Source of the DNA: Azolla caroliniana
Taxonomy: Eukaryota; Plantae; Polypodiophyta
Assembly (NCBI GenBank): GCA_043228905.1
Contig: JBHGNT010000006.1
Coordinates: forward strand, 4,650,001 to 4,714,000
Length of the DNA stretch: 64,000 nucleotides
Direction of reading: 5' to 3'
The notes beneath the pieces are model-generated. The model saw nothing but the letters and a program-made list of their open reading frames with translations, had not been told where the DNA came from and did no database searches. Shown here piece by piece: positions 1 through 64,000 of this stretch (position 1 is its first letter; each line of letters starts with the position of its first letter). The translations under genes were made by a program, and so were the position numbers.

Positions 1-66
1 CGGTCTTCTCTGGCAAGAGTCTAATTTTGGCACATACTGGTGGATGCGCGGTTAGGTGGGGCCGGA

Positions 67-243
67 TGTCGTGGAGAAAACTGTCCCTAGGTGGAAACCG
101 GGTATAACGTGCGTAAACCGGCCCTTACACTTGGGCACAAGTTTTGTTGTATAGTACATAGGTGGGTATAAATCGGCTGAGGTGAAATCCTAGGTAGCAC
201 GCATTCATTAGGGAGAAAATCGAGGCGTATGCCTGTCCGAAAG
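67..243 (+). mobile_element. Ty3/gypsy 3' LTR, left part (split by copia insertion)
   Basis: Starts TGTCGTGGAG directly after a G-rich PPT (GGTTAGGTGGGGCCGGA, 50-66). Continues at 4044 after the copia element. The rejoined ...TGTCCGAAAG|GACA... matches the uninterrupted LTR at about 8311-8330. Confidence 0.85.
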
Positions 244-865
244 TGTTGGGATTACGGTCCCTCCGGATGGGATGGTCGGATGTCCGGGAATCGGGAATGA
301 AGACCCGAATGAGGAGTACCCGGTATCGGAGCCGGATGATGAAGACCCGGTTCCGGATCCGGATGATGAAGACCCCAGCTACGGAGCCGGATGACGAATG
401 TACCCGGAGAGAGATCCGGATACGGGGACATATTTGTGAATATGTTTGCCAAGGGCCCTTGAGGCTATATTTGTAAATAGCCCGAAAGTCATATGTGTAT
501 AAATATCACTTAGGGCAAACAGTTTTGTTGTTGTTACTCATTTTTTCTGTTCTCCACTTAGAGGGAGCTAAGTGAGAGCAGCAGAGAGAGAGAGAAAGGA
601 AGAGGTCGACGCCTCTGTGTAATACCGCCGCCTGTGGCGAGGACAGCGAGCTCAAGGTCGTCGCCTTGCAGCTCGCCATTGTACATTCCCTGCGTATAGT
701 GATAGTTGGAGTCTTGCACTCCCGTGGTTTTTTTTCGTCTAGGGTTTTCCACGCTAAACCCTGTGCATTCGAGTCCCTCTCTGTGTTTTGTTTTCTGCTG
801 CATTGATTCGTGTTTCCTCGGTTGTGGCCGAGAGGTGAAGGTTTAGAAAGCGTCAATTTCTAACG
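244..865 (+). repeat. copia 5' LTR
   Basis: TGTTGGG...TAACG, a direct repeat of 3417-4038. Contains short tandem GAGCCGGATGATGAAGACCC-like units (about 328-395) and TATAAATA at about 498. Confidence 0.97.
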
Positions 866-868
866 ATC

Positions 869-880
869 TGGTATCAGAGC
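869..880 (+). promoter_or_regulatory. primer-binding site (tRNA-iMet)
   Basis: TGGTATCAGAGC 3 nt downstream of the 5' LTR. Confidence 0.95.
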
Positions 881-887
881 GACTGCA

Positions 888-3020
888 GTGCAGAAAATGG
901 AAGGCGGCAGCAGCGGGCAGCTGGGGATGATGGTGCTGAATGCGCAGAACTACGCCAACTGGAAGATAAAGATGGAGGATCTGCTCATTGTTCGGGACCT
1001 GTATGAACCGATCGACAGGTCGGAAATACCCAAGGGGGTACTTGAGATGGAATGGAGGCTTCTGAACCGGAAAGCCGTTGCAACCATTCGGCAATACGTC
1101 GACGTGAGCGTTCTACAACATGTGGCGAACGACACCAACGCATATGAGATGTGGCAGAAGCTGTCGGGCCTCTACGAGAGGAAGAATGCGTTGAACCGGA
1201 CCTCCCTGATGAGGAAGATAGTGAACCTCAAGTACCGGGACGGCGAGAGTATGGTGGAACACGTAAGCACGTTCATGGGATTCGTGAACCAGCTTGCGGC
1301 GATCAAGTTCCCGTTGGAGGATGCAATGCAAGCCATCATCCTGATGTGTACATTGCCGGCAAGCTGGGAGAACTTGGTGGTGACTCTCAGCACCTCCTGC
1401 ACCGAAGATAACTTGTCCCTACAAACGGTAAAGACAAGCATTTTGAACGAAGAAGCGCGTCGGAGAGATAAAGAACCGGCCTCCGATCCGAAGATGCTGC
1501 TTACCGAATCGGATCGGGGAAGACAACGGAACCGGAGTCCACAAAGACGGGAGAAGTCGGGGACCCAGTCGCAGTCAAGAGGAAGGCCCACATGCTTCCA
1601 CTGTGGGAAGCCGGGGCATTTCCGAAAGAATTGTCGGCATTACCGAAAAATCAACGGAGCCGACGACACCGATTCGAAGAAGTCTTCGGAATGGAACGGT
1701 GCTTACCGGGGAGCCACGGACCGGAATGGTTCGGATCGGCGAGAGCAGGACCGGAAAGGAACGACGGCACTCGCGGGAAGTGAAGAGGAGATCATGCTCA
1801 TCACCGAAGAAGGTGAACTAAACATTGCCGGCGATGAGACTACCTGGGTGGTCGATTCCGGAGCGTTGTTCCACCTGACCCCGGAAAGAAGATACTTCTC
1901 ATCCTACATAGCCGGTGAGCATGGCTGTGTTCGGATGGGAAATGAAGGTACGTGCCGGATTGCCGGCATAGGAGACGTGTGGCTGACAACCTCGACCGGA
2001 GGCAAAATGTTGCTGAAGGATGTCCGACACGTTCCGGAGGTTCGATTGAACCTGATTTCGGCCGGGAGGCTAGACGATGAAGGCTACACAGGTAGCATCC
2101 GGAACGGCGTAATGAAGTTCAGCAAGGGGAGCCTGATAGTGGCTCGGGCCCGGAAAGTCAACACACTGTACCTTATGAATGCCTGGTTGTGTCCGGAGGA
2201 GTTGAACGTGGCAGCCGACACTGCCGGTGAGCTGTGGCACAAGAGACTGTGCCACATGAATGAGAAGGGGATGAAGAGGCTTGCAGAAGACAACCTTATT
2301 CCAGTGAAGCATGTGCACCTGGAGAAGTGCACCGATTGCCTGGCCGGTAAGTAGAACCGAACCTCCTTCCACTCAAGGCCACCGACGAGACGTAGCGCAC
2401 CATTGGAGTTGGTGCACACTGACGTGTGTCAAGTAGAAACGAAGTCACATGGCGGAGCCCAGTACTTCGTGACATTCATTGATGACCACAGCCGGAAGCT
2501 GTGGACGGCACCGTTGAAGACAAAGGACCAAGTGTTGTGCATCTTCAAAGAACTCCACGCAAGAGTGGAAAGGGAATCCGGCAAGAAGCTGAAAGCGATA
2601 CGAGCGGATAACGGAGGGGAATACCGGGGGCAGTTCGAGGAGTATTGTCGCTCGAAGGGAATCCAGCTCGAGTTTACTGTGCCGAAGACGCCGAAACTGA
2701 ACGGGCTGGACGAGAGGATGAACCGGACCATAATGGAGAGGGTCCGGAGTATGCTGGCGCATGCGAAATTACCCAAGGGGTTTTGGGCTGAGGCAATGTC
2801 GACGGCGACATACGTGATAAACAGATCACCCTCAGTACCTTTGGACGGAGACACGCCGCAGAGAGTGTGGACCGGTAGGGAAGTATCCTACCGGCATCTG
2901 AAGGTGTTCGGGTGTCTCGCATACGTGCATGTGGCAAAGGACCGGAGAGGAAAGTTAGATCCAAAGACCCGGCCATGCATATTCCTCGGTTACGGCGACG
3001 ACGAGTTCGGCTACCGGCTG
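888..3020 (+). pseudogene. copia gag-protease-integrase polyprotein with one in-frame stop (TAG 2352-2354)
   Basis: Gag (NYANWKIKMEDLL), zinc knuckle CFHCGKPGHFRKNC, protease WVVDSGA, LWHKRLCH...CTDC, integrase core LVHTDVC/FIDDHSR/DNGGEY/ERMNRT, ending LGYGDDEFGYRL. Confidence 0.93.
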
Positions 3021-3406
3021 TTTCGTGGCAGTCGAGGCTGCAGAAGACGGTTGCGTTGTCAACCACGGAGGCGGAGTACATGGCGGCTGTTGAAGCCGGC
3101 AAGGAAATAATATGGATGAAGGACTTCATTAGAGAGCTCGGTATCCGGCAGGAGGAGTACCGACTCTACTGCGACAGTCAGAGTGCCATCCACCTTGCGA
3201 AGAACGCGGCCTATCACTCCCGGACGAAGCACATCCAGCAAAGATATCACTGGATCCGGGAAAGGATAGAAGACCAGGAGTTCGTGCTGACGAAGATCCA
3301 CACGGACGAGAACGGGTCAGATATGCTGACCAAAGTGCTCACACCCGACAAGCTGGAAGCGTGCCGGAAGAGGGTCCGACTGGAAAGACATCCCATGCCG
3401 AAGTGA
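3016..3406 (+). pseudogene. copia RNase H C-terminal portion fused out of frame after the RT deletion
   Basis: AVSWQSRLQKTVALSTTEAEY...CDSQSAIHLAKN...RTKHI...SDMLTK. Confidence 0.93.
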
Positions 3407-3416
3407 AGGGGGAGTT

Positions 3417-4038
3417 TGTTGGGATTACGGTCCCTCCGGATGGGATGGTCGGATGTCCGGGAATCGGGAATGAAGACCCGAATGAGGAGTACCCGGTATC
3501 GGAGCCGGATGATGAAGACCCGGTTCCGGATCCGGATGATGAAGACCCCGGCTACGGAGCCAGATGACGAATGTACCCGGAGAGAGATCCGGATACGGGG
3601 ACATATTTGTGAATATGTTTGCCAAGGGCCCTTGAGGCTATATTTGTAAATAGCCCGAAAGTCATATGTGTATAAATATCACTTAGGGCAAACAGTTTTG
3701 TTGTTGTTACTCATTTTTTCTGTTCTCCACTTAGAGGGAGCTAAGTGAGAGCAGCAGAGAGAGAGAGAAAGGAAGAGGTCGACGCCTCTGTGTAATACCG
3801 CCGCCTGTGGCGAGGACAGCGAGCTCAAGGTCGTCGCCTTGCAGCTCGCCATTGTACATTCCCTGCGTATAGTGATAGTTGGAGTCTTGCACTCCCGTGG
3901 TTTTTTTTCGTCTAGGGTTTTCCACGCTAAACCCTGTGCATTCGAGTCCCTCTCTGTGTTTTGTTTTCTGCTGCATTGATTCGTGTTTCCTCGGTTGTGG
4001 CCGAGAGGTGAAGGTTTAGAAAGCGTCAATTTCTAACA
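3417..4038 (+). repeat. copia 3' LTR
   Basis: TGTTGGG...TAACA, followed by TSD GAAAG. Confidence 0.97.
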
Positions 4039-4043
4039 GAAAG

Positions 4044-4537
4044 GACATGGAATAAACATGATGTAACGGGTGGTAACGACCTCCCTCCTTGGGCTATAAA
4101 AGAGAGGGAGAGGTATTAAAAATATATTGCGTTTTGGGCGGAGGACGAAGTGCTGCCGGACTGGAACCGAGCTCTTCTCCTCTATCTTCTCTATAGTCGT
4201 TCTGTGCAGGTTTTCGGGAGGCTGACTCTGCCCCGCGGAACACCCGAGTGCTTCCGATAGAGTCTCCATCTCGCGTTCTGTGTGTGTGTGTGTGTGTGCA
4301 GGTGTCGGAGCCTATCACTCGCTGGCTTGCCGGTTGTAACTCATTGATATATATATACATACACATTCATTCTATCTCCGTTGTTCAAGGCTAGTTGCAA
4401 CTTCTGTGAATCTGTGTGTCTGTGCGCGTGTGAAGTACATCGGCATTATCCTTCCCCTCTTCTGATTCGGTTATTTCTCGGTCCAAGGCTCATGTGGTCC
4501 CGCCTCGTTCTGCACGCACGCGCATAACAATGCGACA
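4044..4537 (+). mobile_element. Ty3/gypsy 3' LTR, right part
   Basis: CCTCCCTCCTTGGGCTATAAAAG TATA block, (GT)n, ends GCATAACAATGCGACA. Similar to the LTR at 20725-21418 (-). Flanked by CCGT of host integrase sequence. Confidence 0.85.
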
Positions 4538-7500
4538 CCGTGTCCGCGTTCCACCTTCCCATTCGCCTACGGATTGTACGTCGTGGTGAGCGAGAGTTTA
4601 ACTCCTAGTCGATCAAAGAACTCCTCAGCCTCTTGTGCGTCCAATTCTCCGCGGTCGGCTATGAGCTTTCCTACGCACCCGTATCGGCATACCACTTCTT
4701 CGATCAGAAATTAGCACACGGACACGGTCGTTTTGTTCGGCAATGCTCGACCTTCCTCCTGGTTCGTCAGGTCCTCTCGAGCCAGCACCAGGTATCGCAT
4801 CTGCCCTATCCCCATCGGCATCGTAACCTGATCCACCATCCACTTGAAGTGGATGGTCGGAGGGTAGGTCGGGTGGAGCTCGTCCCGATGTCGGACTATG
4901 GAGTGCATCTGACAGCTTTCGCAAGCTGTCACGAACCGATGCACATCCCGGTATAGTCCCGGCCACCAATACTTCCCCTTTAGCTTCTCGAATGTGGCCC
5001 ACGTCCCGTGGTGCCCAACGCAAGGACTTTTGTGGTACGCCACCAACAATTCCTCTTGTTCCTCTTTCTTCGCCACAACCCGGAGCGGAATGTCTTTTCT
5101 CTTCTTCGGGTGTTTCCAAATGCACCCATCTCGTAGGAAGAATCAGTACGCTTTCTTCCGAATCCGGCTGGTCTCTTCCTTCGTCCATGCCACGTCCGGT
5201 GTCATTGTCTTCAGGAACCCGCCGATCTGGAGCCACTCCCCGCCGTACATGCTCTCGTCGAACTTGTTAAGCGTTGGAGTGCTCCCCTTGTTGTTACGTA
5301 AGCCGACTTCTTCATCCTCCGAAACCATGTCGTCCTCATCATTGAATCTCGCCCTTGAAAGCATGTCGGCGATGGCGTTGTCTTTTCTGGAAATGTGTCG
5401 TATTTTTGGATTCAGGGACTTGATGTACGCTATCCACCTGAGCATTGCTAGGTCCGGTGTCGCGTATCCGGAAACCATACCAAGAATCGGCAGGTAGTCC
5501 GTCTCAATTATCACCTCCGTCCCGATCAGGTAGTCTTTGTCGGCCTTGACCGCCGAAACGATACCCTAGAGTTCGCGTTTAACCTATGGGTACCCTCGTT
5601 GTCATTCACTGAGGACTTTCGCAACAAACCGAATGGGGAATCTCGTGCCGTTCTCATCCTCCTGGTTGATCACTCATCCGATTCCGGTCGGACTCGTGTC
5701 TACGGTCACGTAAATCGGAATGTCTTTACTGTAGACCGCTTTTCGGAGTGCCGGTGCCGCAACAAGTGCTTCTTTCATTTTCCGAACTGACTTCGTATGC
5801 TCCTCTCTCCACTCAAATTTATTCCCTTTCTTCAGCAGTCCATAGAACGGCTCCGCGACGTGGGCATAATGCGGGATCCATATATGGTAGAACGCGCATG
5901 CTCCTAAGAATCTCCTAACTTCCGTGACCGAATTGCAGTCGCTCTTCATCGCGGAGATGGCCTCTACCTTGGCTGGCGACGGTTTCCGACCAAATGGCCC
6001 GCATAGGTGTCCGACGACCATGATCTCTGATTGCCCGAAGGCCGATTTTTCCCCGGAGATGGTGAGCCTTGTGCCTTCTAGTCTTCGCAACACCTTCTCG
6101 CAGTCATCGACGTGGTCCGCCACGAATTTCCGGCATCCGTCCGGTCAGATTGTCTTGTCCTTATCCTCCATCGGGCATCCTTTGATCGGGATGTCTTCTA
6201 AGAACGACATGGTGACGTCCGGGATACAATCCCTTAGGACCTTGTTCATCGCGTTCACCATGTGGGCTACCGAGTTAGTCCCTCCTTGCGGAAGGGTACA
6301 CATCTGTAATAGGCCGAGAGGAGTCTGCATCGTCGTAATGTCCCTGCTCTCCATGGCTAGTTCGAACTGATCGTACCCCGAGTACATATCACCGACTGAG
6401 TGAATCGACCTTCCGGGAAGGCCTCCATGAACTCTTCGATGGTCAGTCCGATTCCTGTGTTCCGAATGGTCACTTTGTTGACCGGCTACAGGTCTTGAAT
6501 AAAGCGCAACGTGCCGTTCTTCTTTGGCACAATAAACCACCGATTAGAATACAGGGCACTCGACGGTTCGAGGATGCCCATATCCACCTTCTGTTTCAGC
6601 AGCTCCATCAGCTTTGGGATGTGAGCTCTGGGTACTGGAATCGGTTTGAGATTCCGCGGTACATGCGGTACCGTGAAGATCACCATCGGTTCCACAATCG
6701 TCGGGTCTACGCACCCGATCTTCTCCGGCGAGAATGCGAAGGCCTTTTCGTGCCTCCCGAGCATTCTCCGAAACCGGTTCTCCTCCGTCGGCAATAGAAA
6801 GCCACCCCCCCCTCCCTTAGCGTTATGTCGGTGAATCAGTGACCTATGCCAGCCGGATCTCGTAAACTTGGGTCTGACGCGACCCCTTTAATCCGTAACT
6901 CGTTGCCCTCCGGCAAGGGTGCCACGATTGGCCTCACCTTCCGGTCCGATCCGACTTGAGTCCTCTACTGAAGTCGGCGATGACTTCGTACATCTTTTCT
7001 GTACATACCGGAATCGTTTGGTCTCCACTAAGGCCCTCTCCGAACACCTCCCGTAGCTTCCCCAAGGTGTTGTCGAAAGAGACTGCCTCCACGGCTCCGT
7101 TGATTTCCTCTCCGGGGCTGAGGACTCCGCATGCCCTGAGTCGCTCCTCTGTCCGCTTCTTCTCCCGGCCAACGACCCTAAACTTCCTAACTATGTTACA
7201 AGTTCTTCTGCCTACTATACACGTGTGGGGTTTTTCCGGAGTGTCCGGACTATCGCGGCCCCACGCCTTGATAGCCCTCTCTAAAAATCCCCTCGGCTTT
7301 CGCCGCCGAGGGTCTCTCGGTTTCGTTCATGGTTCGGTTGTACCATCAGAAACTGGACGGAGTGACGCTCGTCTTGTGTCTTTACTCGCGCGTACGCCGA
7401 CACATTGTCCAACACCTTCGTCTCCATTCGTGCCGCTGTGATGTACGGTTCCCCGAGTATCATTGGATGCGAGGATGTCTCATGCACAAAGAAGTGCTGA

Positions 7501-8156
7501 TCGATCTCGACATCACCGATTTTCACTCGTACATTTGGGTAGGGTCCGTGTAGCTCCTCCATGGCGCGCATCGCCGCTCGTATTTTCCACCCATGCTTGC
7601 TGTTGATCACCCACTTGCCCATCTTGTAAAAGTCGATGGACATCAAGTTGATTTCCGAACCGTGGTCTAGCCTAATGTAGCCTTGAATAGTGGCTTTCCG
7701 CCAACTCGTCTCCCAGGGCCATGTCTTCTAGGTGCGTCATTCGCACCTCCACCGGCTCCGGCTCTGTTGAAAGCCTCTTCCGCTTCACCAAGTCTACGAT
7801 GGAGTCGTGGAACTCCTTTTTGGCGATATTGAGCACCTCCCTCAGCGACAACTCCATTTTGCTGTCGAGGATTCGTTCCTCCAAGACCTTTCGTAGGTCC
7901 ATGGTCCTCTCGATCTTGGTGCTCAACCGGTAACCGGCCTTCTTGGCCTTGTCCGATGCGCCGGACGCACCAACGTCATTTTGCCTCTGCCTGAACCGGG
8001 TCTCATACCGTTGCGAGGGTCCAGCCCCTCCGGTCTTTCCCGCATGCTTCTCTTCTACCAGAACCTCGTAGTTCTGCCACACGGCTTTTATAAAACCCGT
8101 CTTTTCTTCGACCGGGTCACTCCACCTGGTTACTTGTTGGACCCGTCTTTCCGCGC
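4538..8156 (-). pseudogene. Ty3/gypsy element A internal region: gag C-terminus, protease, RT, RNase H, integrase N-half (degenerate)
   Basis: LDHGSEIN protease (7656-7667). RT motifs NRWFIVPKKNGTLRFIQDL, GYDQF, TLPQGGTNS. RNase H VDTSPTGIG. Integrase HHCC (HKSPCVGHHG...CESC). Many frameshifts and stops. Both ends cut by later LTR insertions. Confidence 0.92.
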
Positions 8157-8527
8157 TGTCGTGAAGAAAACCGTCCCCAGGCGCAAACTGTGTATAGCGT
8201 GCGTGAACCGGCCCTTGCACGTGGGCACGCCCCTTGTTGTATAGTAGATAGGTAGGCACAAAAGTCAAATCCTAGGTAGCAATATTCTATAGGGGGAATC
8301 AAGGAGTATCTCTGTCCGAAAGGACAGAGAATTAATGTGATGTGAACGGGTGAAACGGCCTCCCTCCTTGAGCTATAAAAGAGAGGGAGACGGGGAGAGA
8401 AGGGATCGCGCGCTAGAGGGGACAAAGTGCTGCTGGACTAGGACTGAGCTCTTCTTCTGTGTCGTTCTCTATAGCTTTCTTTTGCGCAGGTTCTCGAGAG
8501 GATGATTCTGCTCCATGGAACACCCGT
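8157..8527 (+). mobile_element. Ty3/gypsy LTR, truncated by insertion of the next LTR
   Basis: Starts TGTCGTGAAGAAAACCGTCC. Homologous to 67-243/4044-4250. Confidence 0.85.
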
Positions 8528-9192
8528 TGTCGTGAAGATTTTCGTTCACAAGCGGAAACCCGAGCAACGAGAGCCAAAGAGTGATGTGCAACGTTGCACA
8601 CGTACATAATGTATTTGTAATAGTAATAAAGGTATAAAGGTGATGTGGTTGTACGCACATCCACGCGAGAGAGAGAGAGAGGTACTATGCGGTACATAGG
8701 TACCTCGTTGTTTGTGAGGAGGTGGGAGTTAAGGGGCCATCAATCTCACCCTCCCCCAAATCAAGGCAAATATCCCCTTTGAATGAAAGGGGATATTTTA
8801 GTCTCACTTTTGTAAACGGTCTTCCCTCCTTGTGCTATAAAAGGAGAGAGAAGGCACCATTGTGGGGGTTGCCTATTTTGAGTGTGCGAGGTATACCACA
8901 TAGGTCGAGCGTTAGGGTTCGGTTAGGGTTTTCTTCTTGGGTTTTCCTTTAGGGTTTTCTTATAGTCGTTTGGTGCAGCCATGGCGGCCACCATTGTAAA
9001 GTATTTATGTTTTCTTAATCGAACTTCTTGTTGAGTATCTTGACTCCATCTTCTTCATCTTCTTCTATCATAATGTCATATTCGTTCTCTTCTCCTCTTG
9101 AGCTATGAGCTAATCTTCCATTCGTTGTCTTAACCTTTCTCCTCTTCTCCCTAGTCCAAGATCCCCGTGGTCCCGCCCTTCCACATGCACGC
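8528..9192 (+). mobile_element. Ty3/gypsy LTR (second subfamily), interrupted close to its 3' end
   Basis: Starts TGTCGTGAAGATTTTCG. 8810-9192 aligns with the LTR at 31160-31540 (TATA block, TTAGGGTT repeats, GGCGGCCACCATTGTAAA). Confidence 0.8.
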
Positions 9193-9955
9193 TATTGTGA
9201 AGAATTTCGGCCAGAGGCGGAAACCGGGAACATTGGCTACATCGGTGGGGTGCAACGTGTGTACGCACCCATGTACATTTAGTGTGAATATCGAGGGCGC
9301 CTTTATGGCGCCGAAGAGTAGTCAAGTCGGGACAGACGATCCCATGTAAGTCGGGATTTGTCCTACATTGTAACGCATCCCTTTCCTTGTTCTATAAAAG
9401 GATGGGAATGCCCTTTGTGAAAGGGTTGCCCATTTTGCATTAGAGGGTATATCGTTAGGTTTAGAGTTAGTTCCTTCTTCTTCTTCTTCTCCTTCGTGTT
9501 CGCTGAGGGTTTGCTTCAGCTCATCTCCTTCGCAAGACCCCGCTCGGCGCGACGAGCCCATGAGCTCCCCGACGGTGGCTTGGCAACTGACGACTACTGT
9601 AACCTACCTTGGTCTAGCTCGAAGCCGGGAATGTATTCTTCTATTTATATATATACATTTGTGTCTGTCTGTATATTCGCGTCTCTGTCGGTGTCGGGTG
9701 CTTCCCCTTTTCTGCGTTTCCTGTACATAAGGGCGTGAGTCGTGTCTGCATGTTTGTGTATGTGTGTGTGTGTGCGTGAGTCGGTGTTAAGCGCGTGCTC
9801 CCTCTCTTTCTCTCTCTCCCTTCGGTCGCTTTCGGTGTTCTTCTGGGGTCCCCCGGAAACGGTGAAGCACGACTTCCTACGCTCCGTCACTCCCTGGTCC
9901 AAGACCCCCGTGGTCCCACCTTTCTCTACGCACGCGCGTAACAACGCGACATATT

Positions 9956-9972
9956 TGGTGAACCCGACGTGA
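9956..9972 (+). promoter_or_regulatory. primer-binding site complementary to tRNA-Trp 3' end
   Basis: TGGTGAACCCGACGTGA, the reverse complement of UCACGUCGGGUUCACCA (plant cytosolic tRNA-Trp 3' end, from memory). Lies 4 nt after the LTR end. Confidence 0.85.
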
Positions 9973-9988
9973 AAGGCGGCAAGGGAGG

Positions 9989-10790
9989 ATGGAGTCGGAA
10001 GACGACGACCTCGTGGAGAAGGTGGCCGAAGTGGTATTGGAGTCGGCACGAGTGGTGATAAGGCGAGAAGCAGTGCAACAAGCGGTTGAGCGAGTGGTCG
10101 AAAGAGTCGGATGTTTCAACGGGGACAAAGTCCCATCTTACATGGAAGACTACAATGCGGAAATGGAGGAGTGTGGCATAGAGGAGGAGTTGAGGCTGGA
10201 GTTCTTCTGTCGGGTCATAGCTTTCCGGATGCATGCGGAAATAAAGGAGCTCCGTGAGGCTCATAGTTCGTGGGAGGCCTTCGAAGAGGCGCTCCTGAAG
10301 GCATACGGAGGACGGCGGAAGAGCCGGGGACGGCACGACTTCGACTAGTGGGTAGCAACGGCAAAGACCCACCGGGGCGCTGCCAAGGCGTTTCGAGAGT
10401 TCGAGCGGCAGCTTGCTCGGCTCCCAGAGCGGGAACAAGGTTTGGTGGGGGCGGACAAGGTCCTATTGTTCGTTAGGTCGATCGACCGAGCGGAATGGAA
10501 GGCCATCGGGATTGAGCTCGAAGACGATGATGGAGCGAATGGGCTTATGGAGGACTGGTCAAAGGTCGGAAGGGTGTGCCAACGGCTAGACAACGAGCGA
10601 GCCGAGAAGGCTAAGAGGAAGGTACGCGACGGCGTGCCATCACAGCGGGAAGAGGCCGAACGGCAAAGAGAGTTGGCAAGGGTCGGCGTTGGGGCCAGGA
10701 TTGCGGAGGCATACGCAGCTCTGGAGGCGATGCTCGAGGAAGAGGAAAGACGGGGGCCGCAAGCGGAGACTGAGAAGACGGACTTCCCCA
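9989..10790 (+). pseudogene. gypsy gag N-terminal domain (element B)
   Basis: VERVGCFNGDKVPSYMEDYNAEM...KVLLFVRSIDRAEWKAIGIELEDDDGANGL aligns with gag of elements D and E (FDGRNVTKFLDAY; KTLYFLKAVD...LLEDDTQANGL). Confidence 0.8.
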
Positions 10791-11837
10791 CGCGACGGCG
10801 GAAGATCGGTACGTCGTTACCACGGGAGAGGGTGCGGAACGAAACACCCTCTCAACTTGCGGAGAAAGAACGGCCAAGGACGAGGCCGAGATACAGATCG
10901 CGGAACCGGAACGTTGGGACCAAGGGTTTCGGGCGTGTCAGCCCGAGATCCCGGTCATTGGAGAAGCAAGCCCAGACGGGGCTTGCGCGATCGGTAAGAA
11001 GACGACCGCCGACCACGAAGAGTCGGTGACTGCGGACAAGGGCGTAAAACGGACGGGCGATTCTTTGTGTCTTCCCACACTTGCTCCCGGGACAATGGCA
11101 GTCGGGCCCGAGTGCCCACATAAGTCCCAAGCGGAGGAAGGCGGCGGCGAAAGGCGTGGAATCACTGGCGAGACGATACGGGGAAGGAGCGGACGAAAGT
11201 CAACGGACCCAATTCCGGAGAACTCGGCATTCGGGCCCGTATGCCCATGTAAGACCGAGGAGATGGATGGCGGTACCGAGGAGTCCTGGCACGATGCCAA
11301 CGAAGATGGATGGGAAACGGCCTGTGAGGAGGCCGAGGATAGAAGCGGCATGAGGAAATCGGCATTCCAATACAGGTGGAGCGTGATCCGGTCGTGGATT
11401 GTTCGATCGGGGCCGGATTCGGCATGAAAGTGCCGAAACGGAAGAGGGTGCGGGACGAGCCGCCCTCTTTTACATGGGGAGAAAGACCGACCGGGCGAAG
11501 GTCAAGATTTGGGGGGGGAATGAAAGCCGGTCCTATGGGATTCCTTACATCGATTCGGCCGCCGGCCTGAGTACCGACGTGAGTCCTATAAGAGAGATCG
11601 GTGGCGACAGGAGAACGGGACTCGGCAATCCGGAGAAAGACGAACGAACCCGAGCGAGAACCGGGCGGAGCGGACTTCCGGATGACCATTCCGAGAGGGA
11701 GGAAGAGAGTTGGCCTACGAAGAGGCCGAGGACACGGTACGTCGGTACCACGGGAGAGGGTGTGGGACAAAACGCCCTCTCGGCATGCGGAAAAGGACAC
11801 CTGGGACAGGGTCAAGAAGGCGACGAACGCCCACAAA

Positions 11838-12053
11838 GGATCCTTCACACCGGTTCTAGAGACTTCGGCGGTCGGCAATGCGGTCGACGTAAGACCAAGA
11901 TACTGATAGTGGCGGCGAGGTGACGAAGGCAAAAGGGCTACGGATGGGCGGTCTACGGAGGATCCTTCACACCGGTTCTAGAGACTTCGGCAGTCGGCAA
12001 CGCGGTCGATGTAAGACCAAGATACTGACGGTGGCGGCGAGGTGACGAAGGCA
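11838..12053 (+). repeat. 122-bp tandem repeat (two near-identical units; diverged units across about 11070-13060)
   Basis: GGATCCTTCACACCGGTTCTAGAGACTTCGGC...GTAAGACCAAGATACTGA...GGTGACGAAGGCAA at 11838 and 11960. Diverged unit heads at about 11538, 12080, 12266, 12650 and 13023. Confidence 0.9.
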
Positions 12054-13070
12054 AGGGCGGAACGGAGTCCGGTCCTACGGGATCCCCACACTTAACCAGA
12101 GACTCTGGCAGTTCGGCCAACGTGGCAACATGAGACTGAGAGAGAAGGGTGGTGGCGGCGGGAAACGGGTCCCGACTATGCGAAAGACACGAGGAGAGTC
12201 CGGGAGGGACTCAAACAAAAGACACCCGAATTACGGCAGGCATAGAAACGGAGTCCGGTCCTATGGGACCCTCACACCGATCCAAAGACCCCGGCTGATC
12301 GGCCAACACGGCAACGTAAGACCGATGGAGAAGGACGGTGGTGGCAGGGAACGAGACCCGACAACACGAGGTAGTGGATAGGGAGCCGGTAAGACGGGCG
12401 GACGAAGTGCAAAACCCTCACCGGCCAGTCACGGTTTCGGAAGGAGCCGGTAGGGGCAAACACGGGGAGGTGTGTCTGGCCGAAAAGGCACACCTTGGAC
12501 AGAACAAGAGCCTCGCAAGTGGCCATCGCGGGCCGGATCGAAGCGTGACTACGGGACGGTGTTCGGTGCGGGCGGGGCCGAACGAGGTGACAAGTGCCTA
12601 GTGGACTGCACAGGGTCGGAGTCAGGGGATGGCAAGAGAGGCCAGAGGAGGATCCTCCACACTCGCTTCGTAGATCTCGGTAGCTCCGTCGAAGTAGCGA
12701 AGACTGACACGGCAAGCCGGGATGACAAGCTGGTGGGGGCGAGGGGACGACGGCAAGCGGAAGACTCACGACCTATTGCGGCAGCACGAAGACGGGAAGG
12801 GCCAAGCGGGCTACTACGGGGTGTTCCTCGGATGCAAAGGACACCAGTATGCGGGTGAGCGGCGATGCACGATCTAGCCGGAAAGGGGGCCGACAAGGAG
12901 TGCAACACATGCAGTGCCAAACAACGGACGAGGGTATGCGGCACACGGAGGTGCCGGAGTGGAAAGGCAAGCGTGGAAATAGGTTGCGCGGTTCGGAGGT
13001 AGCGCGGAGAAGGCCGGAAAGGGGATCCTCCACACCGTTCTGGAGACCATGGCGGTTCGAGCCGACGCGG

Positions 13071-13510
13071 TGTCGTGAAGAAAACCGTCCACAAGTGGAA
13101 TCGGTGCGCCGGAGCGTAGGAACCGGGTCTTCTTGCGTGTTGTACATAAGAGAGAATGTTGTACATAGAAGATCCTAGGTAGGTAGATTCGGTAGGTAGG
13201 GAGTTAATGGGAAACGGCTCCTTCCTTGCTTATAAAAGGAGTGAGACGAGGAGGGGCGCGGGATCGGGGGGGGAAGGAGGAGATGACGAAGTGCTGTCGG
13301 ATTGTGGGCCGAAGGCTTCTCTCTCTTCCAAACTCCATAGCTCCTTTTTGTGAGGTTTCGGGAGGCTCGCGCTGCTCTGAGGAATGCCCAGTGCTTCCGG
13401 CAGCACCTCCAACCTACTCCTTTCTTTCTGTGCGTTTACGAATAGGCATCAGCATCTGTTCGCCGGCCTGTTCGGTTGTAACCGATTCGTGTTCTTGTTG
13501 TTTTGTCTTG
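13071..13510 (+). mobile_element. Ty3/gypsy LTR, 3'-truncated and fused to gag sequence
   Basis: Starts TGTCGTGAAGAAAACCGTCCACAAG. Inverted homolog of about 13750-14162. Confidence 0.85.
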
Positions 13511-15442
13511 CGGAGAGCCGTACCTGGGAGGAGTTCGAAGACCGACTCCTAGAGAAATACGGGCTGGACGACGCTGTCAAGGTATCCCTCGTGGATGCGT
13601 GGAATGAGGCGGGACCTCGGGGGTCCTGTACCGAAGAACAAGAGAGAAAAGGAGTGGGGAACAGACCCAAAAGGTGCGAGCGTAGATTCACAGGGACACG
13701 GCCCTTCGACACAGAGAGACACGAATGTATGTAGAAATATATATAAACAAGACAAACAACAAGCACGAAGTCGGTTACAACCGAACAGGCCAGCGAACAG
13801 ATGCCGATGCCTGTTCGTAAACGTACAGAAAGGAAGAAGTAGGTTGGAGGTGCTGCCGGAAGCACTCGGGCATTCCTCAGAGCAGCGCGAGCCTCCCAAA
13901 ACCTGCACAGAAAGAAGCTATGGAGTTTGGAAGAGAGAGAAGCCTTCGGCCCACAATCCGACAACACTTCGTCCTCCCTTACTTTTCGATCCCCTCTCCC
14001 CTCCTTGTCTCCCTCCTTTTATAGGCAAGGGAGGAGCCGTTTCCTATTAACTTCCTACCTACCGAGGATCTTCTATGTACAACATAAGGCGCACGTGTAT
14101 GAAGAGCCGGTTCCTACGCTCCGGTGCACCAATTCCGCTTGTGGACAGTTTTCTTCACGACAACGCGCTCCGGCTTTCGAAAAGGGACTTCATGGAATGG
14201 GTGGAGTCCCCCGACAAGGGAAGAAACGCGTCGGCACTCCTTCGGGAGTTCGAAGAATGCTTTGCGCGCCTTTCGACGCTTGACCGAACCGTTCTGGATA
14301 CGAGCCGGGTCCTACTGTTCGTCAGCTCGGTGGACGAGCGGGACCGGGATCAAGTCGGCTCCTTGCTGGAAACCGAAGACGGGCTGACGACCGACTAGGC
14401 TGCGGTTAAGAGAGTCTGTGGCCGTTTCGACAAACGGCGGGAATGGGCTGACAACGGGGCGGCCGGTGCGGGCTCTGTCACAGCAAGGAGGCTTGAACTG
14501 GCACCGCAAGGGCGAAGGGAAGAAACCCGGGAATGGCTCGAAACCGGTCCGGCTTCGACCGGCATGGTCAATGGCTCGTCCGGAGGAGCAGCGGTGGAGG
14601 AGTTGACGCGGGCGATAAAGGATCTCCAGATCGCCCAGACTCGAAGGGAAGGCGGCGAACCGGCTCGTGACCGACGGCCGGCAGTAGGGAACAGGTGCAT
14701 GTGGTGCGACGAGGTCGGCCACATTCGGAAGGATTGCGGCGATTTCGCAGAGGCGTTGAGGAATCGGGTGGTGTACCTGTGGGAAAGCCGGGTGCACGCC
14801 GGCGACACCAGAAGGGCCCTAAACCGAAACGACGGGCGAGGAGGTATGAAGAGACTGATGGAAGAAGCAGCGGCCCGACACGTGGAGGCCATCCACTACT
14901 CGGCGTCAGCCGGCATTCGGGTCGGGGGCAGCGAGGCCCGAAAGGAGAGCAAAGAAGGATTCTGGTCGGCAATGCTAGAAGGCCTCGCCGGTGCACGGTT
15001 GAGGAAAGACGAAGCGGACCGCGCCGAGAGACGGGTCCGGGAAGTAACCGGGTGGAGCGACCCGATCGAGGAGAAGACGGGCTTCGTAGAAGCCGCCTGC
15101 CGGAACTACGAGGCTCTGGTAGAAGACAAACGAGTGGGGAAAGCCGGAGCGGCCCAGCCCTCACAATGGTACGAGACCCGATTCGGGCAACGACGGAACG
15201 ATGCCGGCGGGTCCAGCGCGCAAGATAACCCCAGGAAGGAAATAGAAAGGACTACGGACCTACGAAAGGTCCTAGAAGAACGGATCCTCGAAGCAAAGTG
15301 GAGTTGTCATTACGGGAGGTGCTAGGGATCGCCAAGAAGGAGTTCCACGACTCCATTGTGGACTTGGTGAAACGAAAGAGGCTGTCGACGGAGACGGAAC
15401 CGGAAAGACCGGTGGAGGTGCGGACGACGCACATCGACGACA
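13511..15442 (+). pseudogene. gypsy gag fragment (interrupted by solo LTR)
   Basis: ESRTWEEFEDRLLEKYGLDD|ALRLSKRDFMEW..., zinc knuckle CMWCDEVGHIRKDC, ...VEVRTTHIDD. Confidence 0.88.
13575..14162 (-). mobile_element. solo LTR (Ty3/gypsy) with 4-bp TSD ACGC
   Basis: TG...CA termini. ACGC at 13571-13574 and 14163-14166. Removing the LTR plus one ACGC restores gag GAC GAC GCG CTC CGG (DDALR). Confidence 0.93.
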
Positions 15443-18400
15443 ATCCGACAATCCGACAACACTTCGTCCTCCCTTACTTTTCGATCCCCTCTCCCCTCCT
15501 TGTCTCCCTCCTTTTATAGGCAAGGGAGGAGCCATTTCCTATTAACTTCCTACCTACCGAGGATCTTCTATGTACAACATAAGGCGCACGTGTATGAAGA
15601 GCCAGTTCCTACGCTCCGGTGCACCGATTCCGCTTGTGGACGGTTTTCTTCACGACATCCGCCCCCACCTAACCGCGCATTCACCGGCATGCGCCAAATT
15701 GAGTTGGGACGGAGAAAACCGGTCCAGCCTTTATTCCCCGCCCGTCGGTTCTTCTTCGGTTTCGGATCGTTCGTCGTCCCGGTCCAGGTTATCCGGATCC
15801 AGCTCGTCGTCGTGACGCTTCTTGAACGCTTTGATCCGCTTCCCAGCTACCGGTATCGCCATTCTCGTGTCGTCGAGCTCCGCCAGATGGTACGTCCCGT
15901 TGTCGTTGGCGCTTTGTACCACGTAAGGCCCGAACCACCTTCTTGCGAACTTCCGTGTTGCTCGGTGCTGGTTGTCGAGGCTGCTGTCGTAGACTAGCAC
16001 CAAGTCGCCTTCCTCGATCTTCTTCGGTCGAACCGGGCTTTGTTCCTCATCCTTGCCACCCGAAGCTTTTCCGTAGCTCGCTCTACGTCCTCCGGTCTTC
16101 GCTCGAGCTGCCGTATGCGCGCCGTCAATAGTTCCTCCCGGCTCATCTCGTCTCTCCAGTCCACGGTTGCCCATGAGGAGATCGTATGTTCCATTGGCAT
16201 GATCGGCTTCTGCCCAAACATGAGCTCTGCCGGCATGAATCCGGTTACCGAACTATGCGTAGTTCGGTCCGCCCACAACGCGTAAGGCAACAGCCGCGGC
16301 CAGTTCCCGACTTGACCTCCGCATGCCCGAACTAACGCCTTGACAATCGGTCCGTGTCCGCGCTCCACCTTCCCATTCGCCTCCGGATTGTACGCAGTGG
16401 TAAGCGAGAGCTTGACTCCTAGCCGGTCGAACAACTCCTCGGCCTCTTCGGCGTCCAACTCCCCGCGATCAGCCACGATCTTCCCGACGCACCCATACCG
16501 GCATATCACGTCCTCGATCAGGAACCGACATACGGCCGCGGTCGTTTTGTTCTGAAGGGCTCGACCTTCCACCTGGTTCGTCAGATCTTCCCGAGCCAGG
16601 ACCAGATACCGCATCTGTCCTACGCATCGTCACCAGATCTACCATCCATTTGAAGTGGATGGTCGGAGGGTACGTAGGGTGAAGCTCGTCCCGATGCCGG
16701 ACTATGGAGTGCATCTGACAGCTCTCGCAAGTTGTCACGAACCGATGCACGTCCTAGTACAGTCCCGGCCACCAGTACTTCCCCTTTATCTTCTCGAACG
16801 TGGCCCACGTTCCACGGTGTCCGGCCCAAGGGCTGTCGTGGTAGCCCGTCAGCAGCTCCTCCTGTTCTTCCTTCATCGCCACCACCCGGAGCAGGACGTC
16901 GTTCCTCTTCTTCGGGTGCTTCCATAAGTATCCGTCCCGGAGAAAGAATCGGTAAGATTTCTTCCGGATCCGGTTGGCCTCGTCCTTCGTCCACGACGCA
17001 TCCGGCGTCATCGTCCTCAAAAATCCACCGATCTGGAGCCACTCGCCGTCGTACTTGCTCTCGTCGAAGTTGTTAAGTGTCGGAGTGCTCGTCCCATCAG
17101 TCGTCACGTACGCTGCCTCGAAGAAGTCCACGTCGACTTCTTCGTCCTCCGAAACCATGCCGCCCTCGTCATCAAACCTTGCCCTCGAAAGCATGTCGGC
17201 CATGGCGTTGTCCTTTCCGGAAATGTGCCGTATTTCCGGGTCCAGGGACTTGATGTACGCTATCCACCTGAGCATCGCCAGGTCCGGTGTCGCGCATCCG
17301 GAAACCATGCCGAGAATTGGCAGGCAATCCGTCTTGATAATCATTTCTATCCCGATCAGGTAGTCTTTGTTGGCTTTTACTGCCGAAACGATACCCCAGA
17401 GTTCGCGTTTAACCTGGGCGTACCCTCGCTGTCGCTCACTGAGGACCTTCGCGCCGAATCGGATCGGGAACCGAATGCCGTCCTCGTCTTCTTGGTTGAC
17501 GACCCATCCGATCCCGGTCGGACTCGTATCCACCGTTATGTATACCGAGGTACCCTTCTCGTAGACAGCCTTCCAGAGCGCTGGTGCTGCCGCAAGAGCT
17601 TCCTTCAGCTTCCGGACCGACTCCGTGTGCTCGTCTCGCCACTTGAATTTTCGCCCTTTCTTCAGCAACCCGTATAGCGGCTCCGCAATGTGGGCGTAAT
17701 GCGGGATCCATATGTGGTAGAACGCGCACGCCCCCAGGAACCTCCGAACTTCCGTAACCGAGCTACAGTCGGTCTTCATCGCGGAGATGGCTTCTACCTT
17801 TGCCAGAGACGGCTTCCGGCCATATGGTCCACATAGGTGTCCGACCACCAGGATTTCCGATTGTCCGAAGGCCGATTTCTCCCCGGAGAAGGTGAGCCTC
17901 GCATCCTCTAGCCTTTGTAGCACCTTCTCGCAGTCGTCGATGTGTGTCGCCACGAATCGCCGGCATCCGTCCGGCCCGACTGTCTCGTCCTTCTCCTCCA
18001 CCGGGCACCCCTTGATCGGGATGTCGTCTAGAAACGGCATGGTGATGTCCGGGATGCAATCCCTCAGTACCTTGTTCATTGCATTCACCATGTGGGCTAC
18101 CGAGTTGGTCCCTCCTTGTGGCAAGGTACACATTCGCACCAGGCCGAGGGGAGTTCGCATTGTCGTAATGTCTCTGCTCTCCACGGCTAGCTGGAACTGG
18201 TCGTACCCCGAGTACAGATCACCGACCGAGTAAATCGACCTTCCGACGAAGGCCTCTGCGAACTCGTCTATGGTCGGTCCAATTCCTGCGTTCCAAATGG
18301 TCACTCTGTTGACCGGCTGCAGGTCCTGAATGAAGCGCAATGTTCCGTTTTTCTTTGGTACGGTAAACCATCGGTTCGAGTATTGGGCACTCGACGGTTC

Positions 18401-20080
18401 GAGAATGCCCATATCGACTTTTTGCCTCAATAGCTCCATCAACTTCGGGATGTGAGCTCTCGGTACTGGAATCGGCTTGAGATTCCACGACACATGTAGT
18501 ACCGTGAATATCACCATCGGCTCCACAATCGTCGGGTCTACGCACCCGATCTCTTCCGGCGAAAACGTGAAGGCTTTCCCGTGCCTTCCGAGCATTCTCC
18601 GAAACCGGTCTTCCTCCACCGGCAGTAGGAACCCGCCCCCATCGATCTTGAGCTCCCGGAGCGTCCCATCGGTGAAGGTGTGTCCTATGCAGGCCGGATC
18701 TCGTAAACTGGGGTCCGACGCAACCCCTCTGATTCGGGACTCGCTGCCCTCCGGTAAGGGTGCCGCGACGGGCCTTACCTTCTGGTCTACAGTCTTGTAC
18801 TTCGTGCTAACTCGGGCCGTCCGATCCGACCCGAGCCCCCGACTAAAGTTCGCGATGACTTTGTACATCTCTTCGGAACATACCGGTATCGTCCGGTCTT
18901 CGTTAAGGTCTTCTCCGGCTACCTCCCCCAGCATTCCCAAGGTGTCGTCGAAGGAGACCGCCTCCACGGCTCTGCTGATTTTCTCGTCCGGGCCAAGAAC
19001 TCCGCACGCTCGAAGTCGCACTTCCGCCCTTGTCTTTTCTCGACCGACGATGCCGACTATCATACACCCTCCGTTGTTGGAGCAGCAGAATTTCCTACCT
19101 ATCGTACAGGGTTCCTTTGGTTTCGGTTCTATCGTACAGACGTGGGGTCTTTCCCGAGTGTCAGGCTATCTCAGCCCCACGCCTTGGCAGCCCTCTCTAA
19201 AAATCCTCCCAGTTCTCGCCACCGAGGGATTCGCGGTTTCTCTCGTGGTTCGGCCGCACCGTCAGAAATTGAACCGAATGGCCCCCGTCCTGGCTTTTGA
19301 CCCTCGCGTAGGCCGAACCGTTGTCCAGCACCTTGGTCTCCATTCACGCCGCCGTGATGTATGGTTCCCCTAATATGACCGGGTGCGAGGATGTCTCCTG
19401 TACGAAGAAGTGCTGGTCAATCTCGACGTCGCCGATCTTGACTCGCACGTTCGGGCAGGCCCCGTGCAGTTCCTCGGTGGCGCGCGTCGCCACCTATATC
19501 TTCCACCCGTGCTTGGTGTTGATCGGCCACTTTCCCTTCTTATAGAAGTCCATGGACATTAGGTTTATTTCCGAACCGTGGTCCACCAATGCCACCACCG
19601 GTTCCTGAACATCTCCGATCTTTACCGGGGTATCCGTGGTCGCTCGGGCCCAGTGCGGCCTTGAATAGTGTCTCTCCGCCCACACATCTTCCAACGCCAT
19701 GTCGTCGATGTGCGTCGTCCGCACCTCCACCGGTCTTTCCGGTTCCATCTCCGTCGACAGCCTCTTCCGTTTCACCAGGTCCACAATGGAGTCGTGGAAC
19801 TCCTTCTTTGCGATCCCTAGCACCTCTCGCAATGACAGCTCCACTTTGCTGTCGAGAATCCGTTCTTCAAGGACCTTTCGTAGGTCCGTAGTCCTTTCTA
19901 TTTCCGTCCCCAGTCGGTATCCGCCCTTCCTGGAGTTATCTTGCGCGCTGGACCCACCGGCATCGTTCCGTCGTTGCCCGAATCGGGTCTCGTACCGTTG
20001 TGAGGGCCCGGCCGCTCCGGCTTTCCCCACTCGTTTGTCTTCTACCAGAGCCTCGTAGTTCCGGCAGGCGGCTTCTACGA
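15443..20080 (-). mobile_element. Ty3/gypsy element C: gag C-terminus, PR, RT, RNase H, integrase, PPT, partial 3' LTR (15443-15657)
   Basis: VDHGSEIN. 769-aa pol ORF 16754-19063. Integrase core 15994-16614 (ADRGE, YNPEANGKVER). GPY-type C-terminus 15731-16174 (RRWFGPY). No chromodomain. PPT at 15658-15674. Confidence 0.93.
16754..19063 (-). CDS. gypsy Pol (RT-RNase H, start of integrase), largest intact segment
   Basis: YKTVDQKVRPV, RFIQDLQPVN, DLYSGYDQF, PFLDDIP, VDTSPTGIGW, NAMADMLSR, HDSPWAGHRG. Confidence 0.9.
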   Translation of the reverse strand: MIVGIVGREKTRAEVRLRACGVLGPDEKISRAVEAVSFDDTLGMLGEVAGEDLNEDRTIPVCSEEMYKVIANFSRGLGSDRTARVSTKYKTVDQKVRPVAAPLPEGSESRIRGVASDPSLRDPACIGHTFTDGTLRELKIDGGGFLLPVEEDRFRRMLGRHGKAFTFSPEEIGCVDPTIVEPMVIFTVLHVSWNLKPIPVPRAHIPKLMELLRQKVDMGILEPSSAQYSNRWFTVPKKNGTLRFIQDLQPVNRVTIWNAGIGPTIDEFAEAFVGRSIYSVGDLYSGYDQFQLAVESRDITTMRTPLGLVRMCTLPQGGTNSVAHMVNAMNKVLRDCIPDITMPFLDDIPIKGCPVEEKDETVGPDGCRRFVATHIDDCEKVLQRLEDARLTFSGEKSAFGQSEILVVGHLCGPYGRKPSLAKVEAISAMKTDCSSVTEVRRFLGACAFYHIWIPHYAHIAEPLYGLLKKGRKFKWRDEHTESVRKLKEALAAAPALWKAVYEKGTSVYITVDTSPTGIGWVVNQEDEDGIRFPIRFGAKVLSERQRGYAQVKRELWGIVSAVKANKDYLIGIEMIIKTDCLPILGMVSGCATPDLAMLRWIAYIKSLDPEIRHISGKDNAMADMLSRARFDDEGGMVSEDEEVDVDFFEAAYVTTDGTSTPTLNNFDESKYDGEWLQIGGFLRTMTPDASWTKDEANRIRKKSYRFFLRDGYLWKHPKKRNDVLLRVVAMKEEQEELLTGYHDSPWAGHRGTWATFEKIKGKYWWPGLY

Positions 20081-20255
20081 TCTCTCTCTCTCTCTTCACA
20101 TAATATATATCTTTTCTTATCATCACTCTCTCTCTCTCTCGATCTCTCTCTCCCTCCCTCTCACTCACTCTTTCCTTCTCTCGAGAGTTCTTCACCTCTC
20201 TTAGTACTAATACTTCTTTTAGTACTAAGTCCTTCTCTGTCTTAGTACTGTTCCC
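20081..20255. repeat. (CT)n/AT-rich filler replacing the middle of gag
   Basis: Microsatellite-like tract with three TTAGTACT motifs, lying between gag N-terminal and C-terminal sequence. Confidence 0.75.
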
Positions 20256-20831
20256 GACAAGCGTTCTTCAAACTCCCAGAGGAGCACCGGCGCGTTTCTC
20301 CCCTTTTCGGGGGTCTCCACCCATTCCATGAAGTCCCTCTTTGATAGCCGAAGCGCATCATCAAGCCCGTATTTCTCAAGGAGCCGACCTTCAAATTCTT
20401 CCTAGGTCCGGCTCTCAACCCGTACCTCGAGCACCTCCGCATGGATGCTTGGCATTGCCACCCGAGGGAATCTGGCCAGTCGCCTATCCTCCGGAATGTC
20501 CCTCATCACCATTTCGGCTCGGTAGGCCTCCAAATAGCTCGTGGCGTCCTTTCCACCGAACCAGCCTATCGTGCCGACGATCGCTTCAATGGCCCTATCG
20601 AGGGCGCCTGCACCCTCGCGCACACTCACTATCCGATCCACAACTGAAGGCATGGTTTCTGCAAGCTCCGATCCCCTCATCTTTGTATTCCTCTGCCACC
20701 AATTCACATCGGGTTCACCAAATATGTCGCGTCGTTATGCGCGTGCGTATAGAACGAGGCAGGACCACGTGGGTCTTGGACCGAGGAATATCCGATGAAG
20801 AGTAGGAGCAAGGAAGACAACGGTCGTGCTT

Positions 20832-20868
<37 letters not shown>

Positions 20869-21418
20869 TACACAGAAACCGCAACCAAATGAAACAACGG
20901 AAATGAGACGAATGCATATATGTATATATATACTCTGATGAAAAAGGGGTTACAATCGGCATGCCGGTGAGCGACAAATCTCCTACGCCTATGCACACAC
21001 ACACAGAAGAGCGAGATGGAGACTTTGCCGGAAGCACTCGGGCGTTCCGCAGAGCAGAGTCAGCCTCCCGAAAACTTGCACAGAGCAAAATACAGAGAAA
21101 GACGGAGGAGAAGAGCTCGGTCCCAATCCGACAGTACTTCGTCCTCGACAAAAGTGATCCCCATTACGATTCCTCTCCCTCTCTTTTATAGCCCAAGGAG
21201 GGAGGCCGTCACAACCCGTTACATCATCTTTATTCTCTGTCCTTTCGGACAGAGATACGCCTCGATTTTCTACCTAACAAATGCATGCTACCTAGGATAT
21301 TCATATAAGCCGACTTGTACCTAGATATATACATTACAACAAACTTGTGCCTACGTATAAGGGCTAGTTCGCACACATTATTCTCCGATTCTGCCTAGGG
21401 ACGATTTTCTCCACGACA
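20256..21418 (-). mobile_element. Ty3/gypsy element D: 5' LTR (20725-21418), Trp PBS (20704-20720), gag N-terminus
   Basis: LTR TGTCGTGGAG...ACGACGCGACA. PBS TGGTGAACCCGATGTGA. Gag WFGGKDATSYLEAYRAEM. Inserted at ACGT inside the LINE RT. Confidence 0.9.
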
Positions 21419-24400
21419 ACGTTCTTGGATAAATCCCGTCTATGAATCATGCACAATCTCTAGAAGAAAGGGTTGTAATCTCAAAGCCAATAACTTAGCA
21501 TAGATTTTGTAAATTGTATTCAATAAAGTGATGGGCCGCCAACCCCTTACCTCATTCGTAAGAACATCACCTTTCGGAATGAGGCATGTTAATCCCTGTT
21601 TCCACTTTTGTGGCATAATACCTGTATTGAACATTTCTTGAAATGCTGCCAGTATATCATCGGCAATCAAATCCCAATATGTAATGAAAAAATCTCTTCC
21701 CATTCCATCTACTCCCGGGGACACATCTGGCCCAACACCTTTAATAGCTTGTAATATTTCAAAGGAGGAAAATGGACGAAGAAGCTGAAGAGGGATTTGA
21801 GATGTTACCTAAACTGTAGTAGCAACCCATACTTTTTGGCGCATTTGTAGAGTTTCAACACTTGGAGTATATGCTGATAACAACGACTCATAATAAATAG
21901 CTACAATATTCCTCATTTCATCTCTATCCATTGTAACTGTGCCATCATATCTTTTCAACTGTATAATCTGAATTTTATTTCTTTTAGGCATAACATGTTG
22001 GAATTTTTTTTTTGACATGGTGTCACCTTTTGCACACCATCTTGTTGCAGATGCTCAAAGAAAGAATTGAACATGTTTTTGCTGCAAAGAAGAAATAAGC
22101 ATTGTAGCATTTTGTAATTCACAATGAATATATTGAGAATGAGGTTGTTTTTCTTGCAAAATTTGAAGAGAAGCCAAAACTCTTTTAGCATTCAACAAAT
22201 TTCTGGTGTAACTACTTTGTTTTACCTAAGTTAACTTGTTGTATAAAGAAGTTGGAAACTGCGATAAGAGCATTCTGTAATTTTTGACAATTAGAATCCC
22301 CTATAGCCATTCTCCAAAGTGACAAAACTGTATTCTGCTAATTCATATTGTCAACAATAAACCTTGGCACATACAATCGAGAAATAGAAGTATGGTTGTC
22401 CATACAGAATTTGAGCATAATCGGGGCATGATTTGAGAACAAAGTGCCCAATATAATACCCACATATCCTCCACAATCCCAAAACAAAGAATCTACATAA
22501 AACCTATCTATTCTCAACAAATTGAGAGCGGAACTTCTTCGATTGGAACGTGAGTATAACAAGGAATCGGGCATGCGAGAGAAGGTAGGAATATGCCACA
22601 AATCAGTAACTTCATATTTGAAAATTAATTTCTCCCACTCACGCAATTCCAAACCCAAGATAGTAGCAAAAGATCTGCCTAATCTATCAATAGGGCTTTC
22701 AATCATGTTCCAATCACCACACATACACCAATTTTGTGCCACAGGAAGATCTTGCAATAACTTATTCCACAATTGAATTCTTCCAGTAGCAGAATTCGGA
22801 GCATATATATTCAAAAAACCAATCAATTTTCCAGGGATAAGAATAAGCATATACTGAACTCTACCACCAAACAAGACTCCTTTAGCTTGTACATGAGACT
22901 GCCATTGCATTCTAAGTGCGATACAAAGGCCACCTTGAGTACCAGAGGGTCCAAAAGCCGGAACCCATTCATAAATCCAATTACCACGTAGTAAATTCCT
23001 ATTCGATGCTATCCTTCGTGAATTAAGATGGTGTTCTTGAAAGCATAGCATATCAAGTCGACCTATAGAAGGTAAAGATAATTCTTGATTCATGTAACAT
23101 CTTACTCTATTACAACGACTCACACCTAACCCTTGAAGGTTCCAAGATAAAATATTAAAATAATCCATATCAAGATTGAGATGGAGAAGACCTCTTATCA
23201 GTCAAAACCACTTGTCTCTCCTTTTGAGACGAGGTTACTGCTCTTGTTATTCTTTTTTCCACACGAGAATCCTTGAATAAAACATGATGGTCTTTATATA
23301 CCCTATTTTTGCTATTCCCAAGTGCTTCTATAGTATCCTTTGCAGATGTAAAAACATACGGTGATTGCCCGACCCCTGTCTGCAAAACAGTTGAATATGA
23401 TCGAGCATCTACCTTTGGATCATTATGTTGAAATGATGTTATCATTTTCTGAACTGACGCTTTAACTTTTGTCGGAACTTGTTCTGGCATTGGGTCGATG
23501 ACTGGAACAATTTCCAAAGAGGAAATAGAAATCGGCATAACTACATCTTTTTGCAAAGCGTCCAACTACATTCATGCAATACTTAGGGAGGAGGAATGGC
23601 TAGAATGATCTCCAAAGATGGAGCAGAAACCGACATTCCTAAATCTTGCCTCAAAGTGTCCATACTACATTCCGATAGTGCAGATTGAGGGAAATTGGAG
23701 CAAATCATATCCACACATTTTCCCTTACCCACTTTATCTAATGATGTATCGAAACCCTTTGGCAACAATGAACTGACAACACTATTATTTTGCTTATTCA
23801 TAGCTACAATAGGCTTCCCATGGGCAGTCAAACAAGAAAAACATTGGTTGGGCAAACCGAAGTAAAGCACTTTCTGAATTTTTTTAAACATATTACCTTG
23901 CAGTTTTGGAAAGCAAATCCAATTAGGTAACATTGCATCTTTTTTGCAAAGTATCTTGACAGACGGAGCTCCTCCTTTTTCTACAATATCCCTAAATGTA
24001 GATGAGTTAACATGTAAAACTCTACCAATTGTTGCCTCGATTTTGTGAAGAACCTCCCTCCATTCCTTATCTAAGCCTGGAAAAACAACAGTACACGTAA
24101 AGTATCCCGTTGCCTCCACCTGTAGGACTGCCGTATCAAAACCATGGGTCCATGGGAAAAAAAGAACCCATGCACTTGAGATGTCTATGAAGTGAATGGA
24201 AAGGAGATTGTAAAAAGAAGAATGATATTCAAACTCCAATTGATAGCAACATCGGCCCATCAATTGTATATCAATAATCTTATCTAGTTTCGCCTTTAAC
24301 GCTGCTTGGAGAAGATGACGAAGATCTCCTCTACTCGGTCATTTTCCCAAAACTTGGGCAACAACCGAGCAGTGCTCGAATCATTTAACTTCATTGAGGA

Positions 24401-24818
24401 CAATGAGCTCATCTTCCGGTGCCAATTGGACATCAATAGTACCGTCAATCGTAGGAGAAGCATGAGCCGATTCATTGGATCACTCCTTGGGCGTTGACGA
24501 AGACGGTGTATACATAAACTCTTTTCTTGTGATGAGTTTGTAAGATTCCCTATTTCCTAATTAATCGTTCTCTTTTGCCTTCCAATTCCTTCTCCTTACT
24601 TTTCCCCAACCACCACCACCACTAATTTCATTTGCGTCTACTTCTCACATGAGTTGTGATGGATAATAGAGTTAATCTGGACAGAAATCAAACCTGTTGG
24701 AAGAGATATTGCAACGTAGCAGAACGAATTTGCAGCCCACTAGTTGCTTTCCTTCCTCTGTTGTGAAGACCGTGAAGCTCAGAGAAAGGAGAGAATCGCC
24801 GAATAAGGTCACGTGGGC
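21419..24818 (-). mobile_element. L1-clade LINE (ORF1 plus ORF2 endonuclease and start of RT), degenerate
   Basis: ORF1 remnants with DUF4283-like text and CFSC knuckle (23170 to about 24500). APE endonuclease ILSWNLQGL/FQEHH/NIYAPN/GDWN/RIDRFY/SNHAPI (22338-23168). RT start SPGVDG...WRPITLLNTIYKIYAK (21440-21724). The 5' boundary is approximate. Confidence 0.9.
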
Positions 24819-26229
24819 TGATCCGCAACGAACTTTCTACAACCTTCCTTATCTTTCGATTCATCTTTCTCCTCATCCGAACATCCTTTTATCGGAATAT
24901 CATCCAAGAATGGCATCGTGATGTCCGGAATGCAATCCTTCAAGACTTTATTCATGGCATTCACCATATGAGCCACCGAGCTCGTTGCGCCTTGGCGTAA
25001 GGTACACATCCGCACAAGCCCGATCGGAGTCCTCATGGTTGTAATGTCTTGACTGTCGATCGCCAATTGGAATTGGTCATATTCGGAGTAGAGATCGCCA
25101 ATGGAGTAGATGAACCGGCCCGCAAACGCTTCGGCAAATTCGTCCACGCTTGGACCGATTCCGACATTTCGAATTGTCACCTTGTTGACGGGTTGAAGAT
25201 CTTGGATGAATCGCAATGATCCATTCTTCTTCGGCACCGTGAACCACCTATTGGAGTAAGGAGCATTCGACGGTTCTAGAATTCCCATACTCACCTTCTC
25301 CTTTAAGAGCTCGATCAGCTTCGGAAGGTGTGCTCTCGAAACCGGTATCGGTTTCAAATTCCAAGGCACATGAGGCACCGTGAAGATCACCATTGGCTCT
25401 ATAACCTTTGGGTCGGCGCATCTGATTTCTCGTGGGAAGAATGCGAAAGCCTTCCCATGTCTCTCAAGCATATCGCAAAACATTCGCTCCTCTTTAGGGA
25501 GAAGGAAATCCTCCTTTCCAACTCGTAGCTTCCCTTTCGTCTCTTTGGTGAAGACATGACCTATCTTCTTCGGATCTCTTAAGCTTGGATCGTTAGCGAC
25601 TTCCTTCATCTTTTGCCAACTATCTTCCGGTAACGGAACCACAACTGGCTTGATCTTCTTATCCACCGTTTCATATTTCGTGTTGATGTCAGCTTCCTTC
25701 ATCGAGATGCCACGATGGTATTCATCGATGATAGCGTACATGTTGACAGAGTTAACCAAAATCACGCGTTGGTTGTGAAGATAGCTCAAGTCCACAACGT
25801 CCTCGATTTCGCCAATGGTGTCGTTAAATGAGGCTTCTTCCATAATATGAGTCACGAACTCTCCTTCTTCTATTATGTTCTCTTCTTTCAGCATCTTCTC
25901 AAATTCTTGTATCCAGCGCTTGTGCTTCTTGTCGGGTAGTACTAGTTTACATGCGCCACTAGGTGTGACACATGTTGCTTCTCCTTGCAATCCACGCACT
26001 CTTCTTTCTTGTGGGGTCTTGTGATTGCTCGGACTATTTGTGTCCCATGCTTCAATAGTCCGCTCTAAAAATCCGAGGATTCGCCTCCGAGACTATCTCG
26101 ATTCCTTTCATGATTGGCTCGCACCATTAGGAATTGGACCGATCTTTGGTTGTCAAGACTCTTTCTTCGTGCGAAGGCTGCTCCATTATCGAACACTTTG
26201 GTCTCCATCCGAGATGATGTGATATAAGG

Positions 26230-27957
26230 TTACCCTAGGATGACAGGATGCGACGCCGATTCTTGTACGAAGAAGTGTTGATCCATCTCCACATCCCCGA
26301 TCGTGACTTTGACATTGGGACAAGCTCCGTACAAATCCTCCGTAGACTTTGTCGCCGCGCGAATCTTCCATCCGTGGTTTGTATTGATTGGCCATCTTCT
26401 TTTTTTGTAGAAGTCGGTTGACATGAGGTTGATCTCCGAGCCGTGGTCGATCAAGGCTACCACGGTCTCTTTCTTCTCCCCGATCTTCACCGGCGTCTCC
26501 GTTGTCGCTCGTGCCCAATGGGGTCGAGTGTAGTGGCTGTCCACCATATCTTCATCGATTTCGTCTCTTGCCATCGTTATGGCATTTGTTTTTACTTTTT
26601 GCGGCTTCTCTTCTTCCTCGTCCAATTGTTGTCTCTTTCTCTTTACAAGGTCCACGATCGTGTCATGGAACTCCTTCTTCGTAATGCCAAGCAATTCCCT
26701 CAAGGACAAAGTTACATGGCTATCAAGAACTCGTTCTTCGAGAATCTTCTTTAGGTCCGTCGTCTGCTCTATGTCCGACCTTAGCTTATAGGTAGGTATA
26801 GTCCTTGTCCTCCGAGCGGGGTCTTTGACACCAACCTTCACGGGCCGAACCGTTTCTTCAACTCGTATGCCCGGCTCCCCTTTTCGGCTTGATTCTCGTT
26901 CCTCCGTTTGTAAAGGTCGACTCGTCTCCGCATCGTCCTTCTTTTTCGCGTTCCTTGTTTCATGTCTTTTTGATGGGCCTTGCTCTTCTATTCTCTTTCT
27001 CTTTTCTTCGATGAACACCTCGTGGTTGTCGCACATCACCTCTGCGAGTATGGTGTTGTCGTCCACCGGATCCGACCACCCGGTTATGCTTTGCACGCTT
27101 CGGTCCGCAAGCTCTACCTCGTTCGATGTGACTTTTCCCTTCTTCTCATATTCGAGAACGAAAGTCCAAAACTTTGCTCCCGCTCTAGCAGCTTCAATCT
27201 TGTCTTTCCCGACTCTTATTCCGGCCGACGCAGCATAGTGCATCGCATCCACATGAATCGCATCGGCATCCTCCATAGATTTCTTCATTCCTCCTCTTCC
27301 GAAATTCACCCGTAGGGGTCTTCTAGTCTCGCTTGAGCAGATCATGTTGTCCTCTATGTATACAATATTTTGTCGAATCGCCTCTCGAAGGCTCGCACAA
27401 TCCCTTCTCATGTGGTCCATGCTATCGCACCACACGCATCTAAAGGGTTCTTTTCCTTTAGGGCCCCGACGATTCATGTTGGCTAGCGTGACCTTCTCGA
27501 ACTTCTTTGCTAGCTCTTCAATGATGTCGTCATCAATCTTCTTTTCTTCCACGTTACTTTGTCTTAGCGGCTCAGCTACTTTTGGCGGTCTTGCTTTCTC
27601 CGTGGTAGTCGGTCCCGTCAAGTCGGTGTCATCAACCCATTGGCGACGCTTGTCGAGCCTATTGCATGCCCGCTTCACCGCGATCCAGTCCGCTACGAGC
27701 CCATTTGCTTGGGTATCATCTTCGAGAAGAGTCCCCAACTCCCGTCTATCCTTTATGTCCACGGCCTTCAAGAAGTACAAAGTCTTGTCCTCTTCAAGCA
27801 ACACTTGGTCCATATTGGGGAGACGACTAAACATCTGGTCGAATTCGTCGTACACCCTCGAGACGCTCATCTTCTTATTCTTCTTCTCTATCCACTTCAT
27901 CAGGGCATGTCGAGTCATCCTCGTTGAGTCTTCAGTCACGAACTCCGCTAGTATCAT
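26230..27957 (-). CDS. gypsy Gag-protease (element E), 575-aa intact segment
   Basis: Zinc knuckle, WARATTETPVKIG, ALIDHGSEINLM. Confidence 0.85.
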   Translation of the reverse strand: MILAEFVTEDSTRMTRHALMKWIEKKNKKMSVSRVYDEFDQMFSRLPNMDQVLLEEDKTLYFLKAVDIKDRRELGTLLEDDTQANGLVADWIAVKRACNRLDKRRQWVDDTDLTGPTTTEKARPPKVAEPLRQSNVEEKKIDDDIIEELAKKFEKVTLANMNRRGPKGKEPFRCVWCDSMDHMRRDCASLREAIRQNIVYIEDNMICSSETRRPLRVNFGRGGMKKSMEDADAIHVDAMHYAASAGIRVGKDKIEAARAGAKFWTFVLEYEKKGKVTSNEVELADRSVQSITGWSDPVDDNTILAEVMCDNHEVFIEEKRKRIEEQGPSKRHETRNAKKKDDAETSRPLQTEERESSRKGEPGIRVEETVRPVKVGVKDPARRTRTIPTYKLRSDIEQTTDLKKILEERVLDSHVTLSLRELLGITKKEFHDTIVDLVKRKRQQLDEEEEKPQKVKTNAITMARDEIDEDMVDSHYTRPHWARATTETPVKIGEKKETVVALIDHGSEINLMSTDFYKKRRWPINTNHGWKIRAATKSTEDLYGACPNVKVTIGDVEMDQHFFVQESASHPVILG

Positions 27958-28789
27958 TTTCTTGAACTCGGACCATGTTGTCTTACCTTCTTGAAGCTCG
28001 ATGACGCGTCTTTAGATGTTGTTGGCGACAACTCTCTTGACGCTTGCAATTTGACGTGCCTCGGACACGTCCCTCTGATTCATCTTCCTTCTATATGCAT
28101 CAAGGAACTTCGTAACGTTCCTTCCATCGAATTGGCCCTTGAGCTCTACGACACGATCGACAGCCTTCTCCACGCTCGCGTCGTTGTCCCGAGATCTCAT
28201 CATTTGCTCGACGATTAGCATCATCCTTTCGAGCTCTCTTGCTTGGTTGCTTGAGGACGCCATCTCCAAGTATTAATCTCGACTTTATCCTTCCTACCGC
28301 CTCTTTCACGTCGGGTTCACCACTTAATTATGTTGTGAAGATCCGTCACTACGCGTGGATCGTGAGGCGGAACCGCCGGGGTTCTGGACCGGAAGGATTC
28401 AAAGTCGGTACAAGCTTTGGGGCAAGCTTTAGCGAGAAAGTACTTAAGATAGATTGGGAAAGAGAGAAGTTGAGATTACACGATTGAGAAAGATTGATTG
28501 AACTTTTAACTTTAGATTTAAGAAATAAGTTACACGATCAATTTGATAACGAATTTCCTCTTCTTAATTTCATAAAAAAAACGTGTTTTTTCTCCTCCCC
28601 CTTCCTTCTTTTATAGATGCTCCCATGCATATGATGCATGTGAGGGTACAAGACATGCATAAATTGCATGTTTGCCATTTGGCGCTTATGTATTACATGT
28701 GGTGCATGATAACCATGTCACTCATTTTAGCTCTCATGTATGAGAATTTACATGTAAAAGTACAATGATAGAAATATAATTTCAACTCA

Positions 28790-28905
28790 ATAGCATGGCT
28801 TAATGGTAAGCCAATTGACTCCTAACTTGGAGGTGCAAGGTTTGAATCCTTACTTGCCCTCCTTGTATATGTATATATGTATATATATTTATATATTTAT
28901 TTATC
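28790..28905 (+). mobile_element. tRNA-derived SINE-like segment inside the LTR of element E
   Basis: A-box-like TGGCTTAATGG (28796-28806), B-box-like GGTTTGAATCC (28839-28849), then a (TA)n tail. Confidence 0.55.
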
Positions 28906-29461
28906 TAGTCGCCCGACGCCGTTTCGTCGGATGTCGTCGGTTACCGGTGCCTCGCCGATTGCCGCCGCCGGATGCCATCGGTTACCAATGCCTTGCCGGA
29001 TGCCGTCGTCTCACCGGCAGCCAGTTACCGGATTGTCGTCGGATGTCGCCAGATCACCAGCTCCATTGCCGGTCCGGTTTTGGTTGGCCAAAACCCTTTA
29101 CGAATAGTTAGCCCACCTCCACTCTTAGTTCAAGTTACCTTGACCTCTCTATGCTCCACACATAGACACAAAGATAATATCTTTTGCTCTACCTTATATA
29201 TGATGAGAGCCGTATTTGTCGTGCCTATGTGGGATATCTCACAATTTTCTCTTTTCCTTTCACAAACTTTATACCCTCATATCTTGACATTTAGTTGTTT
29301 GTTTCTCTTGTAATAAAGTGCATTCGAAACCTCCATCATTTTGTACTTAGATATTAAATTTATTTTAAATGTTATCTTCACAATTATTGTATTATGTGAT
29401 TCATACTCGATTTCGTACATTTTATGGGATTTTCACACTATTGCCGAAAATCTTCACGACA

Positions 29462-31556
29462 CCGTGAGGAGGCGTGGCCCGGAGCGAACACGTACGAAGA
29501 TGAGGATGCGAGGCCCAAAACGTGCATGTACGAGAAGACCGACGGAGAGGTCGGGAGCGGCAAAGAGGAGAGAGTCGGGAACCGACCCGACCGGAAGATG
29601 AACCGGTCGATAATCCGACACGACCGAAAGACGAGACGGAAGAAGATTGGAGCGGGGTCCGATCAACCGGGCCCGAACCGAAGAAAAGCCAGCAAGGCCG
29701 GATTTGTGCGGACAAACATGTACCGGCCGGTTACGATTACGAAAGGGAGCCGACCAAACCGGAACTCGATCGGCCGAGACCGATCCGGGCGAAGGCTAAG
29801 TCGGCATGATTGGAGGTCGAGGCGAACGTGCCACAACACCCGGTGGGAGCCGGTGAGCGCGAGAAGGAGGCTAACCAGGCACGGTGATTACGGCTTGGCG
29901 GAAGACCGAGAGCAAGAGGAACCCTCCACACCTATTCTTGAGACTTCGGCGGTTGCGGATCAACATAAGACCAAAGAGACGGCGGGTGGCGGCGAGGAGT
30001 CGGAGACCGGAACGGACGAGGCTACCGGAACGGGTACCCGGTGCGTGAAGACGGACGAGCACGGCCTAGACGGCAAGCCGGAGTCGGAAGGGGCTACGGC
30101 AACAAAGGACGAAGAGACCGACGCGGAGGTCGGGTCTACGACGCATGAGGCGCGTAATACGAAGCATGCACTACAGCCAGCGAAGGGCCAAGAAGTAAGC
30201 ATGCACCCGGAAGAGCACAACGAGTGACCGGCAACGGCAGACCGGTCGAGCCTTTGCGAGGAATGCACGCGGCGAGAGACAGAGTGGTGAGGTGCCAATA
30301 TCGGCGGATGATCGGCGAGCATGGAAGGTTATGTCTTAAGAACCGAAGGAGGTGCGTGGAGAGCAACGGGCTACGCGTCGGGAAGAGGAAGCATGGCGTC
30401 CCGGAAGGCATGCGAGGCCAAGCGGGCCAAGAGGACCAGAGTCGGGATGAAGCGGTAACGGGAGTCGCGAAGGACACTGACATGGTGGTCGGGATGACGG
30501 TACACTCTACGGTGAGAGAGCACGGCGAGCGAGGGAGAAGCAAGGAGCGTGTAATGGGGTCACGTAAGGACCGAAGAACGAGCGCGCATTCGATGGATGA
30601 CAACGACGCACGGAAAGTGCCTACGGAAGCCGAGCGCAGAACGAAGGGAGTCAGTACGAGGTGTTCGGGGCGAGGAGAAGGTCGAGCCGGAGGTGGAACA
30701 CACGCGATACGCGAGGAGCGGCACCCGACGAGTAATCGAAGTAATCGGGGATCTAACCGGAGGACATGCGCGGTGAGCGAAGGAAGGGAGACCGGATCGG
30801 CAACAGTGTTCGGGATGGTCGGTCGAAGAAGGAGCATGCGCTGGACGTGGTGAATTGGATGGAGTCGGTGGGTCGGGGCCGGTAAGGAGCCGACAAGACG
30901 GATCGGTGCCGGCAAGGGACCGGCAAGACGGTTGGGTGCCGGTAAGGCGAAAGACCCGGTTGATCACCGTCGCCGAAATCTCTCACCCTTTTCCTTTCTT
31001 GGCACATACTAGTGGATGTGCGGTTTGGTGGGGGTGGATGTCGTGAAGATTTTCGGCTATAGTGTGAAACCGGGGTGGAATGGGCAAATCGGTGGTGTGC
31101 AACATGTGCACGTGTATACTAGGAAATAGTGTGTAGAAAGAAGAGGGGAATTTTATCCCACATTGTAAGGTCCCTCCCTCCTTGGGCTATAAAAGGAAGG
31201 GAGGGGTCACTTATGAGGGGTTGCCTATTTTGAGGGAGAAAGGCATACCACTTAGGTCGAGGGTTTCCTATTCGGTTTTAGGATTTCGGTTAGGGTTTTC
31301 TTCTTGGGTTTTCCTTTAGGGTTTTTCTCATAGTCGTTTGGTGCGGCCATGGCGGCCACCATTGTAAAGCGTTTATGTTTCCTTAAGCTAACTTGTTGAG
31401 CATCTTGCCCCGTCTATTCTATGTTATTGTCTTATTCTTTCTCACCTCCTCTTGAGCTAAGCTTCCATTTTGTGTCTTATTCTTTCTCCTCTACTCCCTA
31501 GTCCAAGGCCCCCATGGTCCCGCCCCTTCCACACCCACGCACGTAACAACACGACA
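29462..31556 (+). mobile_element. non-autonomous gypsy derivative F: non-coding internal region, PPT, 3' LTR (31039-31556)
   Basis: Carries the element-B repeat unit at about 29918-30000. PPT GGTTTGGTGGGGGTGGA. LTR TGTCGTGAAG...AACAACACGACA. Confidence 0.85.
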
Positions 31557-32585
31557 ATGGCATAGAAATTAATAACCTACCCCCCCCTTAAGTACAACCA
31601 TGGAACTGATCAAACTCTAATATCTCATGAAGACCGTAATAAAGTGATACGCCAAGAAATATGGCAAATTTACACTCGATATAAATGGATCACCCGACGA
31701 GAGCCACTCCCATCTAAAATGTTGTACTATAAGGAACACTTCTTGCACTTCTCTCAGTTAGGTTTTATTACATGACCAAGATATCTAGATACATTCTTAT
31801 CAAATGCACTAAGGGTGACCATTGGTCAGGCTAATAGAGTCCCTAGAGAGGAAAGGCTATGTAGGTTGTGCCACATAGAGATAGAGGATGATTATCACTT
31901 CACATGCAAGTGCCCAACTTATGCCGAGATACGAGTGGAATACCAAGACATATCAGGACCCTCTCCCACCCTCTCCAAACTATTAGATACCCCGGATGTA
32001 AAGAGACTAGGTAGGTATATCTTAGAGCTAAAACAACATAGGGAGAATAAATTACAAAGTGTTAACCATAACCCTTTTACTATTCATCAACTTGTAACTA
32101 GTGTAATTTTTCAGGAACAAGGGGAGACGATGAATGTGGATACACTTACACCACTCGGCCTCTCTCTTGAGGAAGCCGAAATGCAAAGAACAACCAAACG
32201 CCCTCGGATGTTGGGCTTCAAAACAAGTCAACACGGAGTAGAAAAGATTAAGAAGATAAGGGAACGTGAGCTACGACGACTAGAAGCTATGGTTGGGGTA
32301 CCTTTTACATTGGGACCACGGGCCACATCCACATTGAAACCCTTAGACCTCCCGCTTCTCTTCGAGAGACTTGGATGGAAATGAAATTAGGCCTAGTATA
32401 ACATCATTTTCATTGTAGAACATGTTTTTTATATAGAACAAGTTGGTTATTTTAATAGAACTATTTAGCTTAAAACTCTATTTTTATTTTTATTTTTTAC
32501 TTTCGACGAATGGGTAAATATCCCATTTTTTGTTGTAAACCATTTGTCTCATGGGCCAATTTTGGCCTTAGAAGACGTTAATATT

Positions 32586-32615
<30 letters not shown>
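31557..32615 (+). mobile_element. 3' end of an RTE-like non-LTR retrotransposon
   Basis: C-terminal zinc-binding motif ERLCRLC-EIEDDYHFTCKCPTY (ORF 31815-32384), 3' UTR and (TTTC)n tail. A homologous 3' end lies at about 47400-47740. Confidence 0.75.
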
Positions 32616-32616
<1 letters not shown>

Positions 32617-33781
32617 CTCAACCTTTAACATAATTGTGAACCTTACTCAAATCGTAAGTTTCCACCTTGAGTGTTTGAGCTCAACTTGTGCCCTATTGTT
32701 GCTTGTTTCCATATTTTATTAATAGGAATTGTTCTCATTATTCATTTATTGTGCAGCCCTTCATTTTAGTTAAGTGATTAAGGAATATATTGGTAAGTTC
32801 ATTCTCGGCACATATTCTTCATTATTAAATTTTGAGTGTTAGAGTGAGGTTATGAAGGCATCTCATTGTGACCTATCTAATTGCTCCACAAATATGGTGA
32901 GATATTTGCAAAATTGTATTTATCATAACTTAGTGACATTTATAAGAAAAAGGTAGACAATACGAAGCATGCATGAGTCAAATGTTTTTAAGGGTGGAAG
33001 TTAATGTGTTCTTTTTCAAGTTATCTATAACACCATTGGGATGTTTTTCTAGTTTCTTTCAATGTATTTTCTAGAAAACATTGAAGAAATTTGAGAACAA
33101 TGGATCTTTTGATAAAGATTTAGTGCTAATATATTTAATAGTAATCGATAAATTGATAAACAAATAGTACAAATGTGTTTAGAACCATTAGAATCTACAA
33201 TTAACTCTCTCTTTTTTCTCTCAGCAATGGTTTATATTATATCTAGGCGATTTACATGATACTTCATCATAGATTTTTACCTTTTCAACTGCTCTTACAC
33301 TATCATAGACAAACATACCTCCCAAAGCATTGCCAAGAACAGTTATGCATGGCCACATGCCTCATGTTGGTGGAGGACACACAACCATTAACCATGTAGA
33401 ATACATTCATCCTTTCCCATCTCTTCTTGAAAACCTCTTGCTTTCAAAGACTACATTTGAATCACCCTTGGTAGCATCATATTCTCCTTTTAGTGTATGC
33501 ACTAAGGTCAGCCAGATCTCCTTGACTACATCCACAACATTCCATTGAATTTGTTGATATATCCTTTGAGATCTACTAGTCCACAAAACTCACTTAACTC
33601 TTTGAATGGGAAACGTTTTTATAAAGTTGTAACTTCTATGATATGAAAGAAAGTTGAAGGCTTAGCAAATCTTATTGCCCTTTTATATTAGGTTGTGATT
33701 GCATGACTTCCTTCCTTCCAAAATAGAGTGACAAATCTTTCTTCAATATCACATACATGTCTCAAACCTATGAGAATAATG

Positions 33782-34250
33782 AGAGTGTTGGTTACTAATA
33801 TAAATTCCCAAACAAGGAAAACCTAAGTTTCCCATCATGAACAAAACAGTATATGTAAATTACTTTCGATATGGATGCAGGATCTTATCATTAGCATGGA
33901 TATCCTCCCCAATATATCTTTGCATGGAGGTTGATTACTTAACGAAATGCATGAAGTCTATGTAGTTGTGCATGCATGAATTTCAATAAACAAATCAATA
34001 AAAAACTAATGAATGTACACACAAGCTTGGAGACAAGAGTGTTGGTTACTAATATGAATTCCCAAACAAGGAAACCCCAAGTTTCCCATCATGAATGAAA
34101 CAATATATATGTAAATTACTTTCTATATGGATTTAGGATCTTATCCTTAGTGTGGATATCGTCACTGAGTCTATCTTTGCATGGAGGTTGATTATTTAAC
34201 AAAAAGTATGAAGGCCATCTAATTGTGTATGCACGAATTCAATAAACGAA
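33782..34250. repeat. tandem duplication, about 254-bp period, two diverged copies
   Basis: AGAGTGTTGGTTACTAATAT...TTTGCATGGAGGTTGATTA at 33782 and 34036. Confidence 0.85.
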
Positions 34251-37035
34251 TTATTATACAATGAATGAATAAAACCACTAGCTCAGAGACTAACTCCTGA
34301 AGGGCTTCATAGGGAATGTTTAGACCTTGCTTAAGGGTGAACCACAATATACCTTAAAGGCTCAAATAAGTCTTCTTGAAAGTTCTTATTGTGTCATCTA
34401 TTTATTGGGGGTCCTCTAGAAGGGTTCAATTTTTGGCCTCATTGACACTAACTATTCATAACGAGCAAAACTTTGGGCAATCAACTTCCAATCAAAATTT
34501 GTTATTTAAGTTTTCTCTCGTTGTCCGTCCTTTTCTATTTTTCATCTCTCTCATGTCATTGATGGGAATTTTATGCCCTAAAATTTAATATCTCTAATGT
34601 GACATGTAAATATTCATTATGGTATTTCACCACTTTGAGGATTCCCACCATTAATTCAATTCATTGTTAAAACAAGACGTGTGTGTGTATGTGCGCACGT
34701 CTTTTTGTTGATTTTTGGATCATTACAAGGAGTGCGAGCGGCTTAACACAACAATGTAGGTGGGAGGAGTCAAGACATTTTGTTAGGGACACCAAGTGGG
34801 GGAGAATGTTATGTTATTGAGATAGCAAAGGGGGCCAATGAGGTAACACAAACCAAGGTGGAACCCACCACACTTCCAAAGAAGATGAAAAAAGACCATT
34901 GTAATTTGCATGTGAATTTGTCTCACATATTTGGGGGTTGTGATTCATAACCTCTAATGTGGATAGCTACTTAGGCCTCACAAGGCTCAATTAAAAAATC
35001 AGCATTTCTTAGATAGAAGCGAAGGATGTAGTACATGATCAATCATATTTCGTGTAGCATTTGTACCAATAACATTAGTTCACAAGATAGGATTTCACTA
35101 TCACCACTTCCATCCTCCTCAACAAGGTTAAATATGACCTTCTCTATTAAAGTAAAAGTTGTTGAATTCACAATTTCCAACCTTTTTTATTTTTTGCTGG
35201 GTGGATGATAAATTTCATTTATCTATTACTTCTTCTCACTTCCTTCGAACAAAAGGTATTGCCCATATTATTAGTATTGTGCATGAATAAGGGGAATCGA
35301 TAATTGTATGAGGTACCTATATTCAATATAATAAAAAAGGACTACCATAGTTGTCTTTCAAATATAGCAATTTGGTAAGGTTGTGATTAATGTAGCTGAA
35401 GTTGGTGTAAATAATATACTTAGGTATTGCCCATACCTTAATGGAAAAGTGTGCTAATGTTACATAATTTATTATATTTGTGTGCATGGATGCCTAGATG
35501 CGTAGTGGGATTGACATAAATTAGGTTAAATGTTTGTCAACCTAATTTTGTAACCTTCCCATATGAGTAAGAAATTAGTATTGAGGTTGTGTAAGAAATA
35601 ATGGTTTCCGTAAATGAAGGTATGATTTTATTTTTGGGAAAAAAAAGAAAAAAAGGCATGACTTTAATATTCCTAAAGAAGAGAGAAAGATGGTAACAAA
35701 TTATGTTGGCCATATCAACACACTACAACCATGTCTATCTTCTTTACTAGCACACATGTTCACAAAACGGCATGACACATATTAACATCCTCACCATCCA
35801 ATGTATAACATGCGTCTCTGCATGTGCCTAAATGTGGAATGGACGATGCATGGGGACACCCTTAACATATGCCACATGAACCATACATTGTTCTCCACAT
35901 TGCTTGAAGCTATCTTAGGCCATTTTCACGTGCATGATCGTTCCATATGTGCTATCTTCTTCCTTACAAAAAAAAAGGGGTGGTAGAGATAAAGTACATA
36001 AAACATTTGGCTAGACAAGTTTCTCTTATCATCTTTGAAATATAGAGATGATAAAAAAAATCACTAAGATTGGGGCTATTGAATGCAATTATTTTGAGTG
36101 TCTACATTCACATGCATCACGTGCATGTGTGCATTAATATAATTCTTCATTGGATTGTAGATGATATGCAATAAAACATTTATGTAAGAAATTGGTTCTC
36201 CCATGATCTAGCACAATGTGCCAATAAACATTTCCCTACGTTTGTGTATGGGCATGAATATTATTGTTTGGATACAACCATGTACATGCTATAAAGGAAA
36301 TTGAAGTAACTTGAGTTGAGGCCTATCCTAAACCCCTCTCTGAAGAACTGAGGTCTTATATATGGTTTATTAAGGGAGACGTAATTTCTCTCTCAAGAAC
36401 TAGGCAACAACTCGAAATAACAAACATGATCTAACACAGACACCTAAAATGTTGATCCCTTAAGAACTAGAAAATAGACAAAGTACACATGTAGTGCATA
36501 ATAAACACAAGCATGTGTATCAAGACATAAAAATCTACAAAACAACAAACAAACACATTTAGCATGAAGGGTAACAAGGATCAAACATGCACTAGAACAA
36601 GTTAAGGGCATGGTGTTCGAAGTTGGAGATGGAGTGAGAAAGATTGGATTGATGTTGGGAATATATATTCACATATTTATGTACACATAACATAGATGTA
36701 TATATCTATCTAATGTATATAAATATACCTATTGATGTGTGTGTGTGTGTGCAGAAGCATGAGGGAGACAAAAGGCATAGAGGGATACATATGAGGGGTC
36801 ATAAAACCCAACAAGAAAGAGGTGGACGAAGAAGGTGGGAGGAAGGTGAGTAAAAAAAGGAAGGGAGGGGGTGGAGTTTAGTATTTATAAAAACATGGGC
36901 TCAAACATAACCTTTGTAAGAATAAAGTACAAAAGACCCAAAAAGATTGTGTTGGAAAAAAATAAAACCTTCACACATACACACATACGTTCTACTTCTC
37001 TCTTACTAGCATTGTTTCTCTTTCTCTTTTGATAG

Positions 37036-37629
37036 ATGGCTTCCACTCTCCCAAACATAATGGTTATCCTCCTAATAATAGCTACCATGGCCTTGGCAAC
37101 GTCCAATTGGGCAATGGCATCGAGACCTCGAATAATCAAATACTATGTGCAACAAGAGAGTGAGATCGGAATGATTCCAGCATTGGCCGTGTCAGCAGTA
37201 GAACGTGGCTCTAGCAATGCGAGCGGTCAAAATGCGAATCTCGGTGTAGGCTCTGGGGCTGGTGTCGGTGTCTCAGTTGTGTATGAATACCCCATGACCA
37301 AGAATTCAAGTGCTGCCTCACCTGTTGTTGGTTTCATACGTGGAACATCTGTCGTGGTCAATAGTTCAGCTGCTGGGACACTTTTCTTCATGAACAATGT
37401 GATTCATTTTAGCTCCGGAAAATGGGCCGGAAGCACGATATCCCAACAAGGGGAGGCCATGCTCACACGATCGCCTTGGGAATTGGCAGTGGTTGGCGGA
37501 ACGGGTGATTTCCGTCATGCTTTTGGCTATAATGTTGGCTTCTTGGTGGCCACCTCTCGTACACCTCATAACACTACTCGTATCACCACTCGCTACCATG
37601 CCCATCTCTCTTATGTTAAAACTACCTAA
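37036..37629 (+). CDS. dirigent (DIR) family protein, secreted, intronless, 197 aa
   Basis: Hydrophobic signal peptide. Motifs VYEYPMT...VVGFIRG and WELAVVGGTGDFRHAFG. N-glycosylation sequons (NAS, NSS, NTT). Confidence 0.9.
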   Translation: MASTLPNIMVILLIIATMALATSNWAMASRPRIIKYYVQQESEIGMIPALAVSAVERGSSNASGQNANLGVGSGAGVGVSVVYEYPMTKNSSAASPVVGFIRGTSVVVNSSAAGTLFFMNNVIHFSSGKWAGSTISQQGEAMLTRSPWELAVVGGTGDFRHAFGYNVGFLVATSRTPHNTTRITTRYHAHLSYVKTT

Positions 37630-39079
37630 ATGTGGTCACCCTTTTTAACCCCTTTCACTTTTGTGCTTTTGTGTTGGCCTATTATCCACAACCCCCCCAT
37701 GTCATATAGCTCCTAACATGGCCAATACTTACTACTACTTCCTAGGTACTACCCCTATCCCTAGTATTAATCTACTACTACTACTGTTGTTGTTATTGCT
37801 CTTGTTTTAAATATTGTTTGTAATTCCCTAATACCTCTATTTTATGGTATGATTTCATTGTTCCCTCTCTTTTTACATCGTTGTGTTTCTCATCATAACT
37901 CGGTAGACATTTGTTCTCTTTATGCACTCACGGATATGGGTTTTCTATGTAGAATTGTGTTGTTCTTATATTCAACTATATTTCATAATATTGTTGATTG
38001 GAATGCTACCAATGTTTGCACCAAAGGTGCAAGTACTCTATGATGCCATCAATTCCTCAATATCTTTTGAATGTCCATTGAGATGCACCTCTATACACGT
38101 ACACACATATATGTCGTCGTTTGTAACGTTGGTCCATGGGTGTGCCATAGGTAACTTCGAATTTGGTTAAAATTTCCAATTAGTGGTGTGATGATATGGT
38201 CATAGGTTTCCACTAGCACACAAAAATGTTAGCTTCATGAGGATGTCAAGATTTTAGAAATTCACTTTTACCTGGTGAAAAAACTACATCTCCATTGTGA
38301 GGGCAATTTGGTTATTACTATTCTCCACTCTCATAGAGCATATACCATATGCCCAAAGATCACAAATGAGAAAACTCGCACTTCATCAACTAAAGGTGCG
38401 ATTGAAGGTTTACACATGTGAATTGAATTTATGATAATCTAAATGAATATCTCTCCTTGATGAATGACTTAATATCAACATCTACATCATATAATTTTGT
38501 ATAAAAAACATCTACCACTTCTTCTTTGTGACATCATGAATACTAATAACTTAGTTGAGAAATCGCTAAAATATGCTTGCATGTATCCAATTTTAAAAAA
38601 GTGAGCTTGCTTACATGTTTTGTCAAAGTTTAGGATCCTAATCATATAGGATTTGGGATTAAGCATATAGTTAAAGAAAATAACAAGAAACATTGAATTA
38701 ATCTAATAATTACAATTAAGGACAACATGCTTGATTAATTTCCCAATAATCGCAAATCGCTTAACTTTCTAATAAGTGTCTTCATATTTACATAAGAAAA
38801 ATCCGCAAACTAAAGTTGAGGTACAAAGAGCACGGTGAGAGAAATCTACTTGAGAGGGAATCCCGAATCCCAATGCATTGTTGGGGGTTCTTTTCTTCCC
38901 CGTAGTCACAAATTATATTTGTTATTACAAGAAAAATTAGAAAACTAAACATTATTTTTCTCATTAGAACACCCTTACTTTCTTTCCAAAGAGAAACAAG
39001 TAATTAAGTCCTGTAATTACCCAAATTCATTTTCAAATTGTGGTGAATTAATCTTCATAACCACAGTTTTTTTACAAGC

Positions 39080-39830
39080 ATACAATCTTGTGAATAGCAA
39101 GCAAGACTTGAATTTTCAATACATGAAACTTCCTCACAAGTTCCCTCCTCCTTTCATGCATCAAAACGTTGCTCTTTGTCTTCATTTATGACCGTTATTG
39201 AGATTGGTTTTGAATTTTCAAATCAAGGTTTGGAATTTCGTTGAAAGAATGCATAGGTTTGATAGCACCAACACGGGTAAACATTTGGCTACTTCAATTT
39301 TGAATATCATGGATTTGGTTTTCCCTATGCTCATGGATAATTTCGTTTAAGTTACAAAAATCCTCAGTGGCTAGAAAGTAAGAATGATGTTGGCATTCCC
39401 TAAGAGCACTATGACATCACCATAGTGAATTAGTAGCTAAATGTTTGCCTTAGGTTGGCCCTCAAAGTTGCTCAAATTTGTGTTACTTGTAAGATGAAAT
39501 CTTCAAATGGGCCACATACCACTCAAGTAGAGGGGTGGAAGGAGGCACCCTTGATTTGTCCCCAGATTGCTTCCAAAACCATCGGAAATCAATCTTATGT
39601 TTTTAGTATACATCAAACTTGCTCATAAGTTACACTATATCAACTCGATATTCATGGTAAAACCAAGTTTTGCCATATCTTCTCCATCGAGTCCTTTTTA
39701 TGGGATTGCATCGAAAACATTTTTGAAATCCAGAAAACTACAATAAAGATTCTCTCTCTTGCGACAACATTTTTGCATATTGCTCAAGATGATAACGAGA
39801 AAGCATGTCATGGCATGATCTTGGCTTGAA
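39080..39830 (-). mobile_element. decayed RTE-type LINE reverse transcriptase remnant
   Basis: LYCSFLDFKNVFDAIP, QGCLLPP and YDDVIVL-like remnants in the expected order, with many stops. Confidence 0.65.
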
Positions 39831-40095
39831 TTGGAGCAAAATTGGGGAATGTGATAACGTTGAAATACATCGTTCAAATGTCCAATCACGGTTCCACCGT
39901 AAAGTGATTGCGGTGTGCAATTTATCTGTATCCAACGAAACATGGGATTCAAGTGTTTGTAATGTTATGCACATCAACGTAGGTATAGTATTAAACAATG
40001 GTATTAAGAAGTGAGGGTATTGGAGACAAACTTGTAGTTTTTTTTATCATATCTTTGGTGAAACCGTATATGAATGAAGTGGACACATTGCAAGA

Positions 40096-40378
40096 GATTG
40101 CCGCACAAAACTTGTGTAGGTGTGGCCGGAAAGTTGGGTTCAGGGACTCTGCCCTGGCATGCATAGTTTGGCAGGCGTATGAGGAACCAACAAGTTCTCA
40201 TTCCATTCGGTTATCCCTTAAGTAAATAAAACTTATCAACATAGCCTAAGATTGCCGGGCAAACTTGCCACAGGTGTGGCCTGAAAATGGGTTCAGGAGG
40301 AGCTTTGCTTGGGCATGCCAAGTTCTCATTCCATTCAGTTATTCCTCAAGTAAATGAAACTTATCAACATAGCCCAAG
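40096..40378. repeat. tandem duplication upstream of the PPR gene
   Basis: Two copies of GATTGCCG...AGGTGTGGCC...TGGGTTCAGG...CAAGTTCTCATTCCATTC...AAACTTATCAACATAGCC. Confidence 0.85.
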
Positions 40379-40492
40379 TCCAAGCAATCAAGCCCCTTTT
40401 GTAACTGCTACTCTCAACAGACTTGCTTCAAGTCCATCTAAGAGCTGAGAGAGTTTTGCTCTTCGCCCAAATGACAATCAATCTATATAGCC

Positions 40493-41995
40493 ATGGCTTC
40501 CTTAAGGAGACATCAGGGTCTGAACCAAGCACTCAGATATGCAGAGTTGAAGATGCAAGAGGGCGTTCCTATGCTAAGGGGCCATGCTTACACTCTACTT
40601 CAACAATGCTCTAAAGAGCGGAACTTGGCATATACCAGAAAACTTCTCTGCCTTCTGAGGTACAGTAAACTTGATACTATCCCTGTCTTAGCTGACCACA
40701 TCATTAGACTCTGGTCATCCTTCCAATGCTTGGAAGAAGCACACGAATCCTTCCAAAAGGTCCAAAAACCAAGTGTTCATACATGGTGTGCCATTATTTC
40801 AGCCTATACAAATGTTGGTAAGGCTGAAATAGGCTTTGAATTGTATGACAAAATGTTGGATTCTGGTATGCAAGGCAATAAATATGTGTTTCTTGCTGTA
40901 CTTAAAGCATGTGGAAACATCGATAGTGTTGGTCAAGGAAGACAGATCCATCATCATATTTTGAGAAGTGGACTTGAATGTGATGTAACTTTAGGTAATG
41001 CAATGATAGACATGTACGCTAAATGTGGTATGTTAGCTGAAGCTCAGAAAGTGTTCAGCGATTTGCCATGTCGAGATATAGTTTCATGGAATTGTATGCT
41101 CTCGGGTTGTATACAACACGCTGATTTTGAACTAGTTTTGGAATGCTTTGAGCTTATGCAAGGAGAAGGTATCACGCCAAATGTGGTCTCTTGGAGTGCA
41201 ATCATAGAAGGATATACACAACATGGTGAAGACATACTTGCATTAGATAGTTATGTAAAGATGCAAAATTGTGGTTTGGATCCGGATAGAGTTACTTTCT
41301 TGAGCATGCTAAAGGTATGTGGTAACCTAGGAGCGCTATATCAAGGAATGCTTATTCATGACCAAGCTATTAGACACGATTGCCAACTAAGCCTAGGAGT
41401 GGCCAATGCGCTTATTGATATGTATGGTAAATGTTGTAGATTGTTGGAATCACGAAAAGTTTTAGATAAATTTCCCGATCGCGATGTGATCTCTTGGAAT
41501 ACAATGATTTCAGCATATGCACAATCAGACCATTTCAATATGGCGTTGGAATGTCTTGAATTCATGCAGAAAGAGGGCATCAAACCCGACGATGTAACAT
41601 TTATTAGCATTCTTTCATCATGTAGCCACATGGGCTTGGTCACCGAATTTTTCAGCTCCCTAAACTGTATGAAAGATAACCATGGGATTATGCCCGATAT
41701 GAAACACTACACTTGCATGATCGATCTACTTGGCCATGTGGGAATGCTAGATGAGGCTGGGAATGTGAAACGAATCATACGTGATGATGCTATAAGTTGG
41801 ATATCTCTGCTGACAGCCTGCAAAAGAAATGGTAATATTGAGCTTGGAAGAGTATGTTTTGATCAAGTCGTGAAAATCGAGCCAGAAAATGCTATTGCTT
41901 ATGCTCTCATGTCAGCAATGTATAATGATGCCGGTATGGAGATAAATGCTGCAGCATTGGAGGAGATTTCTTCCAAGCTACCTAGGGACACATGA
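40493..41995 (+). CDS. PLS-class pentatricopeptide repeat protein with E domain (organellar RNA-editing factor candidate), 500 aa
   Basis: Repeated motifs (VHTWCAIISAY, YVFLAVLKACG, GNAMIDMYAKCG, DIVSWNCML, VTFLSMLKVCG, HYTCMIDLLG). E-like WISLLTACKRNGNIELG...AYALMSAMY. No DYW domain. Intronless. Confidence 0.95.
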   Translation: MASLRRHQGLNQALRYAELKMQEGVPMLRGHAYTLLQQCSKERNLAYTRKLLCLLRYSKLDTIPVLADHIIRLWSSFQCLEEAHESFQKVQKPSVHTWCAIISAYTNVGKAEIGFELYDKMLDSGMQGNKYVFLAVLKACGNIDSVGQGRQIHHHILRSGLECDVTLGNAMIDMYAKCGMLAEAQKVFSDLPCRDIVSWNCMLSGCIQHADFELVLECFELMQGEGITPNVVSWSAIIEGYTQHGEDILALDSYVKMQNCGLDPDRVTFLSMLKVCGNLGALYQGMLIHDQAIRHDCQLSLGVANALIDMYGKCCRLLESRKVLDKFPDRDVISWNTMISAYAQSDHFNMALECLEFMQKEGIKPDDVTFISILSSCSHMGLVTEFFSSLNCMKDNHGIMPDMKHYTCMIDLLGHVGMLDEAGNVKRIIRDDAISWISLLTACKRNGNIELGRVCFDQVVKIEPENAIAYALMSAMYNDAGMEINAAALEEISSKLPRDT

Positions 41996-44170
41996 AGAAA
42001 CTAGAAGATATTGGAGTTGTTTCCCCCAATTTCATCATTCCTGTTTTAGAAGTTCTGATCTGAAAATCTTTCTTGATAAGGATCGTCAAGGTTTGGGCTT
42101 TTAAGTAGAAAGAGTCCCATTTAGCCATATTTCAAGAATTTGAAGGTCTTGCTCCATGTGAAAGATTACAGAAGTCTGAACACAAGCAACAATGTAGTCT
42201 CATCCAGTTGCACCTTGGTATTGTTGCATGAAGATGCAGTTGATGGTAAACGGTATAGAAAGTTTATTTGAATCATGCTCGTGTTGCACCTCTCTCCATC
42301 TCAAAATTTGTGCTTAATTATCCCATAAGCTTATCCCCATGGAATTTGACCAAAATGCATCAAGATGGCCCTACAGTTCCTTTGACTGTATCAGTCACCA
42401 AATTTACTGAAATTTTAATCTGGTTAAAAATAATTCCTAAAATCCCGCTCGTAAGTTAACCGATTTATGACTACTTTTCATGGGCTTCTCATGTATTTTT
42501 TTGTAAGGTCACTCCTATGCATAACTAGAGAAAAACACTTATGTACCTCAGAGTTGCAGCTTGACATGTCCAGCTGGGAGAAGTTGTATTAGGTCGGTCT
42601 ATGAATTATTGGTGGGAAGCATTGTCAAATTGTCATGAATCCTTCACACCATAATGTGACAATCAAACCAGAGTGTTGTATTGGTAATGGTGAATGAGAT
42701 TTGGGTTGGGATTTTAATGAATGCCTATAGACATTGGATTATCACACAGATTTTCATACTATACACCAATTATGATCGTTGTTTCATTTTGATGGTTTGC
42801 ATTTGACAATACTAGTAAACAGATACTGACTTAGATAATTAAAACTAGCAAGAAATTAAGGAATTAACAATGGGCGACCTAGTCCTTTACTATGAAGAAA
42901 GAAACATAGACCATTTCATAAATAAATATTTAAAAACAGGTGACTGTGGCATTGTTGTAAACCATGCAACCTCTAGTCCAACAATTAGCAAGACAAAAAG
43001 TGACATTGTTAAGTGTTATATAACATTCTAGCTAGCTAATTATGGTCTAATTATTAAAATATATCCACTAGCTTATGCAAACTTTATGGAATATATGCTC
43101 AACTCTTAAAGATGTTTCAGAAATGGTGACAAATATTTATTTTGACTAACCCTTCATTTAAGAAGTTATGTAGGTCAGTTTGTTGTGACTAGTTGCCATT
43201 TTGATTGATTTATTGTAAGCATATGCAACCTTAAAGGTGAAAATCAAAACAATGAGTTCATGTAATTTCAACGTAAAGTCTATATCCTACTTGAAAAATC
43301 TCTGCATTCAGAACATTGTGGACTCAACCGAAACTCCAGGGAATTGAAATAAACATACGCAACGAATAGGAAATGAGCCTATGATTCTAAGAAATGTTAT
43401 CCTAGGCAAGTCCGAGTCAAGAGCAATTGAGAAACCACATCATTTTTTTTCCGTTCTTTAGGTGGTTTACCTTTCTATCTTTCTCAAAGTTTTTTGATGA
43501 TTTTACTGCAATGGTTGCAACCCAGCAATTAAAGTCTTTTTGCATATAGTTTAATTCGTGTCACATATAGAGCAGACCTCGATATAAGAAGAGTTAATTG
43601 ATGATACGCACAATGACATTAGATTCCTTCATTTCTTTATTGTTTTGGATGGTCATGTGGGATTGGTTGATGAACGAAGATGTGCAAAAGAATGTTGTGC
43701 TTGTGGTCTCTTAACTCCATTAATCCCTATCAGAAATGTGTTTTTCTATCTCCATTAATCCCTCTCAGAAATGTGTCTTTCTTCCAAATCTTTTGTAACT
43801 GCGCAAACCTGCATGTGGAAGGGCATAGAAACATAATGTTTAAATGGAAAGGAAACCATGTAGTACGCTTGACATTGCATTCTGTGCATTGCCTTATCTA
43901 TGATCAAAGTAAAATTAAGCCCATCTCAGCTATTCGATGAAACGTGCACTTTCAACAACAAGATTGTAACCGACGATGGTTATGAAACTTTGAAATTAAG
44001 GAGAATAATGCATCACCATAGATTGCAAATTTGGTTGGTAGTCTCAATTATATATACCTTGTAGCATGTTCATTAAGGAAAAGTGATACCATTTGATCGA
44101 TTATGTCCACTCAATGAGAGGATCATGCTTAGATGTGTCTGGAATGAGAACATGGCAGGATATCAGAGAT

Positions 44171-46107
44171 TTACCTGGCAACACGATCAATTTTACCACC
44201 TTTGCCAGATGACCCATCATTCCCAACGCTACAACGGCTTGTAAGGTGGATCAATGAATGTTTTCTTTGATCTTCAGAATTCATGTTTCCTCTTTGCCCT
44301 ATTTTAATTGTTCCACAATTACTAAAGTTCTTTCTTTCTTAAAAATGTAGAATGTCGGGTATTAGATAAAACTTAAAAGAAAAGACCAAACATTAAAAGA
44401 CAAGTTAGGAGGATCTTAAGGCAAATGTATTTTTACCTTTTTAAGGGTTTGTATAGACAAACAATATATGGTGAGCCTACCACAGTAGTGAGAGCACCTT
44501 ATGGCAGTTTATAAATTATTTGTGTGAATGGATGGATGTATGAATGTATATATAAACTAATCAGGATTAGCTAGCTGATTAGGAGGAAGTAAGTAGGATT
44601 AATGAACCGCTTAGAATTCGCTAACCAGAATTGTTCCATCCTTAAACATCCAAAAGTAAGACTTACGCAGGCAGGGGCTGTAGCTCTCTGTGCTGATTCG
44701 CCCACCATTCATCAAGTTATTGCAATTCTCCACTTCATCTCCGATCCGCCCATCAGAATTAACCATACGATTCTCATCATTAACCCCTTGATTCACAAAA
44801 TTATTCACGTTATCCCCATTAATCCTCCTCTTCAGTGGTGCAGGATTTCGCCTGATTTTGGCCTTTATCGTGCTCTCAGTCCTCTGACTCTTCGAGATGG
44901 AGCCGTGATTGGATTCTTTGATCACTTCACTGACATCATTAATGCTTAATCTCTTCACCGAATTCTGATCTTTCTTTGACAGTCTGATGGAGTTCTTGAT
45001 TGATCTTTCCATGATGGGTGACAAAGGGGGTGAATTGATTATGGGGTTGATTACGTAACTAGTGGGTGGATTATAATTTATTGACCCAAGGGGGCCATGA
45101 TTATCACTATTTAATTGGATTGGGCTGGTTTTTACTTTCCCAATCAATGGATAAATTGGTTCCTCTGTTATCGAATCGACCTCCGCAATGGGTGATTGGC
45201 TGAGAAAAACAGAGTTTGCTAATTGAAGAGATAAATTATTGTCTGAACCATTCGAAGAAGACAGGGACGGTTCGAACAATGGTAAGAAATCCTGTAATTT
45301 CAAATGGGTTAGCTGTGATGCCTGATCGATTGGCTGATTTTCCAAGTTTTGGCAAGTAACTTTCCCATTTTGATCCATTCGTTGGCTAGCAGTAATCTCC
45401 TGGTTGTTATCAGGATTTTGGCCGAAATGATCTGATGCTTTGGTATACATTTCCAGCTGATTTTCACGGATTTCTTCAAATTTATCAATCATTTCTTCTT
45501 TAATTTGATCAATTAATTCTGTGTCAGATATGGTGATGGACGAATGTGGAGAATAATTAAATCCTTCTCCACCTGCGTTTAGAGCTATTTCTTCATCATC
45601 ATCATCATATTCTTCTTCTTCTTCTTCTTCTTCTTCTTCTACGACTAATGCTTCTTCTCCCCCTCCTACTCCTCTTTCTACAGCTATTTCTTCATCATCA
45701 TCATCTTCTTCTTCTTGTTTTTCAACTATTTCTTCTTCTTCTTCTTCTTCTTTTTCAACTATTTCTTCTTCGTCTTCTTCTTGTTGTTGTTTTCCAACTA
45801 TTTCTTCTTCGTTTTCTTCTTCTTGTTTATCATCTATTTCTTCTTCCTCAACCTCCTTCACCTCTTCTTCTCCTTCTTCTTCTCCTTCTACAGTTGTTTC
45901 TTCTTCATCATCATCATCTCCTTCAATTAATTCGTCCGGTTCTGATTCGAAACGATGTTGTGTTTCTTCTTCTAACTCGTCCGGTTCTTCATCTAATGCT
46001 CCTGATTCTTCTGCTTCCATTTCCCCTTCCCATTCTTCTTCTTCTTCTTCTTCTTTAATGGCACTTAATCCATCATCACTAATGTCATCACTCTGTGACG
46101 AGTCCAT
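44171..46107 (-). CDS. Glu/Asp-rich low-complexity protein of unknown function (exon 1 46107-44667; probable exon 2 44337-44171)
   Basis: 498-aa ORF with an acidic N-terminal tract of about 175 aa. A C|GTAAGT donor at 44666 and an AG acceptor at 44338 give an open phase-1 join. The 3' end is uncertain. Confidence 0.65.
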
Positions 46108-46358
46108 CTAAATATAAGGATAGGCTCTGTTTCTGAGAGAGAGAGAGAGAGAGGTAGAAGGGGGGGGGAAGCAGGGGATATGGAGGAATTGGAGCAGCGA
46201 AGGGAGGCGAACCCCCCTCTTCTCAATTCCAAAACCAACTCCCCCCAAATAAAATCACTTACATCTTCTTCTTCTCCTCCTCTTCTAAAACCAACCCTTT
46301 TATTTTAAGTACCTTACCTTACTGGTAAATTGTTACACACAAGCATTATGTATGTCTT

Positions 46359-46815
46359 GGGTTCGAAACCCAATTTTCTCACCTCATACATATCTCCTTT
46401 AATTCACTAAATGCCTGTGAATGTAGGGGTTGAACCCATGACATGCTCGGGTTTGAAACCCAATTTTCTCATCTCTCTATTAGGGGTTGAACCCATGACA
46501 TGCTCGGGTTTGAAACCCAATTTTCTCACCTCTCTATTAGATACTTCATATCTCCTTTAATTCACTAAATGCCTGTTTGAAACCCAATTTTCTCACCTCT
46601 CTATTAGATACTTCATATCTCCTTTAATTCACTAAATGCCTGTGAATGTAGGGGTTGAACCCATGACATGCTCGGGTTTGAAACCCAATTTTCTCACCTC
46701 TCTATTAGATACTTCGTCTAGACATCTCTTTTAATTCACTAGATGCCACTGTGGAATGTAGGGGTTGAACCCATGACCTCCTGGTCTCCATTGGGCAGCC
46801 TTACCAATGGGCTTT
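46359..46815 (-). repeat. tandem array derived from a tRNA-like SINE head
   Basis: tRNA-like head AGCCCATTGGTAAGGC...GGGTTCAACCCC at about 46745-46812 (-). The GGGGTTGAACCCATGAC unit occurs 4 times and the GAAACCCAATTTTCTCA unit 5 times. Confidence 0.75.
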
Positions 46816-46824
46816 TGTTCAACA

Positions 46825-46855
<31 letters not shown>

Positions 46856-47399
46856 TATTCATTAAGTTAAAAAAAGGAGGCAAAACTACATATATAGATT
46901 CCATTCACACATCAATGCACCCTCTCTAATCTATTCTCCGAGGGTTTCTTTATCTATGAGATCCTCGATTCATAGTTTTAAAAAAGAATCCAACACCAGC
47001 CCTCCTCACATGTCATCATGGCTCCAATGGTTGCACAATCTAGGTGTCATTGCCTTCGTACAATTCAAGCCCATGTTGGGAGAATTCAAGCGAATGTATA
47101 GCAAGCTTGGTAAGTATGGGTGTCAAGTGATGGTATTGATCTATGCACCCACCATCTCAAATATGATTGATAAAAAACAATGGCCTACAATAACACAAGG
47201 TAAAAATAAAGTTCTCCAACATGACATTCCTATTATAAGATGTGCGCCCTTGTTGCTACTTAAATTTTTATTAAATTTTAATGCTTCCCAACATGCTCTC
47301 CATAAATTTTAATCGTCTTGCTTTGCCATTGGATCATCAAGTCTCATACATCCAAAAAATGGATAGACTATTAGTAAAACACAACATTTTACACCCATA

Positions 47400-47740
47400 T
47401 TCCACATAACCCTCTCTTCATCTTGTTGCCCAACATGAACTTGTCACATTACACACCTTTATAGCCCTTCACATTCTAACCTTATACGAGAATCCTTTGA
47501 CCTCCCACTCCTTTTAAAGAGACCTGAACGCAAATGAAACTAGACTACACATATAACCATTTCCATTTTAGAATATATTACAACCCGTAACATCTTTTAA
47601 ACCACAAACTCTTTTATCTATGTTTATTTTTATTTTCATTTTCGATGATTGGGCACACATCCCAATATTGTCACCAATTGTGCCCATGGACCAAATTTAG
47701 TCTTACAAGACATTAATGTCTGTCTCTCTGTCCTCTCTCC
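47400..47740 (+). mobile_element. 5'-truncated copy of the RTE-like LINE 3' end
   Basis: CCTTTGACCTCCCACTCC...AAATGAAACTAG and TTTCGATGATTGGG...CATGGACCAAATTT...AAGACATTAAT match 32340-32585. Confidence 0.65.
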
Positions 47741-48974
47741 ACGCAAGTGCACTTGTTCAAATCCCTCATACATATTACGAATGCACTACATGCATGGAAA
47801 TGCATCAAGATAATGATCAAGCAGTTATAAAAACCTGCAGCTTTTATTTTTTTTCAGTATAGATGGGGCATTAAATCACCGATATTTGGGATCAAGGTTT
47901 GTCTCAAACCAACTTTGGGCATCTCGCATTCATTAGTATATCATTCTTTTCCTTCTGTTTGGAAGACAAAAAACACTTGAATGCAAACCTTTGATGTGTA
48001 AACACTTGAGATCAGTTGAAGACTAATTGCAACATACTCTGCAAACAGATTTCAATGCCACCCTCACTATGCACTAGGTCTCCCATTCTCACTCATGATA
48101 CTTCAGAAATATTACTTTGCAAATCAGTACAAATATATGTCAAAAAATATAATTACATCGTTCATGATTTCAAATAGGATACACATCATACATTCTGCAC
48201 AATTCAGTAGTTACACATCATATAAACATGTCCTTTCAAGGCTTGGTCTCATGCCTAGGAGAGTAATCGAAGAATCTCTCAATTACTCTCATGCAGGGCA
48301 GAATTAAATGTTCCTTGCATTATCCCATGTTGATTAATGCAATTAATTAAATCTTGGTTAGATTAACCCTTCCTAACTATTCTAAATTACACATTAATGA
48401 AATGCATATTGATTGTTTAATGATTTTAATTCGCATCAACTTGTAGTTTTACAGTTAAGTACCTCTTCATTACTTAAATGAGAATTATAATTAAATCCTT
48501 CATTACTCCAATAAGTAAGTCTTTATGATTACAATAATTAAATCCCTGATTACGCCAATTGATCATTTAATTATTAATCCACATCCAACTCCAAATACAC
48601 ATCCAACTCATCACTTTTAATTATTAATCCCTGTCATCCTAATTAAATGTCCAACACATCATTCCTTACAATTAGCTAAGAAAAAAGGGGCCACTAATTA
48701 GAAAAGCTAAAACTAATTTAAAAAAACAGATATTAAGGAAAAAATGTTGAACTCATTATTTCAAAAAAGTTGACTCTGTTGAAAGCAAGCAGAGTGCAGT
48801 CTAAATAAAATTTGCACCCTTATTGAATTTCGAGTGTTACTTAGGAGTGCACATGAATGGAATAATTATGTACATATCCAACTAATGTTTGATTTTTAGT
48901 ATTATAAATATTGTAACAGAGTATCTTCTACTTACAAGAATGATGTGATTGTGGTGATTCTTGACCTGAGGTTG

Positions 48975-51900
48975 CTAAATTTTGGGCTTGCCATTCTTCT
49001 GAGATAAAATGTTCCATTCGCTCGACTGAATAAGATTTAAACAGGACATTCAATTGAGTTTATTTGAATTTCGTAAATTATATAGCAGTGAGCATTTGAG
49101 ATTGTAAAAGAACGGCAAATTTCGTAATACTGAAAGTTCAGATTTCCAGAATAGGAGGTCAAACCTCAATCATCCCATTCCGATTCCCATCAAACATTCG
49201 ATAAATCAGGTCCAACTCCCTCTGGTAAAATACAGATCCCATGCAAACATACAGGTACAACTTTATCATGTAAATTTCATTTTAGTAATTAATGTGTTAA
49301 GGCTATGAAACTGGACAGAATTACTCAGATAGGCATATAACATTATTTCACAAAGCTTAAAGCGTTTTTTATTATTGCTAGCATTTATATAAACAAGATT
49401 TTTTTAATCATAAATAGCTACAGACAACCAGTAGTTTCTCCTTATCTATGGGTCACTATTTGTAGCAGTAGAAATATTTTAAAGAGATATATATCCACTT
49501 AATAGAATAACAGCCTTAAGTTAAAACTTGCCATATCAAATGTTTCCTTAGATTTACATAAGGAAAAACTAAGCATTATATGTTACAATCAACCACTTTT
49601 AGCATAAAGCAGTTGGTAAGATGAAACTAAGCCTTGAGATAAAACTTGCCATAAAAACCATTTTATCTAACGAAAAATTAAGCATTAAATTACAAACTAT
49701 TAAATTGTTACATCTATCATCACCCACTTTTCGAATGAAGCATGTTGTAGAATGACCTTTGAGTATTTGCTCAAATTCTTCTCGACTCAATCGATGCCCT
49801 TCACCTGCAATACACCGTCGCATAAACTCTAGAAATCTTGAACTCTTTAAAAAATAATCAAATCATGTGAGAAGTGTAGAAAGCTTAGCAAACTTCTCAG
49901 ATACAAGTTCAGGAAAACGATGTTATCCCAACACCAAATTTGAGATCAGTATAGCGCATATCCGTCATACATATAAACACATTAAAATTCAATTACTCCA
50001 AAATAGTTATGATTAAACTTCAATACAAGGTTGTAAGATATAAAACTCTCATCAACAAAAAGATGAAGATAATTGTCGATAGATCCAGATGAAAGGTCCT
50101 GTAAAATATTGACTCAACATCATCACTTTTTCCTCTCCATAAGCTTGACATATGGTAAGTATCTATGTGGGATGAAGATGAGATCTATATCACAATTCCA
50201 TAAGCTATTTTTTGACCCATCATTCAGCTGTTTTATGCCACTTTTCTAGCTCCCTCATTATGTGAATACATACACACACACACACACACACACGTTTACA
50301 TTCTGCTACTAAAAGAACTGACTGTTTGTACGTGTCACACAGCCAGTATCATGATCTTAATAGGTTGAACCAATATGGCCTTACAAATATGTATACTTCA
50401 TATAAATGTCACTGCTGCTCAAAATAGTCTGAGATGAGCATAATATCATCTCAACAACAACGTCACAAACCCTTAACTCGAATATGACCATAAACCAATC
50501 AATAGGTTCCGCCTCCACATAAAATATATTTATACAAAAATGTACAATGCGTATAGATGTCACAGCTGACTCCTCAAAAGAGGAGCATGATATGATTTCC
50601 TGATCAACATCCCATATAGCCCCACAAACCAATAGATTCCAGTTTCCACAATAAGTTAGGTAAAATCCATAGGTGATAAAGAGGGAAGCCTGCTTCTGAC
50701 ATTTTAACTTGTAGCCAGAATTGTAAGAAGATTTAACTTTCTTGACAGAAATGCAATCGTTACACAAAGTCAAGCTTGGTTCCCTTGACCACCATCTTGT
50801 GGGAAACAGCATAATTTTAATGCATACAAAGCATGTAGATAATATGCATGTGGGATCCCCCATGAAACTGTTGGAATTAGTGTGTTCCAATGTATTCAAC
50901 GCCACTTCCTGTTCATTCATTAGGAATTTGGTTCTTTATCACATTCATTGATGTTGCTACAAGGTATGGGTCTACCTGTCGAAGAATAAGGAAGCGCCCT
51001 TAAGTATGGTCAAGTTATGAATGGCTGTAGTAGAGTTGGAAAAATGCTGGAAGCTGAGAACTCTCTATTTGGAGAATAGAGGAGAATTTAATTATTAAAA
51101 AATCCAGATTTTCAGCGAAAATTGGGGAAAAGGCAAGATAACAGAGAGGAAAGCTTCATAACGGATGCCATACATTTGTCAGATAGGTTCTAATTGCTGT
51201 CTCCAGAAGACCTCTGGCATAGGTCAACGCAGAATGGATAGACCACTAAAGCAAAGGGAGCACCTATAGCGGCAGGGAGATAATGGCATTTATCTGCCAA
51301 TGACAAAGGGTGGGAAGATCATGGTTTGTAAGGCCAGGGATTTCGAAGTTCTATATGATCCAGGTGTCTGATGCAGTGATACACTACATCCCTTCCATCA
51401 AGTTCTTCTTACTGTCAATGCAGAGCCTCTTACCCTCAAAAAGGCTAGGACATGTCAATCTCCAAATAAGTGTCAGTGTGCTATGCAACAGGAGGTCAAA
51501 TAGCCTTCCTACATGGAAATCTAGACGAGGAGCTATATATGAAGTGACTAGAAGGATTTGTAGTCTTAAGGAAGAAGCAATTGCTGTGCAGAAATAGGCC
51601 CCATGCCAATCATAGAAGAAATTTAATTGCTCTCGCAGAGTTTCATCTCTACATAAAGCACAAAGATGGCAGCCTTATCATACTAGTTTCCTCTCTACAT
51701 AAACCACTGACACACTAATTGCAGGAAAACATGATAAGATTCTGCAGGAAACAAAAAACAAATTCAAATTTGCATTGCTTAGTAAAGATCTAGGACACAC
51801 TGACCATATTCTTAGAATGAGGATCATGCAGGACAGACAAAAAGGTGTTTATTTTAAGAAAAGTATAGTGAGAAGCTATTGGACAGATTTCACATGGCTG

Positions 51901-54900
51901 ATGCTAAGCGACTTTTGGCACTTCTTCAGCCTCAAGAGAAGCTTTCAAAGGCAAATTGTCCCACTACTGATGCAGCAGCCGCAGATGTGGCATGCTTCAT
52001 TTTGCAGATAATTGATGCACACTATGGCATCGTCATGTCCAAACACCACATATGCAGAACTAGTCAACAGATTCATGTTTCGACCCCGACCAAGCCATTG
52101 GGTTGCAATCAAGTAAATACTCAGGTATCTTCATGGCACTAAGGCAATGTGTCTATGACATGGTAAAAGGATCAGAATCTTAATGGTTACTGTGATTCTA
52201 ACATGGCAAGCAATGTGGATTCTAACATGTTCACTCTTGCAGGAAGACCTAGCTATTTCATGGAGCTTTCCAGCTTCAATGGATAATCATTCTGCTAGCA
52301 CAGAAGCGTACATCTCAGCTATAGAGGCTTCGAAGGAAGCCATTTGGTTAGCTTGATTACGTGCATACAATGGACTTCCATAGCTAGGTCCAATCTTACA
52401 TCATTACAGCCAAAGTGTAAGTTTCATGCAAGGATAAAGAACATTGATGTATTTGTGAGATGATTGAGGATGGTTCCATCTGTCTAGTTAAGTTTGATAC
52501 CAGTCAATATCCAGCAGATTGTCTTACAACATCTCCCAAAGACCATCAGCAATGACATTAGCCTAGGTGGCTAAATTTTGTGCCACCTGTTCAAATAAAT
52601 GCCACTTCTGACTTAAAAGAGCCTGAGATGAGCACAATATATCGCAGACCCTCAATTCATATATCGCAGAAAACCAATAGGTTACAGTCTCAACATGAGC
52701 TTTGTACATGATATTGTCTCAAATGCATTGTGGAAATTCACAAAGCAAAATTGTGTGTGCTCTATCCTCTCGAATTACAGCTCTAAGAGTCAACATGTGA
52801 TCCAACATTGCGAATGTATCCTGAGCCTTGCTTTTCCTATTCTGTCATAAACAGTTCCACTCAAACTCCAAAATCAGTTCATATAGTTTGGCCAAGTATT
52901 AGTCAATCATGATACTACGACTCAGGGTATCTCCACTTTTAAAGAGCAAGATATTATAAAGCATGAACGGGAAATCACTCAAGAGTCAATTGATACATTA
53001 CAAACCTTGGCTGGCAACAGATTGGAAGATATCATCTATAGCATTCATGTGCTGCAGTAGGTCTCTTAAAGCGGCAAGATCCTAAAATATATAAGTGAAA
53101 CTTCAAACTGCATTCATGGCATCCCTTCTGACTAATATTCAGCATTAGGGTTGCCTGCCATTACCTGAGCACGTTGCTTATCTTTAAAATTGGGAACAAT
53201 ACGCAATGCAATAATCAAACCAAGAAAGCATGATAGGGCTAGTGTTGATGTTGTCCCAATCACCCAGTAGAACATATGAGGATGAACTTCTACTCCACTA
53301 TGTTAAATTACATGTAAGTTATTAGAGCCTTGTTTTAAATGGTTCAAAAAATTGCATTGATGACACATACCTTGTAAGGTTCATGCCAAAGAAACTAGCA
53401 GGTACAGTAGCTCTGCAAAGTGATTGTACCTCATTAAGGAAAGGTAATACGACTATGTTTAAAATCTATGGTATGAATCGCTACTCACAGACTGAAGGTC
53501 ACAGTTGCAATAGACATATAAAGGTTCATTGTTATGATCCGATTGCGTGTTGTATCAAGCCCAAGCTCCCAAACCTCCATGTAGCAATTTACACTTACAA
53601 CTTACGTCAGCCATCACAAGAAAAAATATATATAAATATTTCAATAATAGCTACCTCTTGAGCTGCATCCATTCCCTTTCTCATCTCCTCAAGAGCACCT
53701 CCACAATCATCCACCTTTTTTACATTATTAATATCGCTTATTATCAAGTTTCCAGTTACGTAAAGGAAAAAATTACTATATTTGATGGTAGTTGGCTTTA
53801 CCTCCCGCTGGTAAGACACAACCATGTCTGCAGCAGCCTGGCGAATTTTGTTCATTTGTTCTCTCTTAAAGCTCTGGATTTCAACTTCACTGTCAATTAC
53901 CCAGTCTAATAAGATACTCAGAAAAAAAGTGAAACCAATAGCCATTCTACCGTCAATATTCCTAATTTTATCATCCATAATATAAAATTTTATCACCAAA
54001 TAAATTATTCCGTCATTTTAAGCGTTATTATAGAGCATATGCATGAAAAACAAAATTCAATAAAATTATAATATTAAGTATTGCATTCACAGAATAACAG
54101 AATAATAATCTGTTCACAGAGGAAATTCGTTCGAGAACATTCACTCAATAAAACAGCATTACATGCCTCCTTTTCTTACAATGTTCGATAACAACATCAC
54201 ATGTAACGCATATGAGTATGATGATCTAAAACATACTCTTCATTGCCGGATGGTTCTTCATCTTTTAGACATAATGCATCAAGTAGCTCGTCATTTCCTA
54301 AGATCTGCAAGCAGAATCATTTAATATATAATTCACACAAAGTATGCTCTTTGTGAAACTTATTCTTAACAGAAAAGAATGAAGTTGGATGGAAATGGAT
54401 AATAGAATAAAGAAGAAAATCATTCTATTGCAACTGAAACGTTTATAGAAAAATAAAAAATCATAACAGAAAATATGTGAGTAAAAGAATTACTTGGTCC
54501 ATTGTTTCATGTGTGTCCCGAACATCATGCTCCACTTCTGTTAGTGCTCTTTTTAGAGGGAGCAATCTCTGCAATCTGCCCATAATAATCATGATCAATA
54601 TTTGAGATACCAAGGTTCAATAGCAAATGGGCCTCTCAAAGATTTAAAGTATGCATACCCTCCAATGTTCACGTCATTTGTCAATTCTTCTAGTATTCTT
54701 TCTGTTACCAACTTCAGCCTATTTTGAAAACAAAAAGCTAAAATAAACAGCAGAAGAAAACCTCAACTGAAGTTGTACATTACATTAATCCTCTTAAATC
54801 ACCTCTCAACTTTTTGATGGAAAAAACTACACGTCTCATCAAGCAAACACTCCATCATATGAAGGTGAAAAGGCAACCGATCTTCAGGATTCCTCAACAA

Positions 54901-57900
54901 CTGTTTTGCATGATCAGCCAGAAGACTCGCGAATGCTTCTCTTGCTCTGAAAAGAGTTCAACAAAAATATTTGAACAAACGGACTTCCCTATACATCTAG
55001 CATGGTTATAAACCATCCAATGGCAGCCAGGTAGGCTCATTGATGTTTATTATTTATTAGTTACGACTTTAGGTTTGGACATTTTGGGGATGTATGATTA
55101 CAACATTGTTTTTCTTTCGAGATTCTGTGATCATGATGCAGATAATATGGAGTATGCACCTAGTTCTCATAGAAGATACTATATCTTACCAATTTGGGAT
55201 AGAAAAATAAGGGAAGTGATTATGATGGTGGTAAATTAACAAGCCTATCATTACATCATATCATGTGTTTAAGATCATATATGCAGAACTTACTGCTGTG
55301 ACTGGTCAGAGGCATATTGTTTTACTGTGGCGCCTTCAATTCCTGATAGCTTGAAGGATCCTTTCCTGCAAAGTTTATTTCACCCACTCCATTAGTCAAT
55401 TTTAACATTATCAAGCTGATATGTTGACATGTCTGGAATGCAGAATAGTAATCAAAATAATCTTTATAAAAAGCACAGAAGCAGACCGTGGACGATGAGC
55501 ATCAAATAGCAAACAATGGTCCTTGCAAATTAGAGCTCTCACATTCTCCATTCTCACCAATATCTACACATAAAGTTTTTTAGTAACACTAAATTTGTGA
55601 GTTATATATGCCTATAACTTGAAATTTATCTAATCATGGCTTCAAAAATTATAAATAGAAGATTAAAGAAGAAAAAAGCAAAAAACAATGGAGAGACAAA
55701 GAGAAATAAAAAATGAAATGGGCAGCGGAAGTACATGACAAAGACCAATTCATGTTAGCCTGCACAAAAGCAATCTCATCCTTGCATCATTGCAAAGAGT
55801 AGGTGTAGGGTCATCAAAAAATCTAAGCGCTTCAAACTTGATTTCTATGACACTTCAAGATGCAATGGGTTAGCTTCCCCAAAAAGGCTAGAGAAAGAAA
55901 ATAAATGTATCTCCTCCTAGACATTAGAAAACATTCCAGTATGAGAAAATAGATAAAACCATTGTTAGAAATCCATCCCCTTCTGTTAGTCAGAATTCTG
56001 CAAGGTTGCCAAACCTCATATTTTCTTGGTTAATATATTGTTGCTGGCCAACCATCTTCATCATCTAGTTATGAAGTTCTAATGGCAGTCTTCATATCTG
56101 TACTGGAGCTAAAAATTAAATATACCAGAATGGTTATGTGAAACAAGATGAGCATTTTCTACCTTCTGTCATGAATCTTTAATGTTGCACTTTGTTTTTG
56201 TTTTTATTTGATTAGCAAGGTTAATGTCTTAGATTTTATATTTGAATTTAATCCTTACATAATTACTAAGTCTTTTAATGTGATTCACATGTAAATTAAA
56301 TATTTACTATGCGTTTTTGACACGATTATAAACACTATGTGTTTACCATTTCATTTCCTAAAAGGAAACAATACATTTCTTACTGTATAGTTCCCTTCAT
56401 TTCTAATAACCCCTCTACCATGGTATCTGTATTGTACCCCATCAAAAGCTCTCACATCATTGACAATTGAGCAGACAACTTATTAATGAGGTGTCATGTA
56501 CACTTCATGCAAGAAAAAATTATAGTATAGTGGGTCAAAACCTTGGTTAAAGAGACAATGGTTTCTCCGTCTTATTTCATAAAAAAGAGTATAATAGCAA
56601 ACATTGTGTTCTTCCAATTCTACCCCTTGATGACACAATCAGTATATTCTTTCTTCCAGCAGCATATGTGCATATTTGCCTACCTCAATCTCTAACTAAA
56701 GTGACGAGGTTAGTAACTGCCCTGTCACACTGCACAGTATATGTGGTAGATGTATATTCATATAAGATGATGAATCCATCATTGAATGTGTATAAAAAGT
56801 GTTTTATAGAGGGCCATCTTCCTACCAAGAGATGTCGTGGGGCTGTTCCATGTTATTTTGTTTTCCACGTTGATAATATCAGCTCAGATCAACTCTATTC
56901 TTTTCCACTTCGATCATGTTCAGATTAAGAAAATGCAACCTATACCGGAGCAGGGAAGTGCATTTATGCTTATGCCATGTGACTCTAACCATTGTTACAT
57001 CTCAGCAAACCAAAAATGATTATCTGTATTCAACAAGTTGTTTTGACGACATAAGTGCCAACCTTAAGTACCTTTGTTTAGGGAGCTCCCAAATCTGTTG
57101 GATATTTACTCATTGATTGAAACCATGCCTCAATGTTTATTGAGGCGGCTCCCACCTCTGCCTGAATTAAGTCATGAGACACAGATGCTTTGCTCCTTAT
57201 CATGCATGAAATACTTGAGACTAAAGGTCCCCCCAAATCTCTCTCGATATTTGCCTTGAGGAGACTCAGTCCCCAGGTTTCTAAAGAGTGACTAATGAAA
57301 GGCTCAAACATTGTAAAATCTATGAAAGACATTTCAGCAACAATAGAGTAGTGATATTGTCTAAGTTCCCATAGATCTTGGAACTAGGATAGTTAGGGTT
57401 AGCTAGAATGTGGCACGGTCCAAAACTTCCACATGTTGGTGCCATTGGAGTTCATGAAAACTCCATCAAAAGCTTCAAGCACTGCTTATCCCTGATAGTG
57501 ATGCCAATATGTGGAAGTTTTGGTTCTTGCCACAAGTTCCAACCACCCCTGAATATCCTATAACTAAGAATAATAGGGACAACATTTACTCTATCGTAAG
57601 CCTATAAAATTAAGTCCAACATGTTCAGGTGGTTGTCCATAAATTTGATCATCGTTTGAAGAATTGTGCTTTAAGTCAGCTGATGTAATCATAAAAAGCA
57701 AGCCCAGTTGAACAGCAGTCACCAGCACACTTGCTGAGTTGCATACTTTGTCTGCATGGATGACAGGAAAAAGGAATAGGATTATGTGTATTTCCATACC
57801 AATATCCAAGTAATAACTATACAATGGGTCAGACCCAATTGGGAAAGATGTTAAGAGGTATAGGCCAAGGTGTGATGGTGAAGTAAAAGTGATGAGGCAA

Positions 57901-60900
57901 GTGTGTGCATGGTGGGGTGCAGGGGATGGTAGAGGTGAATTGGGGAGATGGAGGGCAAGGGGCATAAGTGGGACTGAATGTAAGGCATGGGGTAGCACCA
58001 GTCTTTCCTGTTACGGTTAATGTGTATCCTATGAAAGCTTTGGTGTGAACATAGTCATAATCATAGAATGAACCATACACACCATACGTGCATTCGCATT
58101 CGAGAATGATTCAATCAAACGTGTATGGTAAATCATCTCAAAGTTGGATTGGATTTATAAGTTGGAAAAAAAATAAAGATTGGAATTTCAAAAAATGACT
58201 ATGATCTATATTATATATTGATTGAATCAAATGTCAACACAATTGAAAGTTCAAAACTTAGGAATTACTTAACTACTCAACATTAGAAAGCACGAACATA
58301 AATATCAAATAGTTCAAAGACATAATTGTATTGATGATGAGCTCATCTTGCAATTATCAATGTTCTCATCTCGCAACTAGTGAAGGTATCAATTTCTTCG
58401 CTTTAGAACTTTACAAAAAAATGAGTATGAACTATAGAGATTGAATCAAAATATATCATTATAAATTATAATCAAACGTTCAAAAACTCATAAAATGTAT
58501 ATTCGAGAATATGAAGAAAACTGTTGGGGTAAAGGCCCTAAATGACCCACTTATAGTGTGTACAAGTGTATCAGCCTATTTATAAAGGGCAAAAGTCACT
58601 CTTCACCTTTCCGTTATTTTTGGGTCAAGTTCAGTGTGAACTTGGCCAACCCTAAATGGGTCTTATAAAACATGAGTTAAAAACTTTTGGATCTCACTTC
58701 AAAGGTGAGCTCCTCCAACTACTGCTCACTCTATCTTTTCTACCATAGCTCCATTGTTGCATTAAAAAGCTTGTACTAGGGTGAATCTTGAGTATTCCTC
58801 GGCCCTATTGACATCATTCCTAACCCTTACAACTAGTATCAGAGCAGATTTAGTGTTTCTGAACTTATGCGCAGGTGTTGTACAGAACAGGTGTTCCGAC
58901 CCCTTTATTGTAGTTACAAGAGGGGGATGGGACATAGGAAATGCCCATCTGCCTTTCCTATGCTTTGCCCTCGTCAAGCCGATGAAGCAGTTCATTCATG
59001 CAGGCTCAGCTATGGCATCATCCTCCTCAGAAGTGAAGAATCTTTTTGAGATTCGACGATTTGAGGGAACAGGTTTTGACTTGTGGAACAAAAGAATGCA
59101 AAGAATTCTTTTTTTGAAGGATGGTGACAAGGCGTTGGAGGCAGAAAAACTAGAGAGCATGTCAGAAGATGCATGGCAGATTTTAAACAAAAAGGTTGTC
59201 ATATATATTAAGATGGTTGTTTTTGTTGAGATTTTGGTAGATCTCAAAGGGTTGGTATCGGCTTCTAAAATATGGGCAAAGCTGAAGGCTACATATGAAA
59301 ACTGTACACCTGTTAATCAAGTACACCTAATGCGAAAGCTTGTTGGCATGCAACTGGATGAGTCCAAGAGTGCAGTTGAACACTTGTCCTTGTTTACAAG
59401 TACCTTCACAGTTGCAGGACTTAAGAATGACTCCTTTTGATGATAAGCTCAAAGCCATTTTCCTGCTAATGACACTACCTTACTCATTGGAGACATTGGT
59501 AGTCTCATTGTCTAATAGCTCCAACTTGACCTTTGATGGTGTTAGGGGCTCCATACTCAATGAAGAGATCAGGAGAAAAATCTGCAACTCTTTAAATGCC
59601 TTTTGTCTCTTCCACTTTTTCCAAGATATTCCCTTTTTTTTATTCCTAGTTTATTGTACCTGTTTAGTAGAACAAGAGTCTCTTAACTACCAAACAACCA
59701 TTCCCAATTTTGTATAAATAGGCTTATACCAGCCTCTTTTGTAATAAGATTATTTTCTGCTGCTACTTACAGACAAGCACAACTCTTTGGCTGTGTCTCT
59801 ACTCTTTGCAACCATTTTTTCTACTGCTGTCTAACAACCTTCTCACAGCTTGACTGTGTCTATTTTGTTCTAACTCTTCCGTTGCTGCTATTAACAGCTT
59901 TTCTCACAACCTACTGGTATTTCCTTAAGTCTTCTAAGTGATCTCATTGTGTGAGAGTTAGTCTAAGATCCCTGCATTTTCTACATTTCGTTCTTCAAGA
60001 AATTCTACATAACTACATTACATCAAGTTGTTGCTGAGAAAACAGTTGTTTCTGGAAAGTTCCTCTAAAGTTCATCTGTAGCTTATCCTTTCTATTCAGT
60101 TGGTTGGGGGCATTGCTTTTGCTGGTGCTGATATGTTTTCTAGGGGCTCCACATGTACATTATTCACGCTGGTCAGTTATATCATTTCTTATTGCAAATA
60201 TGTAACTGTGGGTATTGGTTGCTTGAATATCATAAGAGTTCCTTATAATCTTTCAGGTTATATCCTGCTACTATTGAAGCATCTACCATCTAAGGTTGTA
60301 GATCCACATAGCTCAAGCTTCTAATCTAGCTTTAGGATTACATATTTAGAGTATAAATTCAGAGCTTTCCCATTTTTGCATGTTCATTTTCATTGTGAGT
60401 TAATCTGATTTCATTTTCATATGATCCCAACATAGTCTTGTCTCTTAGTTCTAGAGGGGTGATTAAAGTCTTCGAACTCTAAAACTAGGTTTCCATTGGA
60501 TTTTGAACCTGAAACTATTTTTGAAAAGCTTAGAATTACTACAACAAATATGGACATTGTACCAGCGTTCATTTATCAATAGCTATATTTTGTCAACTCC
60601 TCCAAAGACAAAAAGTGGCATCTATATGAAAAGACATACCTCTATAATCACATTGATTCGCAACAATCGATCGCATTAGAATATCATCATTGAGACAAGT
60701 CATTTACACTTCCTCAAAAAACCTACATTGTGATAGTAAAAAATGCATCGCACGCAAGCCATGTTGTAAAATACTAAGCATACAATATGCATAAAATATG
60801 TATGCTAAGTATTATAAAAGTATTCTAGCTTTTTTAAAAACACTTAGAATACATATTCTAAAAATAAAATATGTATAAGACGCATAGAATAAGTTAAATA

Positions 60901-62948
60901 CTTTGTATATTTGTATTGCGTCTCACAACTGTTTTTTGGCCAAATTTTTATTTTTATTTTATTTTATTGTTAGGGAATGTAAAATATTTGTTTAAGAAAT
61001 AAAATATTTAGAATACATTAGATATGTTAAAGATATTTAAATGGAAGTTCTAAAATTTAGAATACATGTTAAACACTTCAGAGCATTCTAAAACACATAC
61101 TAAACAGAAAATAAGTATGATGCATACACACCTACACATGACCTGTATATGTATCATATACTGAGGCACATTTAGACTTCTACAAATTGAAACTTTGGAT
61201 TCGACCCCTAAGTTAAAGATTCAGCTTGTCATCGACCTAGGAAACTAATACTCTCAATATAATTGTTTACTAGCTTATCAAACAACTTAGATTGAATTAA
61301 TTTGGAAAAACCATTTGCAAACATACTTGGCTAAGGTGTCTTCATAAAAGAAGCATAAGATATTATCATCATGAAAAATATCTAACAATAAATTAGGGAA
61401 CATAAATTACCTGGTTATTTCTAACAGCAATGGCAGATCGCTTTGGAATGAAAAAATTTCCAGCTAGAAGATCGAGGTCTTTTGTATGCACACCCTGCAC
61501 AAGCCATGAGACAATTCAAGTAAAACTGTACTAACAAAAGGTTAAATGCAACGGTTATCTGAACTGTTACTTTCGATATATCCATGATATAGCAAAGATT
61601 TGGGAACTGACTGTTAAATGGATCCACTAGGCATAGCATGTGTTTGTGAATAGAAACCAAATTACGATGGGATGTTTGGGGCATTAATTGATGTCATTCA
61701 TTATTAAGAAGATGGTCATACAGCCTAATTTTTTATTACATGTAATTGATATCATTTATCCCAGCTATACATTTTGCTATATGATATCAATAGCACTTCC
61801 ATATTTTGAGGACACATGTAGCTTAATTAATGATAGAAACATGCATAATTTTTATCAATGTTTAATATATAGCTTAATTAATGATCAGATCATCCATAAT
61901 TTTATCAGTATTTAATATATAACTTAATTAATGACAGGAAAAACATATAATCTTGATGTTTTATAAGATTAAGTAATTATATGAACATTGCAAATTTTCT
62001 CAAATAGATAGAGATTGATGTTTTGAGGATGTCTAATATATAACTTAATTAATGATAAGATCAATGAAAATTTCTCGATGTTTAATATATAGCTTAATTA
62101 ATGATAGAAACAATATATAACCGCTCAATGTTTAGTAAATATCTTCATTAATGATAAGAACAATGTGAAATTGCTCGATGTTTTATCAGCTTAATTAATT
62201 ATAGGAATAATGCATAATGCCTTGATGATTTATTGGAGAAACTAACAGTGGGAGCAATGCATGGATGTTTAACATATAGTGCATTTAACGATGAGAACAA
62301 TGCATAATTCCTCTGTTTGTGGACCATGATAATATCTCACCTTCCGAGCAGCAATGCTTCAAATTTTTAAACAAATTGAAAAAATAACTTTTTTTTTTTT
62401 TACTTTTTTATAAGCATAAAAATAGCTTCAATAGAAACAAACTACAAGTTTAAAAAGGTAACTAAGTTTCCAGAAGATAAATATGAGAAATATATATATA
62501 AAGAAGTTACCAGTTCAGAAGAGTGAAGAAGTAAAGTTTCCCAATTTCCATGACAACTGATCCTGATAACACTATATTTGACACCATTGAAAGAGATTCT
62601 TTCGTCTCTGCTAGCACTACCACTACTGTTACTGCTGCCACTGCTACCTCTATCCGTAGAAGAAGAATCTTTGCGATCTTTCTGATTCTTGAAGAAAGAA
62701 TCTCCACCTCCTTCAGATTTACTACTGATGATACGGAGGCCGAGGCGTTTCGGAGAAGAAGAAGGAGAGGGAAGGGGAGGAGAAGGAGAGGAAGAAGAAA
62801 ATCTGTGAAGGATGGGAGGAGGAGGAGAAGGATCTGAGAAGCTTCCACGGATTCCAATGTTCTGCCATGGATGGTGATTCTTCTTCTTCCCAGAGGAGAC
62901 GAGAAATCTGAAGACAGTTCTGAAACCCTTCCTTGTCGATCTGGTCAT
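48975..62948 (-). CDS. MRS2: MRS2/MGT (CorA-family) Mg2+ transporter with predicted organellar transit peptide and C-terminal EF-hand, 17 exons, 564 aa
   Basis: Exons (all GT-AG, phases consistent): 62948-62511, 61494-61411, 55563-55487, 55365-55294, 54946-54803, 54718-54659, 54575-54494, 54304-54237, 53889-53802, 53714-53655, 53574-53489, 53412-53371, 53297-53165, 53081-53006, 49804-49728, 49221-49165, 49025-48975 (1695 nt). Motifs ILVRMENVRALI, LPFHLHMMECLL, LQRLLPLKRAL, LDTTRNRII, TM1-FFGMNL-TM2. Confidence 0.92.
51100..52570 (+). mobile_element. heavily decayed Ty1/copia RT-RNase H remnant in MRS2 intron 14
   Basis: AFLHGNLDEELYM, KDLG...ILRMRI, GYCDSNMA, EASKEAIWL and PADCLT remnants in copia order. 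Confidence 0.8.
58522..60470 (+). mobile_element. Ty1/copia remnant in MRS2 intron 2 (LTR about 58522-58831, PBS-like 58834-58845, gag 59012 to about 59580)
   Basis: TGTTGG...TTACA then TAGTATCAGAGC. Gag FEGTGFDLW...LMRKLV...LLMTLPYSLETLVVSL...ILNEEIRRK. The right boundary is uncertain. Confidence 0.75.
61800..62230. repeat. AT-rich minisatellite of about 50 bp in MRS2 intron 1
   Basis: Core A(G/A)CTTAATTAATGA recurring at about 61820, 61871, 61921, 62042, 62091 and 62188. Confidence 0.75.
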
Positions 62949-63189
62949 GGAAGGAAGGAAAGACGGACGGAAACAGACAGGCAGACAGACGACACAGCGA
63001 GGATCGTCGTAAAACCCTTACACCTTGTTCGTTCACACAGAAACCGACAGTAGCAGGTTTTTAGTACAATTGTTTCTTTTTTTTCCCCCTTGTAGGCTTC
63101 TACTGAAAAGCGTTGTTTTCTTTTTGGGGCCTAAATAATTTGTCGGTACAATTCGGTGATGTTTCTGAAGGTGGCAGGCATCTGGAGAA

Positions 63190-63990
63190 CTATTTTTGTG
63201 ATGTTGGGTTGTATAAAATATTTACAAAGGTCTTGGCAAACATATTGCAAAAGTATTTACTAACGTTGATACATCCCGCCCAATATAGTTTTTATTGCAT
63301 GTAGGAATATATTGCATAATGCGTTGAATGCCCAAATGGTCATGGTTTATATGCACAACATTCTCATTGACAATTAATTATGGCGCAATTAGACTTAGAA
63401 AAAACTTATGATCATGTTAATTTAATTGGTCCTTTGTTTCTAGGCTAATGCATAATGGGCTTTGGACGTCCTTTGTTTCCGAGTTAACGCATATAATCCA
63501 TGAGAATCTTGAGAAAGGGAGGCTTGTATATGAACCGATTTGCATTAGCTTCTAGATTACATGCATATTAATTGGAGGAAATCTAGTCTCGTATCAATAA
63601 CTGAAAGAGGTTTGGAATGTCTAGGATGGCAAGGATCCATGGTTAGGAAATGCTCTATTTTTTTACACTTAAGGTATCCATTGGGAATGAATGTTACAAA
63701 TGGGCAATTGAAGAATGGATGTCAAGTAAGTTAAGACATAAGTTGATGTATTGGACATCACAATTTTGGTCATTTCACCTACGCCTAAAGGTTGTACAAT
63801 ATATATGGAACCCATAATATTATATTACTAGTCATTGTTGCCATGGACAAAGAAGGCTTGCATTTTGTTTTGCACCTCTTCAATATTTGTTGTGGCAAAA
63901 GAGGGAGAAGATGAGAATCACATGGGTTGTGTGGAATCATCTAGAAAACCTCTAAGTGCTTGGGGGGAGCTAGAAATTTGGAGTTATCTA
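63190..63990 (+). mobile_element. decayed L1-type LINE RT remnant upstream of MRS2
   Basis: LYKIFTKVLANILQKYLLTLIHPAQYSF...RNILHNAL...QLDLEKTYDHVN. Confidence 0.7.
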
Positions 63991-64000
63991 TGCATCCGAT

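Follow-up and report, generated by a model that had tools for sequence, protein, structure and literature searches.

The window (the whole stretch of 64,000 nucleotides analysed here) carries on its minus strand three copies, A, C and E, of an LTR retrotransposon in which the frame encoding the protease (PR) ends in a stop codon ahead of reverse transcriptase (RT). This raises the question of how the RT, RNase H (RH) and integrase (IN) of the family would be translated. In the first-pass annotation a -1 ribosomal frameshift with an H-type pseudoknot was proposed at the protease/RT border, together with a check for covariation. Frame conservation, and covariation over 53 distinct cassettes from relatives of the element, now lend that proposal strong support, and a programmed -1 frameshift with a predicted H-type pseudoknot is very probably the family-wide route into Pol.

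The protease/RT border in the window

The features located in the three copies were the following.

7284..7290, minus strand: copy A, slippery heptamer G_GAU_UUU, the last two Gag-PR codons (Asp-Phe), read from the sequence
7281..7283, minus strand: copy A, UAG stop of Gag-PR, which makes up the first three bases of the 6-nt spacer TAGAGA (7283-7278)
7270..7277, minus strand: copy A, predicted pseudoknot stem 1, 5' strand GGGCTATC (RNA GGGCUAUC), from covariation
7247..7254, minus strand: copy A, predicted pseudoknot stem 1, 3' strand GATAGTCC (RNA GAUAGUCC), from covariation
7259..7264, minus strand: copy A, predicted stem 2, 5' strand GUGGGG, in the stem 1 loop
7225..7230, minus strand: copy A, predicted stem 2, 3' strand CCCCAC, after a 16-nt loop
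7281..7718, minus strand: copy A, protease region (DHGSE motif) and C-terminal tail
6934..7290, minus strand: copy A, -1 (Pol) frame, 118 codons open and then a stop
4516..6946, minus strand: copy A, remnant of RT, RNase H and integrase, spread over several frames
19127..19218, minus strand: copy C, cassette (heptamer 19206-19200), one base missing after stem 1
15764..19165, minus strand: copy C, Pol (RT, RNase H, integrase), broken
20704..21418, minus strand: copy C, 5' LTR (TGTCG...CGACA, 21418-20725, ACGT before it) and primer binding site from 20720
25994..26086, minus strand: copy E, cassette (heptamer 26074-26068; stem 1 CGGACUAUU/AAUAGUCCG)
24812..26074, minus strand: copy E, -1 frame, open from the shift site into RT, then truncated
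26065..28263, minus strand: copy E, Gag (DUF4100)-protease, one premature stop
28322 and 29461, minus strand: copy E, primer binding site at 28322 and 5' LTR from 29461, ACGG before it

All three copies have the same border, the zero frame ending in DF followed by the stop at the site G_GAU_UUU_UAG. The minus-strand G_GAT_TTT and TAG that had been described as closing the protease frame of copy A were found at 7290-7281, and the 6-nt spacer, the 8-bp stem and the GUGGGG loop able to pair with CCCCAC are present where they had been placed. The 12-mer GGATTTTTAGAG, said to be identical in copies C and E, recurs there exactly at 19206 and 26074. Together with the match starting at 7290 this makes three exact matches in the window, in which 0.49 matches with at most one mismatch are expected by chance.

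The -1 frame of copy A reads GFLERAIKAWGRDSP...RLRACGVL, as had been reported, but it stops after 118 codons, at 6936-6934 and ahead of RT. The remaining Pol of this copy is broken, and its gag remnant (8160-7666) lies in a different frame from its protease. In copy E the -1 frame from the site into RT forms an open frame of 426 amino acids. All three window copies are dead.

Differences in stem 1 among copies A, C and E mostly preserve pairing. Folding of the single sequences (91 nt) gave z values of -0.73 for A, -1.44 for C and -2.09 for E, within a range of about -0.7 to -2.4, and in the minimum-energy fold of copy A the stem 2 pairing was chosen over the full stem 1 by a program unable to form pseudoknots. 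Single-sequence folding is weak evidence here, and the predicted pseudoknot draws its support from comparison across the family. A covariance-model search of the window matched only the three known cassettes, and a search of Rfam with positions 7000-7500 of the window gave no match at E up to 1. Summed contig depth over four DNA runs was at its maximum over 7234-7295, which roughly suggests that copies differ least from one another there; the joints listed for these DNA contigs, at 80% likeness, were left aside. No RNA run was among those that the run search listed.

Identity of the element

The domain order between the LTRs is Gag-PR-RT-RH-IN, that of Ty3/gypsy elements. Pfam placed DUF4100 in Gag, and RT, RNase H-like and integrase families in Pol. 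With an E cutoff of 0.05, a scan of six complete Pol frames found these three families only, with no chromodomain and no aRH, and no RNase H-like match was found in the linker between the shift site and RT. Since chromodomain and aRH are both lacking, the family is separated from TatI, which is described with a tRNA-Trp primer and a 4-bp duplication.

A primer site TGGTGAACCCG(ACGTGA) directly follows the LTR end in 31 of the 37 loci with a long Gag and occurs three times in the window; we take TGGTGAACCCG to match the 3' end of tRNA-Trp. Six LTR-like 5' ends in the window lack a preceding polypurine tract, and all of them have NCGN before them (GCGC, CCGT, GCGG, ACGG, ACGT and GCGT). Among these flanks none was paired with a matching 3' duplicate, and this region of the window is nested.

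Named homologs came from the moss Physcomitrium, the liverwort Riccia and the fern Adiantum, the Physcomitrium proteins showing 46-55% identity over the region searched. None of the named relatives came from seed plants, and no relative turned up among viral contigs. The earlier label of a plant gypsy family stands as to Ty3/gypsy, here of a Phygy-like kind, and is narrowed as to the plants, to moss, liverwort and fern.

Phygy is described in REXdb with a tRNA-Trp primer site (81%), an NCGN target motif and no extra domain (PMC6317226, partial text), and its coding organisation is listed there as not determined (PMC6317226, Additional file 5). The window family resembles it in the tRNA-Trp-type primer site, the NCGN flank of its LTR-like 5' ends, the lack of chromodomain and aRH, a coding region that fills the internal part, and the homologs in Physcomitrium. 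It is named Phygy-like, the comparison with REXdb Phygy being one of described features.

Frame layout among metagenome relatives

A metagenome scan yielded 169 relatives, of which 80 were kept as loci. Because 75 of the 80 share one assembly series and are probably collapsed repeat contigs, the loci are not independent. The protease end is present in 74 loci, and 60 of those also have a downstream Pol match. Pol was found in the -1 frame, open across the Gag-PR stop, in 56 of these 60, the frame opening 10-121 bases before the stop; the conservation that had been claimed for the family is thereby borne out. Two of the 60 (L051 and L058) have an open Pol in the +1 (=-2) frame. The last two (L017 and L070) are degenerate, with Pol in other frames and a closed junction.

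The ends of homologous proteins follow the same pattern, 33 out of 120 ending exactly in DF. Of 195 proteins extending to the protease end, 61 finish in DF or GF, 45 finish five residues later and three end in VF plus one residue, with 42 ending otherwise and 44 running past the site. Run-on proteins that bear names are mostly gene models. The long fused PR-RT forms found were two Riccia gene models, each in one frame. Both lack DF and the peptide encoded by the pseudoknot, and in one of them some 20 residues are missing, as would be expected if introns had been predicted there.

Slippery heptamer and pseudoknot

An in-frame GG[AGT]TTT[TC] was present in 65 of the 74 loci with a protease end (56 GGATTTT, 5 GGATTTC, 2 GGGTTTT and 2 GGTTTTT), the heptamer in the -1 loci being G_GAU_UUY or G_GGU_UUU. 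The nine loci without a countable in-frame heptamer were too short (two) or degenerate or truncated (seven). This pattern demanded the leading G, and the sole DF-ending locus without that G is the degenerate L017. Ahead of the heptamer 12 different codons were found, all of them ending in G; the background frequency of G_GAT among Asp codons is 16%. The stop behind the heptamer can be any of the three stop codons, or lie five codons further on. The identity of the stop is thus free and that of the heptamer is not.

Stem 1 was assessed in an alignment of 53 distinct metagenome-derived cassettes, made from sequence alone. The stem occupies identical, gap-free columns six bases past the heptamer, inside the criterion range of 5-9 nt. 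Over 11 positions 81% of the cells were paired, compared with 24-43% when the partners were slid. Each of the eight core positions was broken in 0-4 of the 53 rows. In nine of the 11 pairs both sides change, and the covariation score of stem 1 was reached by 0 of 500 shuffles, a strong result that gives no probability because the shuffle control ignores relatedness.

Stem 2 scored 15.9 with its own partner, against 14.0 +/- 0.35 with swapped partners (0 of 500 reaching it) and 11.4 with shuffled tails. Compensating swaps in this stem include GCGAGA/UCUCGC, GCAGGGA/UCCUUGC and AUGAGGGU/ACCCUCAU. A further set of per-position counts was fitted to the structure and is biased in its favour. In all, the predicted local pseudoknot covers about 53 nt.

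The linker and the route into Pol

From the site to a conserved KYK motif the linker measures 120-139 codons. In 43 distinct intervals no stop was found in the Pol frame (43/43 open), compared with 356 and 440 stops in the two other frames; this count left out seven further loci that were missed by the KYK motif pattern. The first Met in the Pol frame falls anywhere from codon 3 to codon 111 without a conserved AUG, and in an alignment of 28 linker peptides residues are conserved upstream of any common Met. The dN/dS of the linker was 0.28-0.40 in seven pairs, with one pair saturated, and by these ratios purifying selection is shown to act on the linker in the Pol frame. The predicted fold of the trans-frame linker (pLDDT 67, pTM 0.37) has a confident core at residues 31-95, and no match in the PDB was found.

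The frame layout, the heptamer, its spacing, the covarying stems and the selection on the linker are direct findings, and from what is established for -1 frameshifting we infer a ribosomal pause followed by re-pairing. Gag and protease would be translated in one frame, stopping at G_GAU_UUY or five codons after it. The predicted pseudoknot, 5-6 bases downstream, would stall the ribosome with GAU UUU (Asp and Phe tRNAs) in the P and A sites. A minority of ribosomes would then re-pair one base back on GGA UUU, enter the Pol frame and continue through the linker of about 130 codons into RT, RNase H and integrase. The trans-frame junction would read ...D-F-L-E-R. The outcome would be much Gag-PR and less Gag-PR-RT-RH-IN, with protease on both products.

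Splicing, reinitiation and transcriptional slippage fit the data poorly. An intron spanning the junction and removed from some transcripts, so that PR is fused to RT, is very unlikely, even with the precedent of Ogre, which is split at the same border by a partly spliced intron (PMC6317226, partial text). A linker that is open in the Pol frame only, with a dN/dS near 0.3 and no conserved AUG, argues against both an intron and reinitiation, and the interval, open in one frame in every one of the 43 examples, keeps to whole-codon lengths. Within the DFGEVPL subfamily stem 1 may open with donor-like bases (GTAC in L066, L071 and L072), but in most subfamilies the stem starts with GGAC or GGGC, and the best donor-like position, common to only 17 of 50 cassettes, sits in the pseudoknot loop. 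Gene models of Physcomitrium and Riccia do join PR to RT over the junction; their acceptors vary widely, and an intron wrongly predicted over the Tcn1 frameshift has been documented (bioRxiv 2022.12.06.519325, partial text).

A Pol made on its own, from an AUG close to the Gag-PR stop where the structure would aid reinitiation or internal initiation, is less likely still. Among the -1 loci the first Pol-frame Met, at codon 3 to 111, has no common position, while the heptamer and its spacing are fixed. Both loci with Pol in the -2 frame have a Pol-frame AUG 17-26 bases ahead of the stop, although at non-homologous positions. A CAG to TAG variant before the -2 site would be harmless under reinitiation, but CAG is a methylation-prone context. 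A free Pol would furthermore miss the fusion to Gag that usually packages Pol. The least probable route is transcriptional slippage that adds one base to some mRNAs on the T run, as G_GAT_TTT_T contains five T's but GGATTTC variants with only three keep Pol in -1 (three loci with Pol), and a covarying pseudoknot at a fixed spacing of 5-6 bases better fits a stimulator acting on the ribosome.

A sister clade with Pol in the -2 frame

The two loci with an open Pol in the -2 (=+1) frame, L051 and L058, were sisters with a support of 100 in a quick tree, and their Pol frames are long and intact (1181 and 1106 codons). Their protease ends in CAG GUU UUU GAC/UAC UAG, with the heptamer AG_GUU_UUU. 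The predicted pseudoknot starts 5 bases past this heptamer, so that the spacer is one base shorter than in the -1 loci. Both stems are preserved, the changes keeping the pairing, and the register of Pol relative to the pseudoknot is unaltered, RFLTRT aligning with GFLKRT. Upon comparison of L051 with L058, dS over RT-RH-IN was 1.24 with a dN/dS of 0.076, and the linker had a dN/dS of 0.17. By these substitution rates the pair is old and under selection.

Among the 15 of 35 members listed for the L051 cluster, all five others that reach the protease end finish in QVFD. Contigs of the L051 type span the site in three DNA runs, and among the variants listed for them no indel or other variant lies inside the heptamer, the spacer or the core stems. 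A change from CAG to TAG in the codon just before the site accounts for 347 of the 1352 depth units of run X1, and the only contig from run X13 carries it as well. In the probable RNA run X16, contigs touch the protease part of L051 only.

Loss of one base in G_GAU_UUU_U, with its 6-nt spacer, would yield AG_GUU_UUU with a 5-nt spacer. We lean, with modest confidence, towards the reading that this clade reaches Pol by a pseudoknot-driven -2 frameshift and that Pol would have been supplied in that way ever since the single-base loss.

For these two loci a +1 shift, reinitiation or a non-autonomous clade is a serious competing possibility, falling somewhat short of an even chance. Shifts of +1 and -2 lead to the same frame, and the UUU_U of L058 permits a +1 shift; the UUU_GAC_UAG of L051, on the other hand, offers no cognate +1 re-pairing. 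Re-pairing in the P site at -2 (GUU to AGG) is poor, but it is likewise limited at the -2 site of arteriviruses (PMC6675879, partial text). Pol-frame AUGs lie upstream, at different places in the two loci, the CAG to TAG variant is present, and the clade is represented here by two distinct loci only. Stem 1, however, begins inside the stop codon, so that the spacing fits a shift on UUU, and the dS and dN/dS values of RT-RH-IN and linker point to long selection on Pol in such a layout.

Comparison with known systems

Retand and Ogre, of the Tat clade, are non-chromovirus plant gypsy elements with a Gag-PR / RT-RH-IN split at the same border as the window family. Retand has an in-frame stop there (49%) and Ogre a partly spliced intron or spacer; both carry aRH and neither has overlapping frames (PMC6317226, partial text). 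No lineage with overlapping PROT and RT frames is given in the REXdb table (PMC6317226, Additional file 5). Tcn1 and Selgy, from non-seed plants, do have two overlapping ORFs (60% and 65%) like the window family, but with the break at Gag/protease, and Tcn1 carries a chromodomain, unlike the window family. Elements of the Tf1/sushi group are said mostly to use -1 shifts (bioRxiv 2022.12.06.519325, partial text), and no description of the Tcn1 or Selgy shift signals was found in the available parts of that preprint or of the REXdb paper. Overlapping gag and pol frames are thus already known in gypsy lineages of non-seed plants, at the Gag/protease border.

In Rous sarcoma virus the protease lies in the gag frame, which gives the same Gag-PR / RT-IN split. 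Its -1 shift into pol is stimulated by a pseudoknot, as is proposed here (PMC5009743, partial text), but this is a retrovirus with another heptamer and another pseudoknot, and the likeness is convergent. The -1 sites of umbraviruses, dianthoviruses and insect flaviviruses have the same G_GAU_UUY with a stop close behind, G_GA being an accepted XXX variant known in these three groups (PMC5009743, partial text); the annotation of G_GAU_UUU as the dianthovirus and umbravirus shift site agrees with this source. The stimulators of dianthoviruses and umbraviruses consist of long-range pairing to a distant stem-loop (partial text of the sources), whereas a local pseudoknot of about 53 nt is predicted here.

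The heptamer of L051 and L058 equals the -2/-1 site G_GUU_UUU of arterivirus nsp2TF (PMC4937337 and PMC6675879, partial texts), and L051 also resembles PRRSV in that a ribosome shifting by -1 would run straight into a stop. According to the same partial texts the arterivirus shift depends on a protein complex on a C-rich motif, with no obvious RNA structure, whereas L051 and L058 have a predicted cis pseudoknot. The arterivirus motif CCCANCUCC, expected 9-11 nt downstream, is absent in both loci and the pseudoknot stands there instead. The clade would act like the arterivirus signal without being a member of that group. With cis pseudoknots, -2 shifting is favoured by spacers one or two bases shorter than those for -1, as found with an engineered U6A heptamer (Lin et al. 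2012, PMC3458567, partial text). A review (partial text) names as cases of -2 shifting phage Mu, arteriviruses, Trichomonas vaginalis virus 1 and a mammalian antizyme cassette when read in budding yeast.

In a 2003 survey, as summarised in a 2016 review, separate gag and pol frames turned up in only two types of plant elements, both with +1 shifts (PMC5009743, partial text). The available parts of PMC7466625, PMC2864245, PMC3350952 and PMC5006619 contain nothing on the signal described here. A literature search, which took in few subscription journals and no Repbase entries, turned up neither this signal nor any plant LTR element described as frameshifting at the protease/RT border. New relative to the literature searched are the placement at protease/RT with a predicted pseudoknot and the candidate -2 branch, which the first-pass annotation did not contain.

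Implications

The family offers around 50 naturally occurring versions of a compact predicted frameshift pseudoknot from plants for direct testing. If the -2 reading of the sister clade is true, a eukaryotic retroelement would provide a natural case of -2 shifting stimulated by a cis structure. It would also parallel, in evolution, the experiments on spacer length that underlie the mRNA-tension model; the matched natural -1 and -2 cassettes could then be used to test what sets the direction of frameshifting. Where frameshift sites of this kind occur in annotated moss, liverwort and fern genomes, gene predictors probably invent introns over them. The analysis supplies a likely coding strategy for a widespread lineage of non-seed plants that was left undetermined in REXdb. 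In the non-chromovirus elements of plants one border would thus be crossed by three routes, a stop codon in Retand, an intron in Ogre and, likely, a frameshift in the Phygy-like family.

Nested elements and genes in the window

Between window positions 67 and 31556, LTRs and elements of the Phygy-like Ty3/gypsy family are densely nested in one another on both strands, and six of these nested gypsy-family insertions are preceded by NCGN. The following features were located in the window.

244-4037: young Ty1/copia element (LTRs 244-864 and 3417-4037)
9956, + strand: primer site, further gypsy-family copy
10007-10600 and 14138-15483, + strand: gag pieces, further gypsy-family copy
22341-23201, - strand: endonuclease/exonuclease/phosphatase domain
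37036-37629, + strand: host dirigent-like gene
40475-41995, + strand: host PPR gene
58766-59440, + strand: copia gag remnant

The Ty1/copia element, with 621-bp LTRs of 99.7% identity, has inserted in a gypsy-family LTR and appears to have a shortened internal part. The endonuclease/exonuclease/phosphatase domain, which lies past the truncation point of the dead gypsy copy E, is probably a LINE.

Trans-frame linker and 3' motif

The Pol-frame stretch preceding RT is conserved for about 100 residues downstream of the pseudoknot.

Window 7200-6940, - strand: trans-frame linker
L001 (metagenome relative), 4060-4370: trans-frame linker

Structure prediction suggests a partly folded linker (residues 31-95 at pLDDT 75-91), and no match was found in Pfam or PDB. 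Downstream of the Pol stop and ahead of the polypurine tract, the motif GGCACATRCCGGWGGATGTGC is conserved in L001 (7430-7500), at other loci and in many subfamilies, and is possibly a cis element in packaging or plus-strand priming.

Candidate -2 frameshift

In two sister metagenome loci, Pol is intact in the -2/+1 frame.

L051, 2835-2900: AG_GUU_UUU cassette with pseudoknot
L058, 2497-2562: AG_GUU_UUU cassette with pseudoknot

Both cassettes have a 5-nt spacer and a predicted pseudoknot as in the rest of the family, which would drive a candidate -2 frameshift in this clade. Relatives P0101, P0173, P0174 (Riccia) and P0259, known here only as proteins, end in ...RVFPDSLL or ...EKVFY instead of DF; these endings possibly reflect additional G_GUU_UUU sites, the EKVFY ending perhaps being a -2 case of independent origin.

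A C-to-T variant at L051:2834 replaces the codon preceding the shift site with a stop. It was found at about a quarter of the depth in X1, a DNA run with L051-type contigs over this site, and in the single such contig of run X13, and may mark an amplified non-autonomous sub-lineage.

What the first reader, a model, noticed from the sequence alone, without database searches (positions are those of the whole stretch)
4538..31560. Gypsy family integrates at 4-bp N-CG-N targets (CpG-centred TSD)
The solo LTR at 13575-14162 shows the TSD is 4 bp (ACGC on both sides), not the 5 bp usual for plant LTR elements and seen for the copia here. The 4 bp flanking the other insertion junctions are CCGT (4538), GCGC (8153), CCGT (8524), ACGC (9189), GCGG (13067), ACGT (21419, inside an AT-rich, CpG-poor LINE), CCGT (29462) and ATGG (31557). 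So 8 of 9 insertions have a central CG, and the ninth is the expected deamination product of ACGG. Inference: the integrase is CpG-specific, possibly methyl-CpG-sensitive, despite having no chromodomain. That would steer new copies into CpG-rich older copies, explain the deep nesting and spare the AT-rich gene space.
Basis: partly seen in the sequence, partly recalled or inferred. Interest (0 to 1): 0.75.

Follow-up and report, generated by a model that had tools for sequence, protein, structure and literature searches.

The report
Plant retrotransposon that inserts at CpG
This plant jumping gene inserts almost only at CG base pairs and duplicates four bases around them, a real habit but one already published for the moss Phygy lineage, to which this family likely belongs; I found no sign that it senses DNA methylation.

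Summary
Real, but already published. All nine 4-mers sit where stated; only ACGC/ACGC (13571-4, 14163-6) is a two-sided duplication. Genome-wide the bias is strong: central CG at 1636 of 1902 LTR starts without G at -3, 1342 of 1632 in a second subfamily and 383 of 421 LTR ends, against 3.8% background. 22 of 28 resolved elements have exact 4-bp TSDs, none 5-bp. CA/TG exceptions mostly pair with CG (12 of 15), so they are later deamination. A copia control gives 5 bp, no CG in 11 TSDs. Neumann 2019 lists Phygy as 4 bp, NCGN, tRNA-Trp primer, no extra domain. This family meets all four; a tree with a named Phygy sequence was not possible. New detail: the motif is cVCGBg, and TA centres are nearly absent. 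CpG density alone predicts flank CpG content and repeat share; self-nesting is 23% against 12% expected. I found no sign of methyl-CpG sensing. The scan noted NCGN before in a fungal genome (e1-10582392).

The parts
67..4537 (+). 3' LTR of a Phygy-like element (PPT ends at 66), split by a copia insertion
   Evidence: its 5' LTR upstream is truncated
244..4037 (+). Copia element used as internal control; 5-bp TSD GAAAG (239-243 / 4038-4042), LTRs 99.7% identical
4538..4541 (+). CCGT, right flank of the 3' LTR, inside the integrase of an older copy; unpaired
   Evidence: the homologous copy near 16350 also reads CCGT
4538..8156 (-). Fragment of an older Phygy-like copy (gag to integrase, many stops), target of two insertions
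8153..8156 (+). GCGC, left flank of the LTR starting at 8157; unpaired
8524..8527 (+). CCGT, left flank of the LTR starting at 8528, inside the previous LTR; unpaired
   Evidence: an insertion at what looks like the homologous LTR site has a paired CCGT/CCGT TSD in L045
9189..9192 (+). ACGC, left flank of the LTR 9193-9951; unpaired
9193..9973 (+). 5' LTR (9193-9951, decayed start TATTGTG) and tRNA-Trp primer-binding site (9956-9973)
13067..13070 (+). GCGG, left flank of a 5' LTR (13071-13510) that is joined by deletion to gag; unpaired
13571..13574 (+). ACGC, left copy of the only two-sided TSD
13575..14162 (-). Solo LTR, TG...CA, inserted in gag of another copy
14163..14166 (+). ACGC, right copy of the TSD
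15445..20080 (-). Partial 3' LTR (15445-15657), PPT, and gag-pol of a copy: DUF4100 gag, RT, RH, integrase; no chromodomain hit
20703..21418 (-). 5' LTR (20725-21418) with tRNA-Trp primer-binding site (20703-20720)
21419..21422 (+). ACGT, outer flank of that 5' LTR inside a CpG-poor LINE fragment (62 CG in 3282 bases); unpaired
24809..29461 (-). Divergent Phygy-like copy: 5' LTR 28331-29461, tRNA-Trp PBS, gag with DUF4100, part of RT
29462..29465 (+). CCGT, outer flank of that 5' LTR; unpaired
31039..31556 (+). 3' LTR preceded by a PPT
31557..31560 (+). ATGG, right flank; likely a deaminated ACGG, unpaired
   Evidence: by analogy

Best explanation
This is a non-chromovirus Ty3/gypsy family, likely of the Phygy lineage, whose copies sit at 4-bp duplications centred on CG, likely because the integrase itself cuts 4 bases apart around a CG and reads the palindromic target cVCGBg (best C-ACGT-G) from base sequence rather than from methylation. 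Shown: 4-bp TSD, about 89% central CG and about 98% CG+CA+TG at true outer ends, avoidance of TCG/CGA, tRNA-Trp primer site, PPT, no chromodomain or extra RNase H hit. Inferred: CA/TG centres arise after insertion when the methylated TSD cytosine deaminates, so the starting specificity was near-absolute. Inferred: because the family is about twice as CpG-rich as the rest of the genome, the sequence preference passively biases insertions into CpG-rich repeats, its own older copies included, and away from CpG-poor DNA.
For: Central CG: 1636 of 1902 LTR starts without G at -3, obtained by subtraction from 3346 (one search agrees, 1235 with V at -10). Removing the PPT-derived AGA rows (46 of 100 listed) gives about 89%. 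Second subfamily 1342 of 1632; 3' ends 383 of 421; background 3.83%. 22 of 28 resolved pairs are exact 4-bp, 4 differ by one base, 2 do not match, none is 5-bp (one search finds no 5- or 6-bp match in 46 pairs). 12 of 15 CA/TG flanks pair with CG and none has the same non-CG 4-mer on both sides. TA centre in 1 of 100 listed W rows though TA is 6.0% of the background. First TSD base T in 3 of 80 (26 expected), last base A in 2 of 80 (26.5 expected), C just outside in 34 of 80 (17 expected). Copia control: 11 of 13 pairs 5-bp, 0 of 11 contain CG. Flank CpG density 0.061 vs 0.054 for random CpGs and 0.038 for random bases; repeat share 40 of 48 vs 238 of 300 and 187 of 319. Phygy table row matches. 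Integrase-intrinsic target reading is published for ZAM (PMC2527525 abstract) and PFV/HIV (PMC4422553 abstract).
Against: No biochemical test: that the integrase alone sets the motif is inferred. Self-nesting (11 of 48, 23%) exceeds the random-CpG estimate of 12.3% (p = 0.03), though not its upper bound of 22.5% (p = 0.53), so some extra chromatin effect or selection is possible. The unbiased flanks all come from the first 13 Mb of contig C1, while the background spans 22 contigs. No Physcomitrium-named sequence came up among the listed homologues, so Phygy membership rests on features. Resolved copies of the main subfamily (mostly 6.6-7.3 kb) are shorter than the Phygy range of 7.7-10 kb.
Confidence: 0.75

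Rival explanations
1. The integrase, or a host cofactor it binds, prefers methylated CpG, which would give chromodomain-free targeting to silenced DNA.
For: 83% of flanks are repeats and 23% lie in the family itself, above the 12.3% point estimate. TSD cytosines deaminate after insertion, so the sites end up methylated. Phygy is reported enriched at centromeres in a liverwort (PMC12885004 passages).
Against: Random CpGs are already 79% in repeats, and flank CpG density is close to the random-CpG null. Pfam finds no methyl-binding, chromo or extra domain in gag or pol at E up to 1. Deamination of the TSD shows methylation after insertion, not before. CG-centred targeting is also published for Drosophila ZAM, a host recalled from memory to have little CpG methylation.
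Confidence: 0.12
2. The bias is indirect: a 4-bp stagger needs a sharp bend at a pyrimidine-purine step, and CG is simply the most used flexible step.
For: Central YR enrichment rises as TSD length falls in retroviruses (PMC4422553 abstract). The nearest solved integrase by sequence is PFV integrase (E 2e-18). The preferred C-ACGT-G is alternating Y/R.
Against: TA, CA and TG are also YR steps and make up 19.5% of the background against 3.8% for CG. Yet TA centres are nearly absent and CA/TG centres resolve mostly to CG. Bendability may contribute but cannot be the whole cause.
Confidence: 0.1
3. Artefact: the CG belongs to mis-drawn LTR ends, or reflects CpG-rich local DNA or copying of a few insertions.
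For: Eight of nine window junctions are unpaired; the nest is CG-rich (7.2%).
Against: Paired TSDs vary between copies and match left to right. The bias holds at both ends and in two subfamilies across thousands of sites. The copia control in the same genome shows none.
Confidence: 0.01

Closest known systems
Phygy clade, non-chromovirus Ty3/gypsy of Physcomitrella patens (Neumann et al. 2019, PMC6317226; passages, section 13 and supplement MOESM5 read)
   Same: 4-bp TSD with NCGN (186 elements, 100% 4 bp), tRNA-Trp primer (81%), no extra polyprotein domain, no extra ORFs, pol order RT-RH-INT.
   Different: Here the host is a vascular plant, likely a fern, not a moss. Resolved main-subfamily copies are mostly 6.6-7.3 kb against 7.7-10 kb. 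I resolve a finer motif (cVCGBg) that the text I read does not give. Tree membership is untested.
Ginger1 DNA transposons (Bao et al. 2010, PMC2836005; passages read)
   Same: Gypsy-like integrase, 4-bp TSD centred on CG (CCGG 75%, CCGT/ACGG 24%), TGT termini.
   Different: Cut-and-paste DNA transposons with TIRs and no RT; narrower motif. Here ACGT leads (22 of 80) and CCGG is 8 of 80.
ZAM of Drosophila melanogaster (Faye et al. 2008, PMC2527525; abstract and one passage read)
   Same: LTR element whose integrase itself binds and nicks a CG-rich target (CGCGCg).
   Different: Insect retrovirus-like element with a longer fixed consensus; a different lineage and host.
Selgy and TatI (same table)
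   Same: 4-bp TSDs; TatI also uses tRNA-Trp.
   Different: Selgy uses tRNA-Ala and has no listed motif; TatI carries an extra aRH domain, not found here.
Fungal Ylt1-like Gypsy elements (PMC2864245; passages read)
   Same: Non-chromovirus Gypsy lineage. A resemblance of this RT/RH and of DUF4100 gag to fungal elements is recalled, not shown by a call.
   Different: No Ylt1 sequence was compared and the passages give no TSD motif; this is a lead only.

Membership tests
Ty3/gypsy LTR retrotransposon | TG...CA LTRs, PBS, PPT, pol order RT-RH-INT | tested here: met
Phygy | 4-bp TSD | tested here: met
   22 of 28 exact 4-bp, none 5-bp
Phygy | NCGN target | tested here: met
   82-91% central CG in three genome-wide counts
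Phygy | PBS complementary to tRNA-Trp | tested here: met
   PBS matches the 3' end of host genes called tRNA-Trp(CCA) in 6 of 6 loci scanned, of 63 matches
Phygy | No chromodomain, no additional RNase H | tested here: met
   Pfam at E up to 1 on pol and gag of one copy: a single RH region, no chromo hit; the structure prediction did not return
Phygy | Length 7.7-10 kb, internal region almost all coding | tested here: inconclusive
   Main subfamily mostly 6.6-7.3 kb with gag and pol filling the interior; one divergent copy 8.1 kb, short derivatives about 5 kb. The paper calls size a weak criterion
Phygy | RT-RH-INT phylogeny groups with P. patens Phygy references (the paper's primary criterion) | not testable with these tools
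   REXdb FASTA and element table too large to read; no Physcomitrium-named hit among the listed rows. The tree of 27 hits has only Riccia and Adiantum labels
Chromovirus (Tcn1, Galadriel, Reina, Tekay, CRM) | C-terminal chromodomain; tRNA-Met or self-priming | tested here: not met
Tat (TatI) | additional aRH domain | tested here: not met
Selgy | tRNA-Ala PBS, about 5 kb | tested here: not met
Ginger1 | DNA transposon with TIRs, no RT | tested here: not met
   RT, RH and LTRs present

The most novel reading that the evidence does not exclude
The integrase of this lineage reads the methyl group on the central CpG directly, giving a chromodomain-free route into silenced DNA that is shared by an old clade across mosses, liverworts and ferns.
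Probability: 0.12. Interest if true: 0.75.

Novelty: new member of a known kind. Interest (0 to 1): 0.25.

Why it matters
As it stands, it extends the Phygy-type NCGN habit from a moss to a vascular plant with thousands of insertions. It refines the motif (cVCGBg, TCG/CGA and TA avoided) and shows the starting specificity was near-absolute. That is useful for annotation, since the family is missed by any search that requires 5-bp TSDs, and it offers a rare sequence-specific plant integrase for study. Only if the enzyme proved methylation-sensitive would it be a real surprise: a DNA-level, reader-free way for a transposon to find heterochromatin.

Tried and rejected
1) Looked for the partner TSD of 4538 in 20 kb upstream: the 5' LTR is there but its start is lost. 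2) Looked for a Physcomitrium-named relative: none among the 120 of 181 and 120 of 1160 rows listed or in 10 clusters. Named hits were Riccia (about 65-69% identity at best over RT-RH) and Adiantum. 3) A tree of 27 RT-RH rows could not test Phygy membership without a reference. 4) Metagenome contigs (73 loci) look like collapsed assemblies. Three 5' LTR starts upstream of a PBS had CG-centred flanks (L271, L274, L298) and one motif match did not (L278); none was paired, so I did not count them. 5) Insertion hotspots in the family: 2 coincident sites among 18 of 135 flanks mapped to one copy with 320 VCGB sites; too few to call hotspots. 6) AlphaFold of the integrase had not finished after 9 polls, so there is no model or fold search. 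7) The paper search for 'NCGN' alone returned mostly kidney disease. GingerRoot has a 6-bp TSD with no motif and was rejected as a parallel. 8) Eight earlier notes on this genome concern PPT-less Gypsy elements; this family has a normal PPT, so they describe something else. Rows dropped before counts: PPT-preceded starts (G at -3, 99 of 100 listed GGA); 1 PPT row from the 49 unbiased flanks; the regions where no pair could be resolved (28 pairs from 38 regions); 10 of 20 regions's non-CG set with no resolved end.
Full report
WHAT IS IN THE WINDOW. Bases 1-31560 are a stack of nested, mostly truncated LTR retrotransposons; the rest is AT-rich (CG dinucleotide 7.2% in 4538-31560, 1.3% beyond). 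The window lies on contig C6 of a 523-Mb genome. Dirigent and PPR genes and Adiantum among the named relatives suggest a vascular plant, likely a fern (inference). The Gypsy copies have pol order RT-RH-INT and a DUF4100 gag. Their LTRs start TGTCGTG and end CGACA or similar, with a PPT before the 3' LTR and a PBS after the 5' LTR. The LTRs fall into several subfamilies about 72-84% alike.

THE OBSERVATION. All nine 4-mers are at the stated places against LTR termini. Only the solo LTR 13575-14162 has both sides: ACGC/ACGC, with non-matching 5-mers and the gag frame in register with a 4-base duplication. The other eight are single flanks; for 4538 the partner is lost upstream. Eight of nine central CG has p = 3.6e-8 at 9% background.

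GENOME-WIDE TEST. One LTR-start pattern has 3346 matches. By the third base upstream, 1444 have G (99 of the 100 listed read GGA, the PPT end), 172 have A/T (of 100 listed: 47 TG, 46 AGA, 3 AAA, 4 other) and 94 have C not followed by G (85 CA, 9 CT). The 12 AGA loci fetched were all PPTs. That leaves 1636 CG by subtraction, consistent with 1235 counted directly under an extra constraint. So CG is 1636 of 1902 (86%) without correction, about 89% after removing PPT rows, and CG+CA+TG is about 98%. A second subfamily gives 1342 of 1632 (82%). An independent 3'-end pattern gives 383 of 421 (91%). Background CG in 40 spaced 10-kb stretches is 3.83%.

TSD LENGTH. From 38 fetched regions (18 picked from the unfiltered list, 20 from the CG-filtered list, so these test length, not CG rate), 28 LTR pairs resolved: 22 exact 4-bp, 4 with one base changed, 2 unmatched, none 5-bp. 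The window's copia family is the control: 11 of 13 pairs have 5-bp TSDs and none of the 11 contains CG.

THE EXCEPTIONS. Of 15 insertions with a CA- or TG-centred left flank and a resolved other side, 12 have CG there, 2 have the opposite deamination product and 1 has TG on both sides with a different first base. None has an identical non-CG 4-mer twice. One CT-centred case had an unrelated partner flank.

FINER MOTIF. Among 80 CG-centred flanks, the first TSD base is A40 C17 G20 T3 (expected 17, 24, 13, 26) and the last is A2 C10 G25 T43 (expected 27, 13, 24, 17). The base just outside is C in 34 (expected 17); in 24 exact pairs it is C on the left in 14 and G on the right in 14. The target is thus the palindrome cVCGBg, best C-ACGT-G. 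TA centres are nearly absent (1 of 100 listed) although TA is 6% of the background, so flexibility of a pyrimidine-purine step (PMC4422553, abstract) cannot be the whole cause.

NESTING AND METHYLATION. The family covers 6.9% of background bases (95% bootstrap 2.9-12.0) and holds 12.3% of CpGs (3.9-22.5); its CpG density is 6.9% against 3.6% elsewhere. Of 48 unbiased flanks, 11 (23%) lie in the family: p = 0.0003 against bases, 0.03 against the CpG point estimate, 0.53 against its upper bound. Flank CpG density is 0.061 against 0.054 for random CpGs, 0.038 for random bases and 0.036 for copia flanks. Flanks are repetitive in 40 of 48 (83%), random CpGs in 238 of 300 (79%), random bases in 187 of 319 (59%) and copia flanks in 11 of 16. 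CpG choice therefore explains the tilt toward CpG-rich repeats and about half of the self-nesting, with no clear need for a methylation read-out. This proxy is weak: non-repeat CpGs may be methylated too, selection acts after insertion, and the flanks come from one part of contig C1.

COMPARISON WITH WHAT IS KNOWN. Neumann et al. 2019 (PMC6317226; passages, section 13 and supplement MOESM5 read) state that Phygy elements prefer NCGN. They tabulate 186 elements with 4-bp TSD (100%), tRNA-Trp PBS (81%), 7.7-10 kb and no extra domain. Here the PBS matches the 3' end of host tRNA-Trp(CCA) genes, Pfam finds no chromodomain or second RNase H, and main copies are mostly 6.6-7.3 kb. The paper's primary criterion is phylogeny. 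Its element table and FASTA supplements could not be read and bear directly on membership; no Physcomitrium-named relative was listed. So this works like Phygy (shown) and is likely a member (about 85%, inferred). Jedlicka et al. 2019 (PMC6911290, passages) also report 4-bp TSDs for Phygy, GC-rich centres in 4-bp TSDs, and Phygy nesting into Tcn1. Phygy-class domains are reported in a liverwort (PMC12885004, passages). Related habits: Ginger1 (PMC2836005, passages) and ZAM (PMC2527525, abstract and one passage). Passages of PMC6839031, PMC2864245, PMC13469084, PMC8282616 and PMC7466625 added nothing on the motif. My nine searches showed no report of NCGN targeting in a fern, of the extended motif, or of a methylation test, but the library lacks most subscription papers.

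VERDICT. The host range, the finer motif and the deamination analysis are modest additions. Methyl-CpG sensing remains possible but unsupported. Interest 0.25; novel case probability 0.12, interest 0.75 if true.

Noticed in passing
window 244-4037: Young copia (LTRs 99.7% identical, 5-bp TSD GAAAG) only 3.8 kb long; integrase is followed almost at once by the RNase H end, so most of RT appears deleted. Its LTR start has 2125 matches in the genome.
   Followed up: partly
G000:C8:17796786-17823371, C16:4989495-5105657, C5:10105608-10112201: Clusters of tRNA-Trp-like 3' ends, on C8 at about 1.2-kb spacing; 63 matches genome-wide. Possibly tandem tRNA gene arrays; only one locus from a cluster was scanned.
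   Followed up: partly
window 9952-13066 and 29462-31038: Interiors of the second LTR subfamily are long G/A-rich stretches with degenerate repeats of about 120 bp and no pol hit; paired copies elsewhere are about 5 kb, likely non-autonomous derivatives that keep the NCGN target.
   Followed up: partly
window 14163-15442 and 19700-20080; 13950-14162 and 15445-15657: Two inverted gag copies (90%) and a partial 3' LTR 97.7% identical to the solo LTR meet at a deletion junction near 15443.
   Followed up: no
window 21419-24700 (-) and 31776-32384 (+): LINE fragment with an endonuclease domain, and a separate ORF with a Cys/His-rich motif resembling a LINE C-terminus (resemblance recalled).
   Followed up: no
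window 37036-37629, 40475-41995, 58766-59440: Dirigent-like gene, PPR gene with a weak E-motif hit, and a copia gag fragment in the AT-rich half.
   Followed up: no
window 33782-34251, 45610-45889, 46424-46643, 61819-62212: Tandem repeats with periods 256, 3/33/36, 57/67 and 50 bases.
   Followed up: no
L023 and L044; L226 and L236: Two pairs of independent-looking insertions map to the same CG of the family's gag/leader region; too few to call hotspots.
   Followed up: partly
L034 (G000:C1:7869157-7877700): Element with 100% identical LTRs but unmatched flanks (CGGC vs ACGA), suggesting recombination between copies or a local rearrangement.
   Followed up: no

Follow-up and report, generated by a model that had tools for sequence, protein, structure and literature searches.

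The window studied here, a 64,000-nucleotide stretch of the Azolla caroliniana genome (contig JBHGNT010000006.1, positions 4,650,001 to 4,714,000 of the forward strand), holds a retrotransposon copy, element E, whose reverse transcriptase (RT) is encoded in the -1 frame relative to the ORF preceding it, and the locus raises the question of whether this offset is a working signal or a decay mutation. A preliminary description, which set copy E beside two relatives in the window, copies A and C, had argued for function. That argument held for the family of E and for 26 diverged lineages, and copy E itself proved not to be intact. Sequence comparison makes it very probable that the family represents programmed -1 frameshifting between protease and RT in a Phygy-type LTR retrotransposon, and the signal is real, conserved and most likely functional in the intact relatives. 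The features concerned are listed below in window coordinates.

28331..29461, minus strand: 5' LTR of element E (blastn against a full-length family member, 94% over the first 4558 bases)
28305..28322, minus strand: primer-binding site of element E, complement of the tRNA-Trp(CCA) 3' end (18-base match; host tRNA-Trp genes by ARAGORN)
26065..28263, minus strand: ORF1 (Gag-protease) of element E (tblastn, 95% to family ORF1; DUF4100 and weak Retrotrans_gag)
26068..26586, minus strand: retropepsin-like protease domain at the end of ORF1, copy E (LIDHGSE motif at 26454)
26068..26074, minus strand: slippery heptamer G_GAU_UUU in the ORF1 frame, copy E (sequence)
26063..26067, minus strand: 5-nt spacer, copy E, opening with the ORF1 stop UAG at 26067-26065 (heptamer to stem 1 ungapped in the 26-lineage alignment)
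26054..26062, minus strand: predicted stem 1, 5' arm CGGACTATT, copy E (sequence, ViennaRNA and covariation)
26043..26048, minus strand: predicted stem 2, 5' arm, within the stem 1 loop, copy E (covariation; one pair lost here)
26030..26038, minus strand: predicted stem 1, 3' arm AATAGTCCG, copy E (sequence, ViennaRNA and covariation)
26011..26016, minus strand: predicted stem 2, 3' arm CCCCAC, 13 nt past stem 1, copy E (sequence and covariation)
24819..26092, minus strand: ORF2 (pol: linker, RT) in the -1 frame, copy E (RVT_1 match; 93% to family ORF2 residues 5-425)
7219..7290, minus strand: homologous signal, copy A (covariance model, 70 bits)
19136..19206, minus strand: homologous signal, copy C (covariance model, 44 bits)

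The GGATTTT-TAG reported for copy E is present on the minus strand at 26074-26065, and the 5-nt spacer and perfect 9-bp stem described after it were found, the stem at 26062-26054 / 26038-26030, where ViennaRNA folds it as well. Relative to copy A, the described stem changes G-U to A-U and C-G to U-A were confirmed, an A.G mismatch is in addition replaced by C-G, and E is indeed strongly diverged (67-68% identity to A and C around the site). The -1 frame, said to be open into RT, runs without a stop from 26092 to the end of the RT match. Folding of copy E by itself gave z -1.98, with 10 of 200 shuffles equally good; a single copy thus folds only modestly better than shuffles, and the case rests on comparison. 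A covariance model run over the window recovered copies A, C and E at E below 1e-5 and one other weak match (E 0.52); genome-wide it returned at least 150 scored matches, a figure that is not a copy number. The signal of copy C is one base shorter after stem 1 than in its family (compared with 29 family copies) and has a pol-frame stop in the loop, and ViennaRNA gives it an alternative long stem built upon stem 2. The peptide FLER(A/T)I(K/E)AW, put forward as conserved, is so in A, C and E and varies widely in further lineages; since the signal and the peptide share their nucleotides, it does not count as independent evidence.

Copy E is a decayed family member that carries an inherited signal. 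ORF1 has a premature TAA at 26232-26230, one stem 2 pair is lost, and the element stops at about 24819, inside RT, which is thereby truncated. A LINE-like sequence (22338-24818, minus strand) starts where element E breaks off; it has an endonuclease/exonuclease/phosphatase domain at 22338-23201 and an ORF without assigned function at 23583-24338. Elsewhere in the window, a Ty1/copia element with 621-bp LTRs that are 99.7% identical (244-4037, plus strand) is inserted among gypsy sequences and encodes gag-protease-integrase, apparently with no RT between the LTRs. A fragment of a related element (9956-15660, plus strand) retains part of ORF1 and a tRNA-Trp primer site at 9956; it also contains tandem repeats around 11.8-12.4 kb, and positions 13066-14167 form a large inverted repeat. 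An ORF for a pentatricopeptide-repeat protein lies at 40475-41995 (plus strand), and the ORF at 44611-46107 (minus strand), 498 codons of acidic low-complexity sequence without a Pfam match, is followed by tandem repeats at 46350-46740.

The E family is large: of 1112 candidates in the 523-Mb genome, 40 were scored as matches at 98-100%. Eight full-length relatives of 7.9 kb carry a 735-codon ORF1 (732-735 codons in the family) and ORF2 in the -1 frame, and in 2/8 ORF2 is fully open (1162-1170 codons). Pfam finds RT, RNase H and integrase domains in two complete family ORF2 proteins, and a chromodomain in neither. With the domain order GAG-PR-RT-RH-INT flanked by LTRs, the family is a Ty3/gypsy LTR retrotransposon. 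A 4-bp target-site duplication of the form NCGN is exact in three of the eight (ACGT, CCGT, CCGC), has one mismatch in another and could not be resolved in four; such duplications occur in sister families too. The family carries the marks of the non-chromovirus Phygy lineage, an assignment made by the following marks as given in the accessible part of PMC6317226: the NCGN 4-bp duplication, the tRNA-Trp primer site (18-base complement), a length of 7.9 kb that falls within 7656-9968 bp, and the lack by Pfam of a chromodomain or extra RNase H. The closest named proteins are from Physcomitrium patens. Phygy is called P. patens-specific in that part of PMC6317226, whereas the relatives found here include Riccia and Adiantum proteins. 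Genes for tRNA-Trp(CCA) form a tandem array with a period of about 1.2 kb at G000 C8:17.796-17.819 Mb (ARAGORN on four loci), and the same 3'-end pattern of tRNA-Trp, the E-family primer, is clustered at G000 C16:4.99-5.11 Mb.

Within the E family, 38 copies were compared, 30 chosen by similarity in the signal region and 8 by protease only. The heptamer is kept in 37/38, all nine pairs of stem 1 in 38/38 and RT at -1 in 35/38; the site is retained in 8/8 of those selected by protease only. In two of the three off-frame copies the break lies 25-45 codons 3' of an intact signal. The weaker loop pairing noted earlier (UGGG/CCCA) is a trait of copy E and not of its family, in which 37/38 copies form 5/5 pairs of stem 2 and copy E is the sole exception. 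Absence of the stem or a variable offset in other members of the E subfamily had been named as what would speak against a functional signal; stem and -1 offset hold in those members. The offset is also -1 in 18/27 copies of the A family, 24/30 of the C family and 28/30 of a family with a 710-codon ORF1, the off-frame copies in the older A and C families being attributed to decay.

Departures from this layout were seen at a few loci. At L261, L262 (G000 C1:22.58 Mb, C1099), L185 and L189, ORF1 runs on without the signal, open for 758 codons, and is directly followed by a purine tract and an LTR; these are likely non-autonomous Gag-PR-only elements. One copy, L264 (G000 C20:680200-682700), has an altered heptamer and a deleted pseudoknot region with pol still at -1, a state that may reflect decay.

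A metagenome scan with a protease alignment gave 80 loci, of which 78 were scorable and 62 had RT in range. RT lay at -1 in 58 of these 62, at +1 in three and in frame in one, and homologous lineages 53-90% identical in protease share the same -1 offset. A heptamer of the form GG[A/U/G]UUU[U/C] was present in the ORF1 frame at 70/78 loci, the variants seen (GGAUUUU, GGAUUUC, GGGUUUU and GGUUUUC) all being X_XXY_YYZ-like. The triplet after these 70 heptamers was UAG in 27, UAA in 26, UGA in 11 and a sense codon in 6. Searches for relatives among IMG/VR viral contigs found none, and Rfam gave no meaningful match to the signal (best E 5).

Among 120 homologous ORF1 proteins, 79 end near the protease and 41 elsewhere, many of the latter being spliced gene models. 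The 79 ends read xF* in 36, xF-x3-[PLS][LF]* in 35, VF[DY]* in two and otherwise in six; the two large classes include Physcomitrium patens, Riccia sorocarpa and Adiantum nelumboides, known here from protein ends. Of 20 representatives below 50% identity, 11 end in such a register, six end otherwise and three run on. In the metagenome loci L164, L175, L181, L187 and L190 the ORF1 stop is shifted into or towards stem 1 (the DF-x3-PL* type) while heptamer and register stay fixed. A guessed, narrow degenerate pattern for the DF-x3-PL type had no match in the fern's own genome, a result that does not amount to absence.

The RNA structure was analyzed on 30 non-redundant signals, from which decayed L168, L177 and L184 were dropped, and L169 was set aside for stem 1 because of its register. 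The resulting 26 lineages align ungapped with 5-6 nt between heptamer and stem. Stem 1 (columns 13-25 with 33-45) has 79.9% of cells paired across these lineages, against 27-39% in slid controls, and 11 of its 13 pairs vary on both sides; in E and some other lineages, its upper four pairs are replaced by an internal loop. Stem 2 pairs columns 27-32 with a hexamer 10-15 nt past stem 1 (13 nt in 15/28 lineages). All six pairs are possible in 16/28 lineages and at least five in 24/28, and swaps on both sides occur at five positions (U-A/C-G/G-C/A-U and G-C/A-U). The covariation score of stem 1 was reached by 0/500 shuffles, and that of stem 2 by 0/5000 controls in which the 5' arms were exchanged between lineages with equal register freedom, both controls ignoring kinship and testing a structure drawn from the same sequences. 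The stem of the preliminary description thereby acquired a fuller form, in which stem 1 has up to 13 pairs and the predicted fold is a two-stem H-type pseudoknot covarying in both stems. Its long stem 1, single linking base, 5-6-bp stem 2 and 13-nt loop have the geometry of a classical H-type frameshift pseudoknot.

The position of the frame break within the polyprotein follows from the ORF1 C-terminus. An AlphaFold model of the last 173 ORF1 residues of the family has a retropepsin fold (pLDDT 78.8), and a fold search with it matched the Ddi1, XMRV and HIV-1 proteases at E 1e-6 to 1e-4, where a sequence search of the PDB gave no match. Asp_protease_2 clusters in the Atlas matched the ORF1 protease domain very strongly, and Pfam alone was weak (4/36 members). 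The putative active-site motif in the clade (window 26454) reads D-H-G and not D-T/S-G. Since the ORF1 C-terminus is modelled as a retropepsin, the shift is placed after protease and ahead of RT, and not at a gag-protease boundary.

The arrangement displays the canonical elements of a -1 site, namely a heptamer in the upstream frame, a downstream ORF at -1, and a spacer of 5-6 nt followed by a 3' structure; G_GA is a listed X_XX variant in umbra- and dianthoviruses, and the usual spacer is 5-9 nt (in the accessible part of PMC5009743). A pol-frame stop lies at most seven codons upstream in 13/26 lineages, and a pol-frame AUG within the 30 nt upstream occurs in 0/26. The first downstream pol-frame methionine varies from codon 4 to codon 111 and is not conserved, and the frame is open for more than 200 codons in 24/28 lineages. 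With the pol frame closed just upstream in half of these lineages, no upstream AUG and an unconserved methionine, entry into pol would have to take place at or beside the heptamer. Tandem -1 slippage at the heptamer is accordingly the reading in which we place strong confidence on comparative grounds. ORF1 (Gag plus protease) would end at G_GAU_UUU_UAG, where the predicted pseudoknot, 5-6 bases 3', would stall the ribosome, provided that the RNA adopts this fold inside the cell; tRNA-Asp and tRNA-Phe would slip in tandem from GAU UUU to GGA UUU, and a minority of ribosomes, set back by one base, would read on into RT-RNase H-integrase. A high ratio of Gag-PR to Gag-PR-Pol would result, in which protease would equal Gag in amount while rationing would fall on RT, RNase H and integrase alone.

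Splicing might instead join pol to Gag-PR, as in Ogre, with UUUUAG as a 3' splice site and the stems regulating its use. Eight long Riccia gene models fuse protease to RT; the junction peptide is missing from the seven that can be aligned, and three have almost identical joins. Their junctions, however, range from 72 to 184 residues, as would be expected of predictors bridging a frame break, which suggests that the fusions reflect predicted introns, although genuine splicing may occur in Riccia. The AG is absent from 43/70 metagenome sites in which the U-run and frame are kept, the variable stop (UAG/UAA/UGA) argues against a splice acceptor, and the ORFs overlap with no non-coding spacer between them. 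We regard splicing as a very unlikely account of the family. Much the same holds for separate translation of pol, by reinitiation or from a subgenomic RNA, with the pseudoknot acting in initiation, packaging or dimerisation. Structured RNA near a stop can serve other functions, and in a sister family with pol at +1/-2, the ORF1 stop is preceded at 17-26 nt by a pol-frame AUG. Against this, the 26 lineages at -1 have neither the upstream AUG nor a conserved first methionine downstream, and such functions would not need the fixed heptamer, frame and spacer length; separate translation is hence highly improbable.

That the offset is an inherited decay mutation, with stems arising by chance or as coding by-products, might be suspected from copy E and the many other copies that are broken elsewhere. 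The offset is shared by the diverged lineages and by full-length copies with both ORFs open, and both stems show compensatory changes; on these three counts the idea is judged refuted and is left with a negligible probability. Stop-codon readthrough stimulated by a pseudoknot, as occurs in gammaretroviruses or has been proposed for Tca2, would suit a pseudoknot so closely 3' of the stop, but is ruled out, to the point of virtually no remaining chance, by an RT that lies off the ORF1 frame (-1 in 58/62, 0 in one) and by several lineages whose stop sits inside stem 1, five codons past the heptamer.

The -1 offset is not universal in the clade, as one sister family is fixed at +1/-2. Its members are locus L169 from the metagenome and a family in the fern's own genome (L221-L260 and L271-L278 in G000) whose ORF1 has 739 codons; both stems are kept, stem 2 with 6/6 pairs. 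ORF1 ends there in CAG_GUU_UUU_(G/U)AC_UAG; AG_GUU_UUU is present at 46/48 loci, and pol lies at +1/-2 at 27/31 loci, 23 of them without a stop before RT. Exact matches to the 19-base site number 86 across the genome (78 G-type, 8 U-type), against 0 for the reversed control. Eight full-length copies have NCGN duplications and the tRNA-Trp site; LTRs are identical in 4/8 and both ORFs fully open in 5/8, which indicates that recent transposition has propagated the offset and that decay is not its cause. The signal aligns ungapped to the -1 type in the pol frame, and the incoming frame alone is one base nearer the stem. In G-type copies the -1 frame meets UGA immediately. A +1 slip is poorly supported by UUU_G. 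Reinitiation at the pol-frame AUG upstream of the stop would be an alternative here, but the AUG positions differ between the two branches of the family, and AUGs in that frame are also found in 9/26 of the -1 lineages, where they would be useless. By analogy with known sites, the sister family probably uses a -2 frameshift.

In unrooted protease and RT trees, the two branches of the +1/-2 family form one clade (100/100) among -1 lineages; as the trees are unrooted, the direction of change was inferred from the spread of the -1 register. A natural switch from -1 to -2 appears likely from these sequences. A distant ORF1 fragment, P0277 (42% identity), ends in VFY* and is possibly a second origin of the +1/-2 type, known from its protein end. 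On balance, we lean towards a scheme in which a clade of moss, liverwort and fern elements rations RT by one ancient post-protease pseudoknot, and one branch would have flipped from -1 to -2 through an incoming frame one base closer, G_GAU_UUU becoming AG_GUU_UUU.

The nearest model for the sister family is the arterivirus nsp2TF -2/-1 site, RG_GUU_UUU (PMC4937337 and PMC11818727, as far as these are accessible), to which AG_GUU_UUU with pol at -2 corresponds, and where the -1 shift likewise meets an immediate stop, as in the G-type copies. PRRSV, by contrast, relies on a protein complex bound to a C-rich motif, without any RNA structure, whereas the sister family has a predicted pseudoknot shared with its -1 relatives. 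The arterivirus motif CCCANCUCC was absent downstream in the sister-family contexts examined, a predicted pseudoknot standing there instead, so that the combination of CCCANCUCC and trans-activation by nsp1beta/PCBP that defines the arterivirus site does not describe this family; at most, it would work like an arterivirus site without being one.

The -1 type has several counterparts. Ogre and Retand (Tat clade) split the polyprotein at the same place, GAG-PROT / RT-RH-INT, but in the accessible part of PMC6317226 the spacer of Ogre contains an intron, Retand has one in-frame stop, and neither is listed with an overlapping -1 frame; the non-coding spacer and conserved splice sites of the Ogre type are not found here, where the ORFs overlap. 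Beta- and deltaretroviruses (MMTV, HTLV) likewise make a -1 shift from protease into RT, at a heptamer followed by a 3' structure, but need a prior gag-pro shift (PMC5009743, as accessible), whereas here Gag and protease form one ORF. A single shift would therefore ration only RT-RH-INT. This is also the case in alpharetroviruses. The accessible text of PMC5009743 words RSV differently from that single-shift account. The G_GAU_UUU of umbra- and dianthoviruses is the same heptamer, used on plant ribosomes with a close stop (PEMV: G_GAU_UUU_UGG_UAG), though these are RNA viruses with other stimulators (PMC5009743, same part), and the likeness is one of heptamer with no sequence kinship claimed.

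In the literature within reach, the 2016 review PMC5009743 cites a 2003 survey in which every offset found in plant LTR elements having separate ORFs was +1, the 2025 review PMC12786077 names frameshifting only generally, and the accessible text of PMC7466625 on Physcomitrium elements lacks the word 'frame'. Additional file 5 of PMC6317226 gives the Phygy ORF organisation as "not determined", and the part of that paper's table available to us has no lineage with GAG-PROT overlapping RT-RH-INT. No description of the signal was found, in a search that left most subscription papers, Repbase-type annotations and two large PMC6317226 supplements uncovered. Frameshifting of this sort is a textbook mechanism, and retroviruses provide precedents for a shift placed between protease and RT; the placement and lineage are apparently new, in that they were not found in print, and an earlier mention is possible.

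The present analysis fills the gap in the ORF layout of Phygy for a very abundant family, and the overlap and frame break explain why annotators call such elements broken or invent introns. If the signal works, plant ribosomes would gain a genome-borne -1 signal of the pseudoknot type with dozens of natural variants, and protease is predicted to be made 1:1 with Gag, unlike in elements that shift before protease. Shorter spacers favour -2 over -1 (PMC4937337, PMC11818727 and PMC5009743, in their accessible parts), and the sister family makes this rule testable on a natural pair sharing one pseudoknot. If its proposed shift is true, it would be a natural -2 frameshift driven by RNA structure in a retroelement, and the two families would offer a ready pair for relating spacer tension to the direction of the shift.

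Follow-up and report, generated by a model that had tools for sequence, protein, structure and literature searches.

A fern MRS2-type gene with a spliced C-terminal tail predicted to form an EF-hand lobe

The window, a stretch of 64,000 nucleotides from the fern Azolla caroliniana (contig JBHGNT010000006.1, positions 4,650,001 to 4,714,000), carries on its minus strand a spliced gene at 62948-48975, whose 17 exons encode 564 amino acids without an internal stop. The protein resembles an MRS2 magnesium channel up to its second transmembrane helix (TM2), after which four further exons add a tail with a putative EF-hand loop (Table 1). A sequence-only reading had proposed these four in-phase exons; their positions, their GT-AG ends and their frame with the upstream exons were all confirmed, and their joints are found in RNA-like contigs.

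Table 1. Exons of the MRS2-type gene in order of translation, with positions in the window.
Feature	Positions	Strand	Content and basis
Exon 1	62511..62948	-	ATG, Arg-rich presequence, Ser/Pro/Gly-rich linker, first beta-strands of matrix domain; contig X1 covers 62510-63030, joined to exon 2
Exon 2	61411..61494	-	K151-D154, aligned with the Mrs2 RDLR open-state latch, without either Arg; alignment to human MRS2
Exon 3	55487..55563	-	E180, equivalent to human site-3 E138; Pfam MRS2-like match
Exon 4	55294..55365	-	Variable loop; transcript joints
Exon 5	54803..54946	-	Helical domain; transcript joints
Exon 6	54659..54718	-	E282, equivalent to human D216; alignment
Exon 7	54494..54575	-	E305 and D309, equivalent to human site-3 E243 and D247; alignment
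Exon 8	54237..54304	-	Transcript joints
Exon 9	53802..53889	-	Start of stalk helix; model of homologue
Exon 10	53655..53714	-	Stalk; E381, equivalent to human site-3 E312; alignment
Exon 11	53489..53574	-	Stalk into TM1; D398 and R401, equivalent to human pore rings D329 and R332; I405 in place of Met gate M336
Exon 12	53371..53412	-	End of TM1 with GMN filter (G429-N431, 53387-53379)
Exon 13	53165..53297	-	TM2 and basic post-TM2 segment; predicted single helix running into tail (homologue models)
Exon 14	53006..53081	-	Linker helix and entering helix of degenerate EF1
Exon 15	49728..49804	-	EF1 strand and exiting helix (L509, S510, E513, F514)
Exon 16	49165..49221	-	EF2 entering helix and loop positions 1-9 (D540 at 49191 to E548)
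Exon 17	48975..49025	-	EF2 loop positions 10-12 (E551), W552, short tail, stop

The junctions were compared with assembled sequencing runs, whose RNA status is a guess from the data, none being on record as RNA among the runs listed. Contig X1 (1843 bases, 99+% alike) has all 16 introns joined, as predicted, the four tail exons included, and the transcript runs past the exons near 49.8 kb to 48909. Among the five RNA-like runs (X1, X3, X4, X5 and X7), four have the joint 49025/49165, which makes the EF loop complete, and 49802/53004 is likewise found in four (X1, X3, X5 and X7); 49221/49728 appears in X1 and X4 among the matches listed. No listed splice joint occurs in X2, a run that is probably DNA. 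In the X3 contig, exon 15 continues into intron 15 (49802-49620) and then stops, which reads as an unspliced or alternative end. This one RNA-like run in five would favour a tail that is chance read-through or the product of a wrong gene model, but that explanation is already refuted by the joints above and by the tails of six other ferns, in which 53-63 of 81 residues are identical. A candidate exon at 60722-60640 was dropped because 55563 and 61411 are joined without it in four RNA-like runs, and an out-of-frame ATG near 62868 was rejected, its reading frame hitting stops. Pfam on single exons gave weak matches only, in two of eight gene fragments (EF-hand_1, E 0.052; MRS2-like, E 0.00094).

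The proposed MRS2 core with its GMN motif was borne out by profile, Pfam and structure comparisons and by matching residues. With the core profile, human MRS2 scores E 7e-36 and Chaetomium Mrs2 scores E 2e-24, and all 30 aligned homologues carry the Pfam MRS2-like family. The model of the fern homologue P0005, which is identical to the window protein at 270 of 345 core residues, has an alpha/beta domain, a helical domain, a long stalk and two TM helices, and its best Foldseek matches are to human MRS2 (E 1.6e-15). All 27 land-plant rows have both pore-ring residues and the site-3 acids E305, D309 and E381, and 26 of the 27 have E180. Judged by GMN, Asp/Arg pore rings and site-3 acids, the core is read as MRS2, and the protein is likely a pentameric Mg2+ channel.

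Human MRS2 (8ip3, 8tul, 8ts1) and Chaetomium/yeast Mrs2 (8q8p, 8q8q, 3rkg) are like the window protein in fold, GMN filter, pore rings, site-3 acids, stalk and the two TM helices. At about 22-23% identity, the window protein differs from them by an EF lobe of about 90 residues after TM2, by Ile at the Met gate, and by K-D-L-D at the RDLR motif. Because the RDLR motif is absent, the protein was filed as a variant rather than as a plain Mrs2. Angiosperm MRS2/MGT proteins (AtMGT1-10 and banana MaMRS2) have the two C-terminal TM helices and GMN in common with it, according to PMC7529347, by whose wording they appear to lack the tail.

By composition, the first 20 residues hold four Arg and one Lys, no Asp or Glu, and a hydrophobic moment of 0.95, and acidic residues are absent before residue 39. 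Homologue N-termini are likewise Arg-rich, acid-free and amphipathic, and the tail is also present in the plastid-less Gefionella and Plasmodiophora. Because of these carriers and these N-termini, the mitochondrion is likelier than the plastid, and by composition and distribution a mitochondrial location seems likely. An organellar channel under direct regulation by stromal or matrix Ca2+ or Mg2+ had been suggested from the start; for the window protein the matrix appears the likelier of the two compartments. A channel of the chloroplast envelope, like AtMRS2-11/MGT10, that responds to Ca2+ or Mg2+ in the stroma would suit the long Ser/Pro-rich N-terminal extension and the photosynthetic species among many carriers, but the plastid-less carriers, the Arg-rich amphipathic N-termini and the separate MGT10 genes of non-angiosperm plants (PMC8733655 Table S1) make it very unlikely. 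The suggestion that both termini lie on one side agrees with human MRS2, whose C-terminus is on the matrix side (10.1101/2023.08.12.553106). From solved MRS2 structures we infer that the EF lobe would sit in the matrix, with the acidic willow helices and the pore rings of Asp and Arg close by.

The EF2 loop of the spliced protein carries D540, N542, N544, G545, I547, E548 and E551, and the canonical ligands claimed for it are all as stated. A PROSITE-type EF pattern matches the spliced tail, as it does 12 of 20,000 shuffles of that tail, and the same pattern finds no match in the six-frame translation of the window, in keeping with a loop that is complete only after splicing and is missed by ORF scans. 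The upstream partner is degenerate, as had been noticed: EF1 (502-513) keeps positions 8, 9 and 12 alone, has S, G and G at positions 1, 3 and 5, and differs in loop length between homologues. Since EF1 has lost ligands 1, 3 and 5, each subunit can have one site at the most.

The predicted fold of the tail is a lobe of two EF-hands, the first degenerate and the second canonical, which an unbroken helix connects to TM2. For homologue P0053 the model (mean pLDDT 84, and 84-93 over the lobe) shows four helices with paired strands, and its lobe aligns to the EF lobes of TPC1, the ATP-Mg/Pi carrier and citrin with Z 5.8-5.9, the best Z being 6.2. Fold-search lists for the tail model are filled by EF lobes, each match being weak, and Foldseek finds no match for it at E<=0.001. 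At E<=0.01, Pfam EF-hand_7 is found in 18 of the 30 aligned homologues, the best match having E 3.9e-9, and fern P0005 has no Pfam EF-hand at that threshold. A complex prediction of the tail against the soluble domain of P0005 with Ca, alignments unused, scored 0.02, which speaks neither for nor against a contact. The tail profile matches MICU1 (1.9e-9), CML18 (3.8e-9) and calmodulin (1.1e-6), with RIB57 scoring best; since RIB57 scored better than MICU1, MICU is not claimed as the specific donor of the lobe. Two-EF lobes attached to or paired with a transporter, as here, occur in MICU1/2 on MCU, TPC1, the ATP-Mg/Pi carrier, citrin and polycystin-2, whose pores are unrelated to MRS2, and no one donor family is singled out. 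Unlike MICU, which is a subunit of its own and lies in the intermembrane space, the lobe of the window protein belongs to the channel chain itself and is predicted to be on the matrix side.

Of the complete EF2 loops, 123 in number, 120 have D1, 121 have D, N or S at position 5, 122 a hydrophobic residue at position 8 and 116 D or E at position 12, and ligand positions 1, 5 and 12 are jointly kept in 113, across plants, algae and protists; these counts lean high, since the profile used to select the tail class itself contains the loop. Glu12 occurs in 22 of 23 land-plant loops and Asp12 in 37 of all 123 (36 of the 100 from outside land plants). Glu at position 12 is the usual bidentate ligand of the Ca2+ type, and Asp there points to Mg2+-compatible sites. 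Gly6 is kept in 10 of the 23 land-plant loops (93/123 overall), and the full PROSITE-type pattern matches 62 of 123. Position 6 is Arg in five other ferns and position 3 is His in conifer-like sequences. The loop is lost in some members, including that of Plasmodiophora, and a sister group (P0106, P0125, P0154, P0166 and P0184) keeps the helices and has lost the loop; the best-kept tail positions are those of the hydrophobic core and helix-capping. The expectation that orthologues keep the loop holds for D1 and for Glu12 in land plants and fails for Gly6, their loops being less canonical than the one here.

The preferred reading, to which we give an even chance, is an MRS2-type channel for Mg2+ in the mitochondrial inner membrane whose matrix EF lobe would bind Ca2+, with Mg2+ competing, and would likely tune gating. 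Ca2+-loaded EF2 would pull, through the continuous predicted helix, on TM2 and TM1 and so favour closing, as matrix Ca2+ inactivates human MRS2 via a site not yet found (10.1101/2023.08.12.553106). The conserved residues suggest that the lobe probably binds a divalent cation; that the signal is mainly Ca2+ and alters gating is, by analogy, a claim that may equally hold or fail. Human MRS2 is Ca2+-regulated without such a tail, which counts against gating by an EF lobe, and the frequent loss of Gly6 and the Asp12 of non-land-plant loops count against a Ca2+ sensor.

The lobe may instead be an extra Mg2+ sensor that closes the channel at high matrix Mg2+, perhaps in place of a weakened RDLR latch. 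Fungal Mrs2 is gated by Mg2+ and RDLR keeps its open state, according to an excerpt of PMC11919701. The second RDLR Arg is found in 19 of 20 tail-less proteins; among tail-bearing proteins it occurs in 0 of 25 from land plants and in 1 of 64 from elsewhere. These counts would fit this explanation, as would the Asp12 loops and the losses of Gly6. We nonetheless think it unlikely: land-plant Glu12 is of the Ca2+ type, the core retains its own Mg2+ site-3 residues, and the link between tail and RDLR comes from very few independent events (sign test for co-evolution of RDLR loss and tail loop, p = 1 on 5 independent pairs). An EF domain with a structural or partner-binding role (in assembly, stability or docking of another protein), in which any metal is constitutive and gating plays no part, is also improbable. 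The well-kept core and capping positions, the loop-less sister group and the non-canonical loops of conifer-like and many fern sequences all speak for such a domain, but the joint conservation of positions 1, 5 and 12 is more than a bare scaffold seems to need.

The tail is present in 134 of the 186 relatives examined, from bryophytes, lycophytes, ferns and green algae to conifers (Cryptomeria, Taxus), the diatom Attheya, Plasmodiophora and the malawimonad Gefionella. A clade kept in algae and seed-free plants had been suggested, and both do carry the tail, but the conifers and protists make its range wider. No named angiosperm was found among the tail-protein homologues, as expected; a C-terminal profile search limited to proteins of 661-2000 residues gave six matches and little added taxonomy. 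In unrooted trees without angiosperm MGT, yeast or bacterial CorA, from which gain and loss of the tail are not readable, the window protein and Marchantia P0011 share a land-plant group (SH-aLRT 97), and the order of branching within it agrees with the species tree.

P0011, the Marchantia orthologue, is MARPO_0032s0166, or MpMRS2 (Mapoly0032s0166 in the list of PMC8733655). That 2021 paper describes a plant MRS2/MGT clade III without angiosperm members, for which it gives no function; it lists one MRS2 gene for Marchantia and two for Physcomitrium, covers neither ferns nor conifers nor protists, and uses the term "EF-hand" 0 times in its text. From its gene naming and wording we infer that MpMRS2 belongs to clade III, and the clade of tail proteins is probably already in print under that name. 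The fusion itself was found nowhere described in the literature searched, subscription papers on plant MRS2 evolution lying outside it, yet it is visible in Pfam auto-annotation, where EF-hand matches are precomputed for 9 of 38 homologues.

A broader and more doubtful possibility is that early eukaryotes had two MRS2 lineages: a tail-less, RDLR-latched one (animals, Naegleria, Vitrella, Ochromonas) and an unrecognised one, fused to an EF lobe, in which matrix Ca2+ would gate mitochondrial Mg2+ uptake. The second would have been lost from the angiosperms and would survive in all other land plants, green algae, diatoms, Rhizaria and a malawimonad. If true, this would give the CorA family its first channel carrying a Ca2+ sensor of its own, comparable to MCU-MICU but in a single chain. 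The fused subfamily offers a defined candidate sensor for MRS2 regulation in tractable hosts like Marchantia. Its distribution suggests the loss, in flowering plants, of an old mitochondrial Mg2+ channel that most other plants and many algae retain, in which case Arabidopsis would be a poor model for Mg2+/Ca2+ cross-talk in the mitochondria of plants and algae. Atlas matches for the tail alone, all under 0.9 and taken as a lead only, fall in clusters that are commonest in haptophytes and diatoms.

The channel gene in the window has 17 exons, with those of the tail (the EF-hand lobe after TM2) at its 3' end. Its model holds 564 codons with GT-AG at every intron and no internal stops; introns 2 and 14 are 5.8 kb and 3.2 kb long. 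Assembled contigs from RNA-like sequencing runs, whose RNA status was guessed by software, were aligned to it. One 1843-base contig from run X1 covers all exons with all 16 joints present, and the joint completing the EF loop is present in four of the five RNA-like runs aligned. Because 16 introns are precisely removed, these contigs are transcripts. This bears out the sequence-only reading that the tail exons are spliced in. Among named proteins, the nearest come from Adiantum and Ceratopteris (78-81% identity, 47-residue query), and the window protein clusters with ferns with support 100 (IQ-TREE, core). The gene is real, expressed and deeply conserved, a variant of MRS2 with a putative sensor. 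In the fifth of these runs, X3, a contig reads on past exon 15 and stops inside intron 15; in the window its frame meets a stop before the second hand, EF2, and it could represent pre-mRNA not yet spliced or an isoform lacking the sensor loop. Intron 2 contains an antisense copia gag piece.

Features of the window discussed in the text
Feature	Position	Strand	Remark
Channel gene	62948 to 48975	-	17 exons
EF-loop-completing joint	49025/49165		
Contig of run X3	49620-49802		exon 15 into intron 15
Acidic motif, EF1 entering helix	53006-53081		
498-codon open frame	44611-46107	-	N-terminal half very acidic
Dirigent-like gene	37036-37629	+	neighbour of channel gene
PPR gene	40475-41995	+	neighbour of channel gene
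Retroelement pieces	864-28011 and 58766-59440		copia gag/integrase; reverse transcriptase-RNase H-integrase frame; endonuclease and RT frames; three DUF4100 frames

The core of the window protein is MRS2. A 30-sequence profile matches human MRS2 at E 7e-36 and Chaetomium Mrs2 at 2e-24, and human and fungal Mrs2 rank first in a structure search with the predicted model of the fern homologue P0005 (mean pLDDT 68, low over the N-terminal 136 residues). Residue roles were taken from the accessible text of 10.1101/2023.08.12.553106 and transferred through a profile alignment to human MRS2. The GMN motif is at residues 429-431, the pore rings are D398 and R401, and the inter-subunit site-3 residues E180, E305, D309 and E381 are kept; of these six ring and site-3 residues, five are the same in all 27 land-plant rows and E180 in 26, the remaining row being gapped. 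The Met-gate position is Ile, as in 25 of the 27. In fungal Mrs2 such as CtMrs2 an RDLR latch stabilises the open state, according to the accessible part of PMC11919701, whereas the window protein has K-D-L-D there and the latch is missing.

The tail is an EF-hand lobe, its fold being taken from models of homologues. In two predicted models TM2 runs unbroken into a helix of about 25 further residues, beyond which four helices and a pair of short strands make up the lobe. Of 30 homologues, 18 match Pfam EF-hand_7 at E<=0.01, P0005 not among them, and a C-terminal profile matches RIB57, MICU1, CML18, MICU2, NCS-1 and calmodulin (E 1e-12 to 1e-6). Fold searches with the lobe model retrieve EF lobes weakly (VIA Z up to 6.2), with no Foldseek match at E<=0.001. 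The hands are as the sequence-only reading described them: EF1 has lost its first ligands, and the EF2 loop is canonical by a PROSITE-type pattern, which matches 12 of 20,000 shuffles of the tail. The same pattern has no match in the six-frame translation of the unspliced window. The entering helix of EF1 carries an acidic motif that is nearly invariant among homologues (His then Asp-Asp, Asp-Asp), whose first Asp-Asp pair is Asn-Ala in A. caroliniana.

Among 123 complete loops, D1 is kept in 120, D/N/S at position 3 in 98 and at position 5 in 121, G6 in 93, and I/L/V at position 8 in 122, while position 12 is Glu in 79 and Asp in 37; these counts are biased upward, because the loop was part of both the profile used for searching and the definition of the tail class, and because some of the rows nearly duplicate others. 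The loop is less canonical in orthologues than in A. caroliniana: among 23 land-plant loops, G6 is present in only 10 and E12 in 22. In three conifer-like homologues (P0013, P0015, P0016) loop positions 3 and 6 are His and Ser, a greater decay than in the Cryptomeria loop that may mark a stage on the way to loss in seed plants. A sister group (P0106, P0125, P0154, P0166, P0184) keeps the post-TM2 helices but no longer has the EF2 loop; all four members covering the RDLR part retain its second Arg. It offers a natural contrast for tests of function.

Residues 1-20 contain four Arg, one Lys and no acids; as a helix they have a hydrophobic moment of 0.95, and most of the 25 N-termini inspected resemble them. 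Of the organelles in the earlier proposal, the plastid fared worse: plastid-less lineages share the CorA/MRS2 plus EF architecture, and in non-angiosperm plants MGT10 is encoded by genes of its own (accessible part of PMC8733655). Together these points make a mitochondrial location likelier than a plastid one, and we regard a plastid channel as very improbable. The C-terminus of human MRS2 is in the matrix (10.1101/2023.08.12.553106, in part), and that of CtMrs2 forms a basic ring adjoining the acidic willow helices (PMC11919701, in part); by analogy the lobe would sit on the matrix side beside these helices, near the gate. The accessible text on human MRS2 reports Ca2+ inactivation that persists after loss of site 3, by a mechanism said to be open (10.1101/2023.08.12.553106), which makes Ca2+ control of this pore plausible. 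The likeliest mechanism, to which we give an even chance, is one in which matrix Ca2+ would occupy the predicted EF2 site, the lobe would signal along the TM2 extension to TM1, and the closed state would be favoured. A lobe that senses Mg2+ seems unlikely to us, and so, to the same degree, does a purely structural or docking domain.

The homologue search gave 38 homologues from 7,999 scored candidates. Those named include ferns, lycophytes, liverworts, mosses, Cryptomeria, Taxus, trebouxiophytes, a tail-less Vitrella protein and three EukProt 'SM' models, which we take to be Spirogloea; none is a named angiosperm, 12 of the 38 carrying no species name. FastTree places the strong-scoring ones among these 12 with ferns, mosses, conifers or green algae. 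When 1.84 billion cluster representatives were searched with a profile, 224 matched at E<=1e-30, the 150 best of them being listed. In all, 186 sequences were classed: 134 combine GMN with the tail, 20 stop no more than 75 residues after GMN, 11 carry tails of another or decayed kind, and the remaining 21 either are fragmentary or show no GMN match. Among 30 proteins whose organism names were checked, tail-bearers include Gefionella okellyi, Tetradesmus (UniRef name 'EF-hand domain-containing protein'), the diatom Attheya and Plasmodiophora; tail-less ones include a shark MRS2, Naegleria (partial) and Ochromonas/Chlorochromonas. The proposed clade of algae and seed-free plants is too narrow, given Cryptomeria, Taxus, Gefionella and Plasmodiophora. 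A separate ESM Atlas cluster of 51 members, most commonly Oomycota (CorA PF01544 in 100%, EF-hand_1 in 29%, score 0.84), is possibly a second, independent fusion, as a lead only.

Trees were built on the core only and with no outgroup, so gain and loss of the tail cannot be read from them. FastTree (144 rows) and a quick IQ-TREE run (LG+G4, 81 picked rows, 301 columns, excluding P0051, a fragment ending just past GMN) concur on the main points. Land-plant members branch as the species tree, a pattern expected of an ancient orthologue kept mostly in single copy. A branch with support 85 (unrooted) separates the 21 tail-less rows from the rest, a grouping neither established nor rejected. Because both sides span several eukaryote supergroups, an early duplication fits the split. 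Of the tail-less rows, 19 of 20 have the second Arg of RDLR, as do 4 of 6 with decayed tails; among tail-bearing rows it occurs in 0 of 25 from land plants and in 1 of 64 others. The pattern is striking, yet it rests on few events (independent-pairs test, p = 1).

The architecture is already visible in automatic annotation, EF-hand Pfam matches being precomputed for 9 of the 38 homologues. Searches of the accessible literature, judged by paper listings, turned up none on an MRS2-EF-hand fusion; subscription journals and bioRxiv supplements, outside this scope, could mention one. PMC8733655 describes a clade III that lacks angiosperm members, and its Table S1 gives MpMRS2 as Mapoly0032s0166, our Marchantia homologue P0011. 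The term 'EF-hand' is absent from its accessible text and from that of PMC13022745, a cross-eukaryote phylogeny of Mg2+ transporters, and the accessible parts of PMC7050145, PMC5948301, PMC10284544 and PMC7529347 do not describe the fusion.

In the window, the dirigent-like and PPR neighbours show no sign of a link to the channel gene. The 498-codon open frame has no Pfam match better than E 0.076.
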